Assembly: GCA_965603825.1 (NCBI GenBank)
Contig: CBFDEM010000044.1
Location: forward strand, 682,001 to 746,000
DNA length: 64,000 nt
Reading direction: 5' to 3'
Source: Blepharisma stoltei ATCC 30299
Lineage: Eukaryota > Protista > Ciliophora
The position numbers were made by a program, and so were the translations under genes. A model generated the notes under the pieces. That model saw nothing but the letters and a program-made list of their open reading frames with translations. It was not told where the DNA came from and ran no database searches. This document shows, in pieces, positions 1 to 64,000 of this stretch; position 1 is the first letter of the stretch; every line of letters begins with the position of its first letter.

Positions 1-951
1 TTGCTACTTTGATTACCAACAAATGCGATTCCATAATTGCCTGCAATACATGAAACTAGACTTAGAACTTCATTCAGAGGACAAATTTTATATCATTTAT
101 CAGTTGATAATTCATATTTGCTGCTTTATTCAATGCATTACCATAAGCATTAACATCCTCCAAATAAGTAAATAAAGCCATCATGATACACACCACCCAT
201 ATTTCTTGACGGATCTCCATCTGAAAGCTGTTTAATAGTGCTATCTGGGTACAATATAATGCTGTTCCAGATGGAGGCCGATTGCCATAGCAAAATATAG
301 ATTTATCAGGAAGAAGACACATAGAAATAGCATTAGGATGGCTAGCATTGTTTTGAAGAATGTCTATCGTCTGCTCAGACTTTGAATAATTGGTCAAATT
401 AACTCTAACTGAGTTTTTTGTGTCTTTCCTGAAAAATATGTACAATTTCATTGTTTTCAGCATCATCGATTCAATCTTTTTTGTTCAATTCAAAATCGGA
501 ACTATTAAAACTGCACCCAAACTCATTCAACTTTTTTCGGGCACTGTCTGGATCGAAGGTTAATAGCTTTTCAAGTGGATTTCGATTTATTTTGGTAATT
601 TTTTACCGAATTAATTTTTCTAATTAAATCAGCTTGATTTATTCTTATTTTCTCAATATTTTCTAGCGCTTTAATAAGTAACAATTTTAATTCTTGTATT
701 TTCATATGTGTTTCTTTTATTAAGTTTTCTTTTATATCAAGCAATTCTTTTGATAATTTATTCAGCTCTTCAATTAGGGCTTCTTTATATATTTGATTTG
801 GTTTTAATTCTAAGTATTCAAAGTTGTGCCCTCCAATAGAATCAGCTTCACCATGCTTGTACATGTGGACTTTGCAAGAGTAGCAGGCAGGCTCCACACA
901 TTTGCAAAGAACTTTAACTTTATTTATGCATCCTTCCTTTCAGCATTCCAT
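1..951 (-). pseudogene. Decayed copy 1 of Zn-finger (B-box-like)/coiled-coil/kelch-like gene; 3' end runs off the window
   Basis: ATG at 951 (MECWKEGC, W=TGA). Colinear with the copies at 2803-4067 and 5476-6856 but broken by several indels: two 1-nt losses in A-runs near 590-604, a 4-nt insertion at 437-442 and further shifts near 258 and 150. ORF-track pieces 571-897 and 74-466 are fragments of it. Confidence 0.8.
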
Positions 952-1111
952 GATTAAGATAAATTTATAGATTCATAAAAATGAAATTATTAAATAAAGG
1001 CCATTTTTTTCTTAAACATTTCATTTTAATTTATCTAAAAGAAAATTATGCATTTATAAAATATGCAAGAATTACTAAAATCGTTTTGGTTTTAAAATAG
1101 ATAATAATCGG

Positions 1112-1190
1112 TTAAGCACCAAAAGCATTTGTTCAATGTCTCTAATGATCTTTTATTTCTGTTTGATATTCCAAAATTCTCAATAAAAGT
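1112..1190 (-). pseudogene. Remnant of the 3' end of the Frag1/PGAP2-like membrane gene (paralog of 6952-7779)
   Basis: ttaagcaccaaaagcatttgttcaatgtctc... aligns by eye with ttaagcatcaaaagcagcgagttcaatatct... at 6952, in the same position just upstream of a kelch-like copy. Confidence 0.6.
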
Positions 1191-2300
1191 GGTGCATATT
1201 ATTAAGCAGAGTGATATTTAATATATATATTAATTTTGGCATAAACCCACAAAGAAAGAGAAGGATTGAAATGCCTAGAACACTTATTTATGATCAAAGC
1301 AGAGCTTAATAAAGCTGCTCTTTGGTAGGCATATTAGTATAGTATTTTGTTTTGGCATATAATGGGAAATATTATTATGCGTTGGCTTAATTTTACTTAA
1401 TTTTTAAGCTGAATATTAAGAATCTACAACTCAAAAAATGATGCCAATTTTGAATCCAATTGGAGTATTTTAATAGAAAATCCTCCAGAATTTGAAGCAA
1501 ATAAAGTAAAGAATGTGAGCAAGATATTCTACTCAACTTGTGGTAGCGTGAGGAATATCTAAAGCAAGCAGAGTTTATTATATGAATGTAAATTTAAAAG
1601 GGGTCGTGAAGAGCATTAGAAGAAATTGTGATATCACAATTTTATTGCATTTTTTGAAGTTTTAGAAGAGAAGATGAAAATCGTTTTCAAAGAATGTTTC
1701 CACTCAAAAATAACGCATTTTATAACTCAAATAATGCGGAAAATTAGTCAAATCTATACAGAGTTTGCCTTGGACATTATCAAAGCTCTTGATTAGCAAT
1801 AAATCGTTAATTTTAGTCAGTATTGATGATAGGGAAGATTTATAATAAAGATCATTGAAAAAAATTAATGTAGCATAAAACTAATAAAGACTTATTTAAA
1901 TGTACTTGCCGAAAATTCAAGATAAATAGGATTTTTTATATTAAAAATTACAGGTGAGCTTTATGTTGAAAATGTTTCAAGATAGTGGCTACTTTCAAAT
2001 TAATAGATATAGATTTAGATGATTTTTGTTTATAAATAAATTATAATATCTCTCAGAAATCACAAACAATTACATTCCAAATTTATCTAAAAGAAATTAC
2101 CAAGGTATTGCAATGACAACTTTGGAGAAATCTATTTGGGAATCAGCTATAACTTCCAGTTTCACGCTGGATCACTGCCAATTGGCCTAGTAGTACTGAT
2201 AGATGCTGCTGAGATGTTCATTTTCAAACTCAAATTCTCCCTCACGAAGGAAAATCCAGAAATTTGTCAAAAATACAAATTACTTTTTTTTATTTTTAAT

Positions 2301-2632
2301 TCCGATAAAAGTTCCATAATTTCAATTGTACCTTATGTTTCTGACCCAGTTGATTCTTCAACAATTTTAAGACCATGATGAAGCATAATAAAGCTATCAT
2401 ATGGATAAATAAAATAGCCTACAGAAATCGCAATTACTGTGATTTTATAGTCGTCATTTAGGTCTTCCAATTGCTAATAGAAATCGCAATAGTGAAAAAA
2501 GTAAATAGAGTCCTAGGATGAAGAAAACAATCAATTTCAGAAACCCCAAAACTCTTTGGTAAATATTGACTACCTTAGACACATGGATAAAAACAATTGC
2601 CTATACAGAAGCTAAATAAGAAGAATAATCAT
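2301..2632 (-). pseudogene. Truncated, degraded TLC-domain gene copy (paralog of 4599-5324)
   Basis: Blocks such as ccatgatgaagcataataaag, aaataaaatagccta and gtcgtcatttaggtct match 4930-5324 with deletions. The flank 2646-2710 matches 5338-5408. Confidence 0.8.
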
Positions 2633-2802
2633 GCTTTATAATAGTAAATATTTAATTTTTAGGTTTAAATTAATATTAAACTTGTTACTTTTGAATTTAA
2701 AGTTTATATTAAAATGTACTTTGTGAAAATCAATTTGTTTAATTGTTTAGAGATTATTTGTTTTGATGATAGAAAGCAATAACTTAAAGAAATTTTTATT
2801 AA

Positions 2803-4067
2803 TTATACCTGAGTCATCGTTAATTGTAAGCTCTTTATATCAAATTTATATATTTTACAATGAATGTCCATGAAATAGCAACTTTGATTGAAATAAACTT
2901 GATATGCTACTCTGTTAGAATAGCTAATCTGCGATACTTCTATAATTATCCAATAGCTTAGTTGATTTGGCTCGCTTTCATATATATTCTTTGACGATTC
3001 GATTAAAAATACTCGATTTTCTGCCTGGAGCAAGATATTATTAGTCTGAGCTGCAAAGTTGAGATAAATTTCATTATAAATATCTTGCTTTTGATTATAT
3101 AAATATAATTTACTACTTTCATACCCAACAAATGCGATTCCATAATTTCCATAATTGCCTGCAATACATGAAACGCGGCTTAGATCTTCCTCCAGAGGAC
3201 AAGTTTTATACCACTTATCAGTTGATAATTCATATTTTGCTGCTTTATTCCATGTCTTACCTTGAGCATTGCATCCTCCAAATAAGTAAATAAAGCCATC
3301 ATGATATACAACACCCATATTTCCTGAAGGATTTCCAGCTGAAAGCCGTTTAATAGTGCTATCTGGATACAATATAAATGCTGCTCCAGATACAGGATAA
3401 TTGCCATAGCAAAATATAGATTTATCAGGAAGAAGACACATAGAAATAGCATTAGGATGAATAATATTGTTTTGAAGAATTCGTATCGTCTGCTCAGACT
3501 TTAAAAAATTGGATAAATTTACTCTAACTGAATTTTTTGTATCTTTCCTAAAAAATACAATTTCATTGTGCTCAACATCATTGATTCTTTCATTTTTGTT
3601 TAATTCAAAATCGGAATGATTAAAACTGCACCCAAACTCATTCAACTTTTTTCGGGCACTGTTTGGATCTAAGCTTAATAGCATTTCAAGTGGATTTTGA
3701 TTTATTTTTGATAATTTTTTAACCGAGCCAATCTTTTTAATTAAATCAACTTGATTTAGTCTTATTTTTTCAATACGTTTTAATGCTTCAATGAGTGATA
3801 ATTCTAATTCTTGTATTTTCTTATATGTGTCTTTGATTAAGTTTTCTTTTATATCAAGCAATTCTTTTGATAATTTATTCAGCTCTTCAATTAGGGCTTC
3901 CTTATGCTTTTGATTTGGTTTTAATTTTAAGGGTTCAAGCTTGTGCTGTTCAAGAGAAGCAGCTGAACATGTTTAGAAATGTGGATTTTGCAAGAGTAGC
4001 AGACAGGCTCCATACATTTACAGAAAACTTTGACTTTATTTTTACATCCTTGCTTCCAGCATTCCAT
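2803..4067 (-). pseudogene. Copy 2 of Zn-finger/coiled-coil/kelch-like gene with a single 1-nt frameshift (pseudogene or assembly error)
   Basis: ATG at 4067 gives MECWKQGCKNKVKVFCKCMEPVCYSCKIH. A 1-nt deletion near 3964 relative to copies 1 and 3 (CAT GTT CA- GCT vs CAT ACT CAA GAT) shifts frame. The remainder is the open 352-aa ORF with kelch-type motifs (IYLFGG, YELSTDKW) and a 9-bp duplication giving GNYGNYG. Confidence 0.75.
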
Positions 4068-4196
4068 GATTAAGATATATTTATAGATTCTTGAAAATGA
4101 AAACGATTAGTAAACATTGTTGAATTATTTGAAATAATTTACCTAAAAGAAAATTAAGAACCTATAAAATATGAAAGATTTATTAAACTCGTTTAT

Positions 4197-4290
4197 TTAA
4201 GCATCAAAAGCAGCTCAATATCTCAATTGATTTCTCATCTCCTTTGATCAAAGTATAAAGCAAGCAAAAATCCTCTAAGATAAACTTATA
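4197..4290 (-). pseudogene. Second remnant of the 3' end of the Frag1/PGAP2-like gene
   Basis: ttaagcatcaaaagcagc...cctttgat...aagcaaaaatcctctaa matches 6952-7050. Confidence 0.7.
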
Positions 4291-4598
4291 GATTTTAAAG
4301 CTAGCATTTCTCATAAAAGTAATTTATAAATTCAAGAAAACTAAAATACTTCAAATGCATAATTAAACTAAATTAATTTTTGACTGTAGCAGTTAAGTTA
4401 TCTTTGACCTTATAAGAAATATTGATACAAAAAGCACTAGCAAGCATACAATTAAACTAATTATTTTAGCAAATTTCTTGAAAAATAGCCTTCATTATAA
4501 AATTTACTTTTCCTTAAAAAGATTAATTAAGCTCAATTTCATAACTATCATTTCAACTATTTAAAAATAAATAAAAGTCCTTATTTACCTGTAAAATT

Positions 4599-5324
4599 CT
4601 ACTTATCTTTCTTAATCTCCACAAACCAAGGCAAACTTTGTCCTGTTTTGCACCTTATTTTGTATTCTCTATATCTTTTCTTCACAATAAAATACATAGT
4701 ATACGCCCACTTAAATGATTGCATTTCTAATAGAAATCCCATAAGTCTTACCAGCCAAAAAACATTCCATGATGTTACGACTCCATAAGTTATAGGTGGC
4801 CCAAGAATAAATCTCCCAATGAAGAAGGCTACTATAAACACTAATTCAGCAAGCAAATGGGACTTTGTTTCCTTCTGACCAGCACATTTAAGGATTTCTT
4901 TTATATGTAAGAATGGATTGGAAACTTCAGCGAAAAAAGTTCCATACATAATTTCAATTGTGCCATATGTTCCTGAAACCCCAGTTAATTCTCCAATAAT
5001 TGTAAGGCCATGATGAAGCATAATAAAGTTATCATAGATCCCAAACTTCCACATACACAATGTATCATAAATAAAATAGCCTAAAGAAATCGCTATTACC
5101 GTGATTTCAAAGTCGTCATTTAGGTCTCCCATTTGCCGGCCGGATGAAATTGCCATTGTGGTTGAAACAAGTAAAAAGAGTCCGTGGATGAAGGAAACAA
5201 TGCGATTTCGGAAATCCCAAAGCTCTTTGGTAGGCAAATTTATATTGACTACCAGAGATACAAGGATAAACACGATTGTCCATACAGGAGCTGAAAGGAG
5301 AGCTACGAGTAAAGGATTAACCAT
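4599..5324 (-). CDS. TLC-domain (TRAM/LAG1/CLN8; TLCD/TMEM136-like) membrane protein, 241 aa
   Basis: Intact ORF with TLC motifs RIVSFIHG, SLGYFIYD, MLHH, AEVSNPFLH and FFIGR, plus several hydrophobic helices. Confidence 0.85.
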   Translation of the reverse strand: MVNPLLVALLSAPVWTIVFILVSLVVNINLPTKELWDFRNRIVSFIHGLFLLVSTTMAISSGRQMGDLNDDFEITVIAISLGYFIYDTLCMWKFGIYDNFIMLHHGLTIIGELTGVSGTYGTIEIMYGTFFAEVSNPFLHIKEILKCAGQKETKSHLLAELVFIVAFFIGRFILGPPITYGVVTSWNVFWLVRLMGFLLEMQSFKWAYTMYFIVKKRYREYKIRCKTGQSLPWFVEIKKDK

Positions 5325-5475
5325 GTTTTATAATAATAAATATTTAATTTTCAGGTTTAAATTAATAATAAGCTTTGCTTGCTTTTAGATTTTGAAAGTT
5401 TATATTAAGTTAAATTGTTAATTTTGAAAATATATTTATTTTAATATTAAAGGCAAATTATGAAATATTATATTA

Positions 5476-6856
5476 TTAAACTTGGGTTACCTTGAATTGT
5501 AATCCACCGATGCTACATTTATATACTTTACTATCATTATCCATAAAATAGCAATGATGATCAAAATAAACTGGGTATGCTACTATGCCTATAAAGCTAA
5601 TATGCCCTGTTCCTAGAATTTTTCAATTGCTTAGTTGATTTTGCTCACTTTCATATATATTTTTTGATGATTCGATTAAAAATACTCGATTTTCTGCCTG
5701 GAGCAAGACTTTATCAGTATTTGCTGCAAAGTTGTGATAAATTTCACTATAAATATCTTGCTTATGATTATACGAATATAGTTTGCTACTTTCACAGCCA
5801 ACAAATGCGATTCCATTATTGCCTGCAATACATGAAACACTACATAGAACTTCCTTTAGAGGGCAAATTTTATGTCCCCAGCTAGAATTATTTCCACTAA
5901 TTAAAAGATCTTAATAATCTCAGAACTATAAGTATTTGACTCAATGTGGCAAAATTTCTTAATATGCCAAAACCGTGTAGCAAATTGTTCTTCAGATGAT
6001 ATCACTTATCAGTTGATAGCTCATATTTTGCTGCTTTATTGCATACACCAAAATCATCAAATCCTCCAAATAAGAAAATAAAGCCATCATGATACACAGC
6101 ACCCATGCCTGATGATGGATCTCAATCTGAAAGTTGTTTAATAGTGCTATTTGGGTATAATATAAATGCTGTTTCGGAAGGAGGAAAATTACCATAGCAA
6201 AATATAGATTTATCAGGAAGAAGACACATAGAAATAAAAATAGGATTGAGTATAATGCTTTGAAGAATGTCTACCTTTTTCTCAGACTTTGAAAAATCAT
6301 TCAAATTTACTCTAAATGCGCTTTTTGTCTTAGTCCCAAAAAATACAATTTCATTGTTTTCAACTGTATCAATCCTGTCTTTTTTGTTGAATCCAAAATT
6401 CGGACAATTAAAACTGCACCCAAACTCATTTAACATTTTTCTTGCACTATCTGGATCTAAGCTTAATAACTTTTCAAATGGATTTTGATTTATTTTTGGT
6501 ATTTTTTTTATTGAGTGAATCTTACTTATTAAATCAACTTGATTTAGCCTTATTTTTTCAATACGTTCTAGTGCCTCAATAAGTGAAAACTCTAATTCTT
6601 GTATTTTCCTGTATGCTTCTTTGATTAAGTTTTCTTTTATATCAACCAATTCTTTTGATAGCTTTTGCAGCTCTTCAACTAAGGCTTCCTTATTTTTTTG
6701 GTTTATTTTTAATTTCAAGGGTTTAAGTCTATGCTCTTCAATAGAATCATCTTGAGTATGTTCGTATATATGGACTCTGCAAGAGTATCTAGCAGGATCT
6801 ACACATTGGCAGCAGACTTTGACTTTATTTTTGCATCCTTGCTTTCAGCATTCCAT
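5476..6856 (-). CDS. Copy 3 of Zn-finger (B-box-like)/coiled-coil/kelch-like protein; 417 aa once a 127-nt insertion is removed
   Basis: ATG 6856 to TAA 5476. With TGA=Trp (6845, 6122, 6002, ~5623) and removal of 5874-6000 the frame is fully open (1254 nt). N-terminal C-x4-C-x7-C-x-C-x6-C-x2-H-x3-H, then a coiled coil, then IFLFGG/YELSTDKW kelch-like blades. As assembled, the insertion disrupts it. Confidence 0.65.
5874..6000. other. 127-nt insertion in kelch-like copy 3 (retained IES-like or captured fragment)
   Basis: Absent from the paralogs, which read DKWYK[IT]CP contiguously. Flanked by AT (or ATG) direct microhomology, with no terminal inverted repeat. Confidence 0.75.
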
Positions 6857-6951
6857 GATTAAGAAAAAATTATATATTCAAGATAATAAAGACCACTAAC
6901 ATTTTTATCATGATTTACTCTATGTAATATATAAGAATTAAATAATAATTT

Positions 6952-7779
6952 TTAAGCATCAAAAGCAGCGAGTTCAATATCTTCATTTGATTTTTCATTT
7001 TCCTTTGATTTTCCAGAATTTACAGTAAAAGTAAGCAAAAATCCTCTAAAAAATTGGCAAAAAATAGGTGGCACCATTATAGAAATTGACACTAAAATCC
7101 ATTCACAGATTGCCTCAGCATTTTCATTTATAAGGAGGTTTGATGGTATTGAATATGCCCAATTCCACTCGACAATATTAATAATCGAAATAAATACAAA
7201 AACTCCTAAAAATACAGACAAAATAAAAAACCAGTGTCTTTCTTGAGCATTGAATGTGCTTTTTGATAATAAAAGTAAAGAATAAACAAGGGAAGACCAA
7301 GCAAGATTTGAAATGATAAAGCAGGTTGATAAAAATACGTAAATAAATTCTAGAGGAAGAATGTGTACACTGTTTACCTCATCAACTAAACTAATTATAG
7401 GTAAAATTGAGCATGAAATAACTCCTAAGTATAATAATAAGTGCCTTTTTCACCTTGGTAAAGATGAACCGAAATGATAATAAGCTCCAGTGTACATTAA
7501 GATAAGGACTAGTGCAAAATATGTGCAAGATACGATAAAAACTCTGTCATGGCCTCTAAAGCAGCCTAAATAGCCCAAAGTCGGCAAAAATGTAAAGCAC
7601 GAGAAATTAGTTGCACAGGCTAGAATTAAATTTCCATAAACCATACCAATCATCAATCCTGAAAACCAAAACATAAGTTTAGGAACATTAATTGAGTATA
7701 TCGATCTTCCTTCTTTTTCTCTATAACTAAACACTGGGAGTGAAAAAGAATGCCTAAACTCTTTGTCGTTCCCTTCCAT
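6952..7779 (-). CDS. Multi-pass membrane protein, Frag1/DRAM/Sfk1 (PGAP2-like) family, 275 aa
   Basis: ORF-track pieces 7450-7779 and 6952-7221 join in frame through one TGA (7450-7452), with an open hydrophobic linker. About 6 TM segments. LPTLGYLG...RVF and AICEWILV resemble Frag1-family motifs; family call is by eye. Confidence 0.65.
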
Positions 7780-8266
7780 ATCTATTACTTAATTGAAAAA
7801 TGAACGACAGGTATAAAAGTCTTTTTACAATTACGAAATTTCTCCAAAATTATGAATAAATGTGGGAAAATGCTTAAAATACTCATTTTTTAGGCAAAAT
7901 TACTTTATTTGAGCTAAATTTGAATTATTTAAAGTACATAAATAGGAAATTTAGCAGGAGAAAATTCATAAATCATAAAAAACCCCAGATTTCTTTATTT
8001 ATTCTGGTTTAATAGCAAGCTATTTATTTTTCCAATAAATACCAAAACTGTAAACTAAATCTTATAAATTTTTATCAGTATTTTTATATTTGAAAAATCA
8101 ATTAAAAATGCTGCTATTTATTAATTATTTTTAAATCAAAAATATATAGAAATATGCCTAATAGTTTCATGATAAAAATTTAAAAATTAATCTAATCTTC
8201 CTTAAAATAATCTAATCATTTCTTATGGAATTCGTTAGGGGCAATCTTAATTCTAATAATAATAAA

Positions 8267-11200
8267 ATGCCGACCAATGCAGAACTTGGTGCGTGCTTTC
8301 TTTCGAGGACTCTTGACCTCGCTGCAAGGAAGCATTACAACTCATTTTTCAAAACAACAACATGATCCAATGAGCCTCCACCTATCCAGTCTCCGTCGCC
8401 AGTTCAATCGCCATTCCCTCTTCTATCTCCTTCACCTTTACAATCTCCCTCTCAAATTTCACTCCGCAGTGAGTCCAGCCATGACCTATTCCCCCGTCTC
8501 GACCTCAACCAAGTATCCCGTGCTTCTCATATTTCCCATGACTCTAGTTCTTCATCAAGAAGGCGATACACCAGGCTCGAGATGCTTCGCAAAGTCATTG
8601 ACAAGTTCATCCTCAGCATCAAAATCAACATGGATCAAGAAGCCTTATGGAGATGGCAATTCGTCAACCAAAAAATGAAAAAAATAGAACAGCTTAACGC
8701 CCTCCGTGAAATAATGAAAAAGAAAAAAGAACGAGACTTAGTAAGCTCCCTTCACAAACTCAAATGGCAAACCACAGAAGACCGGCTAATACCCCAAAGA
8801 GGAAGACTCACCCCAGCCGACAAAAGAGATGTGCTAATGAAAGTTGTGAGGAAAATGATAATAACAGGAAGGGTCAACCTAGAGCAACGAGGACTATGGA
8901 AATGGTACATAAAGGCTATTGATTTTTACCCATATGCCCCGCAGCCTTCGAATCTTCAATTGAATGCTACTGAAGCTTTGCATAGGACTATTATGAAGAA
9001 TATATGCAGAAGAGTTAACTATAGAGAATTCCAGGCTAAAAAAAGGTGCTTTAATTCGTGGAGAGACCCTGATGGACAAATTTTGGCACAAGTAGTAAGG
9101 AGAACTGCCACAAATCCAGGTGAGCTAAGAGCTAACAAAAAGCTGCTTGATAAAGAAAAATCAGAAAAACTAGTTAAAGGGCTAGAAAGACTTGGAAATC
9201 TCCGTCAAAATTTCGGCAAGCAGGTAATTTGGAAATGGTATCTTCACACTTTTCTCCAAAAAACACGCCAAGACTCTATTAAAAAGATTTTGCTTAAGCT
9301 AAAACTCCTCAGACTAGGGAAAAAAGAAAGTTTTTCTACATGGAGACTTTCCAGTATAAGCAAAACTGAAGAAATTTTTGAAGAAGAAAAAATAGTCTCA
9401 ACAAAGTCAAAACTAATTGGAAAACAAAAACAAGTCAAGGTCAGATCAGGCAGAAATCAAGGCCAAGAAGTCGCAGCCATAAACTTGTCAAATTTAATCA
9501 AAAAAAGAATTGCTTCTACAATGAACAATATGAGAATAGCTTCTGAAGCAAATGATAAAAGAAAAGCCATGATCAGAAAAACACTGCAGAACTTAGCCCT
9601 CATTGCAAAGCAGCATTTAAGAAAAGGCTTTGAGGAATGGAAACTTAACGCAAAAGAAAGAGAATTAGAAACCTCTAAAAGATCAGATAAAAACCAAATC
9701 ATGAAAAAAAGCTTGAAAAATCTAGCCCATATCGCCAAAGAAATGGTGCAAAAGAGATTTAATGATTGGAAACTTTATTATAAAGTGGAAACAAATGACG
9801 ATTTTTATGGGGAAAAAATCAAAGATAATAGAAAAATGACTGTAAAATCCAGCATAAGGAACCTTTCACATATAGCTAAAGAAAAAGTCCAAAGCGGGTT
9901 CAATATATGGAGAGCTCATAGAGACGAAGAAAATTCTTATAAAGAAAACGCTATCAAAAAAGCCCTGAAAAACCTATCACATGTAATCAAAAATACCCTT
10001 CAAAAGAGCTTCACTATGTGGGAAAATGCTGCAGGCATTGAAATCACTAAAAATAAAGAAAATTTGACACGAAAAAGTTTGCAGAATTTAGCCCACATTT
10101 TTAAGGAAGGGCTGCAGAATGACTTATTTAATTGGAAATTATTTGTGGCTATAAAAGCAAATAGAGCGTTATCAAAAACAAGGGTTGGAATGACTGTGAA
10201 ATCCTTTGGAGGGATCCAAAAAGTAGTAGTCCAGCCATACGAAGAATACGAAAATGACGAAATTTTTGTAAAAAGGTTCAGCTCAGTGGTAAGACCAGCA
10301 ATTTTGTTAGAAGAAACAGCCCAAAAGCGCCAAACCGCTTATAATCCTATCACGCGTGTACTGTCAGTTCCAGTATTTGACTATGAATATAAGCGCACTA
10401 TGAGAGCGGTTGACAATAAGCCACTGATATCTTTAGAAATTATTGATGAAAATAAAGAAATTTCAAGAAAAATCCTAAATCTGGAATGGGAGCAGAAAGT
10501 AATAAACAAGCTTAGAGTCGGGAAAAATTCGCCTTTGCATAGAGTTACCAGACCGATTTTGATGCCAGAAATAAAGCACTCAGTTAATACTCAAAGCTCT
10601 AGCTATAAATTACTATCAAAACCTAGCGTTCACATTGAAATGCTGAATTTCAATAAAATCAGGTCGAAATCTGCTATAAATAATCTTTCAGCATATGCTA
10701 GGCTCAGCTTGCAAAAATTATTTGATAACTGGAAACAAGCCACAGTTTTGGCATCAGATGAAACTTATAAGAAAATTTTAGCAGACAGATTTTCAGCTGA
10801 AACTGATAAATTCAATGAAGACTCTATGGGTAAATTAGTTAAGAAAATGGCCCAAATTTCTGATATAAGAAATAAATTTAGGCAAAATGCTTTATATAGG
10901 TGGCTGAAATTCGCAAATAAATATAAATACTCATCATTAGCTATCAAAACATTATCTTCAGCGACCTCTGAAAGAAACAGAACAACCCTCAAAAAAGCTT
11001 TTGAAAAGCTCATCCCTGAAGATACCACTTCTTTGAATTTGTCTAAAAAACTTCACCTAAATGTCCTCAATAAAATCGCTATGTTCAGCTTATTCAAAGC
11101 ATTTGGGATTTGGAAACAAAATATTGTAGAATTTGAAGAAATCGAAGAATTTGTGACGACTACTAAAGCCTCACAAGAAAGAAAGGTGTTTTTGCTTAGG

Positions 11201-14200
11201 TCTAAAGTATTTAGTGTCCCCTATTTAAATTTCGAAGAGCCTGTTATAGAAAGACAAAGGTTTAGAATTGTAAATAAACCGTTAATTCAGCCTGAAATCG
11301 TGGATTTCTTGAATACCTTTACGAAAGCATGCTTAGGGAATTTGAAGCATATGTCAAGAATTAAGACACGACAAGCTTTTAACACGTGGAAGGAGTCAAC
11401 TGACTTCGAAAATGACGAAATTTTATCAGCTGCCGTAAAAAGAAGATTCTTAAAAGGAAAGCCATCAAAGCCTAGAAGCCAAAAAATGGACACTATAGTC
11501 AATTACTTATTCAGGATGCATGAAACCAGAAGCCAGCTTCTTGGTAATGCTCTATTTAAATGGCTAGGCTACAGACTTGCAGGACTTTCTACCCAGACTA
11601 CCCACAATCTTCTATATAAACCTTTAACAATCCCTGAATTAGATTATTCATTTGACCTAAAAGCTATAAAATATTCAGGAATTTTAATGAAAAAGCCTAG
11701 AGTTATGATTGAAGAAATGGACGAATTCAAGAGAAATTCCCATTTATTAGCTGGAAAGCCAAAAGACAATGGAAAAATGAGCTTAATTGTGGAGAAACTC
11801 TATAAAATTGCAAAATCAAAAGAACATGCAAGTGAATTAGCATTATTTAAATGGTTTAGTCATGATATAGATGAGAAATGTGAGAAATTATATTATAAAA
11901 TATTTACTAAGCCTTTGACTATAGCAGAAATTGAAAGTTCTTATGAGAAATATAGTGAAAAAGTGTTAGCAAAACCAATTGCAATGATTGAGGAAATAAA
12001 AGAGCTGACTCAAGACCAAAAAGAAATTATGAAAAAGAGTGTAGTCAAATTGGCAAGAATTTTCAGAGGGAATCTGCAAAAGGTTATTAATAGATGGAAA
12101 ATTAACCATCATAAGAAAACTACTGCTATTGCAAAAAGAAAGACAAAGGCAGTTAAAGTTAGATCAGCGCCAAGAAATAGGCCAGCGTTTGAAATTTTAA
12201 ATAAGCCTACAACTCAGCTTGAATTTATTGATCACTCAAAGACAATCAAAGATTTGCTTACAAACTTAACCCACGCAGTTAAATACAATTTACTCAGATC
12301 TCTCAATTCTTGGAAGAATAATGCACAGCTAATATCAGCAACAAAAACTGAAGCTCAAGTCACATTCAGTGTAATGCAAAAGGTATCAATTGCTCCAGAA
12401 ATCAAATACGAAGAAAATGCAGCAAAGAAAATGCATTTAAGAGTCTTAAGCAAAATCGTCATGTTTGGACTGCATAAAGCATTTGATACTTGGAAACAAA
12501 ATTTAGTAAAATATGAAGAAGTCGCAGAAATACAAATCTTTATTCCTATTAGCAAGCTTATAGTGATTCCAGAAATCCAATCAGCCCCAACTCTTATTTC
12601 CTTAGAAATACAAAAGACTTCTATACTCGCCCTGCCAAGAGTTCTTCCAGAGCTTTCAACAGAGCAACAAATACACGATATGGAGAATAAATATAGACAA
12701 AAAGTCCAAATCACCTCACTATCAGCAATTCTTCCTCCACTTGTTGCACCTGAAATTTCTATTGAGCATAAAGCAGATAAAGTCCAATATTTCTCTTTGT
12801 CGAAAAAATCTATTGTGTACCCATTCTATCAAGACGAAACTACAAAGAAAATAGGAGCCATTGCAAGGCATTTTTCAGCAGTCTCACAAAAGAGAGAAGA
12901 GTTTGCGAAACTTGCTCTATTTAAATGGTTCTCAAATACTAGAGATAGTGATATCAAGAGGACTTCTAGAACTATTTTCTCTGCATTTGCCAAACCTTTG
13001 TCGATGATGCAGTGCTTGATTGATGCAAAAGTTATTAGATACTCTGAAATAGTTATGAGAAAGCCAAGAATGATGATTGAAGAAACTGATATAGTCAAGA
13101 AAAATTCGCATTTATTATCTGAAAAGCCTAAAGACGACCAAAAAATGCAAATGGCTGTTGAAAAGTTATACAGAATAGCCCAACTCAGAAAAATATTGAC
13201 TGAAGTTGCAATCTTTAGATGGATTAGTCGTGGAATTACTGAGGAGGTAAAAAAGTTAGATTATAAATTATTCACAAAGCCATTAACAACAGTTGAGTTT
13301 GAGAATTCTATTGAAGAGCACAGATATGCAGCCAAAGTTGTAGCCAAACCAATTGTGATTATAGAAGAAGTCGAAGAATTGACTCAAAGCCAAAAAGAAA
13401 TCATGAAAAAATCAATTTATAATTTAGCTAGAATTTTCAGAGGAAATCTTCAAAAAGTTATTAATAGATGGAAAATAAACCATCATAAGAAAAATACAGC
13501 AATTGCTAAGAGAAAGACAAAGGCAGTTAAAGTCAGATCAGCTCCAAGAAATAGGCCAGTATTCGAAATTTTAAATAAGCCTACAACTCAGCTTGAGTTT
13601 GTGGACCACTCAAAGAATATCAAAGATTTGCTTACAAACTTAACCCACGCAGTTAAATACAATTTACTCAAATCTCTTAATTCTTGGAAAAATACTGCAA
13701 GACTAATATCAGCAACAAAAACTGAAGCTCAAGTCTCATTCAGTGTAATGCAAAAGGTATCAATTGCCCCTGAAATCAAATACGAAGAAAATGCAGCAAA
13801 GAAGATGTGCATAAGAGCATTAAGCAGAATTGGAATGCTTGGACTAAATAAAGCCTTTGAAACTTGGAATCAATATTTAGTTCAATATGAAAAAGCTAAT
13901 AAGGAAACTCAGATCTTTACTCCTGCAAATAAACTTATTATTACTCCAGAAATTCTATCAGTCCCAACTCTTGTTTCCTTAGAAATACAAAAGACTTCTA
14001 TACTCACCCTGCCAAGAGTTCTGCCTGAAATTATCGTTGAGCCTAAAATACAGCATATCCAGCATTTCTCTTTGTCTAAGAAATCTATTGTTTTCCCACT
14101 TTATCAAGATCAAACTGTAAAGAAAATAGGCAGCATTGCCAAGTATCTATCAATAGCAGCTCAAAAGAGAGATGAATTTACCAAAACTGCTCTCTTTAAA

Positions 14201-17200
14201 TGGTTTACAAAAATTCATGATAACGATGTAAAAGACACTTCTAGGTCTATATTTTCAATATTTGGGAAACCTATAGTCATGATTCAATACTCGCTTGACG
14301 CTAAAACGGCGATATCTTCAGAAACTATAATAAGAAAGCCAAGGATAATGATAGAAGAAACTGATATAGTCAAGAAAAATTCGCATTTATTATCTGAAAA
14401 GCCTAAAGACGACCAAAAAATGCAAATGGCTGTTGAAAAGTTATACAGAATAGCCCAACTCAGAAAAATATTGACTGAAGTTGCAATCTTTAAATGGATT
14501 AGTCGTGGAATTACTGAGGAGGTTAAAAAGTTAGATTATAAATTATTCACAAAGCCTTTAATCACAGTTGAGTTTGAGAATTCTATTGAAGAGCATAGAT
14601 ATGCAGCCAAAGTTGTAGCCAAACCAATTGTGATTATAGAAGAAGTCGAAGAATTGACTCAAAGCCAAAAAGAAATCATGAAAAAATCAATTTATAATTT
14701 AGCTAGAATTTTCAGAGGAAATCTTCAAAAAGTTATTAATAGATGGAAAATAAACCATCATAAGAAAAATACAGCAATTGCTAAGAGAAAGACAAAGGCA
14801 GTTAAAGTCAGATCAGCTCCAAGAAATAGGCCAGTATTCGAAATTTTAAATAAGCCTATAACTCAGCTTGAATTTGTTGACCACTCAAAGAATATCAAAG
14901 ATTTACATGCAAACTTAACCCACGCAGTTAAATACAATTTACTCAGATCTTTCAATTCTTGGAAAAATACTGCAAGACTAATATCAGCAACAAAATCTGA
15001 AGCTCAAGTCTCATTCAGTGTAATGCAAAAGATATCAATTGCCCCTGAAATCAAATATGAAGAAAATGCAGCAAAGAAGATGTGCATAAGAGCATTAAGC
15101 AGAATTGGAATGCTTGGACTAAATAAAGCCTTTGAAACTTGGAAGCAATATTTGGTTCAATATGAAAAAGCTAATACAGAAACCCATATATTTACTCCTG
15201 CAAATAAACTTATTATGACTCCAGAAATTCTATCAGTCCCAACTCTTATTTCCTTAGAAATACAAAAGACTTCTATACTCACCCTGCCAAGAGTTCTGCC
15301 TGAAATTATCGTTGAGCCTAAAATACAGCATATCCAGCATTTCTCTTTGTCTAAGAAATCTATTGTTTTCCCACTTTATCAAGATCAAACTGTAAAGAAA
15401 ATAGGCAGCATTGCCAAGTATCTATCAATAGCAGCTCAAAAGAGAGATGAATTTACCAAAACTGCTCTCTTTAAATGGTTTACAAAAATTCATGATAACG
15501 ATGTAAAAGACACTTCTAGGTCTATATTTTCAATATTTGGGAAACCTATAGTCATGATTCAATACTCGCTTGACGCTAAAACGGCGATATCTTCAGAAAC
15601 TATAATAAGAAAGCCAAGGATAATGATTGAAGAAACTGATATAGTCAAGAAAAATTCGCATTTATTATCTGAAAAGCCTAAAGACGACCAAAAAATGCAA
15701 ATGGCTGTTGAAAAGTTATACAGAATAGCCCAACTCAGAAAAATATTGACTGAAGTTGCAATCTTTAAATGGATTAGTCGTGGAATTACTGAGGAGGTTA
15801 AAAAGTTAGATTATAAATTATTCACAAAGCCTTTAACCACAGTTGAGTTTGAGAATTCTATTGAAGAGCACAGATATGCAGCTAAAGTTGTAGCCAAACC
15901 AATTGTGATTGTAGAAGAAGTCGAAGAATTGACTCAAAGCCAAAAAGAAATCATGAAGAAAACTATATGCAATTTGGCAAGAATTTTCAGAGGAAATCTC
16001 CAAAAAGTTATCAATAGATGGAAAATAAACCATTATAAGAAAAATACTGCGATTGCTAAGAGGAAGACAAAAGCTATTAAAGTCAGATCAGCTCCAAGAA
16101 ATAGGCCAATATTCGAAATTTTAAATAAGCCTACAACTCAGCTTGAATTTATTGACCACTCAAAGAATATCAAAGATTTGCTTACAAACTTAACCCACGC
16201 AGTTAAATACAATTTGCTCAAATCTCTCAATACTTGGAAAAATGCAGCGCGACTCGCCAAAGCCGAGACTGAAATACAAATCTTTATTCCTATTAGCAAG
16301 CTTATAGTGATTCCAGAAATCCAATCAACCCCAACTCTTATTTCCTTAGAAATACAAAAGACTTCTATACTCGCCCTGCCAAGAGTTCTTCCAGAGCTTT
16401 CAACAGAGCAACAAATACACGATATGGAGAATAAATATAGACAAAAAGTCCAAATCACCTCACTATCAGCAATTCTTCCTCCACTTGTTGCACCTGAAAT
16501 TTCTATTGAGTATAAAGCAAATAAAGTCCAATATTTCTCTTTGTCGAAAAAATCTATTGTGTACCCATTCTATCAAGACGAAACTACAAAGAAAATAGGA
16601 GCCATTGCAAGGCATTTTTCAGCAGTCTCACAAAAGAGAGAAGAGTTTGCGAAACTTGCTCTATTTAAATGGTTCTCAAATACTAGAGATAGTGATATTA
16701 AAGGAGTTTCTAGATCTATTTTCACAACGATTATTAAACCTTTGTCTATTATTCAGTGTTTGATTGATGAAAAACCTATTAGATACTCAGAAGCATTGAT
16801 CAAAAAGCCAAGGATTGTTATTGAAGAAATGGATATCGTAAAGAAAAATTCGCATTTATTATCTGAAAAGCCAAAAGATGATCAAAAAATGCAAATGGCT
16901 GTAGATAAGCTATTTAGCATTGCAAAAGCAAGAAAACTGATGAGTGAAGTTGCAATATTTAAATGGATTAGTTGCGAAGTTTCTGAAAATAAAGAAAAAT
17001 TGTATTATTGTCTCCTAACAAAACCAATAACTACGATAGAAAAAGAATCCTCTGTAAATTCATCTATAAATATAATTTTGTCAAAGCCAATTGTAATAAT
17101 TGAGGAAATAGAAGAATTAAATGACAGCCAAAAAGAAATGATGAAGAAAACTATTTTGAACTTAGCCAGAATTTTCAGAGGCAATCTCCAAAAAGTTATA

Positions 17201-20200
17201 AATAAATGGAAAGTTAATCATCATAAGAAAAATACTGTAATTGCTAAGAGAAAGACAAAAGCTGTCAAAGTAAGATCAGCACCTAGGAATCGACCTGTAT
17301 TTACTGTATTAAGTAAACCAACAACTCAGCTTGAACTTATAGACCACTCAAAGACGATCAAAGATCTCCTTGTAAACATAACACACGCAGTCAAATATAA
17401 CCTACTCAAATCTCTTAACTCGTGGAAAACGGCTGTGCAGCTAATAAAAGCAACAAAATCTGAAGCTAAAAAATCATTCAGCATTACTCAAAAGCTTTCA
17501 ATTGCTCCAGAAATAATTTTCGAAGAGGCAAATCCCCAAGTCAAAGTCTTTTTCCCTGCCAAAAAACTTATTGTGACTCCACAAATCGAATCAATCCCTA
17601 TCCTTATCTCATTAGAAATTCAAAAATCTTCCGTCTTAATTGCACCAAGAGTTTTGCCAGATTTCCTAACAGAACAAAAAATCCATGATATGGAAAATAA
17701 GCATAAGCAATCAGTCCAAGTAGTCTCGTTATCAGCAGTTCTTCCTCCTGTTGTTGTGCCTGAAATCCTATTAGAACCAGAAATCCAGCATTTTTCATTA
17801 TCTAAGAAATCGATTGTGTTCCCACTCTATCAGGATGAAGCTATAAAGAAACTCGGTAGCCTCGCAAGACATCTTTCATTAATCTCACAAAAAAGAGAAG
17901 AGTTTGCAAAACTGGCTCTATTTAAATGGTTCTCAAGTATCCGTAGCAATGACATAAAAGGAACTTCCCGGTCTATTTTCTCAGTATCTTCAAAGCCTTT
18001 GTGTATAATTCAGCAAGCTACAGAGCCATCTTTAGTAAGCTTACTACCAACTCTAACGAACTTAAGCCATATTGCAAAATTCAGCTTATTTAAAGCATTT
18101 TCTTCATGGAAAAACTCAGAACCACTTAAGCCAGAAACTAAATTATCATTTACAATTCTATCAAAACTCTCAGTTATTCCTGAAATAGTATTTGAAGACA
18201 ATAAATCCTACCAAAAACTGCATTTGAACGTCCTCAATAAAATCGCTAAATTAAGCTTGTTTAAAGCATTTGAGATCTGGAGACAAAGTATGGTAGAATT
18301 TGAAGAAATCGAAGAAATTGTGTCAACAACTAAAGCTTCACAAGAAAGAAAAGTATTTTTGCCTAAAGCCAAGGTCTTTGTTGTGCCTTGCTTAGATTTC
18401 GAGGCTTCGGTTATGATTAAAACATCACAGGCTATGAGCAAGCCAATAAGCCAGCCAGAGGTTGTAGATTTCTTAAGTAATTTCACGAAAGCTTGTTTAG
18501 GGAACTTGAAGCATGTGTCGAACATAAAATTAAGACAAGCCTTTAATAAGTGGAAAAATGAGACTGACTTAGAAAGTGATGAGTTTCTGTCTGCGGCTGC
18601 GAAAAAATGGGCATTAAAAGGAAAACCATCAGAGCCACAAAGCAAAGAAATGGAGACTATAGTTCATTTCTTAAATCAGACACAAGAAACTAGAAGCCAG
18701 CTACCTGAGCGTGCTCTATTTAAATGGATTGGCTATAAGCTTGCAGGTCTATCTGATCAGTTTACTTATAAATTGCAATATAAGCCTTTGGTCGCCTTAG
18801 AAATCGATTATGAATTTGAAAAGAAAATTAAAAAATATTCAGAAATTAGAAAGCCTTTAATAATGATAGAAGAAACTGACATAATCAAGAAAAATTCACA
18901 ATTTTTGTCTGGAAAGCCAAGGTTTGATAATGAAAAAATGAGCATGGCTGTTGAAAAATTATTCAAAATAGCTCAGCTTAGAAAAATTTTTACTGAAGTT
19001 GCAATCTTTAAGTGGATTAATAGAGGGGTTACTGAAAAAGCCATTAGGCAGGATTATAAATTGTTCACAAAGCCTTTAACAGCTATTTATATTGAGAACT
19101 CAGTTGAGGAATTTAGACATTCAGAAAAAGTTTTAGCAAAGCCTATTGTAATTATTGAAGAAATCGAAGAATTGACTCAAAGCCAGAAAGAAATGATGAA
19201 GAAAACTATTTTGAACTTAGCCAGAATTTTCAGAGGCAATCTCCAAAAAGTTATAAATAGATGGAAAATTAATCACCACAAGAAAAATACGGCAATTGCT
19301 AAGAGAAAGACAAAGGCAGTTAAAGTCAGATCAGCTCCAAGAAATAGGCCAGTATTCGAAATTTTAAATAAGCCTACAACTCAACTTGAATTTATTGACC
19401 ACTCAAAGAATATCAAAGATTTGCTTACAAACTTAAACCATGCAGTTAAATACAATTTACTCAGATCTCTTAATTCTTGGAAGAATACTGCACAGCTAAT
19501 ATCAGCAACAAAAACTGAAGCTCAAGTCTCATTCAGTGTAATGCAAAAGATATCAATTGCCCCAGAAATCAAATACGAAGAAAATGTAGCAAAGAAGATG
19601 TGCATAAGAGCTTTAAACAAACTTGTTTTGCTTGGACTAAATAAAGCACTTGATACTTGGAAACAAAATTTAGCTAAAAATGAAGAATTAGCTGCAGAAA
19701 TCAAAATATTTACACTTGCTAGCAAGCTTATAATGATTCCAGAAATCCAATCAGTCCCAACTCTTATTTCCTTGGAAATACAAAAGTCTTCAGCCCTTAG
19801 ACCACAAATAGTTTTGCCAGAGTTTTTGACAGAGCAACAAATCTATAGCATAGGAAATAGACATAAGCAAAGAGATCAAACTATATCATTGTCCGTACTT
19901 CTTCCTCCAGTTTTATCTCCTGAGATTCTCGTTGAACATAAAATGCAGGATTTTCAATATTTCTCCTTGTCTAACAAATCTATTGTGTTCCCATTCTATC
20001 AAGAAGAGACCACAAAGAAACTAGGAGCCATTGCAAGGCATCTTTCTGCAGTCTCACAAAAGAGAGAAGAGTTTGCGAAACTTGCTCTATTTAAATGGTT
20101 CTCAAATACTCATGAAAGCGATATTAAAGGGGTTTCTAGAACTATTTTCACTGCACTTATTAAACCTTTATCGATTATTCAGTGTGTATTTGACATAAAG

Positions 20201-23200
20201 CCGATTAGATACTCAGAAACAGTAATAAGAAAATCTAGGATTGTTATTGAAGAAATGGATATAGTAAAGAAAAACTCTCATTTATTGTCTGAAAAGCCAA
20301 AAGATGACCAAAAAATGCAAATGGCTGTTGATAAGCTATTTAGCATTGCAAAAGTAAGAAAATTGATGAGTGAAGTTGCATTATTTAAATGGACTAGTTG
20401 CGAAGTTTCTGAAAACAGAGAAAAAGTGCATTATTGTCTACTAACAAAACCGCTAACGACAATAGAAAAAGAATCCTCTGTAAAATCATCTATAAATACA
20501 GCAAGCGCTTTGTCAAAACCAATTGTAATAATTGAGGAAGTAGAAGAATTAAGTGATAGCCAAAAAGAAAAGATGAAGAAAACTATTTTTAACTTAGCCA
20601 GAATTTTCAGAGGCAACCTCCAAAAAGTTATAAATAAATGGAAAATTAACCACCACAAGAAAAATACTGCAATTGCTAAGAGGAAGACCAAAGCTGTAAA
20701 AGTAAGATCAGCTCCAAGAAATAGGCCTGTATTTGAATTGCTAAGTAAACCGACAACTCAGCTCGAATATATTGATCATTCAAAGACCATCAAAGATTTA
20801 CTTACTAACTTAAATCACGCAGTAAAATACAATTTATTAAAATCTCTCAACTCCTGGAAAAATGCTGCACAATTAAAGAGAGCCGCGAAAACTGAATCCC
20901 AAAAGTCGTTTAGCATAGCTCAAAAGCTCTCAATTATTCCAGAAATTAAATACGAAGAAGAAAACATCGCAAAGAAAATGCATTTGAGAGCCCTAAATAG
21001 AATTGCGCTTTTCAGACTCTACAAAGCTTTTGATAGATGGACAAAAGAGCCAGTAGAGTTTGAAGAAGTCGAAGAAGTCACGACAACAGTCACCACCAAA
21101 ACCAAATCTGCTCCAGACGCTCAAGTAATTTTTGCTGCTTTATCAAAAGTCCCTGTAATCCCAATTATCCAATATGAAAATAAAGCAGATATTTTAGCAC
21201 AAAAACTTCATCTAAAAGCACTAAACAAAATCATTATGTTCAGCCTCTACAAAGCATTTGATGCATGGAAACAAAACTCTGTAGAATACGAAGAATTCGA
21301 AGAAGTTGTCACAGAAATCACCAAAATCAAAGCTTCTCCTGTATCAAGAAAAGTCTTTACCCCTGTCAGCAAGGTCATTGTGATTCCTTGCTTTGGTTTT
21401 GAAGCTAAAGAGCGCACATTGACTCTCCAAAGATTTTTAACCATGAGCAAGCCAATCCTTCTTCCAGAAATTGTAGATTTCTTAAGCACCTTCACAAAAG
21501 CCTGCTTAGGAAATTTGAAACATATGTCAAGAATTAAGCTTAGACAAGCTTTTAGCACCTGGAAAGAGGCCACTGACTTTGAAAACGATGAAATATTATC
21601 AGCAGCTGTCAAAAGAAGGTTCTTGAAAGGAAAACCATCTAAGCCTAGAAGCCAAAAAATGGACTCTATAGTCAATTATCTATTCCAAATACAAGAAACA
21701 CGAAGCCAATTACTTAATCGTGCTTTATTTAAGTGGCTCGGCTATAAAGCTGCAGATCTGTCTAATCAATTTACCTATATACCTCTATTAAAGCCATTTA
21801 TTACCCCTGAAATTGATTATTCAATTGATGTAAAAGCAATAAAATACTCAGAAATGATACTTAGGAAGCCAAGAGTCATGATTGAAGAAATGGACGAAAT
21901 AAAGAAGCATAGACATTTATTGTATGAAGAACCAAAATCTGATGACGATAAAATGAAGATGGCTGTAGATAAATTATATAGAATTGCAAATGCAAGAAAA
22001 TTGATGAGCGAAGTCGCTATATTTAAATGGATTAGTTATGGAGTTTCTGAAGACAGGATTAAGATGAGCTATAAATTGTTTACTAAGCCTTTGACTACAA
22101 TTGAAATGGAACACTCTGTAAAAGCTGAAATAAGTACAGAAAAAATTCTTTTAAAGCCTATTGCAATGATTGAGGAAGTGGAAGAATTGAGTAGCGGCCA
22201 AAAAGAAATCATGAAGAAGACTGTATTGAGTTTGGCGAGAATTTTCAGAGGAAATCTTCAAAAAGTTATTAATAGATGGAAAATTAATCACCATAAGAAA
22301 AATACTGCAATTGCTAAGAGAAAGACCAAAGCTGTAAAAGTAAGATCAGCTCCAAGAAATAGGCCTGTATTTGAATTGCTAAGTAAACCGACAACTCAGC
22401 TCGAATATATTGATCATTCAAAGACCATCAAAGATTTACTTACTAACTTAAATCACGCAGTAAAATACAACTTATTAAGATTTCTCAACTCCTGGAAAAG
22501 TGCTGCACAATTAAAGAAAGCCGCGAAAACTGAAGCCCAAAAGTCGTTTAGCATAGCTCAAAAGCTCTCAATTATTCCAGAAATTAAATACGAAGAAGAA
22601 AGCATCGCAAAGAAAATGCATTTGAGAGCTCTAAATAGAATTGCGCTTTTCAGACTCTACAAAGCTTTTGATAGATGGACAAAAGAGCCAGTAGAGTTTG
22701 AAGAAGTCGAAGAAGTCACGACAACAGTCACCACCAAAACCAAATCTGCTCCAGACGCTCAAGTAATTTTTGCTGCTTTATCAAAAGTCCCTGTAATCCC
22801 AATTATCCAATATGAAAATAAAGCAGATATTTTAGCACAAAAACTTCACCTAAAAGCACTCAATAAAATCATTATGTTCAGCCTCTACAAGGCATTTGAC
22901 GCATGGAAACAAAACTCTGTAGAATACGAAGAATTCGAAGAAGTTGTCACAGAAATTACCAAAATCAAAGCATCCCCTGTATCAAGAAAAGTCTTTACCC
23001 CTGCTAGCAAGCTTCTCATTACTCCTGAAATTGATTATTCAATTGATGTAAAAGCAATAAAATACTCAGAAATGATACTTAGGAAGCCAAGAGTCATGAT
23101 TGAAGAAATGGACGAAATAAAGAAACATAAGCATTTGCTGTCTATAGAACCAAAACCTGATGATGATAAAATGAAGATGGCTGTAGACAAATTATATAGA

Positions 23201-26200
23201 ATTGCAAATGCAAGAAAACTGATGAGTGAACTTGCAATCTTTAAATGGATTAGTTGTGGAGTTTCTGAAAAGAGTGCTAAGGAGAGCTATAAATTGTTCA
23301 CAAAACCTTTAACAATAATTGAAGTAGAAAATTATGTTGAGGAATCAAGATATGCAGAAAAAATTTTAATTAAGCCTATAGTAATGATTGAGGATGTAGA
23401 AGAATTGAGTAGCGGCCAAAAAGAAATCATGAAGAAGACTGTATTGAGTTTGGCGAGAATTTTCAGAGGAAATCTTCAAAAAGTTATTAATAGATGGAAA
23501 ATTAATCATCATAAGAAAAATACTGCAATTGCTAAGAGAAAGACCAAGGCTGTAAAAGTAAGATCAGCTCCAAGAAATAGGCCTGTATTCACATTGCTAA
23601 GTAAACCAACAACTCAGCTCGAATTTAATGACCACATAAAGACCATCAAAGATCTAATAGCAAACTTAAATCACACAATTAAATATAATGCATTCAAATC
23701 ATTCAACACTTGGAAAAATGCTGTACAGCCAATTATCTCTACAAAAACTGAAGCCCAAGTCTCATTCAATGCTATTCAAAAAGTATCAATTGCTCCAGAA
23801 ATTAAATACGAAGAAGAAAACCTCACAAAGAAAATGCATTTGAGAGCCCTAAATAGAATTGTGCTTTTCAGACTCTACAAAGCTTTTGAGAGATGGACAA
23901 AAGAGCCAGTAGAGTTTGAAGAAGTCGAAGAAGTCACGACAACAGTCACCACCAAAACCAAATCTGCCCCAGATACTCAAGTAATTTTTGCTGCTTTATC
24001 TAAAGTCCCTGTAATCCCAATTATCCAATATGAAAATAAAGCAGATATTTTAGCACAAAAACTTCATCTAAAAGCACTAAACAAAATCATTATGTTCAGC
24101 CTCTACAAAGCATTTGATGCATGGAAACAAAACTCTGTGGAATACGAAGAATTCGAAGAAGTAGTCACAGAAATCACCAAAATCAAAGCTTCTCCTGTAT
24201 CAAGAAAAGTCTTTACCCCTATCAGCAAAGTTGTTGTAATTCCTGAAATCCAAACCCTATACAAAACCAGCTTCAAATTCTTTGAAATTTCCAATGAATT
24301 AAATATTAAGCCTTACTACGAAGACGAAGTGAAAACCCAAGAAATTTCATCAGATAAGCTCAGCATTATAAGTCCTCCTATAACGATTCCAGAATTCCTT
24401 ATAGAAGCTGAAGAGCCTGAAGTTCAATATTTCGGCTGCGAACAAAAAGCTGTTACACTTCCAATTTATAAATCTTCAGAAAAGCATATAAAAACAAAAT
24501 TCCAAGTATTTGATTTATTAAGTAAAGCAGATGTCCAGCCATGCTTCTCCAGTGAAATAATTACTATAATTGAAAGAAAAACAGTGCTTAGATTACTAAT
24601 AGCCCCTATAATAGCTCCTGAGCTGCATGATGAACGCCAGAAGAAACATAAGTCGGTTGACTCAGAGTCAATAGTGCTTTCTGTAACTTCAAAACCAATT
24701 GCGGCACCAGAAATGGTAGAATACTCAAGAAGAAAGAGGAGAAGGACCTTCATGACTGAAAGTCCTAAAGAGGAGATGTCAGATGACAGCTATGAAGAAG
24801 AAATAGTGACTGAAATCACTTTTGTGAAGGTCACTCCATCTGAGATAGAAAGAACTGTGGTTTACCTTCAACAAAAAGTGCTAGTTCCTGCTGTGGTTGT
24901 TAATGATGTAGAAGTCATTGAGATTCAAGAAATGCAAAGCGCTTCAATCCAGCCTAAAGCAAAAGCCAAGGTAAGATCTGCTAAAAAAGCAAAAGCGCAC
25001 TTGAATAATCTGGATCATATCGTCAAAAGATGGATTGCAAGAGCATTTTACAGTTGGAGAATAGAAGATCCTGAAGCAATAGAAAGAAGACTGGTTCAAT
25101 CAAAGAAACTGACAAAGGAAACAGAGGTACTTAGAAAGGTTTATTGTCTAGAAACCAAATGTGTTGTTCCGATATCTCAGGCAGAAGACACTGAAATAAT
25201 AGAAGAGCTTGAAATACAAAGCACTTCAATCAAAGCTAAGCCTAAGAGGGCCAAAGTCAGATCCGCAAAGCCACATCTCAAGAATCTCGACCATATTCTC
25301 AAGAAAATCTTGTCATTAGCTTTCAATCACTGGAAATACGCCAAGAAAGACCCATCAAACGCCTATCTTCATGATATAAATACTACAAGAACTGAATTTT
25401 TCTTGTCAAGCAAACCAATTACTTCTATTGAAATCACTTATGAAGATGTAATAATCATGAAAAAGACAAGTGCAATCAGACCTAAAAAGAAAATTCAAGC
25501 CAAGCCTAGGAAGCAAAAGAGCCATTTACTAAATTTAATCCATATCGTCAAGGACAGAGTATCTCAAGCATTTAATAAATGGAGCAGAGAAGTGAAGCAC
25601 CCAGTTGCAAAGCTTGATCAGAAATCAACCAATCTCTTAGAAAGAAAAGAATATAAACTTGCATCCAAAGTTGCTATTCCTATTGTATTTGCTGAAGAAA
25701 CTGTCATCGAAATTGAAGAATTCCAAGTCCAAACTGCCTCAATTCAAGCAAGGCCTAAACAAACTAAAGTAAGGTCAGCCAAGAAAGCTAAGCCTCACCT
25801 TAAGAATTTGGATCATATCGTTAAAAAAGTGCTTCTCATTGCTTTTAATGCTTGGAAAAACATTTCTGTTATCAAAGAAACAGATATTTTAAGAAAGGAA
25901 ATCAGCCTCGTCACCAAGCCGTTGACCTCTATTGAAATCTTCTCTGAAGAGTTGTTTAGCAAGAAGACTCTTGGAATTAAAAAACCTCAAAAGAAAGCCC
26001 AGCCTCCTGCAAAGAAGCAAAAGAATCAATTTGTGATACTAAATCATATAGCGAAAAATTTGCTATCCAAGCCATTTAACAAATGGAGACTATTTAGCTT
26101 GCTTAAACATGAGAAAATTACTCAACAGTTTATTAAATACTCTCCAATAGCATTGCCAATAATTCCGATAGAAGTAATTGATGAAACAAGAGAGTCCCAC

Positions 26201-29200
26201 TTTAGAGAAGCTATTTCAGTAGCGCACTATCCAAGAGTACTACCAGAATTAATGACTATGAGAAGTCCTTCTCATTATGTCCAAAGAGAATTGACGATAA
26301 TTGAAGTAACTGAGACTTTTGACTATTCTCTAACTCTTGAGTCCTTGCATAAGCCACTCACAATGATCACTAATCAAACAAAAGAATTAAAAGCTTTAGC
26401 ATTGCCTTTACAAGTAGCTGAAAAAGCCAAACTAAGCGAAGCCAAAGAATATATGAGCGAAGAGTCTTTATCATTTTTAGTTTTTACAAAGCCTGTTTTA
26501 GTTCCTGAAGCAACAGATTCTTCTAGAAGAAAGAAAAAACAAAGATTAGGAGAAGTTGATAATGAAGACCAATACTTATCAGAGGAAATCGAGGAAGAAG
26601 CAGAAATCATTGAAAGGGTCATAATTCGCCCTCAACAAAAAGTGCTAGTTCCTGCTGTGGTTGTTAATGATGTAGAAGTCATTGAGATTCAAGAAATGCA
26701 AAGCGCTTCAATCCAGCCTAAAGCAAAAGCCAAGGTAAGATCTGCTAAAAAAGCAAAAGCGCACTTGAATAATCTGGATCATATCGTCAAAAGATGGATT
26801 GCAAGAGCATTTTACAGTTGGAGAATAGAAGATCCTGAAGCAATAGAAAGAAGACTGGTTCAATCAAAGAAACTGACAAAGGAAACAGAGGTACTTAGAA
26901 AGGTTTATTGTCTAGAAACCAAATGTGTTGTTCCGATATATCTGACAGAAGACGCTGAAATAATAGAAGAGCTTGAAATTCAAAGCACTTCGATCAAGGC
27001 CAAGCCTAAGAAGTCTAAAGTCAGATCCGCAAAGCCACATCTCAAGAATCTCGACCACATTCTCAAGAAAATCTTGCTATTATCCTTTAGCCAATGGAAA
27101 AACATAAGAAAAGAGCCATTAATAGTCAGAAAAGAGCTGAAATTAATCAGCAAGCCTATAATTTCAATTGAAAAATTATCCACCACACCTCTTCAATCTA
27201 TCAGTACTAGCATCTACACTATTGCCTCTAAAGCTGTTATTCCTGCTGTATTTATTGAAGAAACCATTATAATTGAAGAATTTGAGGTCCAAAGCACTTC
27301 TCTCCAAGTCAAGCCGAAGCAAGCTAAAGTAAGGTCTGCCAAAAACGCAAAGCCACACCTTAAGAACCTGGATCATATCCTCAAAAGGATTTTAATGCAA
27401 GCTCTCAATGTCTGGAAAAATGCATATAGGCTTCCGCTTATTAAAGAAACTGAAATTAATACTTATTCTCTGGAGAAATATCCAATTGTCCCTATTGAAA
27501 TGAAGGAAGAAGATGGAAAGCAAACTTATAAGAAGCCTCTAGCAATTGAAGTGTATCCAAGAGTGCTACCAGAGATGATAACTATGAGAAGCCCATCTCA
27601 TTATATCCAAAGAGAAACGTCTATAATTGAAGTTAGCGACACATTTGACTATTCTATAAGCCATAAGTCTTTATATAAACCAGTCACAATAATTACAAGC
27701 CAAGCTAAAGAATCCAATAAGCCAGCTTTATCTTTAGACACTGCTGAAAAAGAAGCCACATCTACTACGAAATTCTATACCTTTGAAAAAGCACATAAAG
27801 TTTCAGTGAAGCCATATTACCAGCTTGAAGAAATCCAAGGACTTTCTGCAGATTCTTCAGCTTTCTTAATACAAGCAAAACCTGTTTTGGTGCCTGAGAC
27901 TATAGAGTCTTCAAGAAGAAACAGAAAGCAAGGAATTGAACTCTCTGAGGATGAGGACTTATCAGAAACTGTAAAAGAAACAATTTCAACAGAAAGCTTT
28001 GTATTAATTCCTCAACAGAAACTTCTGATTCCTGCTGCTTTGGTTAGTGAAACTATTGAAATTGAAGAGCTTGAAATCCAGAGCACTTCAATTAAAGCGA
28101 AGCCTAAGAAAACTAAAGTGAGATCAGCAAAGCCACATTTGAACAACCTTGACCATATCCTCAAAAAAGTTTTGCTTATAGCATTTGGCCAGTGGAAAAA
28201 CATTAAGAAAGAGCTTTCAGTTGAAAGAAAAGAGATAAAATTGATTAGCAAGCCTATAGTGTCAATAGAGAAACTTATTAGTACATATCAGTCAGCACAA
28301 TCTAGAGAAACAACAATATACCATATGGAATCAAAAGTAGCTGTTCCTATTGCATTCATTGAAGAAGCAGCTTTCGATATTGCTTTTGGCCAATGGAAAA
28401 ACATAAAGAGTGAATCCTTAGTAGAAAGAAAAGAGCTAAGATTAGTCAGTAAGCCAATAATTTCAATAGAAAAGTTATCAATCGCACACCAGCCTGCTCA
28501 ACTATTAGAAACAGAAGTTTACCATATTGACTCCAAAGTATCTGTTCCTATTGTATTTGTTGAAGAAACAGTCATCGAAATTGAAGAACTCCAAATCCAA
28601 AGCACCTCAGCACTATCAAGACCTAAAAAATCTAAAGTTAGGTCAGCTAAGAAAGCTAAGCCTCACCTGAAAAACCTTGACCACATTCTTAAAAAAGCTT
28701 TAATATTACCTTTCAATTTATGGAAAAACGCAAATAAGCACCCTCTGACTAAAGAAACTGATATAGTTAGAACTGAAATTTATCTAGTCACTAAGCCTTT
28801 AACATCAATTGAAATAATTTCTGATGAAACAATCATTTCTAAAAAGACTGCTGGAATTAAGAAGCCTCAAAAGAAACAAGCTGCACCTGTAAATAAGCAA
28901 AAGAATCAATTTGTGATACTGAACTATATAGCTAAAAGTATAGTGTCAAAGCCTTTCCATAAATGGAGATTGCTAAGCTCAATAAAACAAGAAAAAGAAT
29001 TGGTTATAAGTCAGCAGATTGTTAAATACTCCCCAGTAACTTATCCAATCATACCTATTGAGACTGCTGTTGAAGATCTTCAAATTAAATCAGATCATAA
29101 GAAATCATTATCAGTTGAAGTCTTCCCGAGAGTGCTTCCAGAGCTAATGACTTTGAGAAGGCCATCTCGTTATATGCAAAGAGAAGTTTCAGTAATTGAG

Positions 29201-32200
29201 GTGAGCGAAACATTTGACTATTCGCTTAGTCTTGAATCCTTACATAAGCCACTCACAATGATTACAAACCAAACTAAACAATCTTCAGAAGCCTCTGAAA
29301 AATCCACCATCAGCGATACTAAAGCTAAAACTGCTCCAGCAAAAGTTTCCCCAACTAAATACAGCTTCTTCACAAGTCTATATAAGCCTATTTTAAAGCC
29401 TAAGTTCCAAGATAAATCTAGAAAAATCACTTATCAGGTAGAAAACAAGATTAGCATTTCTCCTGAATTTGTAATAGAAATTGATAATAAATCCAAGCAT
29501 TATGATGGAAAATTGACAAGACAGTATGCATGTGAATCAAAGCCTTTGATAATCCTTGAATATTTTGATGATGAAAGGATCATATTCAAGCTCAGAGAAG
29601 ACCCAGTTATCAAGGACATTTTAAGCACTTCTACAATGCAGGTGCATTATCAGCAAAAACCTGAGCCTTATTTCTCCTCAATTGATAAGACTACTAGTGT
29701 GTCTCTTATGAAGAAACCAGTTACTATTCTAGACAGCACAATTGATTTGGCTAAGGCAGAACGAGTCTACCAATGCTCTTTGACGACCTATCCAAAGGTG
29801 TATTTAGAGTCTATTAATGCAATTAAGCCTACAAGATACCTTCAAAGAGAAATTTCAGTTATAGAAATCCATGAAGAAATTGAAAACAAGTTCCAGCTTT
29901 CTGCAATTTCTAAGCCAATAACTATAATTTATAATGAGTCAAATCTTCAGGGCTCTTCATCTTCGCAGTCATCTTCTGAAGAAATCCCTGAAGAAGTATT
30001 CGGAGCAGTTTCATTCCAAATTGAAGAAAAGTCTACCAAGCTGCAGTCAGAAGTCCCTGAAAACAAAAAGCCATCTGCATTATCATATACAGTCCAGCCT
30101 TTACTTCTCATTCCGTTAGAAATCCACTATGAGAAGCCAAATATTGAAGAGGAAGAAGTCATTATTTCTCCTGATATATTTTTCTTTAACCCAATTATTG
30201 ACGATTCACAAGAAGAAGTATATACGTTGGCTACTAAGGTTGTTACAATCGCAGAATTCCATGAAGAAAAGACGATTGTAAAACAAGCTGAAAGTAAAGG
30301 AGACGAAGCAAAAGATATGAGATATTATGAAATTAAACCATTGCAAAAGCCTGTTGTTATTATAGAAAACATCTTTACAATTACACCTAAGAGACTTTTA
30401 CACAGAGAATTTTCAATAATAGAAATTCAAGAAGAAATCGATAGCAAATTCTCACTTCAAGCAATTGTTAAGCCTATTTCTATTCTTGAAAGTAGCCTCT
30501 CAATTAAGACTCTAAAATACGAGCCAAATATTCCTGGAACTCACCAGGCTCAAAATGAATCAAATCTGCCTGAAATATCTAAAGAATCGTCACAAAAATT
30601 AGTAGTAATTCTTCTACAAAAACCAGTTATTGTTGCTGAAAGTTATATGAGTATTCATGACAGTTCTACTTTATTGTCAGGATTACAAAGAAATCCTCTT
30701 GAGACTGAGCCTCACCCTGAAGACCTACAAGGCTCCAGCTCTATAAGCTCATCTGGCCTGAAAATCGAAAAAGCTACATTTTCAATCAGCTGCAAAGGCC
30801 AAGTTTTCCCTGGATTCAAAGCAGGCTCTTCATTACAAAAATCCATCAAAATATCAACTCAAACTTATTCTGGAATTTCAAAGCCTCATATACAAATAGA
30901 ATCATTTAGTGAAGAACAAATAAGAAACTACATCATAAATAAGCACAAATTTGTTACTCAAAAGAGCCAGCAAGAAATTTCTTACTCTCACTCAGCGATT
31001 TCAAGGCCACAAATATTACTTGAAACACTTTATAAAGAGAAATCAAGAAAATCGAAAGCTAGCTACAGAGATCAGCAAGAATCAGAAATTGTTGAAGCAG
31101 CAAAGGTATCATTTGCAATGAGCAGCAAAGTCCAAATCCTTCCTGAACTTTTAATCGAAAAATCTCTTGCTCAAAAATCTGAAGCTTCATCAGTTCATTC
31201 AGCTATTTTCAGACCTCAAATATCAGTTGAAAAACTTTATAAGTCTGAAGCTAAAAAGCAACCAAAATACATAATTTCTGAGCCTGGAACAATATCGAAA
31301 GAAGAATCGTCAGAAGCCTTCTCAATCATTTGCAGACCTGTCGTTCCAGTAGAGAAAATAACTGAAATTATGATACAAGAGGATATCGATAATATTTTTG
31401 TAGTAAAATACTCTATTATGCCAAAACCTCGAATTCCGATTGAAAAATATGAAGAGGATGAAATAAGAAGCTGGGTAATAAACAGAGACAGCCATTCTGA
31501 AAGCAAGCCAATTAGACAAGAAATCCCACTCTCAGCCTTTTCAAGTATATCTAGACCTGTCGTACCTATTGAAATGCTTAGTAAGGAAAAAATAAGAAGG
31601 CACCTTAAAGAAATTGCTGACACTGCTCAATACCAAGAATCATCAGTTGTTTATTCAGCGATTTCAAGGCCACAGATAGCTATTGAAAAACTATATGAAG
31701 AAGTTACAAGAAAACGGAAGGTTAATAAAGTTTATATTGATTACTCTGAAAAAAGCAAAATAAAAGAAATTGTTCTTGGGTCTAAGCCGATCTCTATTGT
31801 CGAACAACATTCTCACCTAAGAGAAAAAGTGCCTTTTGTGACTGCTGAACATATTTTAACTCCTCTTTTAAAGCCGCTTATAGTCTGTGAAGAAATATCT
31901 GCTCATCAAGCTAAAATTATTCTTGGAGCACAAAGTGCAATATCAGCAAGCCCAGATTCAGAGATACTTAAATTGCAAGCTTTCTTTAAGCCTAATATAT
32001 CAATGCAAACTATTTATAAAAAGCCTATTGAAATAGTCGAAGCTACAGAGAGCCAATCCTCTTCAGAAGAAATCCCTGAAGAAGAATTCGGAGCAGTTTC
32101 ATTCCAAATTGAAGAAAAGTCCACCAAACTACAGTCAGAAGTTCCTGAAAACAAAAAGCCATCTGCATTATCGTATACAGTCCAGCCTTTACTTCTCATT

Positions 32201-35200
32201 CCGTTAGAAATCCACTATGAGAAGCCAAATATTGAAGAGGAAGAAGTCATTATTTCTCCTGATGTATTTTTCTTTAACCCAATTATTGATGATTCACAAG
32301 AAGAAGTATATACAATGGCTACTAAGGTTGCTACAATGGTAGAATTCCATGAAGAAAAGGCGATTGTAAAGCAAGCTGAAAGTAAAGGAGATGAAGCAAA
32401 AGATATAAAATATTATGAAATTAAACCAATGCAAAAGCCTGTTATCAGTATAGAAAGTGTGGTTACAGTTACTCCAAAAAGACTTTTACAGAGAGAAATT
32501 TCAATTATAGAAATTAGAGAAAATATCGAGAATAAGTTCTCACTTCAAGCAATTGTGAAGCCAATTTCTATCCTTGAAGCTAGCCTTTCTGCTAAGAATA
32601 TTGACATTTCTGAAAAAGATAAACAAATTCTCCCTGGAGCTCACCAGACTAAAGATAAATCAAATCTGCCTGAAATCTATAAAGAATCGTCTCAAAAATT
32701 AGTAGTAATTCCTTTACAAAAACCAGTTATTGTTGCTGAAAGTTACATTAGCAGGCATGATATTTCTGCTTCGTTTTTATCAGAACCCCAAAGAAATCCT
32801 CTTGAGACTGAGCCATATATCAAAAATATTTTTGCATTAAAATACTCTATTATGTCAAAACCTCGAATTTCGATTGAAATATATAAAGAAAATGAAATAA
32901 GAAATTGGGTAATAAACAGAGACAGCCATTCTGAAAGCAAGCCAATTAGACAAGAAATCCCACTATCAGCCTTTTCAAGTATATCTAGACCTATCGTACC
33001 TATTGAAATGCTTAGTAAAGAAAAAATAAGAAGGCACATTAAAGAAATTACTGATACTGCTCAATACCAAGAATCATCAGTTGTTTATTCAGCGATTTCA
33101 AGGCCACAGATAGCTATTGAAAAACTATATGAAGAAGTTACCAAAAGACGCAAGGTTAATAAAGTTTATATTGATTACGCTGAAAAAGGTAAAATACAAG
33201 AGATTGTTATTCTGTCTAAGCCGATCACTATTGTTGAACAACATTCTCACCTAAGAGAAAAAGTGCCTTTTGTGACTGCTGAACATATTTTAACTCCTCT
33301 TTTAAAGCCGCTTATAGTCTGTGAAGAAATATCTGCTCATCAAGCTAAAATTATTCTTGGAGCACAAAGTGCAATATCAGCAAGCCCAGATTCAGAGATA
33401 CTTAAATTGCAAGCTTTCTTTAAGCCTAATATATCAATGCAAACTATTTATAAAAAGCCTATTGAAATAGTCGAAGCTACAGAGAGCCAATCCTCTTCAG
33501 AAGAAATCCCTGAAGAAGAATTCGGAGCAGTTTCATTCCAAATTGAAGAAAAGTCCACCAAACTACAGTCAGAAGTTCCTGAAAACAAAAAGCCATCTGC
33601 ATTATCATATACAGTCCAGCCTTTACTTCTCATTCCGTTAGAAATCCACTATGAGAAGCCAAATATTGAAGAGGAAGAAGTCATTATTTCTCCTGATGTA
33701 TTTTTCTTTAACCCAATTATTGACGATTCACAAGAAGAAGTATATACAATGGCTACTAAGGTTGTTACAATCGCAGAATTCCATGAAGAAAAGGCGATTG
33801 TAAAGCAAGCTGAAAGTAAAGGAGATGAAGCAAAAGATATAAAATATTATGAAATTAAACCAATGCAAAAGCCTGTTATCAGTATAGAAAGTGTGGTTAC
33901 AGTTACTCCAAAAAGACTTTTACAGAGAGAAATTTCAATTATAGAAATTAGAGAAAATATCGAGAATAAGTTCTCACTTCAAGCAATTGTGAAGCCAATT
34001 TCTATCCTTGAAGCTAGCCTTTCTGCTAAGAATAGTGAAACTTCTGAAAAAGATAAGCAAATTCTCGCTGGAGCTCACCAGACTAAAGATAAATCAAATC
34101 TGCCTGAAATATCTAAAGAATCGTCTCAAAAATTAGTAGTAATTCCTTTACAAAAACCAGTTATTGTTGCTGAAAGTTATATTCACAGCCATGATAGTTC
34201 TGCTTTATTGACAGGATCACAAAGAAATCCTCTTGAGACTGAGCCTCACCCTGAAGACCTACAAGGCTCCAGCTCTATAAGCTCTTCTGGCCTTAAAATC
34301 GAAAAAGCTACATTTTCAATCAGCTGCAAAGGCCAAGTTTTCCCTGGATTCAAAGCAGGCTCTTCATTACAAAAATCCATCAAAATATCAACTCAAACTT
34401 ATTCTGGAATTTCAAAGCCTCATATACAAATAGAATCATTTAGTGAAGAACAAATAAGAAACTACATCATAAATAAGCACAAATTTGTTACTCAAAAGAG
34501 CCAGCAAGAAATTTCTTACTCTCACTCAGCGATTTCAAGGCCACAAATATTACTTGAAACACTTCATAAAGAGAAATCAAGAAAATCGAAGGTTAGCTAC
34601 GGAGAACAGCAAGAATCAGAAATTGTGGAAGCAAAGGTATCATTTGCAGTGAGCGCCAAAGTCCAAATCCTTCCAGAGCTTTTAATCGAAAAATCTCTTG
34701 CTCAAAAATCTGAAGCTTCATCAGCTCATTCAGCTGTTTTCAGACCTCAAGTATCAGTTGAAAAGCTCTATGAGTCTGAAACTAAAAAGAAACCAAAATA
34801 CATAATTTCTGAGCCTGGAACAATATCTAAAGAATCCTCAATAACTTTTTCTGCCTTGATGAGGCCACTTATAGTCTCTGAAGAAATTTCTAAAGCTTCT
34901 CAACAAGAAAAAATTCTTTCTGGAGTAGAAAGTTATTTGGCAGCAAGCCCAGACTCAGAGATATTCATTATGAAAGCCATTAATAAGCCAATTATTTTGA
35001 TACAAACTGAGGACAAGAAACCTACTAAAATCGTCGAAGTAACAAAAGAGACATTTAGCATATCAGGAAAAGCCAAAGTAAAACCAGTTTTCCAACGAGA
35101 CTCATCATTAGAAGAAATAGAGCCTACAGAAAAGCCCGAGAGTTTGTCTGATCACAGCTTTAAAAGCAGTGAACAGTCAGAAAGTGACAAGGACTCGTTA

Positions 35201-38200
35201 GAATTTTTACTACCTCAAGCATTAATAGAAGCTGTGCAAAAATACTCTCCTCTATCAAAGCCTCAAATTTTGATTGAAAAGCATGATGAAGATGAAATAA
35301 GAAGATTGGCAATAAAGAAATTCAGCAGCTCTAAAAGTCAAACAATTGGCCAAGAAGTAGCTTTTGCAAGTACTTCTAGACCTGTTGTGCCTATTGAAAT
35401 CCTTAGCAAAGAAAAGATAAGAAGACATCTCAAAGAAATTGTTATTTATAGTGATGCAGCTCAATCTCAAGAATCCTCAATTGTTTATTCTGCTATTTCA
35501 AGACCACAAATCGCGATTGAAAAACTATATGAAGAAGTCACCAGAAGGCGCAAGGTTAAGAAGGTTTACATTGATTATGCAGAAAGCAGCCAAGTCACAG
35601 AAATTATTCTTGAGTCAAAACCTATCACTATTATTGAGCAGCATTCTTATATTAAAGGAAAAGAGTCTTTTGAAAATATTCTGAGTCCTTCAGCTGAGAT
35701 AGAAAGTAAGCCTGCAGAAAATCCTATCAATTTGCCTAAGGTTTCTAAAGACAGCCTTAGTCAATCAGAAAGTGTTCATATTTTATCTGCAGTTTTAAGA
35801 CCTCAAATTCCAATAGAAACTTTGTATAAAGTACCTAGGAGAAAATATGGAAGCGAAAAAATAATTTCCCCAATGGACACTTATGAATCCTCCACCTTAT
35901 CAGTACTATCTCGGCCTAGAATTCCTGTTGAGACTTTATCAGCGTCTTCTCAGAAAAAACAAAGAAGTCTTGAACTAAGCCTTTCTACACAAATAGAAAG
36001 CCAGGAAAGTTTCTCAATTTCATCATTTAAGCCTCAAATACCATTTGGAGAGATTATCAAAGCGAAATTAGGAAATCTTGAAGCAATTATTAAAGTTAAA
36101 CTTATGAAAGCGTTTGCGACTTGGAAAGAAAAAGTTGTGTTCAATAGAGACTCACTACAAGAGTATTTAGTAAGGGAGCTTTCTAGCGAAAAAGACTGGC
36201 CGGTAAATGAAAAAATGGACAAACTTGTGAAGTTTTTGATGGAAATTTCTCATAAGAGAGGTAAGCTGCTGGAAGTTGCATTATTTGAATGGCTGGAAAA
36301 GACTAAATTAAATAGTTCAGATCCTGAATCTTTTAGACTATCTTCAACTGGTAGTCCAATTGTTAACAGTCCTATCATTCAAGAATTGCTAGAGAGCGAA
36401 GAAAATAAGGACAAAAACGCCAAAATGTTTAAATTAGTCGAATTTTTAGTAGGGATTACTAAGAGAAGGGAAAAGTTTTCGCAGATCGCCCTGTTTGAAT
36501 GGATGGAAAAAGCCCACTTGATGGATGAACATCTTGAAGCTAGAAAAGCTGACTTAGAAAAGCAGTTTTCTTTGGAAAAAGTAATAGAAAAGATTATGCA
36601 AAATGAAGGAGAGGACAGGCCAGACAGTAAGATGAGCAAAGTTATGAATTTCTTAGTGCACTTCCAACAAAAGAGGGAAAACCAAAGTAAGCTTGCGTTA
36701 TTTGAGTGGATGGAAAAAGTCAACTTGAAATATGAAAGAATCCCTGAAAGAGACGAAGAAACACCTATTCAATACTCAGTCATTTCAAGACCTCAAATCC
36801 TACTTGAAACAATAACAGAAGCATCAAATCGTCATTCATGGCAGTTTGAATATGAATTTTCAAGCTTGCATAAGATTGTCACTTTGCCATGCCTCTATGA
36901 AGAAAAATCATCAGAAAGATTTATTAAGTCTCCTGCTATTCAGCTTTCTACCCTTACAAAACCAAAGGTCCCTGCAGAAATAATTATAGAGAAACTTCAA
37001 TATCAGCCTATGCCTTCATTTTCAATTCTCCAAAAACCAATCACTCTTCCTCACCACGAAAAATCTTCAGCCATTTCCCAGCTTTCCCTAAATGCCCAAG
37101 AAGCTGCGATTGAAGCTCCTATGCTTCATCTCAGCCGCCTAGTATTTTCTGCATCCCACAAAGCTATAAATCTTCCATATCTCGAGACTGAAAAATCTTC
37201 AGAGTTCATCTCTTTATCATTTACTATCGAAAGAAAGCCAACAGTTCAGCCTGAATGCTACAGCTTCTTTGGAGAAACCGAAAACTACATAAGATTGAAG
37301 CTCAGAAATCTTGGATCAATTTGCAGATACAATGTAATGAGAGCATTTTTGCTTTGGAAACAAAATGATGCGTTAAATAGCAGCGGAAACTTCAAAGAAA
37401 CTTTGGTAAGGAAACTCACAAGTGAAAAAGAAAAGCCAGACGAGAAAATGGATAAAGTTGTAGACGCATTTGGATCTATTAGTAAGAAGAGAGAAAAATT
37501 CGCTGAATTGGCATTGTTTAAGTGGTTAGAGAGCTCTAAAGATATAGACTTGAAGCCTGAAAAAGAGCCAGAATTCTTCTTTGGAGAAAGCAGTATCAGC
37601 ATTCAAGACTCCCAGGGTAATCACTTTGAAGCTTTCAGAAAGGTTTGTGTTCCATTAGAGACCTACGATGAAAAATCTCACAGAAAAATTGTTTTCCCAT
37701 ACTTATCGTCTCAGCAATATTCAGTAGTATCAAGACCACAAATCCCTATTGATGTCATTTCCAAAGCTAAAAGAGCTAAATCTGCTGCAATTGAGGGCTC
37801 ATTTAAAGCTTACTCAGCTATATCCAAACCTCAAGTATTGCTTGAATCAATAGTCCAAGCCTCATACCTTAATTACCTGACAGTCTCCAAGCCTCTTACT
37901 ATTATTTATATATATGACGAGGCTAAGAAATCAGATGGCTGGGAAGACATTTCGACTCCAAAACCATCACAAAGGATCACTAAGCAGGCCAGGTCAACTC
38001 TTAAGTCAAGAAAGCCGCTTAGCAAGGCTCAAAGCTTGCCAGTCAGTGATATACCACCATTTTATTCTCCAATCACCAAACCAATTACTAGCATTGAAAT
38101 TTGTGAAGAGCCTCATGAACCAGCTTGGGAAGATTTGAATACTAAAAAGCCTACCCAAAAAATAACAAAGAGACCTAGAGCTGCCCTTAAGTCAAGAAAG

Positions 38201-41200
38201 CCAATGAAAAACATTTCAGAGTTCCATATATCTGATAGACCAGTTATTCCTATAGAAGAGCATGCTATACCGACTGCAGAACAATTGGCTAGAATGTCAG
38301 AAAAAGTTAAGGATGCATTGAGATGTTTAGCACATATATCAAAAGATAGCCTGAGCAAGGCATTCTATAGGTGGAGATATGTATATTCTGAGCAGAAAGA
38401 ATCAGAAAAGGCAATAGAGTATAGCATTTCGACTAAGCTGAAACCCTTGATACTTCTTGAAACTTTATCATCTAAGCAGCATCATCAGAAAGATAAAAAA
38501 TTAACGTCAAGTGATACTAAGACTGTTAAACTTTCTCCATTTGAGAAGCCAAGAGTAGAAATTGCAACAGAAAAAGTTGAGTACGTTATTTTACCACAGC
38601 CGAAACGTACGATATCTGCAGTAAAACCACAATTAAGCTCTTCTACCTTAGAACTATCAATTATTAAAAAACCTCTTATCTCTATTTCTAATATTTCCAG
38701 ATGCGAATTCCAGCCTGAAAACAAGCTTTTGACCGATATAGAAGTTAGCGAAGAATACCAAGTCATATTGCCACGGCCTAGCATCAGAAGAGCTTTAATA
38801 AAACGGCGAAAGCACGCACCTTTCAAGAAGCCAAGATTCCACTCAATCAGTGAAGTTGAATTCCAGCCACAAAGCAAACAGCTTCAAGACATTTTTACCG
38901 CTGAGGCAGAAATCGAAACTTATGAAGCACCACAACTGCAGGAGTCTGAAGCTCCTGAAGAGCCTCTTGAAGAAATTTCTATTCCTATAGCAATTTTTGA
39001 GCAGCCGTTATACTCTGAGATAGAGCCTTCTATTGCTGAAAATACAGTGCAGGTATACACAGTAGTTTCAAAACCAAGAGTTGTTTTAGAAAAGAGAGTT
39101 ATAAGTGTTGATGAAGGGCAATCTTCTAACTTAGAACAAATTATCAAGCCAAAATTAGGAAATCTAGAAGCAATTATCAAGGTTAGGCTTATGAAAACAT
39201 TTGCCACTTGGAAAGAAAAATCAGCTTTTAATCCAGAATCACTACAAGAGTACATCACCAGAGAGTTTTCCAGTGAAAAAGAATGGCCAGTGGACGAAAA
39301 AATGGACAAAATTGTGGAACACCTCACAGAAATTTCCCGTAAAAAAGACAAATTTGTAGAAATCGCTATGTTCGAATGGCTTGAAAAAGCGAAATTCAAC
39401 AGTTCAGATCCTGAGTCCTTAAGACTTTCTTCAGTAGGCAGTCCTATAGCCAAAGTAATTTCCTCAGAAACTGACTCTCCACGCCTATCCACTTTTGGCA
39501 GTCCTGTAATCCATGAACTACTCGAAAATGAAGAAAATAAAGACAAAAATGCAAAAATGTTCAAGCTTATTGAATGTTTAGTAGGAATCACCAAGAAAAG
39601 GGAAAAATTCGGGCAGATGACGCTATTTGAATGGATAGAAAAATCAAATCTATTGGACGAAAATCAAGCTGAGCTTGCAAAGAAGTTTTCTATGGAAGAA
39701 GTAATTGATAAAATCATTCAAAATGAAGGAGAGGATAAGCCAGACAGCAAAATGAGCAAAATTCTTAGATTTTTAGTAGAATCCCAGAGAAAGAAAGAAA
39801 ACCACAGCAAACTTGCCTTGTTTGAATGGATGGAAAAGGTCAACTTGAAGTTTGAGAGATTCCCTGAAGGAATGCAGATCCAGTATTCAGCAATTTCAAG
39901 ACCACAAATTTTGCTTGAAACCATAACTGAAGCGCAAAAGTCACAGACTTGGCAATATAAAGGTGAATTTTCTGCTGCCCAAAAGATAGTCACTTTCCCA
40001 TATCTTGATACTGAAAAGTCTTCTCAAATTATTTCTCAGTCATTCACCATTTATAGAAAGCTTGCTGTCCAGCCAGAGTGTTACAGCTTCTTAGGGGAAA
40101 CTGAAAATTACATTAAACTGAAGCTCAGAAACCTTGGATCTATTTGTAGGTATAATTTGATGAGAGCATTTTTGCTTTGGAAACAAAATGATGCACTAAA
40201 TAGCAGTATAGTCCTGAAGGAAACTTTAGTAAGGAAGCTCACAAGTGAAAAGGAAAAGCCAACTGACGTGAAAATGGATAAAGTTGTTGAGACTTTAAGC
40301 GATATTAGTAAAAAGAGAGGAAAATTCGCGGAATTAGCATTGTTTAAGTGGATTGAAAACTCAAAGGATTTAGACTGGAAGCCTGAAAAAGAGCCTGAGT
40401 TTTATTACCAATCTGGTGATACCAGTATGAATATCACAATTCAGGACTCGAAAGTCCATGAATACAGCTTTAGCATATGTAGAAGAATTTGTGTACCACT
40501 TGAAGTCCATGATACAGCATCCCATAGAAGACTTTTAGGTTCGTTAGAAAATGAGTCCATGCAGTATGCAGCGGTAACTAGACCTCAGATTCTCGTTGAA
40601 GTTATCTCTTCAGAGAAAAAAGCTAAGATTGTCTTATCAGAGCAGCCGAGTTTATATGCAGCTTATTCATTTATAACAAAGCCACTCATACTATTGGAAT
40701 CATTGCTAGAAAAATCAGACGATAAAGAAAAGCCTATAATAATCCCCAAATCTCAAATTCCTCTTGAAGTGGCTTCTGAAGCAAAACTTGACTCATCAGA
40801 ACAGCCGAGCCTGTATGCAGCTTATTCATTTATAACAAAACCACTCATACTATTGGAATCAGTATCAGAAAAATCATACGATAAAGAACAGCCTATGATA
40901 ATCTCTGAACCTCAAATTCCTCTTGAAGCTGCTTCTGAAGCAAAACTTGACTCATCAGAAAATCCAAGCTTATTTGCAGCTTATTCATTTATTATAAGAC
41001 CTCTCATACTATTAGAATCATTATCAGAAAAATCAGACGATAAAGAAAAGCCTATGATAGTCTCCGGACCTCAAATTCCTATTGAAATGGTTTCTAAAGC
41101 AAAACTTGATTCATCTGAAAATCAAATCTTATATTCAGCTTATTCATTTATAACCAAACCACTCATACTATTGGAATCATTGCTAGAAAAATCAGATAAC

Positions 41201-44200
41201 AAAGAAAAGCCTATGATAATCTCTGGACCTCAAATTCCTATTGAAGTGGCTTTTGATGAAAAACTTGTGGCCCCAGGAAATCTCAGCTCTTTTGAAATAT
41301 ACTCATTTATCATAAGACCTATCATACTATTGGAATCACTATCAGAAAAATCAGACGATAAAGAAAAGCCTATGATCATCTCTATACCTCAAATTCCTCT
41401 TGAAGCGGATTCTGTAGCAAAACTTGATTCATCCGTAAATCAAAGCTTATATGCAGCTTATTCGTTTATCACAAGACCTCTCATACTATTGGAATCATTA
41501 TCAGAAAAATCAGATGACAAAGAAAAGCCTATGGAAATCTCAGGACCTCAGATTCCTCTTGAAGTAGTTTCTGAACAAAAACTTTTGGCCCCAGAAAATC
41601 TCAGCTCTTTTGAAGTGCACTCATTTATTATAAGGCCTCTCATATTATTGGAATCATTGTCAGAAAAATCAGGTGATAAAAAACAGCCTATGATAATCGC
41701 CAAATCTCAAATTCCTCTTGAAGTGGCTTCTGAAGCAAAACTTGACTCATCAGAACAGCCAATCCTATATGCAGCTTATTCATTTATAACAAAACCACTC
41801 ATACTATTGGAATCAGTATCAGAAAAATCATACGATAAAGAACAGCCTATGATAATCTCTGAAGCAAAACTTGATTCATCCGAAAATCCAAGCTTATATG
41901 CAGCTTATTCGTTTATCACAAGACCTCTCATACTATTGGAATCATTGTCAGAAAAATCACACGATAAAGAAAAGCCTATAATAATCTCCAGGTCTCAAAT
42001 TCCTCTCGAAATGGCTTCTGCTGAGAAACTTTTGGCCCCAGAAAATCTCAGCTCTTTTGAAGTGCACTCATTTATCATAAGACCTCTCATACTATTGGAA
42101 TCATTGTCAGAAAAATCAGACGATAAAGAAAAGCAGATAATAACTTCCAGACCTCAAATTCCTCAAGATGTGGCTTCTGATGAGAAACTTGTGGCCCCAG
42201 AAAATCTCAGCTCTTTTGAAGTATACTCATTTATTTCAAAACCACACATAATGCTAGAGTCATCATCAGAAAAATCAGAAGATAAGGAAGAGACTATAAT
42301 AATCTCTGGACCTCAAATTCCTTTTGAAGTGGCTTCTTATGAGAAACTTGTGACCCCAGAAAATCCAAGCTTATATGCAGCTTATTCATTTATCACAAGA
42401 CCTCTCATACTATTAGAATCATTGTCAGAAAAATCAGAAGAAAAAGAAAAGCCTATAATAATCTCTAGACCTCAGACTTCTCTTGATATCGCTCTCGAAG
42501 GGAAACTTATTGCGTCAGAAAGTCTCAGCTCATTTGAAGTTTATTCATTTATCTCAAAGCCACTCATACTATTAGAATCATTGTCCTCAAGGTCAATCGA
42601 CTTAGAAAAGTCTGCACAGTATTCAGCAATAGCAAGGCCTCAAGTTTCTCTTGAAGTGATATCTAAAGAAAAAAGAGCCAAATCTGCCTTATTAGAAAAA
42701 TATAATGACATTATTCTTAGTTCAGAACAGCGTTCATATATGGCATTAGCAAAACCTATAATCATGTTTAGTCAGATACACGAACGAAAAGTCCAATCCC
42801 AGGTTATGACAGTTTTAGCAGCGGCAAAAGTGATCATTCCTCTTGAATTATTGTCAGAAAAAACAGAAAGCTTAGATAAGAAAGTATATTTGCCTATAAG
42901 CAGACCTTTAACTATTGTGGATATGTTTAGCGAAGACTGGGAAGATATCACTCCCACTCAAAAATCTTTAGTAATCACCAAGAAAAAAGGTCCTGCACTT
43001 AAATCTAGAAAGCCAGTGACTAAGAATCTCCAATCGTTCTCTCTTCTGAAAAAGCCACTTGCGTTTATAGAAGAGCTTGAAATTTCTGAAAAAGTAAAAG
43101 ATTCGCTAAGGCATTTGAATCATATTCTCAAAGATAGGATTAGCAAAGCCTTTTATATATGGAAGCACAATGGATCTTCTGAAGAATTCATAGAAGAAGT
43201 CACTACAGTCACTTGGTCTATTGAAAGGAATGACCCTGCTTTCAAAGAATCAGCCCTAGCTAGACTTGCATTTGTGATTAATCAGACTGATGCCAAATTG
43301 CTTGGCTTTGCATTTGAAAAATTGAAATATATCAGCCAAACTGCCAAAGCTCCTGAATTTGTGTATACTGAATTGCCTAGCTATAGAGTACTTACTATAG
43401 TTGAAACTTATGACAAGCATAGGAGAGCCAATATTAAAGCTGAAGACGATCTTATAGAGCTAGGATCTGTTTCCTCATTAGAGGAAGCTGTGGAAGAAAG
43501 ACAAGTATATGAAGTCCTTACCAAACCTAATAGCTTCCCAATTTGCATATTTGAACAGATTCCTATCAAAGTAGAAATGACCGTAGACAGCGAATATATA
43601 GTTTCCAGCATCTTTAAGCCCCTCATAATGCCTGAAATTCTATCTCCAAAAGCCCACCAAGTGTCAGACACCCTCATCCCTGGTGAAACCAGAACTATAC
43701 AATTTGTCCCATTCGAAAAGCCCCGACCAAGAATTACCGAAGAAAAAGTCGAAATTGTGATTCTCCCTCTTCCTAGAGTTGATAGAGAATTAAGAAAGAG
43801 CAACACCCCTCTTGATACATCTAAAGATGAGTCATCATTTGAAAAACCTGAAGCTTCTAACGAAATCAGAGTCCTAACTAAGCCATTATCCCCATTAGCC
43901 AAAGTAACCCGCTTGTTCTTTGAAATTTCAGACAAAATGACTGTTCCAATTGAAGAAGATGAGGAATACAAAGTTGTCCTGCCGAAATCTATTATTAGGC
44001 GACCATTGGTTAAGCGAAGAAAATATGCCCCAGTAAGCAAGCCAAGATTTGAAACCAGCTCACAGGTTACTATTCAGCCTGCACAAAAAGTGATCCAAGA
44101 TATTCTCATTGTAGAAGGAGCAGACACCCAAGAAGTCGGATACGTCACTGAAGACACTCATAGAACTTTGCAGCTGGAAATTAAGCCAGAGGTCACTGAA

Positions 44201-46006
44201 ATGGAGTTTACTTTTGAATTTAAAGAAGAAGTCCCTGAAGTAGTTGATGAATATTCAATTGAACAAAAAGCAGAATCTTCAGTCCTGGTAGTTGAAAGGT
44301 TCGAGGCTGAAAATAAGCCAGAAGTGTTTGGAGCTGTATATGAAGAAGAAGTCAATGTGTATTTATTAGACCAAAAAGTGGTTTCATCATTGGTAAATGT
44401 AGAGAAATATCACTATGAATTAGAAACTAAGCCAGAGGTGCTTGAAGCTGTCTATAGACAAGAGATCAGTGAATATCTGCTAGAACAAAGACCTACTTCA
44501 TCATTATTGCTTATTGAGAATTATCATTACCAAATAAAACCTCAGCCATTTATAACTTGTATTGAGCAAGCCATTGCTATAGAATACTCATTAGAGCATA
44601 AAGCTGATACTTCATTGTTATTAATTGAGCAATTTAAGTCTGTTCATTCCCTCCCAAGAATTCAGCCAGTCTCAAAGTCCTTTACTTCTTATTTGCCAAT
44701 ACAAATCGAGCGAAAAGTGGTCATAGACATTGAAGAAGATGAGGATTATTCTTTGCAATCCACTACAAAGCAGCTGGTAAAGCACACCAAATATGTACCA
44801 TTCGGCAAGCCAAGAGTAAAATCAAGCTCAAACCTTGAAATCCTTCCAGTCAGAAAAATCGTTTCTGATATATTGGCAGTAGAAAAGCCATCTGATATCA
44901 TTACTAAAGATAGTGCAAAAGAGCTGCAAGAAAGTGTCCTAGCTAATCCAGAGCCAACCGAGCTAGCAGTCACATTTGAGTTTAAGCCAGAAGTTGCTGA
45001 CCTCCCTAATGAATATTATCCTTCTGAAAAGCCAGCTCCTTCCATGCTTGCAGTCCAAGAATTCGGTCCTCCGTATTCTCTCGCTACAGTTTACCCTTAC
45101 AATGCAGAAAAATCAGAATACAGTCAAATCCGTAAAAATCCTTCTTCAATGCTATTAGTTGAAGACTTTGGCCATGAGCTGAATTTACCTGTTACTGATC
45201 CAATATATGACCAAGATTTACTAGAAAGCCAAGAAGAGTTAGTTTATAAAGAAATAGACATAAGCAGCCTCCTTAGCAAGCCACTTGTAAAAGATTTAAG
45301 TTCTTTGCTAGACTCCCCCGAAATCCAGTCAACAGAAAGAATTACTAAATCATTGGAGCCAGAAGAAGAATTCAAACAAGTCACAGGACGATCACAAGCA
45401 GAGTCACTTGGAATTGAAACCCATAGACCAGCGTCTACTTCTCGAAGAAGAGTCCACAAAGTTCGCCGTATCTATACTAAGAAATTAAGATACTACCCAC
45501 TTCAAAAAGGCATCAAAGCTCTTGCCCAAAGCAAGATCGTCAAGCCAATGCAAGAAGCCTTTGACCTCCTCAAATATCTGCTTTATACTTCGACAACCCC
45601 ATCTCAGCAGAAAATAGAACAGGCTCCTAATATTGAAGATTTCACCCCACGAGCCATCACAATTCAAAGGTTTGCCAGAGGATTTTTAGCAAGAAAACGG
45701 TTTGCAACTATGAAAGAAGTCCAAAAGGTCAGAATTGTCGAGCCAAGAAAAAGCAGCAGCTCTATGAAAATCAGACTGTCTAAATTTACCTTGAAATCGA
45801 GGCTTCTTACCCTTAAAAAAGTCGTACATAAGGTCCTGCTGAAGTCTAAAAAAGAATGCTTTTTGAGAATGAAAAGAAGAGACGCCAGCGCAAGACGAAG
45901 AAACTTTTATAAAATCCAAAAAGGAACCAAGGCTATTGTAGGAATCTGCTCCCAAAGGTACGCTGAAGCATTTGAGAACCTCAAGAAAAATTTATTAACG
46001 AAATAA
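8267..46006 (+). CDS. Giant (~12,579 aa) Sfi1-like repeat protein; putative centrin/spasmin-binding cytoskeletal scaffold with C-terminal IQ motif
   Basis: The 12,474-aa ORF from 8582 extends upstream in frame through one TGA(Trp) at 8363-8365 to an ATG at 8267 (AATAATAAAATG context; another in-frame ATG at 8225). About 90 motifs of type L-x2-L-x6-7-L-x2-A-F-x2-W-[KR] or A[LI]F[KE]W resemble the Sfi1 consensus A-x7-LL-x3-[FL]-x2-W-[KR]. IQ motif at 45650-45703. Confidence 0.85.
11640..24240 (+). repeat. Nine intragenic super-repeats (~1.2-2.0 kb each) marked by LARIFRGNLQKVIN[RK]WK[IV]NH[HY]KK...KVRSAPRNRP
   Basis: The marker occurs 9 times (near 12058, 13434, 14709, 15984, 17172, 19225, 20604, 22240, 23458). 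A near-identical 1275-bp tandem spans about 13060-16240 (gaaaagccta at 13121, 14396, 15671). Confidence 0.92.
24860..29000 (+). repeat. Intragenic modules KVRSAK..HL[KN]NLDHI.K....AF..W[KR], including an almost exact ~310-bp duplication (24868 / 26633)
   Basis: Repeated peptides visible in the translation. QQKVLVPAVVVNDVEV...CLETKCVVPI occurs twice identically. Confidence 0.85.
29960..34830 (+). repeat. Nested intragenic duplications in the Trp-poor spacer: 1434-bp tandem pair (31391-34180) plus related copies at ~29960-31300 and ~34220-34830
   Basis: aatatttttg at 31391 and 32825. Identical antisense shadow ORFs at 32014 and 33448 are 1434 bp apart. EEIPEE[VE]FGAVSFQIEEKSTKLQSEVPENKKPS occurs three times. 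Confidence 0.9.
36050..44100 (+). repeat. Two diverged copies of a C-terminal super-module (~36050-39130 and ~39140-44100)
   Basis: KLGNLEAIIKV.LMK.FATWKEK, three LFEW helices, KLRNLGSICRYN.MRAFLLWKQNDALN, WEDI, EKVKD.LR.L.HI.KD..SKAFY.W, PFEKPR and KRRK.AP..KPRF each occur twice in the same order. Confidence 0.85.
40640..42600 (+). repeat. Tandem array of 13 x 159-bp (53-aa) units, one unit 30 bp shorter
   Basis: Unit YAAYSFITKPLILLESLSEKSDDKEKPMIISxPQIPLEVASEAKLDSSEQPSL. gcttattcat at 40661 and 40820 gives period 159; the last unit is anchored at 42539. Confidence 0.95.
45650..45703 (+). other. IQ calmodulin/EF-hand-binding motif in the giant protein
   Basis: RAITIQRFARGFLARKRF matches IQxxxRGxxxR exactly. 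Confidence 0.85.
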
Positions 46007-46023
46007 ATATCTTAGATAAATAA

Positions 46024-46602
46024 ATGGATGGAACTGCAAAATTAATTTTTGTCCTGGGTGGTCCAGGTGCTGGCAAAGGTACCCAGTGCTTACGAATTAT
46101 TGCTGATTACCCTAATTTTGTCCATTTATCAGCTGGAGACTTGTTAAGAAAAGAAAGGATGAGTGGGAGTGCTAATGGAGAACTTATACAAAAATGTATT
46201 GATGAAGGGTCAATTGTCCCTGCTGAAATCACTGTTGCATTAATAAGACAAGCTATGAGAGAGGCTGGGTGGACCACAAAACGGTTTTTGGTTGACGGGT
46301 TCCCAAGAAATGACGATAACTATTTGACTTGGTTCAGGCTTTCTCCAGATGTAGATGTGGAATATTGCTTGTTTTTGGACTGCGACCCTGACAAGATGGT
46401 GGAGAGAATTGGCATGAGAGGAGGAACGAGGAGTGATGATAACCCTGACGTCGTCAAAAAGAGACTGGTCACTTATAATGAACAAACAAGGCCAATTATT
46501 GAAAGGTTTGAAGTTCAAGGAAAGCTGCTGAGGGTTGATGTGAATGGGACACAAGATGAGGCATATCAGAACACTATTAGAGGTTTAGGATTAATAAGCT
46601 AA
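46024..46602 (+). CDS. CMPK1: UMP-CMP kinase (adenylate kinase family), 192 aa
   Basis: IFVLGGPGAGKGTQC P-loop, HLSAGDLLR, FLVDGFPRN and RSDDN. Confidence 0.93.
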   Translation: MDGTAKLIFVLGGPGAGKGTQCLRIIADYPNFVHLSAGDLLRKERMSGSANGELIQKCIDEGSIVPAEITVALIRQAMREAGWTTKRFLVDGFPRNDDNYLTWFRLSPDVDVEYCLFLDCDPDKMVERIGMRGGTRSDDNPDVVKKRLVTYNEQTRPIIERFEVQGKLLRVDVNGTQDEAYQNTIRGLGLIS

Positions 46603-46769
46603 GCCAGATCTCCATCAAAAAGTTAAAATTGCGAACGATGATTCTATAAATTATTATAAAAAATTAAAAACTTGCTTAATAAAATAATTCTTTTCTATAA
46701 AATAAATTTTAATAAATCCCAACTTAAAATCTTAAGTATTTGGCAAGCAAATTTAAAAATAATATACTA

Positions 46770-47789
46770 ATGTGGAGAGGTTTGAGTGTGCTAAGCTCTT
46801 TAGGGCTCTTCACATACGCCCCAGCTATGATGCTTCCTCAAGACAAAACTGGAAAAGTCAGCTACCCTGCTAACAACCCTATAGAAGACCGCTTTGTAAG
46901 CAAAAAACTAAAATCCTTCAACGCAAGATGTTCAGCTGTTTTCGATGGACACGGTGGATGGCAAATTTCTGACTTTTTATATCACAATATCATCCAGACC
47001 ATTGAGGACAATTACAAGCTTGTCAAGTCAGACCCTAAAAAATCAGTCCACACCATCCTTGAAAAATCATTTGATTCCTTAGAAGAACGCATCGTAAATG
47101 CTGCTCGGGACTCTTACAAGATGGGCTTTGCCAATGTCGCAAGCACAGGATCTTGTGCTATTGTCGCGATCGTTTTTGAAGACCTTTATGCAGTTGCAAA
47201 TGCAGGAGATTGTCAAGCTGTCCTTGTAAAACAAGTTGAAGGCCAAGTTATAGGGGAAAACATATGTGAAGTGCACTCCTCAAACTTGCCAAGTGAGCAA
47301 GAAAAGCTAGCAAGAGCTCATCCTGGCGAGCCTGACATCGTAAGATGCAAACATAGAGATGCGTGCTATGTAAAAGGAAGACTTATGCCAACAAGAGCTT
47401 TTGGAGACTTAGGCTTAAAACATGACGAATTTAACAACCCAAGACAGCTGGATATGACACATGGCTTTAGAAGGTCAAGGATCCAAAAATTCACTGGTCC
47501 TTATATCACTCATAAGCCAGATATTAAAGTAAGAAAAATCGAAGAAGGCGACAAGTTCATTATTTTGGCAAGTGACGGACTGTGGGACGAAATGAGTGAG
47601 CAAGAAGCAGCAGCGCTGATTTACTCGATTGATGATCCGAAAGAAGCAGCTGAGAAGCTATTGCAGTCTGCCTTGGATATTGCGGCAAACAAGAGAGGGA
47701 TGTCGAAAGTTACGATGGGGCAGCTTCCTCTGGGGATAAGGAGAAGCTATCATGATGATATCACGATTGTTGTAGTTCCTTTAAAATAA
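46770..47789 (+). CDS. PP2C/PPM phosphatase, pyruvate dehydrogenase phosphatase-like, 339 aa
   Basis: First ATG at 46770 (the track starts at a TTG). Motifs ANNPIEDR, VFDGHGG, ANAGD, GRLMPTRAFGD, ILASDGLWD and HDDITIVV; N-terminus looks like a transit peptide. Confidence 0.88.
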   Translation: MWRGLSVLSSLGLFTYAPAMMLPQDKTGKVSYPANNPIEDRFVSKKLKSFNARCSAVFDGHGGWQISDFLYHNIIQTIEDNYKLVKSDPKKSVHTILEKSFDSLEERIVNAARDSYKMGFANVASTGSCAIVAIVFEDLYAVANAGDCQAVLVKQVEGQVIGENICEVHSSNLPSEQEKLARAHPGEPDIVRCKHRDACYVKGRLMPTRAFGDLGLKHDEFNNPRQLDMTHGFRRSRIQKFTGPYITHKPDIKVRKIEEGDKFIILASDGLWDEMSEQEAAALIYSIDDPKEAAEKLLQSALDIAANKRGMSKVTMGQLPLGIRRSYHDDITIVVVPLK

Positions 47790-47835
47790 TTTCTATTATG
47801 AAGAAGAGTATAATTAAAAGGAGAGGAGGGAATTG

Positions 47836-47931
47836 TTACCTATGCTCAGAGCTGCAAGCAGCAGAGCAAGGAGTCACTTTAGGCACCCATGGAAGTGTAA
47901 TGAACTGTCAATCCACAAACGAAAGTGCCAT
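47836..47931 (-). CDS. Candidate 31-aa microprotein (MALSFVDWQFITLPWVPKVTPCSAACSSEHR, W8=TGA)
   Basis: GC-elevated island in an AT-rich spacer, with ATG in a TTATAATAAATG context like neighbouring genes. No recognised homology. Confidence 0.2.
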
Positions 47932-48236
47932 TTATTATAATCGTAAGAGTTATTAAAGATAAATTTTAGTAAAAATGCTTGGAATTATTATTTAGTTAAG
48001 CATTATCTTTAATTATATTTGATAAAATATATTAATCATAGTCAGCCTTTCGAAAATATAAATAAGACATTATGATAAAAATTAGCTGCTGAGCATTAAA
48101 AATCTTTTGGTTTATTTTTATATGGACACACATGGTATATATTTATTAAGCGCAGTATATGAAAATTAAAAAGTATAATAAGATAAAATATATTAAACCC
48201 AGATTACTTTATTCTAGACTTTGTTAGAAATTATGA

Positions 48237-49700
48237 TTATTCTTCGATCTTCTTCAAATCAGATCCAATGTAGAACTGGGCACCTGTAATTTCTTTCAGT
48301 TTATCAAGAGTGATGTCATTAGCGATTTCAACGAGAGTCATTCCAGTGTCTCTTCGGAATTCGAAAACTCCGTACTCGGTCACAAGCATTCTTACAACTT
48401 TCTTGCCTGTTAGTGGGAGAGAACATTTTTTGAGGATCTTTGGAGCTCCTTTAGAAGTGTGCTCCATACAGACAATGCATTTCGAGTGGCTGTCAACTAA
48501 GTCCATAGCTCCTCCCATACCCTTCACCATTTTGCCTGGGACAATCCAGTTTGCAAGATCTCCATCCTGGGACACTTGTAGCCCTCCGAGAATAGTTAAA
48601 TTAAGATGATCGCCACGAACAATAGCGAAGCTAGTGCTGCTTGAGAAAATTGAAGAGCCCTGCACCATTGTGATAGTTTCTTTGCCTGCATTAATAACGT
48701 CTGGATCTTGCTCACCTGATTTCGGGTATGGTCCTATTCCTAGCAGTCCGTTTTCACCATGTAGCACAATTTTGATGCCCTTTGGTAAGTAGTTTGGCAC
48801 TAAGGTTGGCATTCCAATCCCCAAGTTCACATACATTCCGTCCTTGATTTCTTTGGAAACTCTTTTGGCAATTCTCTCACGTTTCCTGATTTGTTCAGGA
48901 GTCCCAGGAAGCTGAATTTTATCTCCAGTATTAAGAGCCAGCCTTTCAATTGGCTTTTCGAAATACTCACCTTTAACGATTCTATGAACGAAAATACCAG
49001 GAGTATGGATCTGGTCTGGGTCGAAAGTGCCAGCAGGGACGATTTCTTCGACTTCTGCAATCGTGATTTTTGAAGACCCAGCAATGTCAGGGTTGAAATT
49101 CCTAGCAGTCTTTCTGTAAATCAAGTTGCCCTCAGTGTCTGCTTTCCAAGCCTTGATAAGGCCAACGTCTCCTCTGAGCGCTTCTTCGAGGATGTATTTT
49201 TTACCTCCCCAGATTCTGACCTCCCTTGGGGCAGAGATCTTCTCTACTGTTTTCCCTCCTGGTCCAAACTTCTGTACAAAGCCTCCTTCTTCAACCAAAC
49301 TGCCAGCACCAGTATGGGTGTAGAAAGCTGAAATGCCGCATGCGCCTGCTCTAAGTCTTTCAGCCAACGATCCTTGAGGAATGAGGTCAAGCTCAATTTC
49401 GCCATTCAAATACTGATTTTCCAAGGTTTCGTTTCCTCCAAGGTAGGAACAGTGAATACTTGAAGCCATCCTGTCCTTGATCAAAAGTCCAGGCCCAAAT
49501 TCATTAGTGCCTGAGGTGTTGGTGATGAGTTTGAGATTGTTGATTTTCAAGTCGTGCACTGCTCTCAACAGATTTTCTGGGACTCCGCAAAGCCCAAAGC
49601 CTGCTATCATGACTGCCATCCCGCTCTTCATGTCAGCCACGGCCTCGGCTGATGAGTTGAATATCTTAGAAGCAAAAAATCTTCTTGAGGATGAAAGCAT
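48237..49700 (-). CDS. OXCT1: Succinyl-CoA:3-ketoacid CoA transferase (SCOT), mitochondrial, 487 aa
   Basis: GFGLCGVPENL, PQGSLAER, ARNFNP, NLGIGMP, GENG (catalytic Glu), GDLANW and KGMGGAMDL; fused alpha/beta subunits and a transit peptide. Confidence 0.95.
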   Translation of the reverse strand: MLSSSRRFFASKIFNSSAEAVADMKSGMAVMIAGFGLCGVPENLLRAVHDLKINNLKLITNTSGTNEFGPGLLIKDRMASSIHCSYLGGNETLENQYLNGEIELDLIPQGSLAERLRAGACGISAFYTHTGAGSLVEEGGFVQKFGPGGKTVEKISAPREVRIWGGKKYILEEALRGDVGLIKAWKADTEGNLIYRKTARNFNPDIAGSSKITIAEVEEIVPAGTFDPDQIHTPGIFVHRIVKGEYFEKPIERLALNTGDKIQLPGTPEQIRKRERIAKRVSKEIKDGMYVNLGIGMPTLVPNYLPKGIKIVLHGENGLLGIGPYPKSGEQDPDVINAGKETITMVQGSSIFSSSTSFAIVRGDHLNLTILGGLQVSQDGDLANWIVPGKMVKGMGGAMDLVDSHSKCIVCMEHTSKGAPKILKKCSLPLTGKKVVRMLVTEYGVFEFRRDTGMTLVEIANDITLDKLKEITGAQFYIGSDLKKIEE

Positions 49701-49933
49701 ATTTAATTACTGAGCATTTCATGGACAATAAAAAAGATGAATCTAATAATTTATCAAATATTTAAATAAGATATAAATTTTCTTTAGAAATTATCAAACT
49801 AAATTTAGTTATAATTTTATAAATAATATAAAAAAAATACTCTAAATAATTTTTAAAAAATATAATCATAAGAAACTATTGTAGAAATTAGCATGGCCTA
49901 ATTTTAATATAGCTTATAAAATTCTGATACAAG

Positions 49934-50290
49934 ATGATGGAGTTTAAAAAAGAGATGCCTGAATTCGAAACTCGAAGATTGGAGGCAAATCGCTTGCTAG
50001 AAGTTCATCCAACCAAGCTGCCCATAATAGTGGAGCCTATTTCTTCAAAAAACAATGCATATGGGTTTATTCAGAACAGATTCCTCGTTCCAAAGAACTA
50101 CACCTTTCACGAGTTCATTTTCCACCTTCGGAGAAGACTAGAACTCGATAGAACTGATGCCTTATACGTCCTAGTTTCTCAAAAGCACCTTCCAGCATTG
50201 GATAGAAACATGATAAGCGTCTATGGTGAGTTCCAAGACCCTGACGGCTTTTTATATGTAAATTACTCTTCAGAGGCCATTTTGGGGTAA
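49934..50290 (+). CDS. ATG8: ATG8/GABARAP/LC3-family ubiquitin-like protein, 118 aa
   Basis: HPTKLPIIVE, RFLVP, LRRRLEL, DPDGFLYVNYSSE and a terminal Gly. Confidence 0.9.
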   Translation: MMEFKKEMPEFETRRLEANRLLEVHPTKLPIIVEPISSKNNAYGFIQNRFLVPKNYTFHEFIFHLRRRLELDRTDALYVLVSQKHLPALDRNMISVYGEFQDPDGFLYVNYSSEAILG

Positions 50291-50507
50291 AGTGACCAAT
50301 ATTAACTTATTTGACTTTTTTATATGGATTATATAACTGCTAATAATCGACATCTACTAATATACGAAAAATACTTATACCATCGCCAAAATTGCCTTCT
50401 GTTTCCATTTTATTACTCTAGTCTCTTCCAGATATAAAAATGTGATAGGAATTATATGAAAATCACTAGCGTCTATCAATAGTCTCTGCAATTAGTTCAA
50501 ATTGAAT

Positions 50508-53500
50508 TTATCTTGAATCGCGGGGGTATTTCCGCTTATAGCTTTCATGTCTATCAGACCCTCTATCATGCTTTCTGTCATCATAGTCATGATCATGGTT
50601 TCTGTCTCTTCTTGGCTCTTTTCTTGGCCCTTTGGAGTTCCGATCGCTTTCTTCTCGGTCACGGTAGCGCTTTTTCGGCAGTTCCTCGTTGCTGTCGTTT
50701 TCCCTCCTCTTGTCCCCTCGGCTCTCAGCGACAACTTTAAACTTATGGTACTCCTTGCCTGAGTAGTTTTTGGACTCCCCGACCCTTTGTCCAGGCGACC
50801 TTGGCGGTTTTTTGCCTGGAGACATTTGCCGATCTCTTCGTGTATCTTTTTTGGGTGACGGTCTTTGTGGTCTAGGTGATGAAGGTTTTTCTGCATGAGG
50901 AGAAGCGCTTCGTTTTCTTGACTCGTCTTTGGGAGGAAGCGCTTTGGATGGGGATGGTTTGACGACGAATTTTTTTTCAAGCTGCTCATAGTAACTTAAA
51001 GCTAGAAGCTTAAGGTCATCTAATTCAGATTCCTTTAAAGGGCTAACACTTACCATAATATCACTTGCCAGCTGCTTCGAAGTTGGGAATTCTGCTAAAA
51101 TTTTTCATAGCACGTATAAGGCATTTTTCTGGACTATGTGGGAGTTTCCTTTGAGAGCTGTGCAGAGGTTGATGCTGATTTTGGCTTGGAGCTGCTGAGT
51201 CTGACTGATAAATATCGCCTGTGTGGGGATCTGAGAAAATCCTGGAGTGCCTTTGCATTCTTTATCAAAAACCCGAGTCCAGCGGCCTAGAAGTGAAAAC
51301 AGTTCAAAAGCGAATAGTCCCATGTTTTGAGATTCAGCTTCGCTACAACAGTAAATGCATGGGATGATCTGAGAAATGCATTCAGAAATCAGCTGCATGG
51401 TCGGGAATTCAGGAATTTTCAGTTTTTGCATTATTTCAATGAAGCTTACACAGTACATAGCATCAACAGGGCTGCACATTAGTCTTGGGTAAATGCATTT
51501 CTGGACAAGCTGGGATGCTAAATTCGGGTTGGCTGCTAAATTTGCTCGCTTTTTGATTTCGTCATAAAAATATGTATGGGTCACTCTCAAAAAGCTTTTT
51601 TCTACCTCCAGCTCGTTGATTTGGTTCTGGATTTTCTGTTTTTTATCACCATTTTGCTTTTCGCTGATTTCATGCAGTGCTTTTATTTCTTCAATATATT
51701 GCTCTTCTGATGCTTTTATGTCAGTTAATGAAAGTGCCCAAAACACTGTATAAAATTCAATAGGGATTTCGCATTCTTCTGTAATTGATTTAAATTGCAC
51801 AATTAAGTCGTCGAATCCTCGGATAATGTCAATGCCAGGTCGGACAATACACATAATTAAGTGGATGGGAAGGCCATAGTCTCGCTTTAGGCTGATTATA
51901 GGCTGTGGAGGGAGCAATTTGCTTGAAAAGATTTCATGGTCTGTGAATTGTAAACTTAATAAATCAATTAGATGGACTATGCAACCAATTAAACTATCAT
52001 ATAAAGAACTCAGCACTTTCAAATGTGGGGTGTTTGTTTTAAATAATACATTTTGTGCCTGCTGCCCAGCCAAAATTGCAAGCTCAATTGCACAGCTCAA
52101 TCCACCAATTTCTAAAGGCTGCTGAAGCACTTTGCATAGCTCTTCTGAGCTTTTTTTGGTTTTTGTCCTTACATCATCCAGTTTATGTGCTATCACTTTT
52201 AGCTTTGGCCCTGCCGCTAAACTTTTGAGCATTCTTTCAGTAAGTTTATCTGGTGGGTTCCAGCCTGACATTTTGGTTAAAATTTCTCTTAAAATACATA
52301 CTTCTACAACCTGGCTATTTTTTAGTGACTCTTTTACAAAGGTCAAAATCCCTACAAGCTCTGTCTTACAGTTAACCTTATAAAACTCCCCCACAAAATT
52401 TGCAATATTTTTCAGCCAAGGCGCAATTCCACCCCTTTCTAATTTTGGCTTTGTAATGGTAGAAAGGGCTTGGAGTATCGAGTATGGGATCACGTCAAGA
52501 AATAAGAGATTTGAATGAGGAAAACAGTTGATGAGGATCGTGGTCAGGTTATTGTAGCTTGTGACTTGGAAAATCATTTCTTTTATGACGTGGCACATAC
52601 TTTTGTTCATGAACTTCTGCAGTGACTTGCTGTCTTGCTTGTTGTTTTCTCTTGAAAGTCTTTTAATCCACGCACGTGTTTCTTTTATCTATCTGTAAAT
52701 TATACCGTGATTCCTTGTTTAACGAGGACTAAGCCGTCTTCTTGATGGTTTTTCCAGACTTCGTACAAGTCATATCTTTCTCGGTACGACAGCACTTGTA
52801 GAGCTTTTCATAAGCCTAGCATCACCTCGTTAGAAGCTAGAGAAAGCCCAGGCAAAATGGCTGTTTTCATGAGTTGGATTATTTTTGCTTTGTCTTCACA
52901 ATGCTGGAGGATCTTGCAGACTTTTACAAAGGCATCAGTGTTAGCGCCTATTGATGCTCCTAAGACTGGAAGAATTGTATCAAGGCACTCAAGGGCTTGG
53001 CTGATTGAAGAAGCTTGGGAGATTGGTCCTGTTGGGAAATTAGGAGGCTTTGCTGAAGAAAATAGTGGCTTAGGCAGGGTTTGGTAGATTGGGTCAACAA
53101 CCCAATGAATTAAGTCACACAAAGCATCAACCATAGGTGGGTAATTGGCAACTAGAATTTTCCCTTGGAACCTTTCGAAGACTTCTTTTACAACTGGCCA
53201 AGCATTCACTCGGATTAGCTCAGAAAGCACTGCTAATTTTTGGTTATTTGGGTCTGGACTATTGAAAACCTCTAAATCTTGTTCTTGCTGAGAGCAGTCC
53301 CCATTGAGCACCACAATGTCCATGTTCCTTCGAATTGACTGTGCAAAGGCTTGATAATCTGATAAGCACGCCGCCAGACTTTCTGGCTTCAAATACCCCC
53401 ACAAAGACTCTAAAGTCATAAGCTGGCTTTTTATGCACAAAGCCGCAATATGGGCTAATGGTAGCATATCAGTCGCCGAATTCTGAAACTTGAACCCAAA

Positions 53501-54085
53501 GATATGGCAGAGCGCATGGGTATTTATCGTCGTCAAAAGCTGCAAAAGCTCCTGGTCCTCTGGGTGTATCTCGAAAATTGCGATTGCTAAATCAATTACT
53601 CTGTTCGGGTCAAGATTATACGCCCCAATTAGTTCTTGTGCAGCTTCCAGCTTGCCAGGGGAGTTGAGCGCATAGAGCAGCCTGGTGTATCCTTCTGGCT
53701 CTTCTCTCATCAGGTTGTATTTCTGCTGAACGTAGCTAATTGGCTCTTACATCATGGTTGTCCGTAATTTGTTCAAGCGGTCTCTGAAGACTTTTGCGGT
53801 CGAAATCAGTTCGCATTGCTCGAGGACTGGTTCGTCCAAATAAGCCAAGCAGTCTTCTCCAGTAAGAAAAGAACGGGCTAAAACAGCTTCAACAATTCGG
53901 GAATAGCTGGCATGTTGGTCAGAGCTCAAGTTTTCCCACTCAAGCCCGAGTAGCCACAATGCGTCACAAAGATCTTCCCTATGCTGCTCTAGGAGTCCAT
54001 AGTTCAAGGGCGAGCCATCAAAAACACACTTTTGGAGATGAGCGTAAAGTTGGCTGAGTAAATTATACAAACTCTTTTCTTCCAT
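50508..54085 (-). CDS. THOC2: THO complex subunit 2, ~1181 aa; exons 54085-53751, 53735-52706, 52688-50508
   Basis: Four track ORFs join via a 15-nt intron, TGA 52808, a 17-nt intron and TGA 51105. This restores YVQQKYNLMREEPEGY, YNLDPNRVID, LWKALQVLSYRERYDLYEVWK, KRLSREN, CIYPR...SPVDAMYC and a charged R/D/K-rich tail. Confidence 0.9.
52689..52705 (-). other. 17-nt spliceosomal intron (GTATAATTTACAGATAG) in THOC2
   Basis: The only nearby GT-AG removal I found that restores frame (KQGIT|IKETRAWIKRL). A at -6 from the 3' end. Confidence 0.75.
53736..53750 (-). other. 15-nt spliceosomal intron (GTAAGAGCCAATTAG) in THOC2
   Basis: Removal deletes an in-frame TAA and gives TTMIYVQQKYNLMREE. Confidence 0.9.
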
Positions 54086-54404
54086 TTAATTATTATTAAC
54101 TGATGCTTTTTGGATTGAAAAGGCAGTGAATTCTGAAGGAGAAGGCTTGGGCTCGAGTTTGAGAGAATTTCATACCCTTTTTAAATTATTTGTATAGGGA
54201 TTTATGTGAGGGTATATAAGGAGGCGGCATATATAAAAAATAGACTGAGTTTTTTTTTGATAAAAAGTTTGTCTGGTTATTTTGGTTTATTACATAGAGA
54301 AGAAATAAGCGAATATAGATAAAAGATAACAAGCCTTCAAATATAGCTATTTATTAAACATATTTGTTATTTTCACCTATTTCTTCAACAGTCTAAATAA
54401 TATA

Positions 54405-55448
54405 ATGGAGTCAGAGACAATGAACTATAAATACCTTGGAAATTCTGGTCTCAAGGTGTCTGTCCTCGGTTTTGGGAACATGACAAGTGGCTGGGCAGAA
54501 GGAACTGAGCAGTGGAACTTTGAATGTATGAATAAATGTGTCAGGGGTGGCATCAATTTCTTCAACACTGCAGAAGTATATGGAATGGGATCAGCTGAGA
54601 CCATCCTCGGCAATAACCTAAAGCAAGGAGGCTGGGATAGAGACGATCTAATCATCAGCACAAATTTAATCCCTACCAAAGTTATAGGAATTCAAGGATT
54701 AAGCAGAAAAAGGCTTCGTCAAGCCATAAATCACTCCCTCCAGCGGCTTCAGTTAGACTATATCGACGTTCTTTATCTCCATAGATTTGACTATGAAGTC
54801 CCTCTTGAAGAAACCATAAGAATCATCAACGACTTAATTGATGACGACAAAGCGTTTTATTGGGGAACTTCAGAGTTCACCCCTCAGCAACTGTCTGAAT
54901 GCCACAGAATCTGTGAAAAGCACGGCTGGATCCCACCAATTGTCGAGCAAGCACAGTATCATATGTTTGAGAGAGAAAAAATAGAAAGAGATTATGTCCC
55001 TATTTTTAGAGAATATGGGATGGGGACTACTGTTTGGAGTCCTTTAGCTGGAGGACTTTTATCAGGGAAGTATAATGATGGAAAAATTGTTCCTGGGAGA
55101 GCTGAGAGTGGCTTAGCTGCAGCAGTTTATAAGCAGAAATTTGATAATTATATTGGGAATAGAAAAGAGGACGCTGTAAGAACTTTGAAGGGGCTGCAAA
55201 GTTTGGCTGAAGAGCTTGGATGTACGCAAAGTCAACTGGTTTTGGCTTGGGTTATTAAAAATCCTGATGTGACGACTGCAATACTTGGGGCTTCTTCTCC
55301 AGGACAGTTAGATGAGAATTTAGCTGCAGTTGAAGTTGTGAAAAAAATTACTCCTGAAGTGTTGGCTAGGATTGAAGATTTACTAGGAAATCGTCCCAAT
55401 CCTTCTATGAATTGGAGAACTTTCACTCCAAATCCACCTCGGCGCTAG
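54405..55448 (+). CDS. Aldo-keto reductase, voltage-gated K+ channel beta-subunit (AKR6)-like, 347 aa, with substituted catalytic Asp and Lys
   Basis: YLGNSGLKVS, GLSRK, SLQRLQLDYID, AFYWGTSE, PPIVEQAQY, WSPLAGGLLSGKY and ILGAS. FNTAEVY and ISTNL replace the usual FDTAEVY and T[ST]K. Confidence 0.9.
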   Translation: MESETMNYKYLGNSGLKVSVLGFGNMTSGWAEGTEQWNFECMNKCVRGGINFFNTAEVYGMGSAETILGNNLKQGGWDRDDLIISTNLIPTKVIGIQGLSRKRLRQAINHSLQRLQLDYIDVLYLHRFDYEVPLEETIRIINDLIDDDKAFYWGTSEFTPQQLSECHRICEKHGWIPPIVEQAQYHMFEREKIERDYVPIFREYGMGTTVWSPLAGGLLSGKYNDGKIVPGRAESGLAAAVYKQKFDNYIGNRKEDAVRTLKGLQSLAEELGCTQSQLVLAWVIKNPDVTTAILGASSPGQLDENLAAVEVVKKITPEVLARIEDLLGNRPNPSMNWRTFTPNPPRR

Positions 55449-55911
55449 TTAAATTATGCATAAAGGGTGGATATATCTAACCTTTTTAATTATAATCTTA
55501 TAATATTGAAGTTAAAATATTAAAAATTGGAATGAGAAGTCTTATAGCAAGCAATTATTATTAATACAAAGAAAAATAAATTTAATTAATAAGCTCGGAA
55601 TCATCTGCTGATTAAAAAATAACCTTTTAGGCATATTTTTCACAATTTCAGAATTCTCAATATTCCATAAAGCATCAGATTTTGACTGTCTGGCATTATT
55701 AGGCAGCACAGCTGGTGCTTAATAGTAAAAATTAGTATTGAAAGATAATGGTAATAAGCCTAAATTTAGCTGCTTATAGCATCTCATTCATTAAATATTA
55801 AAAACTTACAAAAGGTTTAAAATTTTAATTTTCTTGCAAAATATATATAAAATACACAAATTTTCTTTGCATTTTTCATCTCACAAGTATTGTAAGCAAG
55901 AATAGTTAGGA

Positions 55912-56209
55912 TTACTTCTTTATATGCTTTGTTCTTGCTGCTGGGGTAGTCCCTTCTCTGAATGCGTTCTTAGCTCTTCTTGGGATTGACTTTAGGTATC
56001 TCATTCTTCCGGTTCCTTCTCCTCTTCTCCTGTGGGTCTTGAGAGCCCAGTTATAGTGTCTCATCTTAGCACTTGGATAACCACAGGATGCGCACTCCAA
56101 TGTTTGCTTATGCAGTGATCGTTTCCCGCAACGTCTGCAAACTGTGTGAGTGTGGCTGTTTCTCTTTCCTGCGCTTGGAGTTCCTTTTGTCTAAATAGTC
56201 TCTTACCAT
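55912..56209 (-). CDS. RPL37: 60S ribosomal protein L37 (eL37), 93 aa; ATG is a separate exon
   Basis: ATG (56207-56209) + 16-nt intron + [39 protein letters not shown]...GTGRMRYLK. Confidence 0.95.
56191..56206 (-). other. 16-nt spliceosomal intron (GTAAGAGACTATTTAG) in RPL37
   Basis: Lies directly after the start codon; removal gives the canonical MTKGT start. Confidence 0.92.
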
Positions 56210-56359
56210 TCTCCTGAGAAATTAATGCCATTAATCTGATTTTTAGGTTCGATCGATTAGAGTTTTATGGGTTTTTCAGCTCAATAAATAATTGATAAAA
56301 TAGAATTATAGCCCTATAATTAATTTTATCTTATAGACATATGGCTAGAAGAATTAGAT

Positions 56360-56848
56360 CTAACTCTCTGTTAATTTATACCATTTCTCTATCTCCGTTT
56401 TCTTCAAATTTACTGTGATTCGGCTTTTCCTGATTTTGTAGTTGCTTTGGCTTGGATCAATATTGTGGGTCAGGTTTTTCAAAATCAGCTTCCTGGTTTC
56501 TGCTTCTGAGAAATCGTAGGTCAAGGCAAATTCTTTTGTGTTGAATGTACAGGAAATCAGCTCTGCCTTTACTTCTTCTTCAAAATTTATGTAAAGTGTC
56601 ACTTTGTCATCATCTTCAGCCCAGGAGTAGTTTCTTATGTTTACAATTTGAGGGGTGACTTGTCGTGCTGCCTCTGCAGGAGCATCTTTTGTGATCAAAA
56701 CTGGAGGGCCGCCAGTCACAATGCCTACACCTTCTAAAACTTTGGCTTCTTCAGGAATATCAATGTTTCTAGGAGCGTGGGCGTAGTAATAAGACTTGTC
56801 GCCTTTTTTCTTGATTGATTCCATGAGCGCGTTTTCGCTTTCGACCAT
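56360..56848 (-). CDS. CS-domain (p23/SGT1/CacyBP-like) co-chaperone, 162 aa
   Basis: IRNYSWAEDDDKVTLYI...LTHNIDPSQS...ITVNLKK...W CS-domain pattern; N-terminal SYYYAH motif. Confidence 0.75.
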   Translation of the reverse strand: MVESENALMESIKKKGDKSYYYAHAPRNIDIPEEAKVLEGVGIVTGGPPVLITKDAPAEAARQVTPQIVNIRNYSWAEDDDKVTLYINFEEEVKAELISCTFNTKEFALTYDFSEAETRKLILKNLTHNIDPSQSNYKIRKSRITVNLKKTEIEKWYKLTES

Positions 56849-57236
56849 TCTAGAAATATGGATTCAATATAATTAACAATTATATTTCATTTTTCTATTA
56901 TTACTCATCTGTTTTAATTCCCTCATGCTATTATTTTCTTAAATAAGGTAGACTAACAGTTTTATTTCTTTAAATATTTTTCTGTTTATTTATAGGAGGC
57001 TTGTAAATCCGCTATCGTCCAATTTATTTGAAGGCAATTTTGGTTCTAAAGGTTTTGATTTTACACTTTTTTCTGTACTTTTTTTATTTTCAGGAATATT
57101 CAAAATTTGCTATTAAAAAATTATATTTTTGCTTTATAATAATGTTTTGAAAAATACTAGCAGCAAAGATGTTTAATTTATGCTATAATATTTAAAATTA
57201 AAATAAATATTCATTTATTACACGTAAAAATATACA

Positions 57237-59081
57237 CTAGCCCTTTTTTTTCCTCGTCGAAGTTCCCGAAGTATTCAAAAAGCTTGTTGGAAGTCTTGAT
57301 ATATCACCCAAGCTAAGTTTTTGCTCATGCCTTGGCTCATTTGAATGCTGAGCACTATTTCCTCTATTTACAGTATCTGATTTTTTTATCAGATTTTCTT
57401 GAACTCAATGGTGCCTAATTGCGTCATCAGGAGTCATCCTCTTCATAGGATCCCACTCAAGGCATGCTTCGACTAGTTCAATAAACTCATTATCTGCCCC
57501 TCTCAAAATGTCTCTCAATGATTTTGAACTAGGGTACCTCTTTTTTCCTCTTGAATTAGTAATTATCTTTGGCTGCCCAAAAGGATCAAAAAACAGCTGC
57601 TTTCTTGTAGCACCTGCCAAGACTTCTTTAGATGGCATCCCAAGTACTTCCATAATGCACAAAATCTGTTCTGCTTCACTTTCTCCACAGAACAGCGGAT
57701 ATCCAGTAAATAGTTCAGCTAAAATGCATCCAAAACTCCACATATCAATCATGGTCGAGTATGGAAGTCCTAGTATTATTTCTGGAGCTCTATAGAACCG
57801 GCTTTGGATATATGTGTATATTTTTTCGTCCTCAAAACAAGATGAGCCAAAGTCAATAACTTTTAAAGAAGAACGGTTCGGCTGCTTAAGCAAAATATTT
57901 TCTGGCTTAAGGTCACAGTGAATAATATTATATCGCTTTAGCAGCCGCAGGGTTTGAAGAATCTGAAATGCGAATCTTTTGATTAAATTTATACTGAGCC
58001 CGTGGAAATTATTTCCTTTTAAAAAGTCGTATAGATTTATGCTGAGCATCTCAAAAGTTAAGCAGAGATGATGTCTGAATTGAAAATAGTCTGCAATGTG
58101 GACGATATTGTAGCTTTCATTTGTATCTTTTTCTTTTAAAAATTTCAAAATTTTTATTTCAACGATACCTTGCTGGTGGAATCTTTGTTTATTCCTTAGA
58201 ATCTTCAGCGCAACATGCATCCTCAGATTATGGTCATATGCTTTCAGCACTATTCCAAAACTTCCTTTTCCTAAAACCTGCACAACTTCATATCTATACG
58301 CAATATGATCTCCTATAACCACTTTATAATCTCCCCTATCGTCATCATAACCATGATTTATCGTATTATTTTCGCTTGTTTTTACCTTATCAGCTCCAGC
58401 CCCAATAAACCATATTTCATTATAATTCACAACTTCATTATACTCATGAGTACTCAAAAACCTCACAAAATGCTTAAGCACCTTTGCCGGAACAACCGGC
58501 AATGTAAGCTGTTCCCATTTTTCCTCTTTTTCCACTTCCATTGAGCTACTGCTGCTTCTAGCCCTTGTAGTAGCCTTTTTGTTATTGTCAATAATATCTT
58601 CAATACCAAATTTGCTTGGAGATTTACATAGTAAGCTTTCTGAAGAGATCCCTCAATCAATTTTTTTGCTTGCAGTCTGCTTAACTGCTAAAGGCTTTTG
58701 TGCAGTATAATTGAGTATTTTGCTCGCTTCAGCTGAGCTATTTAGAGAATTATTGAATGATGCAGTTTCTGATGTCGCTGGGATTTTGTAGCGATTACTT
58801 CTTAATGATGAGTTGGACTGGAGGAATTTTGAGACAGGAAGGGTTGGGATTTCTTGGATATGCTTGCTGGGTTTTGGCTGAGTTGAAACTCGGGGCTGAA
58901 ATTTTGATAAGAGGGTGGATTTGTTTGGACTTAAATTTTTAGCTGAGGCAGATTCAGCATGAATTTGAGGCTTTAGCTTAGAATTTCGGGTTGAGTGTGG
59001 CTGAAAGGTAAATTTGGCTTGCGGGCTATGAGTTGAAGTAGCAGGAAGGTCTCTTGTGGGGTGCTTTGATAACTTGTGCAT
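57237..59081 (-). CDS. Class II DYRK (DYRK2/3/4-like) dual-specificity kinase, 614 aa
   Basis: Track ORFs 58653-59081 and 57405-58541 join through TGA 58653 and extend through TGA 57405 (AIRHHW) to TAG at 57237. DH box YDDDRGDY, GKGSFG, HCDLKPEN, DFGSSC and YTYIQSRFYRAPE. Confidence 0.92.
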
Positions 59082-59157
59082 ATTGCAATTAAAATCAAAT
59101 TTTTACCACTATAGATAATTAACTGCAAAATATATAAATTAGCTAAAATATAATTAT

Positions 59158-61866
59158 TTAGATTTCTCTGTACTCCTTTAGACTTAATATCTTTTGATAC
59201 CCCTTAGAAAAGTTGCGATGGAGTTGATACCATTTTTCATAATTCCTTTTGAACAAATTCATTGTCTCAACGAACTGTGACGCTATTTCATTTCTTGTCC
59301 ACCCATTCCTCCAGGCGCACACATCGAAATTTTCAATCTGATCTAACAAACCCTTAAAGCCTTCAGAAAAGTTTTGCAAATCAAAAGTGGGATTCGTGCA
59401 GCTGCCAGAATTCATTGCTTCTACACAAGCCTTGACCTTTGTATAATCCTCAGTATCTAGCCTAAATCTCTCCTTGTCTGCATATATAGACTCAACAATG
59501 ATTTTTATTTGCCTATAATGCATGTCACTTCTGTCTAATGAAAAGCAGGTTATTGTAGTGAGATGGCCTATCATTTCGACTGCGTTTCTTGTTCGTCCTG
59601 ATTCTAAATCGGTTACTACGATGGTTGCCATTCTCAGAATTATCACTTTTTGGGAATCCCTCATGACATCGGTATAATAGCTTCTTTCAGCTGAAGGATA
59701 CTGAGCCTGATATACAAAAGATTTCAAAGCATCCATAAAATAGCCCAAGTTTAAATAGTTTAAGATATAGAGTGTTATATAAGCTTCTTTCATTACATTT
59801 TTATACTCTTTTTTAAACTTCTCAAAGGATTTCAAGTTATTCGGGCTTAAGTCAATGAATTTGGGTGCTTGATTGTAGGAATTAATGAAAAATTGGCAGA
59901 GCTTTAAATAGATGGGGTCATTTTTATTATAGTTGATAAGGGATCCTTTGTCGGGGTAGTATTCTTGCACACAAGTGTCAAGAATATATCACTTGCATAG
60001 CATCAACTCACCTTTAATTCTCAAAAACACTGAGAAATTTATCAACTCATGCATTATGTTTCCTGCAGTCTTATCCTTCAAAGACTCATAGCTTAAATAC
60101 TGAGTGTCGCACATAGTGTATCTAGAGGTATAGAGGTTTTGGATCTCTTTTAATGCTGAATTCGCTCCAAACTCATTTAGCTGTTCTCACTCTGCAAAAT
60201 TATGAGCCTTTATTTCATTCAGCATTTCAGCTGACAGGTATGTGTAATAGTCATCATTTCCTGGATAATCTGATAAAATAGAATAAGAGCAGTATAAGGT
60301 GTCTTTTGGCTCTGGCTTCAGCTTTGAGTCTACATATACTAAGGAATATGCAGAGGAGCTGCCATCACCGCCAAGGCTTATGCTCATAACTTCATCTTCT
60401 GAAATTTCAGTTACACTTATATCACTGTATTTCCTCCAAATCCCTCTTTCTGAGTCGTAAATAAAAGAATAATAATGGCCTCCTTCAGCACTGCCCTCGT
60501 GGATTAGTATGGAGTGCAGGTAGTATGGAGTTTTCATTAAACCTGGAACCTTATACTGCTGTTCAAGCTCTTTTCTCAATTTCTCTAGCTCAGTCTTCTT
60601 CTTTTCCATTGAAGTCTGGCACAAATTTCGTAGATAAGCAAGCCAGTTGGCAAGGTCTTTCAACGTTTGGCTGTCGACTTCATTGTCCCCTAGGATTCTT
60701 AAATTATCTTGCTGAAACCCATCTTCTGAGCATTCTTCTTTTATAAATGCACTGGCTAACTGCAATATCTCAGGCAGGCCTAGCCCAGAATTTTTGTATT
60801 TAGTAATAGAATCTATTGTTTCTTCCATTGTTTTTATTTGCCTTCTTAGATTTTTCAAAGTCTTATGCTGCCTCTTAGATTCCTGTTTGTTCTTATATAA
60901 AAATCTATCAATATGTATAACTTTTGGAAACTCAAAGCGCTTGTTGATTTTGATAGGCGATCTTTTTTGTTTATCATAGGCCACTCTTTGAATGTGAAAC
61001 AATAAAATAGATGGTGGATTCTCAATCCACACCCTCTGGCATGCAGTCGTTTCACTGCCACTCGGTGTCATAAAATTTTCAATTTTTGTGCTTTTTGAAA
61101 ATTCCCATGCTGTATACAAATCTCCATACTCGACGTCCAGGTTGATTTGTCCAAACACTGCATGGTTTATTTGTGTTGCCTTCCTTCCGAATTCATTGAA
61201 AGTGATAGACTCTATATGCTTTCCATAAAACATATTAGATATCAGTCCATCTAAATTTACCATCATCCCTGAACTAGTTCTATATGATTCATATTCGTCG
61301 TCTATATTACGGTTTCTCATAGCTTCTGATATCCTTGATACCAAAATCATATTAAATTCCCCCACATCTCTTTGGCTCCCTATTTCTATTTTATTTCCAA
61401 AATCATCTGTAATTGAGCTGAGGACAGAGGTAGGGTCTATATATTTTCTGTTGCTTCCTATCATTAAAGCAAAAAGCTTTTGAAGCTGCGAAAGAAGCTG
61501 AAATTTGCTGCTGGTCACCCTTTGTGGGATTTGAAAGCTCATGACTGCTTTTACGAAAGCTGGGATTGCAAAATAGGTTTGGATTAAGGAGTTAAAGTAG
61601 CATGTGTTTCCGATGTTTTTTAGGCCAACTGGGGTCCCTTCAACCCTTATACGCTCTTCAGGGTTTAGAGGCTCAAAGGCATTCAGATCATTAATTGCTT
61701 TCTGAGTGTTATACGTCTCATAATGGCTTTGATTGTTTTTATCTACAAGCCAGTTTAATGCAGCGTCAGAGCCAGTCCCACATAGCTTTAGTGCTTTCTG
61801 AACGTCTGCAAGTGAGAAGCCCATCCTTGTGAGCTCTTCTACTTTAGCGCTATTATAGTTTTCCAT
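59158..61866 (-). CDS. UBA-domain ubiquitin-specific protease (USP25/28-like), 902 aa
   Basis: UBA (LTRMGFS...KAL...ALNWL), Cys box GLKNIGNTCYFNS, QRDVGEF, a coiled-coil insertion and His box LIHEGSAEGGHYY. Joined to 59158-59970 through TGA at 60187 and 59989. Confidence 0.88.
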
Positions 61867-61922
61867 GCTTAAAAATATATAGAAAGATTATTTTTGATTA
61901 GCCAATCTTGTGTAGATGTGAT

Positions 61923-63629
61923 TTACATGTTTGTGCTACATAAAAATTACTATAAGGGGCCACTTCCTCCTTCTGGAGTGATTCAATTAAGAAACTCCCC
62001 GACTGTTTTTATTTCACAAGCCTTACAGTGCAAACATTTTGTCTGGTCAATTTTCAATTGATCCTGCTCATACGTAAAAACTCCTCCTGGGCAGAACTTC
62101 TCTTCAAGTCCTGCAAATTCCTTGCTTGACCTTTGAGTTTGCTGCTTCTCCATTCCCATTTTAATTTTAATAAAATCTGGCTGATCTGGATCATTCTGTG
62201 TTCCCGATCTTCTGAGATTTGTTAATAAATCAAACGCTATTTTTCCATCAGGTGTAGGATACTGGATCGGCTCATACTCCTTCGCATATTTGGTCGCCTC
62301 TGAATCTCTTCACGAATTTTCTGACTTTGCCCTCAAATTCAGCTTCAGCCTGACTTCATCCTCGCTATAACTAAGCGCTGCCAAATACAAGCCCATCCAA
62401 AAGTTTCTATTAAAGCACGATCTTATATGTCTTACAGATATAAGTTCATCCCAAATCCAAGACCTCCTATATTTTTCATAATAATCATACAAGTCTTTCC
62501 CTTCAGCTTCATCCTTTGATAAAGCCTCATGCAGGACTTCAGCTGCAATCATCCCACTTTTCATAGCTGTATGAGTGCCTTTTAGCTTTGCGTAGTTTAA
62601 AAAACCAGCTGAGTCTCCTATCAGCATTCCTCCTTGAAAAGTTATTTTTGGGACTGAAAAAAATCCTCCTTCAGTCAAAGTTCTTGCTCCATATGCTAAA
62701 CATTCTCCGCCTTCTAAATAATGCTTATAAAGTGGATGAGTCTTAAGACGTTGGAATTCTTGGTAAGGGCTAATGTAAGGGTTATTGTAGTCTAAGCTTA
62801 TAACTAAGCCGACATGGACTTTATCTGCAGCTTGATGGTACATGAACCCTCTTCCCCTTGTAGATAGGTCAAGTGGCCAGTTCAAAGTTTGGATAGCTAG
62901 GCCTTCTTCGAATTTTTCAGGACTGATTTTTCATACCTCCTTGATACCAAGGCCGTAGGATTGGTCAATTGCATATCGTTCACCATCGTCAAATCACCCT
63001 AAATTGAATCGCTTTATTAAGTCTTCTGAGATACTCCCTTTAGATCCTTCTGCAAATAAGGAGTGCTTTGCATAGATTTCGACACCTTTTTGGTAGTCTT
63101 TTCGAGGCTGCCAGTTTTTTCCAATTCCAAAATCGCTACAAATTATACCTTCAACGTATCCTTTTTGGTTAATTAAAACTTCAGAGGCAGGGAAGCTTGG
63201 GTAAATTTGGACTCCAATACTTTCTGCGTATTTTCCTAATCATCTGGTAGTTTCACTGAGAGAAATTATGTAATTGCCTTCGTTATTCAAATATCCAGGC
63301 CTCACAAAGTTAGGTATGCTGAATGATTTATTTTCAGACAAAATTAAAGTCTTGAAATTTCTAACTGGGGTTTTGATAGGACTGTCCATATCACGTCAAT
63401 TTGGAATGAGTTCATCAAGTGCCCTAGGCTCAAATAAGCATCCAGATACTATATGTGCGCCAACCTCTACACCTTTCTCTACAACAATTACTTGATAATC
63501 TGGGTTCAGCTGTTTTAGTCTTATTCCAGCAGATAATCCAGCAGGTCCAGCTCCCACAATGACGACATCGCATATAATTCTGTCTCTCTGAACCATCAAA
63601 GACCCAAATTTTCTTACTGCTTTCAGCAT
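61923..63629 (-). CDS. ETFDH: Electron transfer flavoprotein-ubiquinone oxidoreductase, 563 aa; exons 63629-61951 and 61935-61923
   Basis: IVGAGPAG, LIGDSAGF, KGTHTAMKSG, FCPGG...CLHCKAC 4Fe-4S ligands and C-terminal PEGGSGPLYTNM. Six in-frame TGA (63396, 63240, 62994, 62931, 62310, 61983) read as Trp. Confidence 0.95.
61936..61950 (-). other. 15-nt spliceosomal intron (GTAATTTTTATGTAG) in ETF-QO
   Basis: Removal converts GPL* into GPLYTNM*, matching the family C-terminus GPxYxxM. Confidence 0.9.
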
Positions 63630-63657
63630 TATAAATAATAAATTTTATAATAAATCA

Positions 63658-64000
63658 TTAAATAATTTCGCTCTTTGTGGAACGGAGAGGATTGAAAGGA
63701 CGATTTTTAAAAGAGCTTGGAGAAGCTCTCATAAGTCGAGATTCAATATTCGGCGCAAACTGAGGCGAAATCAAAGGGTCGTATCTCACTATCTTATGAG
63801 AGCTTTCTTCAGCTCTTTCCAAGATCCTCTTAAGGCTTGATTCTGGCTCGAAGTTGACTCTTATTGTATCAGCTTGCTCTTGTGCTTGAATTATCTCGAA
63901 TTCTTTTTCTGGATTTTTATAACGCTTTCTCCGCTCTATGTTCCCACACTCTTTAAGCTCGCCTTCTAAACCTACCATTTTTCTTTTATAATTCTGGATC
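63658..64000 (-). CDS. 3' part of a hypothetical protein; frame is open to the window edge
   Basis: 106-aa ORF ending TAA at 63658. The upstream codons (IQNYKRK) have no stop, so the start probably lies outside the window. Confidence 0.6.
   Translation of the reverse strand, partial: IQNYKRKMVGLEGELKECGNIERRKRYKNPEKEFEIIQAQEQADTIRVNFEPESSLKRILERAEESSHKIVRYDPLISPQFAPNIESRLMRASPSSFKNRPFNPLRSTKSEII

Follow-up and report, generated by a model that had tools for sequence, protein, structure and literature searches.

Does a single open reading frame of 37,740 nt in the somatic genome of Blepharisma stoltei (41.46 Mb in 64 contigs, assembled with HiFi reads) encode one protein, and is that protein the backbone of a Ca2+-responsive filament? 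The frame occupies nt 8267..46006 (+ strand) of the window, i.e., the whole 64,000 nt stretch of DNA that was analysed, and all features described below lie on the same strand. As the earlier note had claimed, it is open throughout, and under translation table 4 (UGA = Trp) it specifies a protein of 12,579 aa (1.446 MDa, pI 9.4).

The ATG at 8267 is backed by a syntenic homologue (L038), in which the N-terminal 21 residues (8267..8329) are identical, fixing the start codon; the L038 contig stops after 1,560 aa. The sole in-frame TGA (8363..8365, codon 33) is one of 110 Trp codons, and from 8366 onward the standard code, too, would read through without a stop. Genome-wide, UGA makes up 36% of Trp codons, and TGA is found at conserved Trp positions in paralogues of the giant protein. 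UGA is nearly excluded from both this protein and a second giant, of 8,841 aa, encoded on another contig (C3, see below). No introns were detected. Intron-like strings are few, each lying inside a coding motif or out of frame, and no 15/16 nt joints over 8279-12200 were seen in the contigs. Values of dN/dS between internal repeats are 0.15-0.48, well below 1, and the gene is thus under purifying selection. The protein of 12,579 residues is real. Its titin-scale size, pointed out in the earlier note, is not new in itself, since GSBP1 and GSBP2 of Spirostomum minus are 13,125 and 17,974 aa long (Zhang et al. 2023, PMC9946354).

Of the Trp residues, 91 of 110 fall in [FLI]xxW motifs, compared with 25 expected from composition, which agrees with the approximately 90 motifs counted in the earlier note; the two motifs quoted there are present at W949 and W5689. 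They form two classes, with 65 of class A and 27 of class B (ALFKW type). The reversed triad L-xxx-[FL]-xx-W (L8, [FL]4, W1), a documented Sfi1-type orientation (PMC8622359), occurs 41 times against 1.3 expected by chance, and 59 times if any hydrophobic residue is accepted at position 8, where most class-B helices have none. Triads in the forward orientation are depleted (2 observed, 10 expected). The windows around these motifs have a net charge of +3.2 and are poor in Pro; the linkers are neutral and Pro-rich. AlphaFold was run on one 425-aa unit (pLDDT 35) and four 53-aa units (pLDDT 30), and for the 425-aa unit predicted, at low confidence, isolated and unpacked helices at the W motifs with nothing folded between them. 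Together with residue composition, this low-pLDDT prediction suggests that the triads lie within amphipathic helices. Spacing between Trp residues is irregular (median 83 aa), and just one of 90 intervals falls at the 23-36 aa of contiguous repeats, so that the sites are, as had been noted, not contiguous in the manner of canonical Sfi1. Judged by sequence, the approximately 90 W helices are probable centrin-binding sites.

The linkers had been described as long and Pro-punctuated, and are indeed Pro-rich, but they are built of a second conserved motif, [YF]SxI[ST]KPxIxIE (KP motif), repeated in about 225 copies. Cross-validation, with held-out regions and two homologues, bears the motif out. 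It is the most distinctive feature of the giant protein, and the non-helical spacer that carries it makes up about 80% of the chain. The motif is absent from the protein encoded on C3. Readings of it as SxIP, RVxF or LC8 TQT motifs were rejected by inspection.

Near the N-terminus, a family head motif, G-x-[VIT]-x-x-EQ-x-[GA]-[LF]-W-[RK]-W (8807..8905), follows a weaker copy of itself (~8567-8656). Next come a dense cluster of five class-A helices spaced 37-47 aa apart (9554..10186) and a long region of shuffled super-repeats of 400-550 aa (10904..24166), containing class-A and class-B helices with the KP motif, whose copies are 70-97% identical. A zone of class-A variants (NLDHI type) with KP-motif spacers (24164..28966) leads into a spacer of about 2,360 aa without any W helix (28964..36046), where KP motifs lie about 40 aa apart and which includes a 478-aa tandem duplication. 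Two related modules with both helix classes and KP motifs (36044..40426) are followed by about 12 tandem 53-aa units that have KP motifs and no W helix (40634..42616). The last class-A helix (W11632) is at 43094..43165. Beyond it are an acidic, non-repetitive region rich in Pro, Glu and Val (43214..45466) and a basic C-terminal tail (45464-46003) enclosing a single IQ calmodulin-binding motif (45653..45703; Pfam PF00612, 22.3 bits, cut-off 20.3).

The head motif is common to three short paralogues and five outside homologues, and is weakly present in the C3 protein (E 2e-4, with an HMM built without that protein). The short paralogues, of 530-990 aa, have the same elements as the giant protein. 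A paralogue matches an NCBI protein from B. stoltei at 100% identity. Word-based searches with 10,000-aa and 800-aa queries found no homologue. With an alignment as query, the matches were limited to one B. stoltei paralogue, one MMETSP fragment and one input protein, and none of the searches made gave a named Stentor protein. A search of the ESM Atlas produced weak hypothetical matches only. When the complete protein and individual repeats were scanned against Pfam, IQ was the only credible match, the scores for RepB_C and Pex16 being rejected as sums over repeats. The Pfam Sfi1 model (PF08457) matched neither the giant nor the C3 protein, although another B. stoltei locus (C52) passes its cut-off. 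The full consensus A-x7-LL-x3-[FL]-xx-W-[KR] does not occur in the giant protein, and PDB sequence searches with the repeat cluster and the class-A profile found no match. As worded, the claim that this pattern is an established Sfi1 repeat is thus not supported by Pfam, the full consensus or the PDB.

The separate gene on C3 encodes a GSBP-type protein of 8,841 aa (1.0 MDa) with a 69-aa repeat, 59 of its W intervals being exactly 69, and by eye it resembles Stentor Sfi1-1 at both ends. A PSSM made solely from these repeats, with the Trp excluded, ranked class-A windows at the 99th percentile when they were in register, and in no other alignment. An hhalign comparison of class A with the GSBP-type repeat, both W-anchored amphipathic helices, gave 89% and E 2.4e-6. 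Against this, the corresponding HMMs produced no cross-hits of 8 bits or more. With the C3 repeats as stand-in, 65 W helices align in the GSBP register, and class A shares with the published GSBP consensus K-21, L-18, R-17, L-15, A-4, the Trp and the following K. If the giant were a GSBP orthologue, degenerate or repurposed, that serves Blepharisma as its myoneme backbone and contracts by the same kinking, its GSBP1-like size, the alignable repeat and the head shared with C3 would be accounted for. This is quite improbable, as only 13 of 90 W intervals fall at 66-72 aa, so that a 69-aa period is missing, the KGA[LVM] start does not occur, and position -7 carries no Pro, being L in 70% of class A. 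Given these differences and a separate C3 gene matching Stentor Sfi1-1, the giant, going by its sequence, is not a GSBP orthologue. The repurposed myoneme homologue suggested in the earlier note is unlikely, since it is the C3 gene that corresponds to GSBP/Stentor-Sfi1. That gene, and one preprint that lists Blepharisma among the myoneme-contractile heterotrichs, also weaken the premise that Blepharisma lacks such a contractile system. The reversed triads and the alignment in GSBP register make a Sfi1-like EF-hand scaffold the best reading. The earlier note's inference that the organism is Blepharisma also holds.

The W helices might also have calmodulin, or some other EF-hand protein that is not a centrin, as their partner, making the giant a scaffold for Ca2+ signalling or buffering, with the KP motif perhaps docking calcineurin as a PxIxIT-like site. 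An IQ motif is present, basic amphipathic helices of this kind can bind calmodulin, the loose PxIxIT expression P-x-[ILVF]-x-[ILVF]-x matches 100 times against 42 by chance, [RK]Px[IV]x[IVL]E matches 57 times against 0.2 by chance, and calcineurin binding benefits from an Arg at position 2 (PMC6728138). Even so, we regard this as unlikely. The triads keep the Sfi1 orientation and GSBP register, the sixth position of the KP motif is E rather than T, many copies are in another register, LxVP is not enriched in the protein, and matches to so loose an expression are mostly non-binders. Rather unlikely, too, is a structural fibre without an EF-hand partner, in which helices pack together or attach to microtubules (postciliary ribbons), the KP motifs assembling with one another in the way of alveolin, epiplasmin or articulin repeats. 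The protein is basic, and its repeats are rich in K, E, I, V and P, with strings such as VPVEKI that recall alveolin repeats. However, the Pfam models for IMCp/alveolin, epiplasmin and articulin repeats, or others, gave no match even at E 10, AlphaFold showed no helix-helix packing, and a Trp triad that is both invariant and exposed marks EF-hand docking. Mis-assembled repeats, several joined genes or hidden in-frame introns could have inflated the length, given that repeats reach 97% nucleotide identity and that read checks covered the first 6 kb, with the L038 contig ending early. An artefact of this sort is nevertheless very improbable. No UAA or UAG interrupts the 37.7 kb, although the genome is 66% AT, the repeats are 3% or more apart and their dN/dS is well below 1, the assembly is from HiFi reads, and comparable intronless giants have been validated in Spirostomum (PMC9946354).

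We therefore return to the Sfi1-like scaffold. The giant is probably a cytoskeletal scaffold, encoded without introns and for the most part unfolded, from a heterotrich family that has the GSBP/Stentor-Sfi1 myoneme backbones as relatives but is distinct from them. In the arrangement we predict and favour, it is a centrin-coated cortical filament resembling beads on a string, with flexible spacers and docking for a second partner, that provides elastic or slow Ca2+-dependent tension. Each W helix would bind one centrin/spasmin-type EF-hand protein via the L8-xxx-F4-xx-W1 triad. With irregular spacing at a median of 83 aa, the bound centrins could be arranged neither in a continuous head-to-tail sheath, as on yeast Sfi1, nor in the regular 69-aa superhelix of GSBP. 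Ca2+-driven centrin-centrin contacts could loop out or cross-link the flexible spacers and so produce a network that is elastic or contracts slowly; fully stretched, one chain would have a contour of about 4 micrometres. The KP motif may be a multivalent docking site, whether for itself or for an abundant second partner, and the zones without W helices may act as extensible springs or anchor segments. The most likely, putative, location is the cell cortex, where the protein would hold cell shape, or resist and reverse elongation, beside the separate GSBP-type protein. A bolder version is possible but doubtful: a titin-like ciliate filament in which a single chain of about 4 micrometres unites some 90 centrin beads that sense Ca2+, long zones acting as entropic springs and about 225 sites where a second partner (possibly calcineurin) docks. 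Such filaments would make up an elastic system, tuned by Ca2+ and so far undescribed, through which cell length is set or restored independently of the 69-aa myoneme backbone.

The principal motor of ciliates that works without ATP is the centrin-Sfi1 fibre. Giant Sfi1-like scaffolds are already known, and what is new is the two-motif variant, with W helices strung between KP motifs; no description of W helices strung between some 225 copies of a second motif was found in the literature. The giant backbones known so far are regular arrays of 69-aa units, helical over almost their entire length. The Blepharisma giant shows that the same lineage has a second design, in which the sites are sparse and the flexible spacers are filled with a motif. 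It offers a natural comparison for the effect of site spacing on speed and stiffness, and is a candidate for the elastic element missing from contraction models. As the short paralogues have the same elements, the partner of the KP motif could be found with small constructs. The GSBP-type gene (1.0 MDa) exceeds every reported Stentor homologue in length and tests backbone length as an explanation for ultrafast contraction, and the near-exclusion of UGA from both giants offers a test of leaky UGA decoding.

Among known systems, yeast and human Sfi1 (PF08457; Kilmartin 2003) have many repeats with the same reversed triad, often followed by K/R, but the giant lacks their A-x7-LL prefix and its sites are not contiguous. 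Paramecium PtCenBP1 is likewise a large Sfi1-like backbone, of the Ca2+-responsive cortical mesh known as the infraciliary lattice, but is set apart by its description as a largely helical protein of about 3,800 aa. The KP motif resembles calcineurin PxIxIT sites and alveolin, epiplasmin and articulin repeats in having Pro followed by alternating aliphatics in a probably disordered context; it differs in ending in E, in the preceding [YF]SxI[ST]K and in its ~225 copies per chain, and the likeness is one of resemblance only. Stentor coeruleus Sfi1-1, -2 and -3 (10.1101/2025.08.11.669701) are cortical centrin scaffolds from the same ciliate class, and their non-repeat ends contain, by eye, ALFKW-like motifs. 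They are proteins of 434-527 kDa with regular 69-aa repeats, however, and their Blepharisma counterpart is the C3 gene rather than the 12,579-aa giant. Spirostomum GSBP1 and GSBP2 (PMC9946354) and the 69-aa Sfi1 of S. ambiguum (Lannan et al., 10.1101/2024.11.07.622534) are likewise intronless heterotrich giants (1.4-2.0 MDa) with many helices ending in W[KR], and the class-A helix is in register with their consensus. Where Spirostomum GSBPs have 184-267 regular sites at a 69-aa period, the Blepharisma giant has about 90 irregular ones, without the KGAL start or the Pro within the repeat, and has in addition KP spacers and an IQ tail.

Translation with UGA as Trp bore out the single frame of 37,740 nt at 8267–46006 (+) described in the earlier note, giving a protein of 12,579 aa (computed 1.446 MDa, pI 9.4) with TGA at codon 33 and nowhere else. 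The published somatic genome of B. stoltei ATCC 30299 uses the UGA=Trp code and has introns of 15–16 nt. A homologue is encoded on contig L038 of another UGA=Trp ciliate; it begins with the same 21 residues, is 37% identical to the giant over 795 columns and shares its upstream neighbour gene. Contigs from four read runs of a related strain or species, flagged only as probable RNA, cover ~8279–12200 and part of the remainder of the 5.9 kb tested. Over this stretch they have no 15/16-nt joints, their depth is nil ahead of the gene, and 32 of the 40 listed differences are synonymous. Internal repeats are at most 97% identical, with dN/dS of 0.15–0.48, which shows purifying selection. The giant gene is real, and it is very improbable that it is an artefact. 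In contigs of runs X3 and X4, ~70 unrelated letters are joined ahead of 8283; the contigs are chimeric there, or the 5′ end differs in that strain.

The ~90 [FLI]xxW motifs reported previously were confirmed, at 91 of the 110 Trp (25 expected). The W helices fall into two classes, A (n = 65; K-x-x-[LI]-x-N-L-x-H-I-x-K-x-x-L-x-K-A-F-N-x-W-K) and B (n = 27; terminating in A-[LI]-F-[KE]-W). Their windows are basic and poor in Pro, and a low-confidence AlphaFold model shows an isolated helix at each motif. The centrin triad in its reversed form (L-xxx-[FL]-xx-W), which has the orientation of Sfi1 (PMC8622359), is present in 41 copies where chance predicts 1.3; forward triads are depleted. To this extent the proposed Sfi1 centrin-binding repeat stood, but the full yeast Sfi1 consensus has no match in the giant. 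The suggested comparison with Pfam Sfi1 also gave no match at this locus, though the model passes its cut-off (22 bits) in the same genome at C52:55,757–56,005 (−; 29.7 bits), a candidate canonical Sfi1 gene; another candidate, at C57:235,529–235,921 (+), scores 21.3 bits. The sites are indeed not contiguous as in canonical Sfi1, being irregularly spaced (median 83 aa), with 23–36 aa in one of 90 intervals.

A second repeated motif, the KP motif, has the consensus [YF]-S-x-[IL]-[ST]-K-P-x-[IV]-x-[ILP]-E. The pattern [KR]PxxxxE/D has 137 matches where 13 would be expected by chance, and iterative profiling recovered ~227 copies (1–8 in shuffles) at a median spacing of 41 aa. It overlaps helices in only 2 of 128 cases, and is the sole occupant of aa 6900–9260 and of a 53-aa tandem array at aa 10790–11450. 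A profile trained on one zone recovers the motif in other zones, in the L038 homologue and in protein P0003, but finds nothing above threshold in P0004, P0005 and P0011. Less strict copies can be seen in the short homologues. No family match was found in Pfam or Atlas, and no fold by AlphaFold.

Three short B. stoltei paralogues (~680–750 aa; one on C23, two on C27) carry the family's N-terminal head motif, 3–4 W helices including class A, and 1–3 KP-like motifs (L034:4862–7114, +; L036:5393–7432, +; L070:1441–3495, −), and are of convenient size for biochemistry. A protein listed for B. stoltei at NCBI is identical to one paralogue of the giant. Outside homologues comprise five unnamed hits among 1.84 billion representatives and one further from metagenomes, with no named Stentor protein among the matches; apart from those on L038 and L043, they lie on gene-dense eukaryotic contigs with the standard code. 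They probably come from heterotrichs.

An adenylate/UMP-CMP kinase gene (46024–46596, +) starts 17 nt past the giant's stop codon, so the 3′ UTR of the giant is tiny or overlaps the kinase gene. Housekeeping genes follow at 46728–63644 (PP2C, CoA transferase, THOC2, aldo-keto reductase, protein kinase and UBA-UCH deubiquitinase). Upstream are three tandem paralogous genes (1–1086, 2803–4194 and 5897–7049, all −; 77–85% DNA identity), one with weak Kelch matches, interleaved with a duplicated block (2303–3209 and 4931–5873). A multi-pass membrane protein with no named family match (6955–7788, −) is 60% identical to that encoded upstream of the L038 homologue, where an inositol polyphosphate kinase gene lies in between.

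Genome-wide, 36% of Trp codons are UGA (44,087 vs 78,535), and across 41 neighbouring ORFs the share is 32%, but UGA accounts for only 1 of 110 in the giant and 1 of ~120 in a second Trp-rich giant gene, on contig C3. The deficit survives collapsing of repeats (p ~3e-7 and 5e-7, respectively) and holds at ordinary GC3. Near-exclusion of UGA from both fits the proposed eRF1-tRNA competition at this codon, and selection may have acted against chains ended early at a leaky UGA; a strict requirement is weakened by the L038 fragment, with UGA at 5 of 18 Trp codons.

Each W helix probably binds one centrin-type protein. With sites so distant and irregular, the bound centrins could build neither an unbroken sheath as in yeast Sfi1 nor a regular GSBP superhelix. 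Ca2+-driven centrin–centrin contacts, as reported in the Spirostomum complex, would then loop or cross-link the flexible spacers; from ~2,400 residues in helices and ~10,200 in spacers, the stretched contour was computed as ~4 micrometres. The product is probably a cortical mesh, elastic or slowly tensing, tied to a second partner via the KP motif. Ca2+-dependent cell elongation has reportedly been described in Blepharisma, and one preprint counts the genus among myoneme-contractile heterotrichs. An IQ motif near the C-terminus passes the Pfam cut-off, and the KP motif is similar to the PxIxIT site of calcineurin (loose matches, 100 vs 42 by chance); as loose matches of this kind are mostly non-binders, the similarity is no more than a lead. 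A calmodulin/calcineurin scaffold is unlikely. Similarly doubtful is a structural fibre independent of EF-hand proteins.

The size and Sfi1-likeness of the giant have precedents, and the literature searched gave no match for the two-motif architecture, the family, or coexistence with a true GSBP-type giant. The latter came from a pattern search of the genome (G000; 41.46 Mb, 64 contigs); the Spirostomum GSBP motif is KGA[LVM]...PKDA...W[RK] (PMC9946354). An intronless gene at C3:425,042–451,606 (+; L065–L068) encodes 8,841 aa (1.01 MDa) with regular repeats, KGAL...P[RK]DA..KW[KR], at 59 exact 69-aa intervals and zero KP copies. Compared by eye, both ends match Stentor Sfi1-1. It is longer than the Stentor homologues (1,000–4,600 aa), a result relevant to the claim that ultrafast contraction is explained by the length of the backbone.

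The proposed HMM comparison with GSBP gave a divided result, with no cross-match at 8 bits between the class A and C3 models, but an hhalign match of class A to the C3 repeat (89%, E 2.4e-6). A PSSM from C3 repeats, leaving out the Trp column, placed class A windows at the 99th percentile, in register only. The head is common to both giants; in the C3 protein it was detected at E 2e-4 (best decoy 6e-3) by an HMM from which C3 had been left out. Taken together, these comparisons make the protein encoded at 8267–46006 distantly related to the GSBP type but not orthologous to it, and its repeat is a different one; a repurposed GSBP orthologue is quite improbable. Spirostomum GSBP1 (13,125 aa) and GSBP2 (17,974 aa) carry a Trp every 69 aa (PMC9946354), whereas only 13 of 90 intervals in the Blepharisma giant measure 66–72 aa.
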